In this document: piece after piece, positions 1 through 28,538 of the stretch | Layout: every line of letters begins with the position of its first letter | How positions within the stretch are numbered: the stretch's first letter is position 1 | Assembly: GCA_035528775.1 (NCBI GenBank) | Contig: DATKYA010000295.1 | Location: 1 to 28,538 of the forward strand | DNA: 28,538 nt | From: Planctomycetota bacterium | GTDB taxonomy: Bacteria; Planctomycetota; PUPC01; JABMSA01 | Reading direction: 5' to 3' | The notes under the pieces: generated by a model | What the model was told of the DNA's origin: nothing | The model's database searches: none | The model's input: the letters and a program-made list of their open reading frames with translations, nothing else | Position numbers and translations under genes: made by a program

Positions 1-271
1 CGGCCGGGAAGGTGCAGAGTACCTGCGAGATCTTGCCGTAGGGCCGCACGAGGCACACGGCAGATCTGCCGGGACCGGGGAAGCTGAGGCCGGTCATGAT
101 CGGCAGCCGGGCGGTGTGGCCGTCGCGGCGCACGCCGAACACCTGCGTGGTCATGATCTTCTCGCGCTGCGAGTCGGGCCCGCGGCCCGTCACGTTGCCG
201 TAGGCGGCCACGTTGTAGCTGAGGTCGCGGTTGCCCAGGATGATGTCCGGCTGTTCCAGCCAGACGATCAG
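1..271 (-). CDS. Start-less coding fragment running off the window edge; probable native C-terminal part of the GH42-like protein at 4738-8188
   Basis: The minus frame reads FLIVWLEQPDIILGNRDLSYNVAAYGNVTGRGPDSQREKIMTTQVFGVRRDGHTARLPIMTGLSFPGPGRSAVCLVRPYGKISQVLCTFPA with almost all codons ending in G/C. Immediately upstream (above 272) the codons become A/T-ending and there is no RBS+ATG. Not in the supplied ORF track. Confidence 0.65.
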   Translation of the reverse strand, partial: MIVWLEQPDIILGNRDLSYNVAAYGNVTGRGPDSQREKIMTTQVFGVRRDGHTARLPIMTGLSFPGPGRSAVCLVRPYGKISQVLCTFPA

Positions 272-389
272 GAATGAGTGAGCAAGGAGCGTAAACGCTG
301 TAGAATGAACAAGGACGGGTTTTGGGCGAGGGACAATGGCGGCAATGCCCAGCTCATTCTCTTTCGGCCTGACCCCGGAGGCGACGCCC

Positions 390-420
390 GAGTGGCGGCG
401 CGCAAAGCGCGCTGTCACTC
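390..420 (-). terminator. GC-rich hairpin at the end of the SPFH/HEAT unit (possible terminator)
   Basis: GAGTG...GCGCGC-AAA-GCGCGC...CACTC; overlaps the TGA at 415-417; no clear U-tract. Confidence 0.3.
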
Positions 421-1124
421 GGCGCTTCCACCGGATTGTTGGCCGTCGGCCATTGTTCTTTGCTTTCCGTTCGCGATAACCCTCCACTGTCTTACGTCAG
501 GATCCCAGACCAATTGATCCCCGACTTCGTCATACCACTTTCGGTAGACAAGCCAATAGGAGCAACTGTATTTGTCATACGGGTCAGGTGCGATGGGTCT
601 TGGCTGGATGTCATCCGAAACAGAGAAGTTCACTGTGGTCAGTGCCTCAGTGCGGCAGTCGGAGTTGGCTTCGTTGAGGCAGTCAATGAGGCTCTGAAGC
701 GGCCTCCCTGCGCCCGGATGAAGCCAAGGCCTGGGACGCCAGCCGTTGCGTGTTGCGGTCACTGCTGTTGCTCACTAATTCGGCGAGGAGTTCAATATGA
801 GCAGCAGGCACTGACTCCTGAGGGCACTGGGCAATACGCTGACCAAGCAGTCGGATCAGGGCTGACGTCTCCGTCTTGCTCGCCTTGGGGGTCTGCCATA
901 GTGATCTACAGACAATCTCGAGGTTATCGGCAAGTAGCAGCTTCTGCTCGGCCTCGACCCTCACTCGCTGCTGGCCCTGCGAGTCGGTGCACTGTCGGAC
1001 CCACGCCACAAGCTGATCTTCCGTTGAGACGGAGGTCTGCAGGCGCCCGACCCGGCAGACTGTGACTCCGAGCACCTAACCCAGCCCAGCGGCCAAGGAA
1101 CGCAACGAATCGTGAACTAGTCAC
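415..1124 (-). pseudogene. Frameshifted HEAT-repeat-like exported protein (ORFs 924-1124, 683-1075 and 415-762 are probably one gene)
   Basis: ...LASQALASSGRREA (ORF 683-1075) joins LQSLIDCLNEANSDCRTEAL...YWLVYRKWYDEVGDQLVWDP (ORF 415-762) by removing one base near 700. A hydrophobic N-terminus MTSSRFVAFLGRWAGL+VLGVTVC forms by removing one base near 1076. 710 nt minus 2 = 236 codons. GC looks lower than in the flanking genes. Confidence 0.5.
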
Positions 1125-1134
1125 CGCTTGACTC

Positions 1135-2658
1135 TCAGTCTTGTTCTTCCTTTTCCGTCGTCTGCTGCAATACTTTCTTCGCGCCCAGCTCGACCATGCT
1201 GGCGTTGCTGTTGGTCCAGAAGGTACCGTCGCCGCTGTATCGGTATTCTATATCGATATCCTCCGGGAGGCTCTCGGCGAAGGTTGCGAGGTTGTACTGT
1301 TCGGCACCCCCGTAGGCGTGGATCAGGAGTTCCAGGCGGGTGGCCTCGGCCCTTTTCTTAGCTTCGATGACGTCGGCTTCAGCCTGGCCGAGGGTCCTCA
1401 CGATCTGCGCGTCGATCTCGGCGGTGCTCTTCTTGAGGCCGGCGACGGTGCGGTCGGCTCCCGCCCTGATCTCGGCGGCCCGTTTCACGCCCAGCTCGCG
1501 CTCTTCCTGGACGAGCGCCTGAGTTTCGGCGTTGAAATCCTTGATGGCAATGTCGACCATGCGCTCAGCTTTTTCGAGCTGTGCGGCGACGGTGTCGCGC
1601 TCCTGCTCGAACTTGAGGGTGATTTTCTCTTCCTCGGCTATCATCCGGGCCTGAATGGTGGCTTTGATGTCTTCGTCTGGGTGGAACCCGCGCACAAGTG
1701 CGATGAGGAAGTTTATTCCCTTTTCCTCGCCCATTTCCTTGAGGGCCTCGGTCGCCTCCTGCTGGAATCTTTCGCGTGTGGTTCCCTCAATAAACTGCTG
1801 GGTGGTGAGGTTTGACCCGGCGTTTTTGCAGATACTGAGAACCTGCGGTTCGATGACTTTCGACTCCACCATTCCCACGGTCCCGTATTTGCGGATGATG
1901 CGCGGCGCGTTTTCGGGAAAGATGCCCCAGACCACTGTGAAGTCGAGGTGCATCTGCTTGCCGTCGGCTAAGGGGAACGATACCCCGGAGCCTTCCACGA
2001 TGTGCTGGACTGTTGTGCCTTCGATATTGACGTTCTCGTATTCGGTTGCGATGTCCCACACACGGTAGCCCACTTCCACGCGATCGACCCTGATCTTTTC
2101 CGGATTGATGTTGTAGTACCCGGAGGTGAGGACGGTGTCGAGTACGCCCTTGCCTTTACCTTCGCGGAGCGTTTGCACGCCCACATAGCCCGGGGGGATG
2201 ATGGTTGCTTTTGTGAGCTGTAGCTTGCCGGGGGACGCTTCGATGATCTTCTGGCCGAATCTGTTGATCCGCCAGGCGCCGGGGGTGAGCACAGCTTCCT
2301 GCAGGCCTTTCTCGTCGGGGCCGGCCAGAAAACGGCCGGGCGGCAGGTCTTTGCCGATGTTGTTCTTGACGAGGAGAATCTCGCCTGCCGGGATGAGAAC
2401 GTCTCTGACCTCTTCGACGTCGTAGGTCCATGGATTGAGATCCAGATAGCGGCCCGGCCCGCGAAGCTGCTCCATCACCCCTTTTTCGCCTTTCTCAGCA
2501 TATTGGCCTGTGGGCGCGTCCTTGCCGGTCTTTCGAGACACTTGCAGGGAATAGCCGTAGGGGCACCATTTGTAGCAGAATATCCAATTCCACACGAACA
2601 TTCCGACGAAGATGAGGATTACGATCGCGGGTATCGCGAGAACGATTTTCATTTTCAT
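1135..2658 (-). CDS. SPFH/Band 7 family membrane protein (507 aa): N-terminal TM helix, three repeated beta modules, SPFH domain, coiled coil
   Basis: GGAG RBS upstream of ATG; TM segment IVLAIPAIVILIFVGMFVWNWIF; three GxKG...LxPGxY/W..NP modules; SPFH-like FPLADGKQMHLDFTVVWGI...IEPQVLSICKNAGS; Ala/Glu/Lys-rich helical tail. Confidence 0.85.
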   Translation of the reverse strand: MKMKIVLAIPAIVILIFVGMFVWNWIFCYKWCPYGYSLQVSRKTGKDAPTGQYAEKGEKGVMEQLRGPGRYLDLNPWTYDVEEVRDVLIPAGEILLVKNNIGKDLPPGRFLAGPDEKGLQEAVLTPGAWRINRFGQKIIEASPGKLQLTKATIIPPGYVGVQTLREGKGKGVLDTVLTSGYYNINPEKIRVDRVEVGYRVWDIATEYENVNIEGTTVQHIVEGSGVSFPLADGKQMHLDFTVVWGIFPENAPRIIRKYGTVGMVESKVIEPQVLSICKNAGSNLTTQQFIEGTTRERFQQEATEALKEMGEEKGINFLIALVRGFHPDEDIKATIQARMIAEEEKITLKFEQERDTVAAQLEKAERMVDIAIKDFNAETQALVQEERELGVKRAAEIRAGADRTVAGLKKSTAEIDAQIVRTLGQAEADVIEAKKRAEATRLELLIHAYGGAEQYNLATFAESLPEDIDIEYRYSGDGTFWTNSNASMVELGAKKVLQQTTEKEEQD

Positions 2659-2739
2659 ATTCTATCTCCAGTCCTGGATCGTGGTTTTGATTTCGCATCA
2701 ACGCACGTAGGCGAGGCTTGGTCTGCGCCCCACCGTTCC

Positions 2740-4440
2740 TCATTTCTCAGCTTTCGAGGCTTCTTCGTCCTCATCGTCGAGCGATGCAAACCGTTCGAAC
2801 AGACTCGCAAACGGGCCCTCTGTATTGGAGAGGATTCTGTGTATGCCCGGCGAGAGCTTCTTGATGAACTGGTATTCCGCGTACTTGTCGCCGGTCTCGA
2901 ATGCCGTGACCTTGGCTTTCACGGCCTCGGCCTCAGCTTGGTTTTTCATCACGGTTACGGCGGCTTCGGCCGTTCCGGCCTCCCGCACTTGAGCGGCTTT
3001 GTCCTTTGCCGCCTCCAGCATGATTTCGGCCACGGCCAGGTCCTTCTCGGCCTTGGTCACCTCGACGGCCCTGTACTGCTCGCCGGCCCTGACTTCCGTG
3101 GCGACCATTTCGCGGATTCCGCCGCGCTGCATCTCGCGGTCCTTGCTACGCTCCTGTATGACCTTCGCCAGGCGGCCGCCTTCCCGGATGGGCTCGCCGT
3201 TATCGTCCAGCTTGGGCGTACCGCCCTCGATGATCGGTTTGCCGCGCTCATCGAGCACCGGTTTGCCGTCCTCGTCCAGCTTGGGCGTGCCGCCTTCCAT
3301 GGCAATGGTGCCGATCTGGGTCTCTATCTCCTTCTCATACTGGTCAATCTCTCGCCTCGAGATTTCGCGCCTGCCGTACTGCTGGCGGATCACGGGGGGC
3401 GGCTCGGTGGCGCGGATCACGAAGGACCTTATCAGTACGCCCTCGGCCGCGCACGATTCCCGCAGCCGGCGCTCAACTTCGTTTTGGACCTTGATGCGCG
3501 TGTCGCCCCTTATGTAGTCTACTGCGCGGTGCTGCCCGCCGATGGTCCTGAAGTACGACCGCGCGAAAGGCAGGATCAACTTGCGCTGGATGTTGTCTAT
3601 CCCGCCCGATTTCTTCAGGTCCTGGTCATCCACGTATTTCACGAACAGCTCCGGCAGCTTTTCGATGTCGGGCGCCCATTCGATGACGCCCTCAACCTTG
3701 ATGCCGAAACCGTACTTGGAGAGAAACGTGACGCCATACTCGTCCCTCATCTCGAACTTCTGGGAGCGGACGTCGATGGCCGTGACCATGTGAACGTGCC
3801 TGTTCGAGTACTGCGGGTGAGTTCCTGGCGGGAGCAACTGGGGCTGGGTGCCACGCTCGCCTTCCTTTACTACAAACTCATTGGGGTTTTCCGGCCAATC
3901 GCCCACCTTGAGCGTTACCACACCCATGAAACCGGGCTCGATTTTCACCATGGGAACCTCTTCCACGTCGAAGGCCCAGAGGTTGATGTAGTACCGCCCA
4001 GGTGTCAGCGGCTCGGCCAGAATGCCCTTTTCATCCTTATCCCTGGCGATAACGTCTCCCAGCGGGAGCGGCTTGCCGTACTTGCGGATCAGGATCCCCA
4101 CTTCCGCCTGATCTATGACAGTCGCCTTGATCGGCTTGGGCCACGACCAGTAATAGGGGTTGCGGAAGTGCCGCCCTTCGCGCAGGATCTCTAACTGCGG
4201 ACCGCTGAACTCCGGGTCCGGCGCCAGGATCATGTCGTTGGTCAGGTTCTTGCCGGTCTTGTGCAACAGCGGCACAAACTCGCCCTTGTCGACCTGTATC
4301 CTGCAGAAAGACCAAAAGTAAACGGCTACGACAAACACAATAGCAGCGATGGCGGCCACCACGGTCTTCGCAATAGAGCCCGAGTCGAAGCCATACCCGT
4401 TGCCCCTGTCGCCGCTTCCCGCATCATAACGATCAATCAT
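2740..4440 (-). CDS. SPFH/Band 7 family membrane protein (566 aa), paralog of the downstream SPFH gene
   Basis: Start moved from the track's 4680 to the ATG at 4440 (AGGAGG RBS). TM segment IAKTVVAAIAAIVFVVAVYFWSF; three repeated modules ending LxPGRY/H..NP; SPFH-like FLSKYGFGIKVEGVIEW...FARSYFRTIGG; coiled-coil tail AEAAVTVMKNQAEAEAVKAKV. Confidence 0.85.
   Translation of the reverse strand: MIDRYDAGSGDRGNGYGFDSGSIAKTVVAAIAAIVFVVAVYFWSFCRIQVDKGEFVPLLHKTGKNLTNDMILAPDPEFSGPQLEILREGRHFRNPYYWSWPKPIKATVIDQAEVGILIRKYGKPLPLGDVIARDKDEKGILAEPLTPGRYYINLWAFDVEEVPMVKIEPGFMGVVTLKVGDWPENPNEFVVKEGERGTQPQLLPPGTHPQYSNRHVHMVTAIDVRSQKFEMRDEYGVTFLSKYGFGIKVEGVIEWAPDIEKLPELFVKYVDDQDLKKSGGIDNIQRKLILPFARSYFRTIGGQHRAVDYIRGDTRIKVQNEVERRLRESCAAEGVLIRSFVIRATEPPPVIRQQYGRREISRREIDQYEKEIETQIGTIAMEGGTPKLDEDGKPVLDERGKPIIEGGTPKLDDNGEPIREGGRLAKVIQERSKDREMQRGGIREMVATEVRAGEQYRAVEVTKAEKDLAVAEIMLEAAKDKAAQVREAGTAEAAVTVMKNQAEAEAVKAKVTAFETGDKYAEYQFIKKLSPGIHRILSNTEGPFASLFERFASLDDEDEEASKAEK
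3184..3300 (-). repeat. Intragenic duplication encoding EGGTPKLD(E/D)xGxP twice and three LDxxGxP units
   Basis: DNA repeat TCGTCCAGCTTGGGCGT(A/G)CCGCC at 3203-3225 and 3272-3294, 69 nt apart; protein MEGGTPKLDEDGKPVLDERGKPIIEGGTPKLDDNGEPIREGG. Confidence 0.85.
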
Positions 4441-4596
4441 GTCTTTTCCTCCTGAAACCAAATGAAAACGTCGAGCTACCTGCGGCGCTCGCCCTGCAGT
4501 CAGTAAGGGTGATCGGCTGCCCGGGACAGATCCTTTGCGTTCGGCAGCCGCCGCAGCCCCGTCTGATACACCCCACGGGCGATGAAACGCGCGCAC

Positions 4597-4625
4597 ATGA
4601 TACAACATTCCCCTTCGGAAGTCAA
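4597..4625 (-). promoter_or_regulatory. Sigma70-type promoter for the SPFH operon
   Basis: Minus strand TTGACT (4625-4620), 17-nt spacer, TATCAT (4602-4597), about 155 nt upstream of the ATG at 4440. Confidence 0.7.
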
Positions 4626-4737
4626 GCATAACCCGAAGGAATTGGCCCTGCGCGGGTACATCGTGACCCACCCCCTGCATCGCTGAGGTGCAGCGGTGAC
4701 AAATCAGGAAAGAGATTGCGTGAGGCCTTGCGGCCGT

Positions 4738-4968
4738 TCATTCCGAGCACTTGCTCTGCAACCTGTTCCGAACGTAGATCAGGTCGAGAATGTTGACCGC
4801 GCAATCGTCATTGTAATCACCCGGCAGCCGCCAGCCGTATTGGGCAAGTACCGTGTGCCGGTCGCCCATCGTCACCTCCAGTTCATTGAACGGACTGCCT
4901 TCGCTCAGAATGACCGGCACGTTGTCCACCACCCAGAACTCGAAGTAGTACGTCTTCCCGCCGATGCC
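4738..4968 (-). other. Beta-rich linker module plus single-loop dockerin-like tail fused in frame to the GH42-like ORF
   Basis: GIGGKTYYFEFWVVDNVP...HTVLAQYGWRLPGDYNDDCAVNILDLIYVRNRLQSKCSE; the last part matches the dockerin at 15630-15806 (GDVNYDGIVNILDLIFVRGRL / INIMDLIYLRTRLTNTCP). Confidence 0.75.
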
Positions 4969-7900
4969 GAACGAGTTTCCCATCCGGTGGCCCACGCCGG
5001 CCGTGCCGAAGCCGATTCGCGGGGCGTTGCGGGTGATCCGCGCTTCCTTTCCGAAGGCCTTGCGAATCGCCTCCGCCAGCTTCCGGGCCGCCGGCATGAA
5101 CGTGGGCTGCTCGGCGCTGATCGAGATGCCCTCCGGCCCGCGCTCCGCCAGGAACTCGATGATCTGCTTTTCGCCGATGACGACGTGCTCGCGCGGCTTC
5201 TCCCTGCCGGCTGCAATCTTCTTCACGGCCTCGCACACCTGTTCGTCGCTCAGCCCGCCGTGCACGCGGTTGCCCTCGTACAGGCGGATCACGCCATCGG
5301 TGGACAACGCCAGCATGCGCGCCATCGACGGTTCGATCATCGTCTGCAGCGTCAGCGAGCCGCCCTTCTTCTCGAACGGCACCGCACAACCCAGCGAGAT
5401 ATCGTAGATGCCGGTCACGTCGCCGCGGTCCACCTGGATGGCGAGTTGCTTGCTGCTCATTTCGAGCTCAAGCGTGCCGGGTGCAGGCCGTAGGCGCCCT
5501 CGCGGTTGAACACTTCCATGTACGTGTTGGTGTTATCGGGGCCGCGCCGGAAGATCAATTCCACCGAGCGCGGCGGCGTGGCACGGTACCAGAAGTAGTC
5601 GCGGTAGCGCTGCGTGCTGCGCGGCCAGGTGCCTTCCGCGTAGGCGGCGTCGTACGTTGACGATCGCGGGCATTCTTCGTCGATCACCCTGCCTTCGTTG
5701 TTGAACTGCACCTTCTGGAACAGCATCTCCACCCACCGGAAAATCCCCTGCTGGAAAACCGAGCCTTGCGGCGCGTGCGGCCAGTTGCTGCCGTAGTGCT
5801 GCCAGTAGACCAGCGACAGGAACGACTCGCGACCGACGGGGTACCCGATGGCGACGGCCTGCCCCTTGCCGAATGTGTTGCGAACGACGGCCGGCTTGCC
5901 GTCGCCGCTGTAGACTTCGAGCACCTCGGCGCCGTCCCGCGGCTTGAACGTGCAGAACAGTGTTTGCATGGTGTCGGCGGCGGTGTCGCGGTAGCGCTTG
6001 TCCGGCTGCCACACACCTTCCGGGCCGTCCTTGCGGGGCGAGGTGAGGGGCGAGTGCGCCACCGTCGCGCGCCCGATGAACGACTCGAAGTCCGCCCCGA
6101 GCACGTCGGCGAGCTGGCCCGGCATGCGGGCGTCCATGTTCTCGTCGTGGATCGCCGCGGCGCTCGTGGCGATGAGGATGCCGCCGTTCGACACGAACTG
6201 CCGGATCTTCTCCGCCACGTCTGCCGGCAGCGCCTGCACGGCCGGCATCACCAGCATCTGGCAGGCACTCAATCCGCCCGCGCGGATCTGCTCCTCGGTG
6301 AGCATGTCCTGGCTGAGGCCGATCGAATCAAGAATCCGCCCCCAGCCGATGCAGCCGATCTTGTTGTAGTTTGCCGGGCCAACGTTGAAGCCGTACGTGC
6401 CGCCCACATAGTCGCTGATGAACGACTGGAACTTGCCGGACGTATCGGACAGCAGCAATGCGACCTGCGGCGCCGGCCGGGTGTTGAGCATCTCGGGGGC
6501 CATGCCCTGCGCGCGCTCGTGGAACCGGCGCCAGCCCAGCAGCGAGCTGAATTCCCACCGGAGATCGTAGTAGAACACCTGCTCGCCCCAGATGAACCCG
6601 CGCACCTGCGGCAGCGAGAACAGCGTGAGCGTGTCGTGGGCGTAGCCGCTCATCGCGTACTGCGAGTATGCATCGCCCGCGCCCGCGTGTGTAAACGCGA
6701 TCGAGTAATGGCTCGGCGAGTAGGCACGGCGCAGGTTGTCCCAGATGTTCTCCAGCGAGAAGCCGAGCGGGATCAGCCCCAGCTCGCGGATCAGCCGCTC
6801 GTTGTTGCGGCCGGTCATCGCTTCGTTGGCCTCGGCCACTTCCGATGAGAACGAGCACAGGGGCAGGCCGCGGTCGATCTCGCGCAGTGCCTGCACCTGC
6901 GGACGCAGATAGTCGATATACTCCTGCTCGCGCCAGCAGACGAGGTCGATCATCATTCGTTTCTGCCCGGGATCGGCGGTGCCGGCGGTCTGGAGTTTTT
7001 CGGGGATGATCGCGCCCGACGCGTCGAACTGTGCGCCCCAGCGTGCCCGCGGGTCGATCTTGTTTTCCGCCAGCCATCGGCGGAACCGGGCCGTCGCCTG
7101 CTCGCCTGCGCACCACGGCAGGGTGGAATCAAGCTCCACAGCCAGGATTCGCACGCCGGCGTCGCGCAGCCGCCGCACGAGCGCCTGGGCGTACCGGCCA
7201 AACGCCTCCGCCACCTCGCCGTCGAACATGTTCATCGGGGTGCGCTCCGGCTTTGCCGACACCTGGCTGAACGCGAAGGCGTCGCCCCGCCGCCGGTTCT
7301 CGGTGATCGGCTTGCCGTCCGGCCCCACGAGGACGGCGCGGTCCCCGATCCGCTGCCGCAGCCAGTCGGACGGGCTGTCGGAGAACGACAGCAGGGGCAG
7401 GATCAGCCCGAGATCGTGCTGCACGACCATGCTGGCGGCTTCGTCGATCTTCGACCAGTCGTACTTCCCCGGCTCGGTCTCGACGACCGACCAGTCGAAC
7501 AGGTCGGCGTCGTACGGGCGGATGAAGCTGACGCCGGCCTCCTGCGCCTGCTTCAGCAGCCAGTCGGGCGGGTATCCGTGCAGGTTCAGCACGTGAAGGT
7601 AAGCCTGGGGGCGGATGGCGATGCACCAGCCGAGCTCGAAGCCGTCGCCCACGGCGTTGCGGATGGACGGCGGCACGTCGGGATAACTGGCCGCGGGCAG
7701 CGTCTGCAGCCGGAACGGCGCCTTGGCGGCCGCCGCTTCGTTCACGGCGGAAATCGCGTCCTTCAGCATACGCCGCGTCTTCTCGTAGAATACCGCGGTG
7801 CGGGCCGCCGCCTCCGGGATGAACCCGCGGAACGCATCCAGCTCCTCTTGCAGGTTCGGGTGCTCCTTCGCACTCGAATACGAATGCAGGGAAGCGGATG

Positions 7901-8188
7901 TCACGTCCATCGTGTAGAGGTAATCGAACAGCCACGTGCCTTCGAGGTGGACGTCCTCCGCGATGGCTTCCGGCTGTCGAGTGCGAAGCCTCGGCCGTAG
8001 GTGAAGACGGTCTTCAGATCCTGTGCGTTCTTGACGGCCCGCATGGCGAGCGTGCGGCACTGGTCAAACTGCTCGAGCGCGCGGGACACCTCAGGCCGCA
8101 GGTCATCGGCGCCGGCCGAGGAACCGCCGGCCATCATCATCAGCGCGATCGCCGGAAGCACGAACCCGAAATGCACGGTGCGTTTCAT
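4738..8188 (-). CDS. Secreted GH42-like (clan GH-A fold) protein with beta-galactosidase trimerisation-like domain; two -1 frameshifts (about 7972 and 5480); ends in a dockerin-like tail
   Basis: Signal peptide MKRTVHFGFVLPAIALMMMAGGSSAGA from the ATG at 8188. FDWSVVETEPGKYDWSKID is typical of GH42/GH35-like barrels. RPAPQVALLLS...MLVMPAVQALPADVAEKIRQFVSNGGILIAT resembles the trimerisation domain. ORFs 7901-8344, 5457-8060 and 4738-5460 join by adding one base each in the plus-strand G runs at 7972-7973 and 5479-5481 (3451+2 nt = 1151 codons). Confidence 0.75.
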
Positions 8189-8273
8189 CCCGTTCCCCTG
8201 AGGCGGACAAGCCGCAGCCAAGAAAGAATGCCACGAAGATACGAAGGAAACGCACGAAGAAGACGAATGATGG

Positions 8274-8370
8274 GATGAAGAGAACGATGAAGGATGAACG
8301 ATGAACGGACGACACCGAGCGGATGGCTGGCTTCTTCCGTTCATCGTTCATCGTTCATCGTTTATCCTTC
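8274..8370. repeat. Heptamer (GATGAAC)n palindromic REP-like element; likely terminates the large operon
   Basis: Perfect 17-bp inverted repeat GATGAACGATGAACGGA (8293-8309) / TCCGTTCATCGTTCATC (8336-8352), with further degenerate heptamers on both arms; one arm supplies the last codons and the stop of the YdjY-domain gene. Confidence 0.8.
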
Positions 8371-9350
8371 AGCTCGGGTGCAGGCTTTTCGGCCTTCTTC
8401 GTGCCCGGCGTGATGATCAGCACGACCGGCGTGCCTTTCGGTGGGGCCGTCTTCTTGTTCACGATGTAAACCGTGTCGTCGCCGCCGCTGGCCAGCGGAT
8501 TGTCGATCACCGACAGCGGGTCGTGGAAGACGGTGACGATGGATTTGTCCCGGTTGGCCATGTAGTAGTCGTTGCCCTGGTCGTCCTTGGCGAACTTGGA
8601 GCCGATGAACACCCACTCGATGTGCTCCATCGACGTGTTCTTCTTCGTGTCGAACATCAGGTCTTCGGCGCGCTTGCGGATGGTCTTGCCGTTTTCCTCC
8701 CACTGCACTTCGATGATGACGGGATCGCCGAAGGGGATGGCGGGATCGCCCTGGTATTCGGGCCCGCCGCCGGGCTTGAGACCCAGGAGCAGCAGAGAGA
8801 GGTGCAACTGCCATGCTTCGCCGCGGATGGCGACCAGGCTTTCGTATTCCTTGCCGCCCTCGGCGCAGGCAAACAGCTCCAACTGGCCTTCGTCCAGGCA
8901 GATTTTGCCGTCCACCTCGATGGTCTTCTTTTCCTTGTCGAGGCGGATGGCCTTCGGGTCGGGCTTGTTCTGCTTGTCGAGTGCGGCAGCGGGGTCGGCG
9001 CTGGCGGGATCGGCTTTCGTGGCCTGATCCGTGCCGCTGCCGGGCTCCTCGCCGGCAACAGCCGTGAAGCTCAACACCAAGCAGACGAGCAGTGCCGCGA
9101 TGAGAGCAGGTGTGGAAAGCAGTAGCAGCCCGTGTAGGGGCGGACTTCCGACAATCGAGTCTTCGAGATTGGCGGAATCGTCCGCCCATCTGGATGCCTT
9201 ATGGGGCTGGCGGTCAACAAAGCCTTCGCACGGTCGGGCGGACGATTGGCGACGACCGAGGCGGTCGTCCGAAGACTCGCCAAGTCCGCCCCTACGTCCT
9301 CGGTCGATACATTTCAAACACGCGATGCGGCGGATTCTATGAATACCCAT
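8355..9350 (-). CDS. Exported YdjY-domain protein (PVC type)
   Basis: Core LELFACAEGGKEYESLV...LHLSLLLLGLKPG...EWVFIGSKF...PPKGTPVVLIITP is recognisable as the YdjY domain. Start placed at ATG 9350 (GGAG RBS; in frame, 332 codons) because no other ATG precedes the hydrophobic signal ALIAALLVCLVLSFTAVA. Confidence 0.75.
   Translation of the reverse strand: MGIHRIRRIACLKCIDRGRRGGLGESSDDRLGRRQSSARPCEGFVDRQPHKASRWADDSANLEDSIVGSPPLHGLLLLSTPALIAALLVCLVLSFTAVAGEEPGSGTDQATKADPASADPAAALDKQNKPDPKAIRLDKEKKTIEVDGKICLDEGQLELFACAEGGKEYESLVAIRGEAWQLHLSLLLLGLKPGGGPEYQGDPAIPFGDPVIIEVQWEENGKTIRKRAEDLMFDTKKNTSMEHIEWVFIGSKFAKDDQGNDYYMANRDKSIVTVFHDPLSVIDNPLASGGDDTVYIVNKKTAPPKGTPVVLIITPGTKKAEKPAPELKDKR
9134..9295. 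repeat. 162-bp nested palindrome (GTAG-type REP doublet / REPIN- or MITE-like)
   Basis: Terminal inverted repeat GTAGGGGCGGACTT (9134-9147) / AAGTCCGCCCCTAC (9282-9295); inner pairs CGAGTCTTCG (9156-9165)/CGAAGACTCG (9270-9279) and AATCGTCCGCCC (9176-9187)/GGGCGGACGATT (9236-9247). Confidence 0.85.
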
Positions 9351-9459
9351 AGCATCTCCAATGAAACGGGCCGGACGCCCCAACGGCGCCGGCCCGGCAG
9401 ATACGTCACTGCGACCGACCGTTGTGAGGCGGAGGTCCCTGCGCCTCCGCGCGGAGCGG

Positions 9460-9939
9460 TCACCAGTCCCGCCATCGGGCGCCCGGCACCTGCGGGCCTT
9501 TCGGGATTGGTGCCGAGAACGCAATCTCGGCGTAGCCCACCTTTATGCAGGAGTTGAGCACCTGCAGCACGTAGTTGTACTGTGCTCTCGGGTCGGGGTC
9601 GATCGTCACGGGCTGATCCGCGTTGATCCCGTACAGCACCAGGAGCTTCTGCTCGAGGTCGGCGACGGTCGGATACTCGGTATCGCCGAGCTTGTAGACC
9701 GGCTTGGTGTGCCCGGGCTTCATCATCACGCGGATCACCAGTTCTTCCTCGGGCTCGAAGCTGGGCACGTTAAGGGGGTTGGGGCCGCGATCCTTCGGAA
9801 GGAAGGCATTGAGCCTGCCAGCCGGCTCCTTGAACTTCGTGCCGAGCAGGAAGAAGATGAGCAGCAGGAAGGTGACGTCGATCATGGACGTCATCTGCAT
9901 CTCGATTTCGGAGCTGCTTGCGAGGCGGCGTCTTTTCAT
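9460..9939 (-). CDS. exbD: ExbD/TolR family biopolymer transport protein
   Basis: TM motif QMTSMIDVTFLLLIFF with the conserved Asp; C-terminal VTIDPDPRAQYNYVLQVLNSCIKVGYAEIAF; TGATG overlap with the upstream exbD. Confidence 0.9.
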   Translation of the reverse strand: MKRRRLASSSEIEMQMTSMIDVTFLLLIFFLLGTKFKEPAGRLNAFLPKDRGPNPLNVPSFEPEEELVIRVMMKPGHTKPVYKLGDTEYPTVADLEQKLLVLYGINADQPVTIDPDPRAQYNYVLQVLNSCIKVGYAEIAFSAPIPKGPQVPGARWRDW

Positions 9940-10406
9940 CAGTTGGTGCCCCCTTTCAAGCTCGTTGTACTCTCAGTTACGCCGATCTTGGCGGCGAACG
10001 AGAGCTTGTACACCTTGTGCTTCACGCACAGTTGCATGATCTCCTGGATCACGCCGAACTGGGAGTCGCTGTCGGCACGAATGAGGATCGGCTTCTCCGA
10101 CACGTTTTCCCTCCTGCTCTGGTGGATCGATGCCTCGATTTTGATGACCTTCTCGAGCTCGTCGAGGGTGACGGGATACTTGCCGACGTAAACCTTGCCC
10201 GCCTTGTCGATGTTGATGGTCTGCCTGCCGGCCTCGCCTTCGTCGGGGACGGCTTCGGTCACCCGGGGGAGGGTGAGCTCGAGCGACTCCTTGGTGGCGA
10301 GGTCGGTGCAGAGCATGAAGAAGATCAGGAGCTGGAACACGACGTCGATCATGGGCGTCATGTTGATCCGTTCGCCCTCTTGTGGTTTCGACTTGATTTT
10401 CAGCAT
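9939..10406 (-). CDS. exbD: ExbD/TolR family biopolymer transport protein
   Basis: INMTPMIDVVFQLLIFF; ILIRADSDSQFGVIQEIMQLC...LSFA. Confidence 0.92.
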   Translation of the reverse strand: MLKIKSKPQEGERINMTPMIDVVFQLLIFFMLCTDLATKESLELTLPRVTEAVPDEGEAGRQTINIDKAGKVYVGKYPVTLDELEKVIKIEASIHQSRRENVSEKPILIRADSDSQFGVIQEIMQLCVKHKVYKLSFAAKIGVTESTTSLKGGTN

Positions 10407-10425
10407 GGCGGAATCCTCCTCTCGA

Positions 10426-11208
10426 TCAGCTCGCGGCCTTCTGGGCCGGCTTGAACCTCCTCATCAGGTCGGTGGCGATCGCCATGGTTTCCAGATCGAA
10501 CCGCATTACCCTGTTCCGGAAGTAGTGATACCACGCCATCAGGGGGATAGCGACCACGAGGCCCTCCACCGTAGTGATGAGGGCCATCGAGATGCCGCCG
10601 GCGAGGTCGGACGGGTTGGCGGCGACGCCCTTCTCGGCCAGCACCGCAAACGAGATCACCATACCGACCACGGTGCCCAGCAGCCCGAGCATCGGGGCAA
10701 TCGTATAGATCAGCGTGAGGTAGCTGAGCTTCTGGTGCATAGCAAGGGCGGACATCTCCGCTGCATCGCCCATCGCCTCTTCAATGGCTTCGAAGCCCTT
10801 GTCGACCCTGGAAAGCCCTGCGCCGACGATCCGGCTGAGCAGGTTGTCATCCGACTCGCACAACTGCAGTGCCTCTTCGTACTGCTCCTGCTCGAACATG
10901 TCTTCGAGCTCGGCGATGAAATGCGGCGGCAGCAGCTTGGTGCGCTGCAGTGTGATGAAGTCTTCGATCACCAGTGCCAGGCCGATGAACGACAGGAGAA
11001 TGATGATGCAGCCAACGTAGCCGGACTTCACGAGCAGGTCCCACAGGCTCATTCTGGTGGCAGCGACGGGGGCGGCAGTATCGGCGGGCGCGGCAGGCGC
11101 AGTGGCCGCCGGGGCTGCCGGGGCTGCCGGGGCAGGCTCACCTGCGTCCACCATCGTCGCCACCAACGTGATCAACAGCATTGCGATAACCAGCCAAGAA
11201 GTTCTCAT
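10426..11208 (-). CDS. exbB: MotA/TolQ/ExbB proton channel protein with signal peptide and Ala/Pro-rich linker
   Basis: LTLIYTIAPMLGLLGTVVGM...GISMALITTVEGLVVAIP; N-terminal signal followed by EPAPAAPAAPAATAPAAPADTAAP. Confidence 0.92.
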   Translation of the reverse strand: MRTSWLVIAMLLITLVATMVDAGEPAPAAPAAPAATAPAAPADTAAPVAATRMSLWDLLVKSGYVGCIIILLSFIGLALVIEDFITLQRTKLLPPHFIAELEDMFEQEQYEEALQLCESDDNLLSRIVGAGLSRVDKGFEAIEEAMGDAAEMSALAMHQKLSYLTLIYTIAPMLGLLGTVVGMVISFAVLAEKGVAANPSDLAGGISMALITTVEGLVVAIPLMAWYHYFRNRVMRFDLETMAIATDLMRRFKPAQKAAS

Positions 11209-11278
11209 GATCTTTTCAGCTCCTTTCGAACGTATCTGTCGTTTGCAACCACATGAATCCCCATATATTCAGACGCGT

Positions 11279-11298
11279 ACCGAACGCGGCGGTTCGGT
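11279..11298 (-). terminator. Short hairpin directly after the TPR gene stop
   Basis: ACCGAAC-6 nt loop-GTTCGGT; no U-tract, so it may be a processing or stability element. Confidence 0.3.
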
Positions 11299-12408
11299 TC
11301 ATTTCACGTTGAGAGCCTTCACGCCGGGGAAGTTGGCGTAGTCGCGCTTCAGCTCGGCGAACAACTCCTTGGCCCGATCCTTCTGCCCGAGGGCATTGAA
11401 GCACTGCACGGCTCCGATCAGCGACCGCGGGTATTCGTCGCCGACGGCAGAACCGAGCACGGTGACAACGCGCAGGTACTCCAGGAGTGCTTCCTTGGGC
11501 TTGCCGGCGGCCATGAGAGCGCCGCCGATGCCGTTGTAGCACTGTGCCACGATCGTGCTCAGCCTGATCTCGCGGGCGCTGACGGAGCCATCCATTTCCT
11601 TGACCGACTTGTCGATGATGTCGCGGAAGATCTTCAGACCGTCGTCGGTCTTGCCGCTGAGGACGAGTGCGGATGCCTTCAGCCGCTGGCCGGCGAGGGC
11701 GATATCGGGGTTGGAGCGCTCCACCTCGCGGATCAGTGCGTCGAGGTCCTTGATCGCCTTGTCGTATTCCTTCTTGCCGACGAGGGCTTCGGCCATCTTC
11801 ACCTTTGCCTTGTAGTAGAGATCGTCGCAGAACGTGGGTCTGCCCAAGGTGGAATCGATGGCGTTGCCCACCACGGCATAGCTCTCGATCGCCTTGTCCC
11901 ACTGCCCCTGTCCGAGCTGGATATCTCCGAGGGCGATGTGAGCATGGGGGACGAACTTGGCCTTGGGGTGGTCGGCGAGGAGTTTCCTGAGGGCTTCTTC
12001 GGCCTTGTCCAGCTTTCCCATCTGCAGGTTGCACAGGCCGATGTTGTAGGTGCAGGTGGATTCGACGTAGAACTTGCGGGCCCCCCTGACCTTCATTGCC
12101 CGCTCGTAGCGGCTGATGGCATCTTCGTATTCGCCGTTGCTGCGGGCGCGTTCGGCGGCGATGAAATCGGGCGAGCGATCGCCCCACTCGATCGATTCAA
12201 CCTCGCACTGGCGCACCCTGCCTTCGACGGCGGCGCTGGTGTAGGAGACGGCTTCGTAGGTTTCCTCCGTGACCGTACCGCTGATGGTGGTCCCGCGTTT
12301 CATGCGGATGATGTCATCAGCGGCATGAGCGGCCGCGGAGCCGATCAGCGCCGCCGCCAACGCAATTGAGAGCGTTCTTCCCAGGCCAAGTGAAGAGGTG
12401 GTTGTCAT
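11299..12408 (-). CDS. Exported TPR protein (369 aa)
   Basis: Signal peptide ...IALAAALIGSAAAHA; repeats such as GEYEDAISRYERA, GKLDKAEEALRKLLADHPKAKFVPHAHIALGDI, GKPKEALLEYLRV; ATGA overlap with the upstream gene. Confidence 0.88.
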   Translation of the reverse strand: MTTTSSLGLGRTLSIALAAALIGSAAAHAADDIIRMKRGTTISGTVTEETYEAVSYTSAAVEGRVRQCEVESIEWGDRSPDFIAAERARSNGEYEDAISRYERAMKVRGARKFYVESTCTYNIGLCNLQMGKLDKAEEALRKLLADHPKAKFVPHAHIALGDIQLGQGQWDKAIESYAVVGNAIDSTLGRPTFCDDLYYKAKVKMAEALVGKKEYDKAIKDLDALIREVERSNPDIALAGQRLKASALVLSGKTDDGLKIFRDIIDKSVKEMDGSVSAREIRLSTIVAQCYNGIGGALMAAGKPKEALLEYLRVVTVLGSAVGDEYPRSLIGAVQCFNALGQKDRAKELFAELKRDYANFPGVKALNVK

Positions 12409-15400
12409 TTCTTCTCCACGTATTCATTAATCTGATCGATGAGTTCCCTCGCCTGTCTGGCAAGGTCCGCCTGTTCCGGCGGAAGCTTGGCATCGCTGGC
12501 GATGCGGCCGAGAACCATGACGAACCTGTTGCGCCGGTCGGTGCCGCCCATCTCCGGGCGGAGGAGGAAGGTGGTCTTGAGCATTCTGAGGAGCATTTCG
12601 TACTGCTTCATCTCGACCATGCACTCCGACGCGTCGACCGAGGCATCCCACCACGTGTCGCCGCCGGCGGGAACGTTCTGCCGAATCTCCATGAAATCCT
12701 TGAGGGCATCGGCGTATTTCCTGCTCACCTTGCGGGCGAGGGCGAGGCCCTGCTTGGCCTGCCAGTGGCGTGGCGGCCTGGGTGCCCTGGGATCATTCTC
12801 GCGCATCTTCGCGTATTCCGCATCGTATTTCTTCACGAGTTTCTCGTAGATGTCCATGGCATCTGCGAGCTTGTTGAGCACGATGAGGTAGCCGGCCTGC
12901 ACCAGCCGGACGCTGTCCAACTCGTCCTCACGCTTCGCCTCGTTCCCGAACTCGTCGAGGAAGCTCTTGGCGAGAGCCAGCTTGGGGTCGACCGGGACGG
13001 CCTGGCCATGCTGGGAGAAGAGCATGATGACGTAGTAGATCATATCGAATCGCTGCTTTTCCGGCAGGAAGGCGAGGTTCGGGTCGAGCGTGAGCACCTG
13101 CTGGAAGTGCTCGACCGCCTTGGCGTAGCTTTTCCCGGCTTCTGCCGCATTGCCGTCTTCCGCCTGCTTGCGTGCCTGGGTATCCAAAGCCATCGCCACG
13201 CGGCAGGTGATGTCCGCGATGCCGGAGGAGTCTTTGAACTCCTTCAGCTCGAGCAGTTCCTTCTCGGCAGCCTCCGGTTCATCCAACTTGGCGAGTGCCA
13301 TGGTGCGGAGGTGCAGCACGTAGGGATGGATGTCGGTGGCTTGGGGGTACTTCGTTCTGATGCCGGCGCTCATCTCGATGAACTTGCGGACGCGGGCAAC
13401 GGCAAACGTATCGAGCAGCTCGAGAGCCTCCTGTGCGGATGCAGGGACCTTCTCGTGCACGGGCTGGAGCATAGCGGCGGCGGCGGTCTTGATCACGTCG
13501 GAGAGGTTCCTGACGTCGGAGCCGCTGCGCTTGATCTCGGCCCGGTAGAACGACTCCGCCGTGTTGTCGAGCATGAGCCTCCCGAGCTTGTAAACTGCCC
13601 GGCACTCGAGGTTCTGCCGCAGGCGTACGCGGTCTGCTGCCGGAGGATTTTCCTGCGACCACTTGAGGAAGGCGTCGTACAGCTTCACGGCCTCCGCTCG
13701 CTTCTCCACGCCCCTGGCGAAGTGTTTCGCCTTCAGCTCGCGGTCGGCGATCATGTCGGTGCACTGGGCGATCTCGTAGAGGGCGGAATCGTAGACGGAT
13801 GCGGCCTTGGGGGTGATCCGGCGGTAGACGTCGAGGGCCTTGTCGAGCTGGCCCTGCTCCGCGAGGTCTCTCGCCTCGATGATCAGGAATTCCTCCTCGC
13901 CAAGCTGCTTGCGCGTCTTGATGTAGAGGGCCTTGTCGAACTCGTCGCCCGTCTTGTCGAGCTGTTTCTTGAGGCTGAGGATCGCGATGAACTGGCTCTT
14001 CTCCACGTAGTCGTACTTCCTGGGATCGAAGCGGCAGCCGAGCCAGTCGCCGGTCACGTAGGCGTCGTAGTAGCGCTCGGTATGGTAGTAGCACATCGCC
14101 AGGAAGTAGCCGGCCTCGGCTCGCGCGCTCTCCCGGCCTTTCGGGTTGGCGAGCACTTTCCGGAAGGCGGCGGCGGCCTCCAGGTATCTCTTGTCCTGGT
14201 AGAGCACGCGGCCTTCCGCCATCAGGACGGTGGGATCGTCGGAATCGGGAAAGATCTTCTTCGCCCATTCGTTGATGATATCCTGGGCGGTGCCGGCCCA
14301 CTTGGGATTGGTATTGATGAAGGTGCGGCAGATTTCCATGCCGGCGTCATAGTACTTTCGGGCGGCTTCGGGGAGCGGCCCCTGCCCGGCCTGCGTCTTG
14401 AGCTTGAAGGCGGCCGAGAAGTAGATGGTTGCCTTGTAGAGCCTGGCCTTGGTCTCATCGTCGCCGCCGATACGGAGTTGCGAGATGTATGCGATCAGCG
14501 TTTCGTTCGCGTTGAGGGCGGCCTCGAACTTCCCGGCCTTGGTCAGTGTGTCGACGAGATCGAAATGTGCCCGGCGAATGAGATCGGGCACGCGCAGTTC
14601 GCGGGGCGTTGCGAGCACCCTGCGGAACGATTCCTCGGCCTTGGCAAGATCGCCTTCCTTCTTGCTCACCAGCCCCAGGTAGTAGTAGGAGTAGGACTCG
14701 AGGCTGGTCCCTTCGCCTTCGAAGGAGACCTGTTCAAGCTTGTCGAGCAGTGCCTTGAGGAGTTCCTTCCGCTTGGCATCGGCCGGCCTGGTGTCGTAGA
14801 GTTCGAGGTGGGCGTAGAGTGCCATAGCGATGCGGAAGTGCACGACGGTCACCTGGAAGTAGGCGTCGTCAAGCTCCTGCTCGAGTGCCTGCGTCTCTCG
14901 GGGATTCTTGTTGTTGGTGGCGAGGATGTGCTGGATTTCGTCGATGCGTGCGTTGCGGAGAAGGATGAGCTGCCCGAAATCATTCTCGGCCTGGGTGAAG
15001 AGGGCGTCGGCTTCCTTGAACACCTTTTCCTTCTCGTTGTCGGGAAGCTTTGCGATGCCGGCGGCGAGGATGGCGGCCTGACGCTGCTTGAGGATTGCGG
15101 CCTGTTCGGCGTATTCGACGGTCTTGGCGGTTTCGGGGCTGGCGGCGACGGCCTGCTTGAGGGCGTCTTCGGCCTTCTTGACGAGGGCGAGCTGCTCTTC
15201 TCCCGACGCGCTTTCGGCGGAATCGAGCAAGGCGGCGGCCCTTCCGAGGGCGATCCTGCCCTTCTCGATGGGGTCTTTTGCGGCGGCGACCATCTGCTGG
15301 CCGAATTTGTCGGCGAGGTCGGAGTAGCCGCGCCGCGAGATCGCTTCGAGGAACTTGAGATCCCACTCGAAGGAGGTCATGGCCATCGACTGACAGCCGG

Positions 15401-15446
15401 CGGCCGCCGCAATCACAAGGCCGAGGATGAATCGTGAAGCTCTCAA
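12405..15446 (-). CDS. Large exported TPR-rich alpha-solenoid protein (about 1013 aa), possibly a lipoprotein
   Basis: Start moved to TTG 15446 (GGGGTG upstream), giving MRASRFILGLVIAAAAGCQ, a lipobox-like AAGC; SPase I cleavage after SMA is also possible. Many TPR-like repeats (YYLGLVSKKEGDLAKAEESFRRV; AGYFLAMCYYHTERYYDAY; GQLDKALDVYRRI). Confidence 0.85.
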   Translation of the reverse strand: MRASRFILGLVIAAAAGCQSMAMTSFEWDLKFLEAISRRGYSDLADKFGQQMVAAAKDPIEKGRIALGRAAALLDSAESASGEEQLALVKKAEDALKQAVAASPETAKTVEYAEQAAILKQRQAAILAAGIAKLPDNEKEKVFKEADALFTQAENDFGQLILLRNARIDEIQHILATNNKNPRETQALEQELDDAYFQVTVVHFRIAMALYAHLELYDTRPADAKRKELLKALLDKLEQVSFEGEGTSLESYSYYYLGLVSKKEGDLAKAEESFRRVLATPRELRVPDLIRRAHFDLVDTLTKAGKFEAALNANETLIAYISQLRIGGDDETKARLYKATIYFSAAFKLKTQAGQGPLPEAARKYYDAGMEICRTFINTNPKWAGTAQDIINEWAKKIFPDSDDPTVLMAEGRVLYQDKRYLEAAAAFRKVLANPKGRESARAEAGYFLAMCYYHTERYYDAYVTGDWLGCRFDPRKYDYVEKSQFIAILSLKKQLDKTGDEFDKALYIKTRKQLGEEEFLIIEARDLAEQGQLDKALDVYRRITPKAASVYDSALYEIAQCTDMIADRELKAKHFARGVEKRAEAVKLYDAFLKWSQENPPAADRVRLRQNLECRAVYKLGRLMLDNTAESFYRAEIKRSGSDVRNLSDVIKTAAAAMLQPVHEKVPASAQEALELLDTFAVARVRKFIEMSAGIRTKYPQATDIHPYVLHLRTMALAKLDEPEAAEKELLELKEFKDSSGIADITCRVAMALDTQARKQAEDGNAAEAGKSYAKAVEHFQQVLTLDPNLAFLPEKQRFDMIYYVIMLFSQHGQAVPVDPKLALAKSFLDEFGNEAKREDELDSVRLVQAGYLIVLNKLADAMDIYEKLVKKYDAEYAKMRENDPRAPRPPRHWQAKQGLALARKVSRKYADALKDFMEIRQNVPAGGDTWWDASVDASECMVEMKQYEMLLRMLKTTFLLRPEMGGTDRRNRFVMVLGRIASDAKLPPEQADLARQARELIDQINEYVEKK

Positions 15447-15629
15447 CTCACACCCCTGCACTAGTAAACGAAGCGAGAGGGGGAAAGTTCGTACCGATGG
15501 CCCCATTAAATAAGGCGGGGGGTCTTTGCAGGCCCCCCATGAAGCTGGCCGAATGGCCAGACCCATTGTCCATCTTCGGAGGACAAAATGCAACAGCTTT
15601 CCGGCTGCGGTGAGGCTGTGCCAAGTCCG

Positions 15630-17957
15630 TTACGGGCACGTGTTGGTCAGCCGTGTCCGGAGATAGATCAAGTCCATGATGTTGATTCTGCCGTCTTCAT
15701 TGACGTCGGCGCGCCAGTTGTCGCCGCTGTTGACGTCGAGGTTCAGCCTGCCTCTGACGAAGATGAGGTCGAGGATGTTGACGATGCCGTCGTAGTTGAC
15801 GTCGCCGCAGCGCGTGGGGGAAAGGACCGTCTCGATGGTGACGGAGCCGGGGACGACCTCCAGGGGGATGTCGCCAAGCATGTTTGCCGCCCAGGTCTTC
15901 TGCATTTCACCGTCGATCTTGAAGGTCTTGCCGTTCGCGTCGGCGGTATAGTCGTAGGTGATGGTCATCAGCAGTGTGCGTGCGGTGATGTCCTTGTCGG
16001 GCAGCGGCATCTCGATGGAGATGAAGCCCGCGAGCTGTCGGTCATTGTCGTAGATGCCGACGAGATTGGCGGCGCCGGAGGGGAAGACGGCGCTGTTCTG
16101 CACGATGGCCTGGCCGCCAAACTCGGGATTGCCGCCTTGCGTGCTGATGCGGAAGATGGTCTCATCATAGCTGTAGGCGTTGGAGTTGACGTAGGTGTCG
16201 AGGATGAAGTTGAGTTCGGTCTGGACGGCCCCCATGTTGCCGAGATTCTCGCCGTAGACGTTGATGGCAAAGATGTTGGGGTCGCCGGCCTTGTAGGCGG
16301 GCACGGAGCCGGCGACGGGGCCTTCAATGATGAGCTTGGGGGCGATGTCGATGAAGACTCCGCCTTCCCCATCATACATGTAATCGAGCGGTGCGCTCTT
16401 GGATGCTTCGGCGGTGTTGCTGTATCCGCCGAGGTTGGCGGCGGCCCCGTTGGGGTACGGCTCGCGCTCGTAGCGGCTCCCCGGGGAGGCACGATCAATG
16501 GCCGGGCTGAATATTGCAATGGATGGATCGGTCGGATTGTAGTCGATCACCCACCGCTCGTCTTCCGGTGTGCTCGGATCATCAACCATGCTCGGGTCGA
16601 ACCGGCCGAACGATGATATCTCGTGCCAATCCCAACCGTCGAACCACAGGTCGTCATTCGGATCGCACAGGTCGCCACCCGGCACCAACTCTCCCGGGTA
16701 GATGAACATGTCTTCGGGAAAAGCGTTCTCGTCCGATTCCCGATGGCGTCCGTAATACAGCGGATCAAAGAAGGGGTAGGCATTGTAGTAGTTCGCCCCG
16801 ATGCTGCTGCCTGTGGTGATCGGATCCGCGCCCAGTGGCGGAGGATCGGCGGCAATGCCGCCCACCCTGACGCCCCTCATGTACATCGACAGAACGCAGT
16901 TCTGCAGTTGCACGTAGGAGTTCTGGAGGGCGACGACGTCCCAGACCGTATCAGGCTCGGGAGCCGGAGGCATGTAGACGCAGGGTCCGGGCCAGTTCGG
17001 ATTCGGCCACCACACCCAGATGGCGTATTGCCGTTCCCATCGCGGGATGATGCAGTCCGTGATGACGGCCGTGGTATTGTAGAGGGCGATGCCGCGTCCG
17101 ACCGTTGCCGTGTAGTTTTCAACGATCGAGCAGAACTGGATGCACGGAGCGGGATAGTCGCGGACGTACATTCCGCCGCCCGCGCTGCTCGTGGACTGGT
17201 TCTGGGAGATGACGTTCTGGATGATGACGGATTCCGATGCCCAGTTGCAGATGCCGCCGCCCCTGGCGGCCTTGTTGCCGGCCATGTAGTTGGTGGCGAT
17301 GACGGGGCCGCCGTGGATGGTGTAGATGGCGCCGCCATCGTAGTCGGCAGCGTTTTCCTGGAAGTTGTTGCGGGTGATCACGGCCCGGGTGTCCCAGCAA
17401 TAGATTGCACCACCCCCGAACGAGCCGGTGGCGCTATTGTTCCAGATGATGTTGTCGGTGATCAGCGGCGAGCCGCCTTCGAGGTACATGGCGCCGCCGG
17501 CGCCGGTGAGCCCTGATGCGCCGTTCATGAAGATGAAGTTATTGCGGATCGTGGGCGACGAGTATGTGCAATGGATGGCCGCGCCGCTGCTGTTGTACGT
17601 GTAGGCGCCGGTGATGGTGAAGCCATCGACGACGGTGCCTGGTCCTTCGCCTTCCGTGAAGATGAAGGCGCGCGCCGAACAGGTGGGGCAATCGCGATTC
17701 ACCTTGATGATGCAGCGATCGGGGCCCTTCTGCGAGCGCAGCGTGATCGCCTTTCCGTGGAAATTGAGGTTCCGGTTGCCCGGCCCCGTGTAGGTGCCAT
17801 CCAGCACGATGACGGTATCGCCGCTGGCCGAAGCGTCGAGCACCGATTGGATGGTGATGCCGGGCCTGACGAACTGTGTGGCGGCATCCGCGCCGCCAGC
17901 CCCCAAGCCGGCGACGAAGGCCACGATCAACAAGAGACGCGAAGCACAGTGGTTCAT
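15630..17957 (-). CDS. Secreted protein with right-handed beta-helix (Pmp-like GGAI/FxxN) repeats, choice-of-anchor-Q-like motif, cohesin-like domain and C-terminal dockerin (775 aa)
   Basis: ATG 17957 with AGGAGG; signal peptide ...AGLGAGGADA; GGAMYLEGG, GGGAIYCW, FQENAADYDGGAIY; SPAIDRASP...EPYPNGAAANLGGYSNTAEASKS; FAINVYGENLGNMGAVQTELNF...LLMTITY...VVPGSVTI (cohesin-like, less certain); duplicated GDVNYDGIVNILDL / ADVNEDGRINIMDL. Confidence 0.85.
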   Translation of the reverse strand: MNHCASRLLLIVAFVAGLGAGGADAATQFVRPGITIQSVLDASASGDTVIVLDGTYTGPGNRNLNFHGKAITLRSQKGPDRCIIKVNRDCPTCSARAFIFTEGEGPGTVVDGFTITGAYTYNSSGAAIHCTYSSPTIRNNFIFMNGASGLTGAGGAMYLEGGSPLITDNIIWNNSATGSFGGGAIYCWDTRAVITRNNFQENAADYDGGAIYTIHGGPVIATNYMAGNKAARGGGICNWASESVIIQNVISQNQSTSSAGGGMYVRDYPAPCIQFCSIVENYTATVGRGIALYNTTAVITDCIIPRWERQYAIWVWWPNPNWPGPCVYMPPAPEPDTVWDVVALQNSYVQLQNCVLSMYMRGVRVGGIAADPPPLGADPITTGSSIGANYYNAYPFFDPLYYGRHRESDENAFPEDMFIYPGELVPGGDLCDPNDDLWFDGWDWHEISSFGRFDPSMVDDPSTPEDERWVIDYNPTDPSIAIFSPAIDRASPGSRYEREPYPNGAAANLGGYSNTAEASKSAPLDYMYDGEGGVFIDIAPKLIIEGPVAGSVPAYKAGDPNIFAINVYGENLGNMGAVQTELNFILDTYVNSNAYSYDETIFRISTQGGNPEFGGQAIVQNSAVFPSGAANLVGIYDNDRQLAGFISIEMPLPDKDITARTLLMTITYDYTADANGKTFKIDGEMQKTWAANMLGDIPLEVVPGSVTIETVLSPTRCGDVNYDGIVNILDLIFVRGRLNLDVNSGDNWRADVNEDGRINIMDLIYLRTRLTNTCP

Positions 17958-18019
17958 TTGGACAGTCCTCCTAACTACAGCCAAGCTCGATTGCCGATGG
18001 TCGAATCCCACGTTTCGGG

Positions 18020-18051
18020 CGAACGGGCGGGCTATGCGCCCGGCCCGTTCG
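18020..18051 (-). terminator. Long GC-rich hairpin between secretin 2 and the dockerin gene
   Basis: CGAACGGG (18020-18027)/CCCGTTCG (18044-18051) enclosing CGGGC/GCCCG; no U-tract. Confidence 0.35.
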
Positions 18052-18083
18052 GCCGCATCAAGAACACATTGCCATGCGGGGCA

Positions 18084-20399
18084 TTAGCTCGCCGGCCCCA
18101 CGTTCGGCTCCTCTTCACCCTGGATGAGAATATCGGCACGCACCAGGATGATCAGGCTGGTTCTGGTATCCGAGCTTCCCCAGCGGGAGAAGAGGTATTT
18201 CAGGATCGGGATATCCCCGAGGATCGGAATGGTAGCCGTGCCCGACTGTTCGTTGGCGCGGGACAGCCCGCCGAGCAGCAGTGTGCCGCCGTCCGGCACG
18301 GACGCGAACGTTTCGACGGATTTCACGGTCACTTCGGGCAACTGCACGATCGTGGTGGTAACCGTCACACCGCCGTCGTCGAGGTATTCGGGCACCGATA
18401 CGGTGACCTCTCGGATCGGGCGAGTCATGTTGCGCATCACGGGGAGGATTTCCATCGTGACGTAGCGGCGGTCGGCGCTGGCGTAGGGCACGACTTCGAA
18501 GACCATACCGTCGGTGATGGTGCCGATTTCGGGCGTGCCCTGCACGATGTTGCGCAGGTAGTTGACCTGGGCGGTGACGGCGATGTTGGCGCGCTCGCCA
18601 TTGAAGCAGGTGAGCCTGGGGCTGGTGAGGATGTTGCCCTTGCGCTGCTTCTGAACGGCATCGAGCAGCACGCGCACCTGGAAGGCGTTCAGATAGGCGA
18701 GGTCGAGCAACAGGCCGCCGCTTGAGGTGAAGCCTGAGGATGAGTCCCCCAGCGCGATACCGAGATGGTTGACGTCCGCCATGCCCACGTCGAACGGTCC
18801 GCCCACGCGCTTGGCCGAGAACCACTCGTTGGGCTGGGTGACGCCGTCGCCGTTGAGGTCTTTCCAGTAGCGTGTGGGCTCGGGGTTGCGGCCGTAGCCG
18901 TCGGGAATGGAGCCGTAGACGCTGTCGTAGCCGTTGGGCAGGCCCTGGTAGCTTTCGGTATCGGTATCGAGGTAGCCGGTGCTCCAGTCGTTGCCGAACT
19001 CGTCGAGTGTGTCGTTACCGCGGAAACTGCCGCCTCGGGATATCGGCACGAGGTTGCCGCTGTCGTCCACGGGCGTCCATTGAGACCGGTCGGAGATGGT
19101 GTTGACGCCGCCTTCGAGACCGGTCCAGTCGATGCCGATCTCTTCGAGATAGTTCTTCTCGATTTCAATGAAGCGTGCCAACACGACGATCTGCACGGTG
19201 CGGGCGCGGCGGAAGCTCTCGAGCAGCTTGAGGATTTCTTGGTGGACCTTGCTGTTGTGCGAGACGACGAGGCGTCCGTTGCGGTACCGGATGGTGTTGA
19301 CTCCCTGGCCGGCCTCTTCTTCCTTGCACCAGGTACCGGGAGCGATGTTGTTCTTGATGAACTCGATGAGTTCATGGCCATGTGCATCGCGTGCCGCGGA
19401 GCTGGCGTCCTGTTCGGCGAAGCCGACGCTCACCTGCATGTCGCCGGGCTTCGTGAGGGAGCGCCCGGTGAGCTCGGGCTTGCCGTCGGCGTGGAAGTCT
19501 CTGACCGGCAGCAACAGATCGGTGACGTTGTACGTGGCCAACTGAGGCTCGTCCGATACCTTGCGATCCGAGATATAGATCATCTTGTCGGCCATGGACC
19601 ACTTGACTTCGGCGAAGCGGCAGACCTGGTTGAGTGCGGATTCGAGCTTGACATCGTCGGCCATCAGGGAGATGGGTGTCTTGGCGATGGGGGCCTTGGG
19701 ATCGATGACGATAGTGACGTTGGTGACGTCCTGCAGGTATCGTGCAACTTCGGCGAGTGTGGCGTTCTCGAAGGAGAAGGAGATGCGGCGATCGAGCTTG
19801 GTCTTGAGGGCCTTCTCCCAGTCTTCAACGATCGAGCCGCGGACGCCGGGGGTCTTGCTGAGCTTTGCGGCGCGGGAAACGACGCGGCGCCAGTTGTCCG
19901 CCGTCGGATAGGTGAGGATGTTGCCGGGAACGATGCGGTCCTTGTCGATGCCGGCCATGACGTCGTCGGCTCCGGCATCAGCGGCGGATTTGAGGAGATC
20001 GTCGCGGCTCTTGTTGGAGTCGATCAGTATCTTCTTGCGGAGGTACTGGGCCTTCTTGTCGTCGGGGTAGATCTTGATTGCTTCTTCCACTTCAACGAGT
20101 GCCTGGCCGTAGCGGGCGGCCTTGTAGTGGTCTTTGGCGCGGTCGAAGAGCACCTGGAAACGTTCCTGCTTGCTCTTGGCCTTTTCGTCGCGGATGTCGT
20201 CGAGCGTCTTGTCGGCGGCCTTTGCGACGGTATCGCTGCCGGCCTTGGGATCCGCGGCTGCAACGCGCGAACCGGCAACGCCGATGATCAATGCCATGAT
20301 GATCGCGCCGCACGTGCAGACGGCGGCCATGCTGCGAAGGTGCATCGAGCTGATCTCCTTTCTTCCCATCTCAGGGCGAATCCCCTTGGATTTGTTCAT
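18084..20399 (-). CDS. Planctomycete-type secretin (GspD/PilQ family), copy 2, with N-terminal TPR (771 aa)
   Basis: RRISFSFENATLAEVARYLQDVTNVTIVID (STN/N0-like); LVVSHNSKVHQEILKLLESFR (N3); QIVVLARFIEI; ILTSPRLTCFNGERANI; SVPDGGTLLLGGL; IPILGDIPILKYLF; AAGGA RBS. Confidence 0.92.
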   Translation of the reverse strand: MNKSKGIRPEMGRKEISSMHLRSMAAVCTCGAIIMALIIGVAGSRVAAADPKAGSDTVAKAADKTLDDIRDEKAKSKQERFQVLFDRAKDHYKAARYGQALVEVEEAIKIYPDDKKAQYLRKKILIDSNKSRDDLLKSAADAGADDVMAGIDKDRIVPGNILTYPTADNWRRVVSRAAKLSKTPGVRGSIVEDWEKALKTKLDRRISFSFENATLAEVARYLQDVTNVTIVIDPKAPIAKTPISLMADDVKLESALNQVCRFAEVKWSMADKMIYISDRKVSDEPQLATYNVTDLLLPVRDFHADGKPELTGRSLTKPGDMQVSVGFAEQDASSAARDAHGHELIEFIKNNIAPGTWCKEEEAGQGVNTIRYRNGRLVVSHNSKVHQEILKLLESFRRARTVQIVVLARFIEIEKNYLEEIGIDWTGLEGGVNTISDRSQWTPVDDSGNLVPISRGGSFRGNDTLDEFGNDWSTGYLDTDTESYQGLPNGYDSVYGSIPDGYGRNPEPTRYWKDLNGDGVTQPNEWFSAKRVGGPFDVGMADVNHLGIALGDSSSGFTSSGGLLLDLAYLNAFQVRVLLDAVQKQRKGNILTSPRLTCFNGERANIAVTAQVNYLRNIVQGTPEIGTITDGMVFEVVPYASADRRYVTMEILPVMRNMTRPIREVTVSVPEYLDDGGVTVTTTIVQLPEVTVKSVETFASVPDGGTLLLGGLSRANEQSGTATIPILGDIPILKYLFSRWGSSDTRTSLIILVRADILIQGEEEPNVGPAS

Positions 20400-20416
20400 A
20401 TATGGTTCCTTCAGGC

Positions 20417-23134
20417 TCAGTCGTTCGAGGCCATTTTCTGTTCGAGTTCGGTTTGGACCAGAATATCGGCAGTGACCAGCACAACGAGGCTCTGCCGGGT
20501 ATCCATCTTGCCCCAGCTCATGAACAGGTACTTGATGATGGGGATCTTGGAGAGCAGCGGGACGGTTGCGAAGCCTTCGGTCTCCTGGGCGGTGGACAGC
20601 CCGCCGATGAGGATGGTGCCGCCGTCGGGCACGGAGACCGTGGTTTCGACCGCTCGAGTGAACACCTCGGGCAATTCGATGATCGTGTAGCCGTAGACGG
20701 GAACGTTGCCGGGGGTGTCGAACATGCGGGAGATCTTGACGGGCATCAACTGCCGCAGCTCGGTGATGGAAGGCAGCAGCTCGAGCGTGACGTACCGCTG
20801 ATCGGCGCTCACGTACGGCTTCACTTCCAGCACGACGCCGTCGGTAACGGTTGCGATGGTGGGGGTGCCGTCTTCATCGAAGGTCTGGAGGTAGTTGACG
20901 AGGCGGGCAACGACGACGTTGGCCCGCTGGCCGTTGAAGCAGGTGACGCGCGGCGACGTGAGGACGGTGCCTTTCTTATCCTTCCGCACGGCTTCGATCA
21001 GCGCCCGCAACTGGTAGCGGTTGAGGAATGCGATATCAAGCGACATGCCGCCGTAGGCGTTCCACGCCTGGAGCCGGTCGGGGAAGCTGACGGTGTTGAG
21101 GTTCCTGTTTGCGCCGCGGAGATCGAGATATCCCGGCAGGAGGTTGCTGGCATCCTGGATGGTCGGGTAGGGGCGCCTGCCCGACGTGTCGCTGGCGGGC
21201 AGCGGCGGCTCGAAGGGCGTGCCGCGCGTAGGGCCGAACTCGCCGTCTATAACCGTCGGATCCAACCGATACCACGGTGCTTGGGTAACGGGGATGCCGA
21301 ATTCGTCGGTGCGTTCGCTGCCCTTGTAGACGCCGCCGGCCGGGATGGACGCGCCGCCGGCCTTCTGGCTCTTGCCGCTGATGCCCTGGGTGACGAGGTT
21401 GTCGAGGCCCGTCCAGTCGATGCCTACCCGCTCCAGGAAGTCCTTGTTGATGTCGATGAACCGGGTCTGGATGCTCACCTGCAACGCCCGAGCCTTGCGG
21501 AAGTCGTCGAGAAGCTTGACGATCTTCTCGTGGACCTCGGCGTTGTGGGAGATAACGAGTTTTCCGCCGCGGTATTGGATGGTGTTTGCGCCCTTGCCGT
21601 CTTTCTCGTAGCCCCAGGAGAGCGGCTCGATGGAATCGCGGATCAGGTCAGCCCATTCCTTGCCCCGGCGATCGCGTTCTTCGGCAGTGCCTTGGCCATT
21701 TGCTCGCTTCGCGCGGTCGGCTTTCACGCCGGATGCGAGGGCATCGTAGTCGCCGGCGCCGAAGCTCTTCGCCTCCGCACACAGGTCGGTGATATCATAG
21801 ACACGCATCGTCGACTCTTCCGACGGATCGCGGTCGGAGATGATGATCATCTCGTCCTTGACGTACCAGTGAATGCGGTTCATCCTGCAGATCATGTTGA
21901 GGACGTTGACCATTTCGGTGTCGGAGACGCTCAGGCCGGCGACGCCGTCCTTCTGGATGGCGCACCGGGGGTCAATGACGATGTTGCATCCGCAGACGTC
22001 GCGCAAGTGCTTGACGGCCTCGGCGAGTGGGGCGTCGATGAAATTGCAGGAGATCCTCTTCTTCAGGCCGCCCAGGATCGAGTCCATCGCGGGGCTGCTC
22101 TTCGTATCGCTGGCGTCCAGCGCGACCGTATCGGTGGAGTGCTTCCGGGGGTTGTCGGGGTACGTGATCAGGGCGGTTGTCGGAATGGCGTCTTCGTAGG
22201 TCTGTGCGATCAGGCGGTCGTGCGAGAGCCTCTTCTCTTCTTCGACGGCCGTTGCGATGGCCTCCTTGCCATCGGTCTCGATCTTGCCCTTCAGGAACTT
22301 GGCGCCGGGGTAGTTTTCATCGATCGCGATGACCTTGTTGATGTTGTCGAGGGCCGGCTTGAACTCGCGGAGTTCGTAGTCCTTCTTGGCGTTGTCGAAG
22401 AAGCCCTTGGCTTTTTCGTGCTCGCGCTCTCGCTGCTTCTGTTCGAACAGCTTGACGATCTTCTCGGCTTCCTTGCGGGCGTGGATGGCTTCTTCGGTCA
22501 TCTGTGCGTGCTTATGAGCCTTGGCCTTCTCCAGGAGCGTGGTGGCTTCGCCGAGGATCTTGCTGGATCCGGGGACGGTCTTGCCGATGGCGATGGCCAT
22601 TTCGAGCTTCGGGATGGCTTCGGCGTATTTGTTCTCGGCGATGAGCCGATTGGCTTCGACGTAGCGGTACTCCATCTCCAGGCGGTTCTGTTTCATGAGG
22701 TCGTCGATGCCGTCATTGAGGTCGACCGCGACTTTCTGGTGGGAAAGCGCTTTGGTGGCATCGGCAAGGATCCGCTTGGCTTCGGCATTCGCGGGGTCGA
22801 CGCTGAGCACCCATTCCATAGCGGCCTTGGCTTCGGCATTGCGGCCCTTTTCGAGATGATCGTAGGCCTGCTTGATGGACATCGTGACGAGCTGTCGCTC
22901 GCGTTCGGCCTTGGTAGCTTCATCAACGTCGGCGGGCTGATCAACCGTGGCGGCGGCCGATGGTGTGCCGGCATCGCCTACTTCCGTTTCACTTGCGGCC
23001 GGAAGGATTATCACCTTGTCTTGGGAATCCGCGAAACCCACCGATGCCCAGAAGGCTACCGCGGTGAGCAGGAGCAGTATTCGCAGAGCGCTGGGCTGCT
23101 GGAAGTGACTCCTTGAAGCTCGTTCTCGTACCAA
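20417..23134 (-). CDS. Planctomycete-type secretin (GspD/PilQ family), copy 1, with extended TPR/helical N-terminus (905 aa)
   Basis: Start moved to TTG 23134 (AAGGAGA RBS); signal LRILLLLTAVAFWASVGFA; three TPR-like segments; KRISCNFIDAPLAEAVKHL; QVSIQTRFIDI; VLTSPRVTCFNGQRA; SVPDGGTILIGGL; VPLLSKIPIIKYLF. Confidence 0.92.
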   Translation of the reverse strand: MVRERASRSHFQQPSALRILLLLTAVAFWASVGFADSQDKVIILPAASETEVGDAGTPSAAATVDQPADVDEATKAERERQLVTMSIKQAYDHLEKGRNAEAKAAMEWVLSVDPANAEAKRILADATKALSHQKVAVDLNDGIDDLMKQNRLEMEYRYVEANRLIAENKYAEAIPKLEMAIAIGKTVPGSSKILGEATTLLEKAKAHKHAQMTEEAIHARKEAEKIVKLFEQKQREREHEKAKGFFDNAKKDYELREFKPALDNINKVIAIDENYPGAKFLKGKIETDGKEAIATAVEEEKRLSHDRLIAQTYEDAIPTTALITYPDNPRKHSTDTVALDASDTKSSPAMDSILGGLKKRISCNFIDAPLAEAVKHLRDVCGCNIVIDPRCAIQKDGVAGLSVSDTEMVNVLNMICRMNRIHWYVKDEMIIISDRDPSEESTMRVYDITDLCAEAKSFGAGDYDALASGVKADRAKRANGQGTAEERDRRGKEWADLIRDSIEPLSWGYEKDGKGANTIQYRGGKLVISHNAEVHEKIVKLLDDFRKARALQVSIQTRFIDINKDFLERVGIDWTGLDNLVTQGISGKSQKAGGASIPAGGVYKGSERTDEFGIPVTQAPWYRLDPTVIDGEFGPTRGTPFEPPLPASDTSGRRPYPTIQDASNLLPGYLDLRGANRNLNTVSFPDRLQAWNAYGGMSLDIAFLNRYQLRALIEAVRKDKKGTVLTSPRVTCFNGQRANVVVARLVNYLQTFDEDGTPTIATVTDGVVLEVKPYVSADQRYVTLELLPSITELRQLMPVKISRMFDTPGNVPVYGYTIIELPEVFTRAVETTVSVPDGGTILIGGLSTAQETEGFATVPLLSKIPIIKYLFMSWGKMDTRQSLVVLVTADILVQTELEQKMASND

Positions 23135-23196
23135 TGCCGTTCTCCTTTCTTGATGACCGTCCTGTGTAAGGGCAGCAGATAAACCTGTCCGCAAAG

Positions 23197-23215
23197 GCGG
23201 CTGCGGGTCAGCCGC
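23197..23215 (-). terminator. Hairpin with short U-tail upstream of the secretin genes
   Basis: GCGGCTG-ACCCG-CAGCCGC followed by CTTT on the minus strand, just after the stop at 23222. Confidence 0.4.
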
Positions 23216-23221
23216 GAGATA

Positions 23222-24922
23222 TCATTTCGGTCCCACCGGCGCAGCGGCGGCCCTTTTCAACTCGAATACGATCTGGTACGTCTGGCTGTCTTTCAGGTCG
23301 TGTTTGTTCTGATCATAGACGACGATCGGGCTGTCGTCCGGGTTGTCCGGTGCGAATGTGGCAGCCATCTCGAACTGGCCGGGCTCTATGGTGAAGGTGC
23401 GGCGGCTGAAGGGCGGCACTTCGAGCGTCAGCTTCTCCCTGGGAGAGCGCATCCCGAGCCTCAGCTTCGTTGATGCTTCGTTCACGACGGTGATGACGCT
23501 GCTGCCTCTGATCGGCGGTTGCCCCTTGTCGGGCAGGAACTTCGGCGGCTGCAACGGAGCGGGGTCCTTGCTGCAATCCCTGATGAACTGGTCCACGCCT
23601 TTCTCATACGAGTACCGGATTCCGCGGTCCTTCAGCGATTCCTGCGCGTTGTTCTGGGCGTCGGCGACCACCATTCGCTGCGTGGTCACGAGGACCGCCA
23701 CGTCTCTGACGCCCTGATTCGGCACGAACATCTGGCGGGTTTCCTCATTGACCCTATCGCCGAAATCCACGAGCATGAGGCCCGTGGCGTATTCCCTGTC
23801 GCCGATCATCTCTCCGCAATGGACGTTGAAGAATTTGAAGCGGGGGATGTATCCGAACCAGCGCGCCACCTCAATGCGAGCAGTATCGCCGAAACCGCCA
23901 ACCAGCGACACCACGAACGGCGAGGCGGCCTTCACACTGACAACGGGCGACGCATTGATGTCGGTCTTCTGCACGCTCTCCTTCCTGACGGCGCTGTCGC
24001 GAACCGAGCAGACCGTCTGGATGTAGTAGTAGTATTCCACGCCGGGCTTGACGTCGAGATCGTCCCAACTGTATTCGATTATGGTGGGCGAGCACAGCCG
24101 CTCGGGATCGACTCCTCCCGCGGCTGCCTTGGCCATGACCGCTGCCAGTGCTTCCTTGCTGGGCTGCTCGCGACCCTCGACCTGCACTTCCACCACCCGT
24201 ACGGGATCCGCGCCCTTTTGGGACGAGCGGAATATCTCATAACTCTGAGCAGGAACACTCTTGGGGTGGGTTTTCCAGGTGAGCGTGTTGTAGCCGCGAT
24301 TTGCCGTGGCGGCAAAATTCTCCGGCACCTCGGGTACGTTCGGAATGGTGATTTCGTTCGGCGTGATCTCCAGCGGAAGCTCGATCCGCGAACCTTCGAT
24401 GCCCACCAGTCGGACGATGCACGCCCCTTCGGTCTTCGGGGTGATCCGCAGCAGGTTCTTGTCCTTGTCTACCGTGACGTCCACGATGGCCTTATCGGTG
24501 ACGGTGAGCGCCATCATGTCCATCGTGAGGCCCTGCAAGGTAGATGCCTTGATCGCGTCGTATTCCACGGTAGCCTGTGTCTTCAGGTTACTGATGTACT
24601 GGATGGCGAGCTTGGGGAGGATGACGTCCTTGGGGCTGTAGAACACGAACTTGCGGAAGGGGTGCCCGGGGATGTCAAGCGGCTCAAAGCGCTGTTTGAG
24701 ATCGTCGTAACCGGCGAGCATCGGCTGGTCCTTGGGGACAGGGAGTGAGCCGACGTACTCAGCGGTATCGGTGAGGGCTGTCTGCATGGCGCGGACCACC
24801 TGCTTGACGGCCGATTCCTTCTGGAAGGTGTTGTAGAGCGCAAGCGCTGCCACCACCAGGGCCAACAGAAGAATCACCTTATCAACGCTGCGGAAAACCG
24901 GGTTTCGCGGATCAAGACTCAT
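23222..24922 (-). CDS. Membrane-anchored periplasmic protein with Ig-like and fibronectin type III domains, in the PilP position of the cluster (566 aa)
   Basis: N-terminal TM VILLLALVVAALALY; Ig-like TVTDKAIVDVTVDKDKNLLRITPKTEGACIVRL; FN3 VPEVPENFAATANRGYNTLTW...SYEIFRS...WDDLDVKPGVEYYYYIQTV; located between the PilO-like gene and the secretins. Confidence 0.7.
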   Translation of the reverse strand: MSLDPRNPVFRSVDKVILLLALVVAALALYNTFQKESAVKQVVRAMQTALTDTAEYVGSLPVPKDQPMLAGYDDLKQRFEPLDIPGHPFRKFVFYSPKDVILPKLAIQYISNLKTQATVEYDAIKASTLQGLTMDMMALTVTDKAIVDVTVDKDKNLLRITPKTEGACIVRLVGIEGSRIELPLEITPNEITIPNVPEVPENFAATANRGYNTLTWKTHPKSVPAQSYEIFRSSQKGADPVRVVEVQVEGREQPSKEALAAVMAKAAAGGVDPERLCSPTIIEYSWDDLDVKPGVEYYYYIQTVCSVRDSAVRKESVQKTDINASPVVSVKAASPFVVSLVGGFGDTARIEVARWFGYIPRFKFFNVHCGEMIGDREYATGLMLVDFGDRVNEETRQMFVPNQGVRDVAVLVTTQRMVVADAQNNAQESLKDRGIRYSYEKGVDQFIRDCSKDPAPLQPPKFLPDKGQPPIRGSSVITVVNEASTKLRLGMRSPREKLTLEVPPFSRRTFTIEPGQFEMAATFAPDNPDDSPIVVYDQNKHDLKDSQTYQIVFELKRAAAAPVGPK

Positions 24923-24952
24923 TCTTCAACTCCATCGGTTCAGCAAGTTGCG

Positions 24953-26275
24953 TCAGCGCACTCTCAACTCGGGCACGTTGTGCTCGACGGTGCCGAAGTA
25001 GACGGTGATGCCTTTCTCCAACTCGCATTCCATCGGTTCGCTGTTGAGCATGTCGCCATAGACCTCGCACCGGATCGGGGCATCGGCGTTCTCGGGTTCC
25101 TTGAAGGATCCCTTGGAGATCTCGGTGGCGAGGGCCTTCATCACCGGGTCATTCTGCTGGTTCAGATAGTTCTCGACGGCGGCCTGGTCGGGGAATTGCC
25201 CCCTGGCAAACTCGACCTTGCTGATCGCCCCGGAGAAATCGAGCACCTTGCACTCGACCTTCACGGTAACGAAAGCCTGCCCGGTCGTCTGCACTCGTGC
25301 GGCGGCCGCTGCTGAAATCCTGTCGCTCATGCCGCGCTCGATCGTGAACGACGTGATGCTCAGCGGCAGGCCGCAGTTGATGATGCGCTCGATGAGGAAG
25401 GGGACGTTCCGCGGCAGCATCGACACATCGAGCGAGACCGTGTAGTACACGTACCGCGGGTCAAACGGCATGTCTTCTCGCTTCTCGGGAATCTTGAAGA
25501 TTACCTTGTTGAACAGGGGCACGAGGGCGGGCTCCTTCTCGGCGAGGCGGACGACGTTGCCCTCTTTGGCGGCGGCATCGGGGGCGGGATTCGCCGCAGG
25601 AGTCTCAGGCTCTGCCGTGGCAGCGGGGGCCGCCTCCGGCTCCTTGGCGGCATCGTCCGCTTTCGCTCCGGCATCCTTCGCGTCTTCGGCGGCACCTTTC
25701 GCTTCCGCCGCCGGTGCGGGACCCTTCATCGCCTCCAGCAGCTTCTGCTGGATGTACACCTGCTTGTGTGCGTAGATGAGCATCTTCGCGGTCGGGGTCT
25801 CGCCTTCGACTTTCAGCCAATCCCAGGGGAGGGACTGCGTGTCCATCCCGATTCTCGCATCGAGGGCCATCTGTTTGCAGGCGTCTCGCGCGTTCAGGAT
25901 CTGGTTGAGCAGCAGAGTCCGCTCGCGGGGCGTGAGGTTGAGCCTCCTGGCCGGGATGATCCTCGTGCCGATGTCGAAGAAGCGGTCGATCATGTCGTCC
26001 TTGCCGATCAGCAGAAGGCACATGCGGAGGTATTCGCGGTGGAGCTCGGCCTTGCGCTTTTCGGCGGCCTGGATCATGGGATCGTTGGCGGCGTTGCCCG
26101 GCTGGCGCAGGCCGTCAAGCTGGTCTTTCAGCCTACCGAGCTCCTCCAGTCGGCTGGCGCTGTCGCCCTTCATCCGGCTCACGGTGCCGGGCACGGGCAG
26201 CAGGTAGATGCACAACTCGGCGAGCAGGATAACCGCCATGAATACCCAGAATACGTTGCCTTTCAGTTTACCCAT
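24953..26275 (-). CDS. PilO/GspM-position bitopic membrane protein (Amuc_1100-like by synteny) with Ala/Pro/Glu linker (440 aa)
   Basis: TM VFWVFMAVILLAELCIYLL, coiled coil, ferredoxin-like core YTVSLDVSMLPRNVPFLIERIINCGLPLSITSFTIER...VTVKVECKVLDF; TAATG coupling to pilM. Confidence 0.65.
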   Translation of the reverse strand: MGKLKGNVFWVFMAVILLAELCIYLLPVPGTVSRMKGDSASRLEELGRLKDQLDGLRQPGNAANDPMIQAAEKRKAELHREYLRMCLLLIGKDDMIDRFFDIGTRIIPARRLNLTPRERTLLLNQILNARDACKQMALDARIGMDTQSLPWDWLKVEGETPTAKMLIYAHKQVYIQQKLLEAMKGPAPAAEAKGAAEDAKDAGAKADDAAKEPEAAPAATAEPETPAANPAPDAAAKEGNVVRLAEKEPALVPLFNKVIFKIPEKREDMPFDPRYVYYTVSLDVSMLPRNVPFLIERIINCGLPLSITSFTIERGMSDRISAAAAARVQTTGQAFVTVKVECKVLDFSGAISKVEFARGQFPDQAAVENYLNQQNDPVMKALATEISKGSFKEPENADAPIRCEVYGDMLNSEPMECELEKGITVYFGTVEHNVPELRVR

Positions 26276-28221
26276 TATTCCTGTTCTCCCTGCGGTTGTG
26301 CGGCAGCCCTGATGCTCACGTTGACCCTGATGGTGAATTCGATCCGCCTGCGTTGGGCGGCGTCAGCCGCCTCGGGTGGTGCGTTGGCGGGGCCTTCGCG
26401 CACTTCGCGTGTGCCCACGATGGCAGGCATCTCGCTATCCTTGGCGGCCCCGTGATCGGTGAAGAGCGGCACCTTCAGCTTCCTCACAAGGTTGGCCTCG
26501 ACGAAGGCGAGATCCTTCTCGGTCCAGCCGTCGATGAGCATCTCGTATCTCACCTTCTGCGGGGGAGGCGGCGCCTGCGCTTCAGACTCGGCATCGCGCC
26601 CCTCGTATCGCTCCACCGGAGGGGGCTGCACTTCATCCATCCTCACCTTGGTCAGGAAGATATCGTTGCTCACTTCACCGTAGACGGTGGAGAGCTCGTT
26701 GAGTGCCCTCAGCATGAGATCGCGGTTCTTGCCGACCCCTGCGATTCCGGTGATGTCGGCTTCGATCTTGATGGTGTCGGTGGCTTTCCGGTAGCGCTTG
26801 ACGATGTCTTCATATTCCTTAACGACAACCTCCGGGGAGCTCCTGACGAGCTCTTCGTACCTCCTGATGGCTGTTTGCGGGTCGTTCTTGAGGAGCTCTT
26901 CGTACTTATGGATAGCGGCCTGCGGGTGGAGCCTGGCTATCTCTTCGTACTGCTTGATGGCGGCCCGCGGGTCCCGCTTGACGAGGCCTTCGTATTCCTT
27001 GACGGCTACGGCGACCTCCTGCTCCGGGACAACGTTCTTGAGCTCCGTGCTGTCGACGCGGCTGCCGTGGTAGACGGCAGCCAGGGCGATGCCCAGGCAG
27101 GCAACGGCGGCCACGGTGAATGGTTTCTTGCGAACCACCTCGCGCCGCATCTTGACTTCGTCGGGCAGCACGTTGATGGTGACCGGTCCATGGCCGGCCG
27201 CCTGCAATGCCAGGCCCATCGACGTTGCGAAGCTGGGGAGGTCCGACGAATGCTCGCTGCCCGCCGCCGAACCGGAAAGGGATATCCGCTGGAAGCTCGA
27301 CAGCACGGTGACCTGAGCACCGAGGCTCTCGCGGAACATTTCCACCAGCGGCTGCATCCGGAAGCTGTCGCCCACCAGGTAGGCCTGGTCGATCTTCAGC
27401 GTCTTGAATTGCTGCTTGTAGTAGCCGATGGTCTTGTGGATCTCGCCCAGCAGGCGGTCAAACGTGGGCCGCATCACGGTGAACATCTTGTCGGGCACTT
27501 TCGACTGTGCCGACTTTCTCTTGAGGTCTTCGGCTTCTTCCTGCGAGATGCCGAATTTCTGCTGGAGGATCTTGGTGATGGAGTCGCTGGAGATGGGGAT
27601 CGAGCGCACGCGGAAGTTGCCGTCGGCCAGGATGACGATGTCGGTGATGCCGGCGCCGATGTCGACGATCATCGTGCCGCTGTTGATCTGGCGGTCCCAC
27701 TTCAGCAGGTTGTAGAGGGCCAGGCGGCTCATCCCGATGATGTCGACGCCGAGGTTGATCGACTCGAGGCTGGCGAGAGCCTGCTGGATGATCTGTGTCT
27801 TGATCGCGAAGAGCGCGATCTCGATGCCTTCGCCGGGGCGCGGGGGCCGGTCGGATGCGGGCTGGTAGTCCCACGCTACCTCGTCGAGGGGGAAGGGAAT
27901 CTGCTGCTTGGCCTCGTATCTGACGATCTGGGGCACCTGCTTCATACTGACGGCCGGGAGGCTGATGAACCTGTCGAACCCGGCGCCGGGCACGGAGAGG
28001 GCAACACGTGCCGAGCCGAGCTTGTTCCGGGAGACGAGGATCCGCAGTGCGGCGCGCACCTGCTCGTCCTTGTCCACGTAGTTGAAGCCTTCAGCCCGGA
28101 AGGTGCGGGGCACGCTGTCCATCGCGAGCACTTCCGCCCGGGTGCCGGATACGCGCATCTTGACGGCTCGAACAGCCGACTCGCTGATGTCGATACCCCA
28201 CGCTACTTTGCTGCCGAACAT
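26275..28221 (-). CDS. pilM: PilM actin-like pilus assembly protein fused to a PilN-like TM/periplasmic domain (648 aa)
   Basis: AWGIDISESAVRAVK; IVRYEAKQQIPFPLDEVAWDY; MIVDIGAGITDIVI; EIHKTIGYY; then EVKMRREVVRKKPFTVAAVACLGIAL (PilN-like TM); GGAGG RBS. Confidence 0.9.
   Translation of the reverse strand: MFGSKVAWGIDISESAVRAVKMRVSGTRAEVLAMDSVPRTFRAEGFNYVDKDEQVRAALRILVSRNKLGSARVALSVPGAGFDRFISLPAVSMKQVPQIVRYEAKQQIPFPLDEVAWDYQPASDRPPRPGEGIEIALFAIKTQIIQQALASLESINLGVDIIGMSRLALYNLLKWDRQINSGTMIVDIGAGITDIVILADGNFRVRSIPISSDSITKILQQKFGISQEEAEDLKRKSAQSKVPDKMFTVMRPTFDRLLGEIHKTIGYYKQQFKTLKIDQAYLVGDSFRMQPLVEMFRESLGAQVTVLSSFQRISLSGSAAGSEHSSDLPSFATSMGLALQAAGHGPVTINVLPDEVKMRREVVRKKPFTVAAVACLGIALAAVYHGSRVDSTELKNVVPEQEVAVAVKEYEGLVKRDPRAAIKQYEEIARLHPQAAIHKYEELLKNDPQTAIRRYEELVRSSPEVVVKEYEDIVKRYRKATDTIKIEADITGIAGVGKNRDLMLRALNELSTVYGEVSNDIFLTKVRMDEVQPPPVERYEGRDAESEAQAPPPPQKVRYEMLIDGWTEKDLAFVEANLVRKLKVPLFTDHGAAKDSEMPAIVGTREVREGPANAPPEAADAAQRRRIEFTIRVNVSIRAAAQPQGEQE
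26788..27012 (-). repeat. Five tandem 45-nt (15-aa) repeats in the PilN-like periplasmic stalk
   Basis: AVAVKEYEGLVKRDP / RAAIKQYEEIARLHP / QAAIHKYEELLKNDP / QTAIRRYEELVRSSP / EVVVKEYEDIVKRYR; 225 nt = 5 x 45. Confidence 0.9.
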
Positions 28222-28538
28222 AATGATCCTCCGAGTCCGAGGATTTGGGGGAAGCCTGCAACGCGGGCATCACTGTGCCCGGCGTCGTGCGGACGTAAAA
28301 GGTCCGCCGCCGTGCCGGCTCCGTGTGCCGTGCAGACGTGCCGTCCGCCGTTGAGCGGCGCCTGCTGCCCACGCGGGTTCCCGGGCGGTTGCCGCTGAAT
28401 CCGGCCGATCCCGCCCGAAAGAATAGCCCCACGCCGGTACCGATGAGTGCTCTGTTTGCCACCGGGGCCGACGCAGGGAAGAAAGATCAGATGTCGGATT
28501 CTGCGGCCCGACTTTGCCGCGCCTTACAACTCCTTACA

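Follow-up and report, generated by a model that had tools for sequence, protein, structure and literature searches.

A 4.7-kb chromosomal segment interrupts a GH42-like gene of an uncultured soil planctomycete and has probably left a decaying pseudogene

Genes and features of the locus

The window analysed here, i.e., the whole stretch of 28,538 nucleotides (GCA_035528775.1, DATKYA010000295.1:1-28538), originates from an uncultured soil Planctomycetota species, which is Phycisphaerae-like going by the names of its homologs. Its minus strand carries an interrupted gene, the sequence of which points to a secreted GH42-like protein of about 1,200-1,280 aa before the break (Table 1). Orthologs in this GH42-like family are single ORFs of about 1,200 aa with 52-54% identity to the gene body. 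The GH42 trimerisation domain, Glyco_hydro_42M (PF08532), is recognised by Pfam in ORF P0002 with 62.9 bits (cut-off 25.8), and Glyco_hydro_42 (PF02449) reaches 16.8 bits in the same ORF, under the curated cut-off of 21. The ortholog P0133 passes both profiles, with 33.5 bits for PF02449 covering only profile positions 19-82, and GH42 beta-galactosidases of the PDB match the interrupted gene at E-values of 2e-7 to 2e-3.

Table 1. Features of the interrupted locus and lesions of the GH42-like gene (window positions)
Feature	Position	Strand	Remarks
GH42-like gene, 5' end	7976..8188	-	ATG at 8188; signal peptide and first ~70 codons; own frame
Frameshift 1, 1-nt deletion	7974..7975	-	Polymorphic among strains: runs X2 and X3 have an extra A behind 7974, absent in X1 and the window
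GH42-like gene, body	5485..7973	-	Within ORF P0002 (8060-5457)
Frameshift 2, one C lost (CCCC to CCC)	5481..5484	-	Creates TGA stop 5459-5457 overlapping the P0003 ATG
Native C-terminal region, first part	4964..5460	-	P0003 residues 1-165; ends ...GHRMGNSFG
Captured gene tail, fused in frame	4738..4963	-	Second half of B-repeat-like domain, one dockerin-like repeat, stop codon
Intergenic DNA of the insert	4441..4737	-	One sigma-70-like promoter match, 4625-4597 (promoter scan); no third-position GC periodicity
SPFH/Band 7 gene 1, intact	2740..4440	-	566 aa; Pfam Band_7
SPFH/Band 7 gene 2, intact	1135..2658	-	507 aa; Pfam Band_7, 78.4 bits
Far end of the insert, non-coding	257..1134	.	878 nt; no detectable gene, RNA family or homolog
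Orphan second half of native C-terminal domain	1..256	-	EQPDIILGNRD...; continues past contig end

A first-pass annotation of the window described a GH-like frame running through ...GHRMGNSF-GIGGKTYYFEFW... into a dockerin-like repeat, together with an orphan frame ...SF-LIVWLEQPDIILGNRD... that extends past the window start, and both are seen in the translated minus strand. Its reading of 4738-8188 as one frame has to be revised: the gene sits in three frames due to two 1-nt deletions (at 7974/7975 and about 5481-5484), which makes P0002 and P0003 (5460-4738) two distinct ORFs, in which the ATG of P0003 overlaps the stop codon of the upstream ORF (ATGA). Translation from 8188 begins MKRTVHFGFVLPAIALMMMAGGSSAGA; residues 17-73 of the ortholog L002 align with 8149-7976 in frame -2, and the remainder aligns in frame -1.

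The captured end of P0003 corresponds to the last 76 codons of an unrelated secreted-protein gene: this tail shares 72-74% aa identity with the extreme C-termini of P0010, P0011 and P0012, and 70% with that of P0141, a beta-helix protein with PF18998. Many similar tails occur elsewhere in the MAG, and the DNA homology of L031 is limited to 4964-4738. Since the donor's domain begins about 45 residues before the join, the tail starts mid-domain. With its Ca-binding repeat, the end of P0003 resembles the dockerin-bearing glycoside hydrolases of cellulosome type. However, only one DYNDDCAVNILDLIYVRNRL-type repeat is present here, following half a domain, whereas a type I dockerin comprises two tandem repeats of ~22 residues. 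Moreover, Pfam gives no match of P0003 to the dockerin family PF00404 at E<=0.01 (its close relative P0011 reaches 17.6 bits, under the cut-off of 22.9), a frameshift parts the tail ORF from the enzyme body, and the tail is absent from other members of the enzyme family in an exhaustive phmmer search.

Beyond the tail lies a pair of SPFH genes. Homologs of gene 1 (60-70% identity) are found across Planctomycetota/Phycisphaerae, always paired with gene 2, for which relatives share 59-71% identity and which has one copy in the MAG; the start that gene callers assign to gene 1 in a second MAG (L013) and in an ENA contig is the Met equivalent to 4440. The far end, 257-1134, shows no third-position GC periodicity, no Rfam match, no Pfam match better than E=0.026, and no blastn or tblastx match to the SPFH loci of relatives or to the remainder of the MAG; likewise, small ORFs in 257-1134 and 4441-4680 yield nothing better than E=0.026. 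As noted in the first-pass annotation, no recombinase is encoded inside: Pfam and NCBIfam searches of 257-4963 return only the two Band_7 domains, and no transposase. The two ends at 257 and 4963 are not paired by terminal inverted repeats, and the flanks show no perfect target-site duplication.

Colinear homologs and the breakpoints

The two gene halves belong together, as the first-pass annotation had proposed. Five paralogs from the same MAG (C413, C620, C561, C437 and C25) are colinear across the break, passing from sequence of the P0003 N-part to orphan-type sequence, and the same applies to three intact alleles from related metagenome lineages with about 85-86% nt identity (P0007/L014, L028 and L029). 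In paralogs and alleles, ...GHRMGNSFG leads directly into ...EQPDIILGNRD, with NSF-GMV-EQPD in all three alleles; the paralog C413 is one ORF of 981 aa, and the allele L029 a single ORF of 1,277 aa. Given this colinearity, the orphan frame (256-1) is the native continuation of the frame ending near 4964. The orphan frame reaches the native stop after 125 codons in L013; the ENA contig likewise has it intact. The downstream neighbour is an NPCBM gene both in the insertion-bearing L013 and in the intact L029. An intact allele of the same species was searched for, and none was found.

At the DNA level, the intact alleles match the window up to 4964 and resume at 256, with just 4 nt between: identity to L014 over 4964-5460 is about 85% and stops at 4964, and identity to L014, L028 and L029 over 1-256 is 85-88%, starting exactly at 256. 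The insert thus comprises window 257-4963, or 4,707 nt, in place of 4 nt of target, with breakpoints at 4963/4964 and 256/257. The exhaustive phmmer search, covering 1.84 billion representatives, returned two classes of hits without overlap: long GH42-like proteins that contain the N-part, and unrelated proteins whose C-termini match the tail; the junction is spanned only by P0006 and P0008, both of which are this species' own. The reading of the locus as an insertion is supported accordingly: homologs lack the KTYYFEFW-dockerin tail, and the fragment at 1-271 is the native C-terminus.

The junctions had originally been placed at an 8-mer repeat, which would delimit 4697 bp. The positions of this imperfect minus-strand direct repeat, ACTC(G/A)TTC, are correct (GAACGAGT at 4969-4976 and GAATGAGT at 272-279, in the same codon phase), but it is offset from the breakpoints set by the intact alleles. 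Recombination between the 8-mers had been expected to restore the native frame; the product is indeed in frame, yet it reads NSF-LIVWL-EQPD instead of the native NSF-GMV-EQPD. The caveat that such a match may arise by chance was well placed: when pairs of 41-nt windows are drawn at random, 39% contain a 7/8 match and 11% contain one like the extended 11/15 match, so the repeat does not exceed chance.

Predicted structures place the join within a fold. In the P0007 model, residues 126-200 make up the first half of a single alpha/beta domain, and GH115, GH67 and GH20 enzymes provide single alpha/beta domains that match residues 126-327 of the recipient model (Z 8.5-11.3). In this model, whose overall confidence is low (mean pLDDT 50.9), the join would fall at about residue 200, i.e., in the middle of the alpha/beta domain.

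Frameshifts, deletions and strain variation

Relative to its intact colinear homologs, the gene in the window carries one insertion and two frameshifts, and conspecific strains differ in their lesions. With the additional A of runs X2 and X3, the ORF from 8188 is open for 910 aa, up to the stop at 5457, and encodes a secreted protein. Frameshift 2, where the intact allele L014 reads CATCCCGGG and the window CA-CCCGGC, is shared by the window, X1-X3 (no indel relative to the window at this point) and the ENA contig, whereas the same-species JGI contig L030 has CACCCCGGC and thus lacks it. In turn, L030 has lost window 8321-5898 (2,424 nt) between AAGCC(A/G)GCC microhomologies; this contig ends at 5287, short of the insertion site. 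The ENA contig displays the same 4-nt gene overlap, and P0003 has suffered a further frameshift there, before the tail; its upstream gene calls of 308 and 592 aa share one frame, and these calls alone imply a premature stop. In every assembly showing both, the tail-bearing ORF is split from the GH42-like body by a frameshift.

Against L014, dN/dS is 0.161 for 4964-5460 and 0.164 for the orphan, at a dS of 0.52, and thus does not approach 1 as under relaxed selection. This value is compatible with function having been lost very recently, or with imported variation, and is by itself no sign of relaxation. Between the window and L013, the two gene halves differ by 11 synonymous and 2 non-synonymous changes; these 13 differences in 753 nt, versus 16 in the 4,707 nt of the insert, are five times denser in the halves. 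Three strain comparisons gave synonymous to non-synonymous ratios of 11:2, 25:11 and 15:10. Neutrality since a common insertion predicts mostly non-synonymous changes in the halves, and the observed pattern in this respect speaks against a pseudogene. The synonymous excess might mean that recombination with intact alleles brings in standing variation, or that the insert has spread very recently. Because dN/dS is 0.16 in both halves at this dS, and the orphan is open to the native stop, the insertion is presumably recent.

Explanations for the arrangement

An assembly chimera joining different loci or organisms might be suspected, since the window is the whole contig of a fragmented 690-contig MAG and the orphan lies at the very contig end. 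However, both junctions are found in L013 (99.45% identity over 5,233 nt) and in the 30.6-kb ENA contig, which spans the whole locus in the same gene order and in which P0008 reads window 5038-4886 with a frameshift. Logan contigs (X1, 1-5574; X3, 162-5511; X2, 1-4687 plus 4658-5388; X6, 4837-5071) show the junctions for three soil runs, with the N-side one also present in a 2024 sediment run. Since the junctions appear in no fewer than four independent assemblies and have no repeat in common that is long enough to mislead an assembler, we reject this option, raised in the first-pass annotation, as practically without a chance. Scarcely more credible is a programmed excision switch of the nifD-element/skin type, for which a recombinase encoded elsewhere would remove the 4.7 kb in some cells and restore the native enzyme. 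Indeed, a kilobase-scale element splits a protein gene into co-oriented parts, as is the case for the skin, SPbeta, nifD, fdxN and hupL elements (PMC4191935), the imperfect direct repeat lies near both ends in one codon phase, and the orphan half is undecayed. Yet skin in sigK and SPbeta in spsM hold their site-specific recombinases internally (spoIVCA and sprA, respectively), and the attachment sites of SPbeta have an identical 16 bp core (PMC4191935), whereas the present insert has no recombinase, no identical att-like core and no phage-like genes. The repeat is a chance-level match away from the breakpoints; excision there would leave a non-native joint and, as the frameshifts at 7974/7975 and about 5481 persist, no open gene, while deleting the only copy of the SPFH pair found in the MAG. 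A joint of 257 to 4963, i.e., the excised form, is absent from the contigs of runs X1, X2, X3 and X6, although contigs drop rare variants.

A functional neo-fusion or split gene kept by selection, comprising the truncated GH42-like enzyme, the small dockerin-tailed P0003 with its translation coupled via the ATGA overlap, and possibly a 179-aa orphan ORF, deserves more attention, but we regard it as improbable. In its favour, the window and L013 have the fusion as an open, in-frame ORF, the P0003 start overlaps the upstream stop, variation in the halves is largely synonymous, L013 and the ENA contig retain the orphan ORF intact, and the X2/X3 allele provides an open secreted upstream ORF. On the other hand, donor and recipient domains are each cut mid-fold, and the strains do not preserve the arrangement: the window and X1 are frameshifted right after the signal peptide, the ENA strain combines the P0003 frameshift before the tail with a break in the enzyme body, and L030 lacks 2.4 kb of the gene. 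L030 already has the Met codon of P0003 within its continuous frame, so this codon did not originate as a start after the split, and the synonymous bias can result from recombination with intact alleles. Slightly less plausible still is the specific proposal of a working three-part arrangement under selection, in which a truncated secreted enzyme, a translationally coupled dockerin-like-anchored protein and an independently expressed C-terminal half-domain would act side by side. Domain shuffling that tagged the enzyme with a dockerin, as previously suggested, fares poorly for similar reasons, namely the mid-domain cuts on both sides, the frameshift before the tail-bearing ORF and the independent lesions of strains.

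We therefore favour, as the likely explanation, an insertion by illegitimate recombination that turned the GH42-like gene into a decaying pseudogene, with the dockerin fusion as an accident. According to this scenario, 4,707 bp of chromosomal DNA entered the gene in the middle of its last alpha/beta domain. The inserted piece starts within the last domain of an unrelated gene for a dockerin-tailed secreted protein, followed by the SPFH pair and ~0.9 kb of non-coding DNA. Since searches found neither the donor locus nor the original site of the SPFH pair, we infer the mechanism by which the piece was copied or moved: end joining or template switching with an overlap of at most 1-2 nt. The reading frame is by chance preserved across the join, which gives the upstream half a new end made of half a B-repeat-like domain and one dockerin-like repeat; the downstream half remains as an orphan ORF. 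The gene would now be a pseudogene under loss, and the dockerin fusion an accidental by-product.

The locus resembles pseudogenes that arise when non-mobile chromosomal DNA enters a gene by illegitimate recombination or template switching and decay then continues; it is like them in its intact colinear homologs, blunt junction, 4 lost nt without target duplication, a captured piece that starts mid-gene, and further frameshifts, stop and deletion that differ among strains. It deviates from them in that the insert carries two apparently functional conserved SPFH genes, and in that the in-frame join creates a chimeric ORF. Insertion sequences and composite transposons likewise interrupt ORFs as discrete segments, but none of their hallmarks (transposase, terminal inverted repeats, perfect target-site duplication) is found here.

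If the three-part arrangement were true after all, the synonymous variation would reflect ongoing constraint, and an uncultured planctomycete would offer a population-level view of gene fission together with domain capture. Under the favoured explanation, the appropriate annotation is instead a single disrupted GH42-like gene with an orphan 3' fragment, and labels such as dockerin-tagged enzyme or excision switch should be avoided. A general lesson is that an imperfect 8-bp junction repeat does not amount to evidence of site-specific recombination. While its significance outside annotation is small, the locus provides a clean, population-supported case of an ordinary chromosomal segment that lands in a gene and creates an in-frame chimeric ORF, followed by parallel decay across strains.

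Two halves of a GH42-like gene and the segment between them

The window is the complete contig C295 (28,538 nt), the longest among the 690 contigs of its MAG (3.66 Mb, 63.7% GC, completeness 77.5%, contamination 3%). Homologs are labelled Planctomycetes or Phycisphaerae by their sources, and the sequence is present in soil and sediment metagenome runs.

Features at the interrupted GH42-like locus (window positions)
Feature	Position	Strand	Length	Remarks
P0002 (GH42-like body)	8060-5457	minus	867 aa	GH42 trimerisation domain and sub-threshold GH42 catalytic match
P0003	5460-4738	minus	240 aa	ATGA overlap with P0002; reads ...GHRMGNSFGIGGKTYYFEFW...; single dockerin-like repeat at end
SPFH/Band 7 gene 1	4440-2740	minus		start from gene calls on identical DNA
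SPFH/Band 7 gene 2	2658-1135	minus		after SPFH gene 1
Far end of insert	257-1134		878 nt	without coding signal
Orphan frame	256-1	minus		runs past contig end

The first-pass annotation had proposed that the halves of the GH42-like gene are split by an inserted segment, which is borne out by collinear homologs both in the MAG itself and among intact alleles of related lineages. A tblastn search of the MAG recovers five paralogs in which the N-part of P0003 runs directly into orphan-type sequence (EPDIILGNRD ... LPxMT ... FPGxGR ...); on contig C413, GH42-like body, N-part and orphan-type sequence share one 981-aa ORF. P0007, from the protein database, is 86% identical to P0003 across the N-part and then reads ...GNSFGMVEQPDIILGNRD... 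up to the native C-terminus. In its contig, L014, one block matches window 5566-4964 and the next matches 256-1, just 4 nt apart, and the same pattern is found in two more intact alleles, L028 and L029, the latter with a full-length product of 1,277 aa. The 3' end of an NPCBM-domain gene is the downstream neighbour in both L029 and L013, an insertion-bearing contig of a different MAG (GCA_035530255.1), and the locus is therefore syntenic. Together with this synteny, the intact-allele alignments show that the 4,707 nt of window 257-4963 were inserted, in place of 4 nt of native sequence.

The structure model of P0007 is of low confidence overall (mean pLDDT 50.9), with confident stretches at residues 130-180 and 300-327; its confident alpha/beta part alone was used. 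Strands and helices alternate on either side of the join (~residue 200), and residues 126-327 together match individual alpha/beta domains (Z 8.5-11.3), namely the N-terminal domains of GH115, GH67 and GH20 enzymes and an S-layer anchoring domain. By this model, a single fold is split by the insertion.

An assembly chimera, which had also been considered, is contradicted by the recurrence of the junctions: L013 is 99.45% identical to the window over 5,233 nt, both junctions included, and a 30.6-kb contig of ENA assembly ERZ27256827 spans the whole series of genes (ExbB/ExbD, YdjY, GH42-like gene, P0003, SPFH pair, orphan), its protein P0008 being a frameshifted reading of window 5038-4886, across the junction. 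Independent Logan contigs of metagenome runs extend across both junctions in X1 (1-5574), X3 (162-5511) and, in two pieces, X2, and a Logan contig of X6, a sediment run of 2024, covers the N-side junction.

Two haplotypes, with 4 and 18 differences per 181 nt, are present in X1 and X3 over 5576-5756. Adding up their depths in X1 (13.8 and 5.6) gives 19.6, the depth of the single contig covering 1-5574, so that diverged strains may have the insertion-bearing segment in common as a single, nearly identical copy. A loose end at 5565 in X1-X3 was considered as an alternative allele, with intact L014 also ending at 5566, and was rejected as a spurious match to a 30-mer from an Alphaproteobacteria MAG contig.

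Origin of the inserted DNA and its junctions

When 1.84 billion representative proteins are searched exhaustively with phmmer, matches to P0003 fall into two separate classes: long GH42-like proteins match residues 2 to ~166 alone, each with at least 100 native residues after, and unrelated proteins match residues 162-240 alone, at extreme C-termini. Among these representatives, the junction is spanned only by this species' own P0006 and P0008. GH42-like homologs naturally ending in a KTYYFEFW-dockerin tail, envisaged as a possibility in the first-pass annotation, were found in neither class, and by this search no member of the family bears the dockerin-like tail naturally. Over its 76 residues, the tail shares 70-74% identity with the C-termini of P0010-P0012 and P0141 (the last a beta-helix protein that has a PF18998 repeat); in all of these the homologous domain starts ~45 residues upstream (...LTVLSAPIVDV...TLTAPESVS-GGKTYYFE...), and the join therefore halves the donor's last domain. 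DNA homology to the P0141 gene (L031), the closest tail donor with context, covers exactly 4964-4738, ending at the stop codon, and an SPFH pair is absent downstream of that gene.

Throughout the class, the two SPFH genes form a conserved unit, which is single-copy in the MAG. A search for the donor locus did not find it: neither the insert nor the SPFH genes recur elsewhere in the MAG, and no dockerin-tailed gene lies ahead of the SPFH pairs of relatives. SPFH gene 1 is probably shorter than the long ORF 4680-2740 (window 4441-4680 being extra), with a likelier start at the Met matching 4440, where gene callers on identical DNA also place it; homology to relatives begins at ~residue 80-121 of the long ORF, and third-position GC bias is absent from its first 240 nt. 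The far end of the insert has a lower GC content (55-59%) and 3 differences only from L013; it matches neither an Rfam family nor a Pfam domain, shows no coding periodicity, and by blastn and tblastx resembles neither the SPFH loci of relatives nor the MAG. An inverted repeat near the junction (272-285/768-781), without other copies in the MAG, was discarded: ~2-3 such 14-nt pairs per 5.6 kb are expected by chance on our estimate, and 10 pairs were listed.

All three intact alleles read AAC TCG TTC GGA ATG GTC GAG CAG. On the N side the window retains ...TTC GGC AT, with donor sequence from there on, and on the C side native sequence restarts at GAA CAG. The imperfect 8-mers ACTC(G/A)TTC noticed earlier at the junctions do exist and join in frame, but their recombination would yield NSF-LIVWL-EQPD and not the native NSF-GMV-EQPD; among random pairs of 41-nt windows, 39% contain a 7/8 match and 11% contain the extended 11/15 match. 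Insert and junctions lack a clean target duplication, terminal inverted repeats, a transposase and, as already stated in the first reading, a recombinase.

Excisable intervening elements such as skin, SPbeta and the nifD element encode a recombinase inside the element, have identical core sequences at their ends, and restore a functional gene upon excision (PMC4191935). In contrast, the insert has none of these three features, and no joined form was seen in the contigs of runs X1, X2, X3 and X6, which speaks against the suggested excision switch of the nifD/skin type; the features of an IS or transposon are likewise missing. The insertion would rather have arisen by illegitimate recombination, i.e., end joining or template switching. 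A search of the 77.5%-complete MAG did not recover Ku (PF02735), which leaves classical NHEJ without support and is uninformative on mechanism.

In the intact, ~86%-identical lineage allele L029, an in-frame insertion of 225 nt (75 codons; L029:1278-1502, ~window 7061) lies within the GH42-like domain. The piece is homologous to the periplasmic domain at the C-terminus of the adjacent exbD product (residues 64-139, ~48% amino acid identity to window ExbD, 9536-9675), with AAG-type microhomology at its joins. The GH42-like gene has thus captured a gene fragment a second time, a hint of template switching.

Gene decay, timing and interpretation

The GH42-like gene has further lesions, which vary from strain to strain. 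A frameshift at 7974/7975 splits off the signal peptide from the body; an extra A at this site, present in X2 and X3 and missing from X1 and the window, gives an open frame of 910 aa from ATG 8188. A second frameshift is the loss, compared to L014, of one C from a C-run at ~5481-5484 in the window and the ENA contig, and X1-X3 report no indel there relative to the window. L030, a same-species JGI contig with 98.4% upstream identity to the window, has the complete C-run and a continuous frame with the Met codon of P0003 already inside, which means that this start codon did not arise anew. At L030:2668-2679, window 8321-5898 is missing: the deletion takes out 2,424 nt, with the promoter-proximal two thirds of the gene, and is bounded by microhomologies, the imperfect 9-nt direct repeats AAGCC(A/G)GCC. 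Gene calls of 308 and 592 aa in the same frame imply a premature stop in the ENA contig, whose P0003 has one more frameshift (~residue 144). This mix of shared and private lesions reads as the signature of a gene undergoing loss.

Just 5' of the GH42-like gene start, adjoining the L030 deletion boundary, lies a palindromic element with GAACGAT heptamer repeats (8270-8375). With ~250 blastn matches across many MAG contigs, it is a REP-like dispersed repeat; an Rfam match to mir-6536, on both strands and far below threshold, is spurious.

Against L014, the N-part has a dN/dS of 0.161 and the orphan one of 0.164 (dS ~0.52), and in L013 the orphan is open as far as the native stop; the disruption is therefore recent relative to the window/L014 divergence. 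Compared with L013, the window has 13 differences over the 753 nt of the two gene halves (11 synonymous, 2 non-synonymous) and only 16 over the 4,707 nt of the insert. The SPFH genes (1135-4440) show 9 non-synonymous and 0 synonymous differences, possibly due to consensus artefacts, relaxed selection on a translocated copy, or chance. The synonymous bias is also seen among runs (25:11) and against L030 (15:10). This is an awkward point: a neutral pseudogene diverging after a shared insertion should not show such variation. The preferred reading is that the insert is young and has little variation of its own, its flanks gaining standing variation via recombination with intact alleles. Intact alleles of the same species were not found, the sequence search yielding none above 86-89% identity and the contigs none as a joint, and a small probability is therefore left on a functional split of the GH42-like gene, which mostly synonymous change in both halves would fit.

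The first-pass observation was thus largely right, and its switch and chimera readings were wrong. The 'dockerin-tagging' of the enzyme would be a transient by-product at best. The description that fits most closely is a pseudogene into which ordinary chromosomal DNA was inserted, leaving a chimeric ORF that is in frame by accident.

Follow-up and report, generated by a model that had tools for sequence, protein, structure and literature searches.

The window, i.e., the whole stretch of 28,538 nucleotides that was analysed, carries one co-oriented block of twelve genes, all located on the minus strand between positions 8355 and 28221 (as listed in Table 1). They encode a PilM-PilN fusion, a protein of the Amuc_1100/PilO fold, an Ig/FN3 protein, two secretins, a beta-helix-dockerin protein, two TPR proteins, ExbB, two ExbD paralogues and a YdjY-domain protein. 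The first module would form a type IV pilus-like, envelope-spanning scaffold (PilM-PilN stalk, Amuc_1100/PilO-fold protein and bitopic Ig/FN3 protein) together with outer-membrane secretin pores, and the second would consist of a large TPR protein, a small periplasmic TPR protein and an ExbB-ExbD-ExbD proton motor, followed here by the YdjY-domain protein. Stop and start codons overlap at 26275, four bases are shared at 12405–12408, and one base is common to two genes at 9939. The remaining gaps are 17–90 bp by the listed starts, and reach about 185 bp when the dockerin gene is started at 17957 and the large TPR gene at 15446. A scan of the window for terminator-like sites gave no excess over shuffled sequence.

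The ORF coordinates and domain matches bear out the twelve-gene content and common orientation given in the initial annotation. It had also described the window as devoid of ATPase, platform, TonB and receptor genes, and a profile search of the window indeed found no GspE/PilB, GspF/PilC, TonB_C or TonB-dependent receptor. The locus had further been placed beside a GH-like protein; a GH42-like gene does lie downstream of the cluster, but this neighbour is not kept in the same-family genomes examined (G001 and G002). The host of the block is a soil planctomycete. Three soil metatranscriptome libraries yielded short contigs that lie across both halves of the cluster, with DNA carry-over possible, and none of these RNA contigs spans a gene junction.

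Table 1. Features of the twelve-gene block, listed from pilM onward (positions in the window)
Feature	Position	Strand	Basis
PilM-PilN fusion, 648 aa; related to Amuc_1101	26275..28221	-	PF11104 1.1e-35; TIGR01175 158.7 bits (cut-off 133)
U440, bitopic inner-membrane protein, Amuc_1100/PilO-type fold	24953..26275	-	structure model
U566, bitopic; N-terminal membrane helix, three Ig/FN3-like beta-sandwich domains, poorly modelled C-terminal tail	23222..24922	-	model
Secretin 1, up to 925 aa; signal peptide, N-terminal TPR-like region	20417..23194	-	PF00263 8.5e-28
Secretin 2, 771 aa	18084..20399	-	PF00263 1.5e-25; FecR_C 25.7 bits (cut-off 24.4)
Beta-helix-dockerin protein, secreted, C-terminal dockerin	15630..18011, likely start near 17957	-	PF00404 2.6e-9
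Large TPR protein, 1062 aa	12405..15593, likely start 15446	-	TPR families
Small periplasmic TPR protein, 369 aa, signal peptide	11299..12408	-	many TPR families
ExbB/TolQ-type proton channel	10426..11208	-	PF01618 1.5e-27
ExbD paralogue 1; membrane-helix Asp kept (TPMIDV, read from translation)	9939..10406	-	PF02472 2e-25
ExbD paralogue 2; membrane-helix Asp kept (TSMIDV, read from translation)	9460..9939	-	PF02472 2e-17
YdjY-domain protein	8355..9350, start codon uncertain; domain 8406-8948	-	NF040466 1.7e-38

Proteins of the two modules

The PilM-PilN fusion is composed of an actin-like cytoplasmic PilM domain, one membrane helix at about residues 366–388, five 15-aa helical repeats and a periplasmic C-terminal domain. 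Its TIGR01175 score, being above the cut-off, marks it as a PilM-type protein of the PilMNOPQ kind, and the model NF045709 (Amuc_1101_fam; 3.5e-60, 204.5 bits) scores it higher than the generic pilM model does, while remaining below its own cut-off of 650. That is to say, judged by sequence, the protein is homologous to the Amuc_1101 family and is not an equivalog. A search of the genome found no other long PilM. The PilN and PilO families of Pfam have no match in the cluster, where PilM and a PilN-like part form a single protein.

U440 matches no Pfam or NCBIfam family, and its call as PilO-like draws its support from the structure model (AlphaFold2, pLDDT 66.8), which is closer to Amuc_1100 than to PilO. 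The best ten Foldseek matches of this model in the PDB are all Amuc_1100 chains, and alignment with VIA-align gives Z of 12.0, 11.7 and 11.3 to Amuc_1100 over 162–166 residues, against 7.3 and 6.2 to PilO. Profile-to-profile comparison with Amuc_1100 reaches only 78% probability over 39 columns, and an Atlas feature search gives 0.94 to clusters carrying PF28028 Amuc_1100. In the model of U566 (566 aa; pLDDT 64 overall and about 90 for residues 201–387), the Foldseek matches are Ig/FN3 tandems, which agrees with the earlier Ig-FN3 call. Since only three sequence homologues were found, U566 appears to evolve fast; it sits where Amuc_1099 sits, and the correspondence between them is one of position alone. 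U566 was also considered as a PilP lipoprotein and rejected: it has a membrane helix, lacks a lipobox, and its Ig/FN3 folds are generic.

Both secretins lie far below the cut-offs of the named families, with 96 and 88 bits against 284 for the PilQ model TIGR02515, and 95 and 77 bits against 351 for the GspD model TIGR02517; secretin 1 also falls below the cut-off of the Amuc_1098 model. They are sisters in the tree (SH-aLRT 97) and share 48% identity, and on this basis secretin 2 is a recent paralogue of secretin 1. In none of the other loci examined does a counterpart of the dockerin gene separate the secretin from the large TPR gene; by its distribution, the dockerin gene is a lineage-specific insert of the window, and a beta-helix paralogue is found on contig C519 of the same genome.

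When the large TPR protein is started at 15446, its translation gives ...FILGLVIAAAAGC, and from the lipobox read off this translation it is probably a lipoprotein. Proteins of 970–1400 aa occupy the same position in other linked loci. The gene of the small TPR protein is conserved directly upstream of exbB. The YdjY-domain protein has a hydrophobic leader and an acidic, lysine-rich linker ahead of the domain; its gene is joined to the cluster in six families (f1, f4, f5, f14, f35 and f56), as well as in Planctomyces sp. SH-PL62, and is located away from it in many others.

Relation to known envelope systems

The MUL genes are required for mucin uptake in Akkermansia (PMC13174399, PMC12418764), and the MUL2 or "pili-like" locus corresponds to Amuc_1098-1102 (Davey et al. 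2023, according to PMC13174399 and PMC5332112). Like MUL2, the window encodes a long PilM, an Amuc_1100-fold protein directly after it (by structure alignment), a bitopic protein and a secretin in that order, which is also the order of 21 Verrucomicrobiota loci, and tandem double secretins like those of the window occur in 5 of these 21. The comparison with Akkermansia made at the outset therefore holds for its first half, that is, this part of the cluster is the planctomycete counterpart of Amuc_1098-1101 (PilM model match; U440 fold with Z 12). There are also clear differences. PilM (204 against 650 bits) and secretin (92 against 750) are far under the equivalog cut-offs of the MUL2 families, and U566, with its three Ig/FN3 domains, matches Amuc_1099 in position only. 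No Amuc_1102-like gene was found in the window, whose upstream context is cut by the contig end 317 bp upstream of pilM; in G001, the closest relative, the ORF directly upstream of pilM encodes 379 aa, compared with about 200–260 aa in Verrucomicrobiota. Moreover, none of the 21 Verrucomicrobiota loci is fused to TPR/ExbBD genes as the window's locus is. For the second module, the point of comparison is MUL1 (mul1A = Amuc_0544; Amuc_0543-0550). The nearest match to the window's ExbB in an Akkermansiaceae genome has exbD after its gene, and then the gene of a large TPR protein (851 aa). This locus, possibly MUL1, has the same kinds of component as the second module, but its order is exbB-exbD-TPR, and neither TPR protein of the window is significantly similar to the 851-aa protein.

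Compared with the type IVa PilMNOPQ complexes of Pseudomonas, Myxococcus and Thermus, the cluster shares the PilM domain and has, as possible equivalents of the other parts, a PilN-like stalk, a protein modelled with a PilO-type fold and a secretin; its operon is free of ATPase genes as in Pseudomonas, with PilB, PilT and PilC encoded elsewhere in the genome. It differs in that PilM and PilN are fused, a PilP-type lipoprotein is missing, there are two secretins, and the operon also includes ExbBD and TPR genes. The secretins themselves lack a recognisable Secretin_N or AMIN domain and carry N-terminal TPR and FecR_C-like parts instead.

As in the TonB ExbB-ExbD, TolQR and AglRQS motors, one ExbB is accompanied by two ExbD proteins, both with the conserved membrane Asp, and the TPR proteins encoded alongside recall CpoB in Tol-Pal and GltD/GltE in the gliding machinery of Myxococcus. 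Unlike those systems, the cluster lacks a transducer of the TonB, TolA or GltG/J type as well as TolB, Pal and a TonB-dependent receptor, and the outer-membrane genes adjoining the motor are secretins. Identity with Tol-Pal was rejected: no TolA, TolB or Pal domain occurs in the cluster, and the small TPR protein scores 55.4 bits with the CpoB/YbgF model (cut-off 90.1). A type II secretion system was likewise rejected, in view of the GspD scores given above and a locus without GspE or GspF.

Conservation of the joined gene order

In a blind sample of planctomycete families, the order pilM-X-Y-secretin-TPR-TPR-exbB-exbD-exbD was found in 17 of 40. It recurs in five genomes of the window's own class (G004, G006, G009, G015 and G023), and a further class relative (G013) keeps it from the secretin onward, its contig being cut; the two halves are joined in families f1, f3, f4 and f5 as well. 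The two physically joined modules of the initial annotation are thus confirmed and conserved across families, and the counter-possibility it had raised, namely that the halves are never linked in relatives, falls away with the 17 families and these four. Because the gene order is fixed in many distant genomes, the arrangement goes beyond chance. Within it, the order TPR-TPR-exbB is strictly conserved, and in linked loci of other families the motor genes are often flanked by two secretin genes.

Where the modules lie apart, each persists as a unit: pilM-X-Y stays together, and TPR-TPR-exbB-exbD stands alone in G091, G087 and G190, with a second exbD in the first two. In the PilM tree, which was rooted on Verrucomicrobiota, linked loci occur throughout, and at least 11 state changes are needed. 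The TPR/ExbBD join is absent from the 21 Verrucomicrobiota loci, and also from one PilM clade, to which both named records belong, an Isosphaeraceae genome and a Tepidisphaeraceae MAG. The block is the window's own copy of an old and widespread Planctomycetota supra-operon of two modules, and this member of the cluster type has tandem secretins and the dockerin insert.

Energy supply and probable function

Elsewhere in the genome of the window, profile search found at least eight PilB/GspE-type ATPases, at least six platform genes and four further, shorter T2SSE-family matches, one of which is the PilT used for the phylum-wide search; contig C478 carries a pilB-pilT-pilB-pilC block, and PilT is present in 192 of 201 planctomycete genomes. 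In G001, the ORFs within 10.8 kb upstream of pilM encode 370–590 aa and none is pilin- or ATPase-like by size and N-terminal sequence, so that, within this upstream span and judged in this way, the ATPase/pilin set that might have lain just outside the window did not appear. The initial annotation is therefore right that the window holds no ATPase gene, but this is weak evidence about the machine, since pilMNOPQ-type operons normally lack ATPase genes (as in Pseudomonas aeruginosa), pilB, pilT and pilC lie elsewhere, and only one PilM is available. It had been proposed that the ExbBD motor, acting via TPR solenoids in place of TonB, drives import or export directly through the secretins. The cluster and the linked loci of other families, which for about 17 kb downstream of pilM have no ATPase, platform, pilin or TonB, favour such a direct drive, as do the upstream region of G001 and the strictly kept TPR-TPR-exbB order. 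However, the intact actin-like PilM domain implies a cytoplasmic partner of PilB/PilC type, such genes are abundant in the genome and PilT occurs almost throughout the phylum, neither a TonB-like transducer nor a contact was identified, and secretins are not known to be driven by proton-motive force; the proposal is improbable. A type II secretion-like system that exports the beta-helix-dockerin protein and cargo of this kind is highly improbable. The secreted beta-helix-dockerin gene inside the cluster and the GH42-like gene downstream would suit it, but the former is missing from every other linked locus examined, the latter is not kept in G001 or G002, the secretins are far from GspD, and the cluster lacks GspE, GspF, GspC and pseudopilin genes.

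More weight belongs to the view, possible though on balance unlikely, that two independent systems adjoin here, a type IVa pilMNOPQ-type operon with its ATPases, platform and pilins encoded at other places in the genome and a general ExbB-ExbD-ExbD TonB motor with TPR accessories, their adjacency being inherited or due to co-regulation without mechanical coupling. The ATPase-free pilMNOPQ operons of model bacteria fit this view, as do the pilB-pilT-pilB-pilC block with a single PilM and the many families in which the modules lie apart. Moreover, TonB_C and TonB-dependent receptors are found elsewhere in the relatives G198, G214, G038 and G072, and the ExbB of the cluster is the only PF01618 match of G214 and the only strong one of G072; because the sole clear ExbB of these two genomes is that of the cluster, while TonB and receptors lie elsewhere, the motor may be a general TonB motor. 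In G217 (Verrucomicrobiae), exbB-exbD-exbD-TPR (1002 aa) is two genes away from a TonB-dependent receptor. On the other side, the order is kept in 17 of 40 distant families with the motor often between two secretin genes, and deeply conserved gene order usually marks interacting products. In addition, searches of the window's own genome (77.5% complete) found neither TonB_C nor a TonB-dependent receptor, and larger genomes such as G198 carry additional canonical exbB-tonB-receptor clusters besides their copy of the cluster.

The favoured reading, held with moderate confidence from homology and synteny, is that a type IV pilus-like secretin conduit is functionally tied to the TPR/ExbBD module and serves polymer capture and uptake. 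In such a coupled system, the first module, together with the distant ATPases, would act through the secretins as a pilus or fibre machine, and the second would add a separate input, driven by proton-motive force, to that process at its outer-membrane step, which may be the gating or assembly of the secretin via the TPR proteins, or TonB-type import of the material captured by the fibre. The most likely overall role would be the capture of large polymers and their uptake into the periplasm, as has been reported for the MUL loci and planctomycete fibres. In planctomycetes, dextran is bound by fibres located on crateriform structures, and the system for its uptake has been described as uncharacterised (PMC5394234); the cluster is a candidate for this polymer-uptake machine of the Planctomycetota. 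A more specific version is decidedly tentative: ExbB-ExbD-ExbD would be mechanically coupled to the secretin or the PilN/O-like scaffold by way of both TPR proteins, the large lipoprotein and the small one, proton-motive force would gate or power the passage of captured polymers through a secretin, and the assembly would correspond to the crateriform "press-stud" complexes and dextran-binding fibres. If this were true, the cluster would be the genetic basis of these complexes and fibres in planctomycetes.

The cluster and its pilus-like half

The combination of a pilus/secretin module resembling MUL2, one of the mucin-uptake loci of Akkermansia, with a TPR/ExbBD module is real, conserved and undescribed. 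In the window it takes the form of twelve long ORFs, as the initial annotation had listed them, in the order PilM-PilN fusion, U440, U566, two secretins, beta-helix-dockerin protein, large TPR protein, small TPR protein, ExbB, two ExbD proteins and YdjY. Family searches returned PilM_2, Secretin (twice), Dockerin_1, TPR repeats in two proteins, MotA_ExbB and ExbD (twice), and the YdjY domain was identified via NCBIfam. Genes overlap at three places (see table), and the other junctions have gaps of 17–90 bp, or up to about 185 bp if later starts of the dockerin and large TPR genes are used. The source genome is metagenome-assembled (3.66 Mb, 690 contigs, 77.5% complete), the window being its contig C295; GC is about 61% along the whole window, and the sequence is present in soil metagenome runs. 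The names attached to homologues are those of Planctomycetota. No ORF reading into pilM was found within the 317 bp separating the pilM start from the contig end. The scan for terminators and promoters was uninformative, terminator-like sites in the window being no commoner than in shuffled sequence. In each of three soil metatranscriptome libraries, 20–26 short contigs of at least 95% identity lie over both halves of the cluster, with DNA carry-over possible, and none of these RNA contigs (180–440 nt) runs across a gene junction.

The PilM protein scores above the curated pilM cut-off, and the Amuc_1101 family model scores it higher still, at 204.5 bits, a value far below the equivalog cut-off. 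Behind the PilM domain come a membrane helix, a series of five 15-residue repeats and lastly a C-terminal domain, which makes the protein a PilM-PilN fusion. The repeats are helical (...KEYEGLVKRDPRAAI...) and extend the fusion's periplasmic stalk; same-family homologues range from 586 to 648 aa, so that the stalk length is variable.

Neither U440 (440 aa) nor U566 (566 aa) matched any family, and searches of PDB sequences were empty for both. For U440, 39 syntenic homologues went into an AlphaFold2 model (pLDDT 66.8), which combines a membrane helix with long helices and an alpha/beta domain. Amuc_1100 chains take the first ten places among its PDB matches, and PilO comes next: VIA-align gave Z-scores of 12.0, 11.7 and 11.3 over 162–166 residues for Amuc_1100, versus 7.3 and 6.2 for PilO. 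The protein-atlas feature search agrees with this assignment, and a crude profile comparison of proteins at the U440 position with their verrucomicrobial counterparts gave 78% probability over 39 columns only. In the U566 model, a membrane helix is accompanied by three Ig/FN3-type sandwiches, with pLDDT about 90 in the centre, and by a tail of poor model quality. U566 is fast-evolving, with only three relatives in the sequence search, and it resembles Amuc_1099 in position only; in the profile comparison of planctomycete and verrucomicrobial proteins at this position the membrane helix alone was matched, and the upstream ORFs gave no match. The first half of the cluster resembles MUL2 in its Amuc_1101-family PilM and its U440 of Amuc_1100 fold.

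Linkage of the two modules in Planctomycetota and Verrucomicrobiota

Contigs of relatives were reached via the large TPR protein, and in the same class PilM, the U440- and U566-position proteins, secretin, large TPR, small TPR, ExbB, two ExbD and YdjY stand in the same order on a single contig. Of 201 Planctomycetota genomes, 160 encode a long PilM. When 20-kb stretches around pilM were fetched from 40 families blind to their content, the secretin was followed in 17 of them by two large ORFs (about 1000 and about 370 residues) and then, in the same orientation, by exbB-exbD-exbD; 10 of these 17 carry a second secretin after the exbD genes. With f1, f3 and f5 included, linked families amount to 20 of the 43 examined. 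The physical join of the two halves is thus real and conserved, both within the class and among families sampled blind. In the PilM tree rooted on Verrucomicrobiota, linked loci are scattered over the planctomycete part, early branches included. A coherent unlinked clade includes both named records, a Tepidisphaeraceae MAG and Planctomyces sp. SH-PL62, a member of the Isosphaeraceae; exbBD is absent beside pilM in both. In three unlinked genomes TPR-TPR-exbB-exbD stands alone elsewhere, and two of these genomes have exbD twice in the unit. From the conserved order where linked and the stand-alone units where unlinked, it follows that both halves are stable modules, joined in many lineages.

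Mucin uptake in Akkermansia requires two separate loci; one is pilus-like, and the other (MUL1) is probably of TPR/ExbBD type. A 16S primer match did not bring up the A. muciniphila type strain; the two entry genomes that it gave are MAGs, one from the Akkermansiaceae and one from the Verrucomicrobiae. PilM of Amuc_1101 type is present in 63 of 71 Verrucomicrobiota genomes, and 21 loci from this phylum carry a small upstream ORF, PilM, the two following proteins and secretin in order, with tandem secretins in five; neither exbB nor exbD lies within 17.5 kb in any of the 21. The verrucomicrobial ExbB proteins most similar to that of the window are encoded away from the PilM loci in both entry genomes. 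The Akkermansiaceae MAG has exbB-exbD-TPR, and neither of the window's two TPR proteins is significantly similar to the TPR protein (851 aa) encoded there. In the Verrucomicrobiae MAG (locus L101), exbB-exbD-exbD precedes, in this order, genes for a 1002-aa TPR protein, a 305-aa ORF without known identity and a TonB-dependent receptor; from this arrangement, large TPR proteins next to exbBD look like a PVC-group trait, in a TonB context too.

The two secretins of the window are mutual closest relatives (SH-aLRT 97, 48% identity), the tandem pair in family f4 arose separately, and in other families the pairs on either side of the motor group into sister clades of their own; therefore, duplication of the secretin within the cluster was repeated. 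Duplicated secretins, tandem in the window and f4 and flanking the motor in other families, were recorded at loci L026, L033, L041, L044, L049–L054 and L063, and the duplications are independent. That two secretins have been kept again and again may reflect a channel of two rings or of mixed type.

Inserted and neighbouring genes, and the drive of the cluster

No other locus examined carries a counterpart of the beta-helix-dockerin gene, which in the window separates the secretins from the large TPR gene. Contig C519 of the same genome, tried as a second cluster locus, was rejected, as it holds only a 1017-aa paralogue of the beta-helix part (36–39% identity) and a weak TPR match. YdjY follows exbD in six families (f1, f4, f5, f14, f35 and f56). 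In SH-PL62 (CP011273.1, L024) the order is PilM(828)-578-697-secretin(1466 aa)-YdjY(241) with no exbBD between, so YdjY can adjoin the secretin directly. YdjY was considered as a stand-in for TonB on the grounds of its linker and its position, the usual one of tonB; this was dropped, since it has a cleavable-signal-like leader (AVA-G) and its family, found in 175 of 201 genomes, is often unlinked and occurs also in genomes without long PilM. In the YdjY gene, an unusually long start region comes ahead of the hydrophobic leader. Downstream of the cluster lies a GH42-like gene whose product matches the trimerisation domain (Glyco_hydro_42M) strongly and the catalytic domain weakly. This gene is absent from same-family contigs; in a distant genome (G087, L127) a GH42-like gene lies three genes downstream of a stand-alone TPR-ExbBD module.

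Coordinates of features in the window and in compared genomes
Feature	Sequence	Position	Strand
Twelve-gene cluster	window	8355-28221	-
Gene overlaps	window	26275; 12405-12408; 9939	
Helical repeats of the PilM-PilN fusion	window	26788-27012	
Two secretins	window	18084-23194	
YdjY gene start region	window	9134-9350	
GH42-like gene	window	5457-8060	-
Two adjacent large SPFH/Band 7 proteins (507, 646 aa), then a 240-aa ORF without family match	window	1135-4680	-
Beta-helix paralogue	G000:C519 (L023)	6666-9719	
exbB-exbD-exbD-TPR locus L101	G217:C2	891000-910999	
Site noted for a single clear ExbB with TonB_C and receptors on other contigs	G214:C4	581427-581735	
Site noted for a single clear ExbB with TonB_C and receptors on other contigs	G072:C10	70597-70902	

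The initial annotation had read the cluster as a candidate ATPase-free, PMF-driven, secretin-gated transport machine with TPR solenoids in place of TonB, and this reading is only partly upheld: the conserved MUL2-like module joined to TPR/ExbBD stands, and the two substitutions lack support. Operons of pilMNOPQ type are normally without ATPases, and a pilB-pilT-pilB-pilC block lies on contig C478 of the same genome, so a proton motor in place of an ATPase is unsupported. This genome encodes at least eight full PilB/GspE-type ATPases, four shorter T2SSE-family matches (one being the PilT used in the co-occurrence test), at least six platform genes and eight secretins; its sole long PilM is that of the window. 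The PilT test was uninformative because PilT is present in 192 of 201 planctomycete genomes, families without detectable long PilM included, and it usually lies on a different contig from the pilM cluster or far from it.

As for TonB, neither TonB_C nor a TonB-dependent receptor was found in the window's own 77.5% complete assembly. In the small, nearly complete genomes G214 and G072, other contigs hold a TonB_C gene and TonB-dependent receptors, with no separate motor. PF01618 matches nothing but the cluster ExbB in G214 and nothing else strongly in G072, and in each genome this is the one clear MotA/ExbB-family gene. The TPR proteins are unsupported as a replacement of TonB, and since no other clear ExbB is present, the cluster motor may serve TonB also, or TonB only. 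G198 has further canonical exbB-tonB-receptor clusters besides the cluster copy.

Relation to macromolecule uptake

MUL2 (Amuc_1099–1102), in which Amuc_1101 is PilM and Amuc_1102 is pilin-like, is described as a conserved locus of the Verrucomicrobiales with a link to glycan uptake (PMC13174399), and accumulation of mucin in cells requires MUL genes (PMC12418764; bioRxiv 10.1101/2024.03.27.586211). In planctomycetes, whole polysaccharides and even proteins enter an enlarged periplasm by a mechanism termed unknown (PMC5394234, PMC11131199). Their crateriform structures, about 100 per cell, join the outer and inner membranes and bear 12-nm dextran-binding fibres, the uptake system being uncharacterised (PMC5394234); the literature search found no paper connecting these structures with PilQ, PilM or ExbB. 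If cultured model species generally have no exbBD beside pilM, this may explain why the link has lacked description. Should the motor really act on the secretin, a secretin channel would be energised in a manner that is new. The operon, conserved in many uncultured planctomycete lineages, names specific genes to knock out and to follow in cryo-tomography of crateriform structures.
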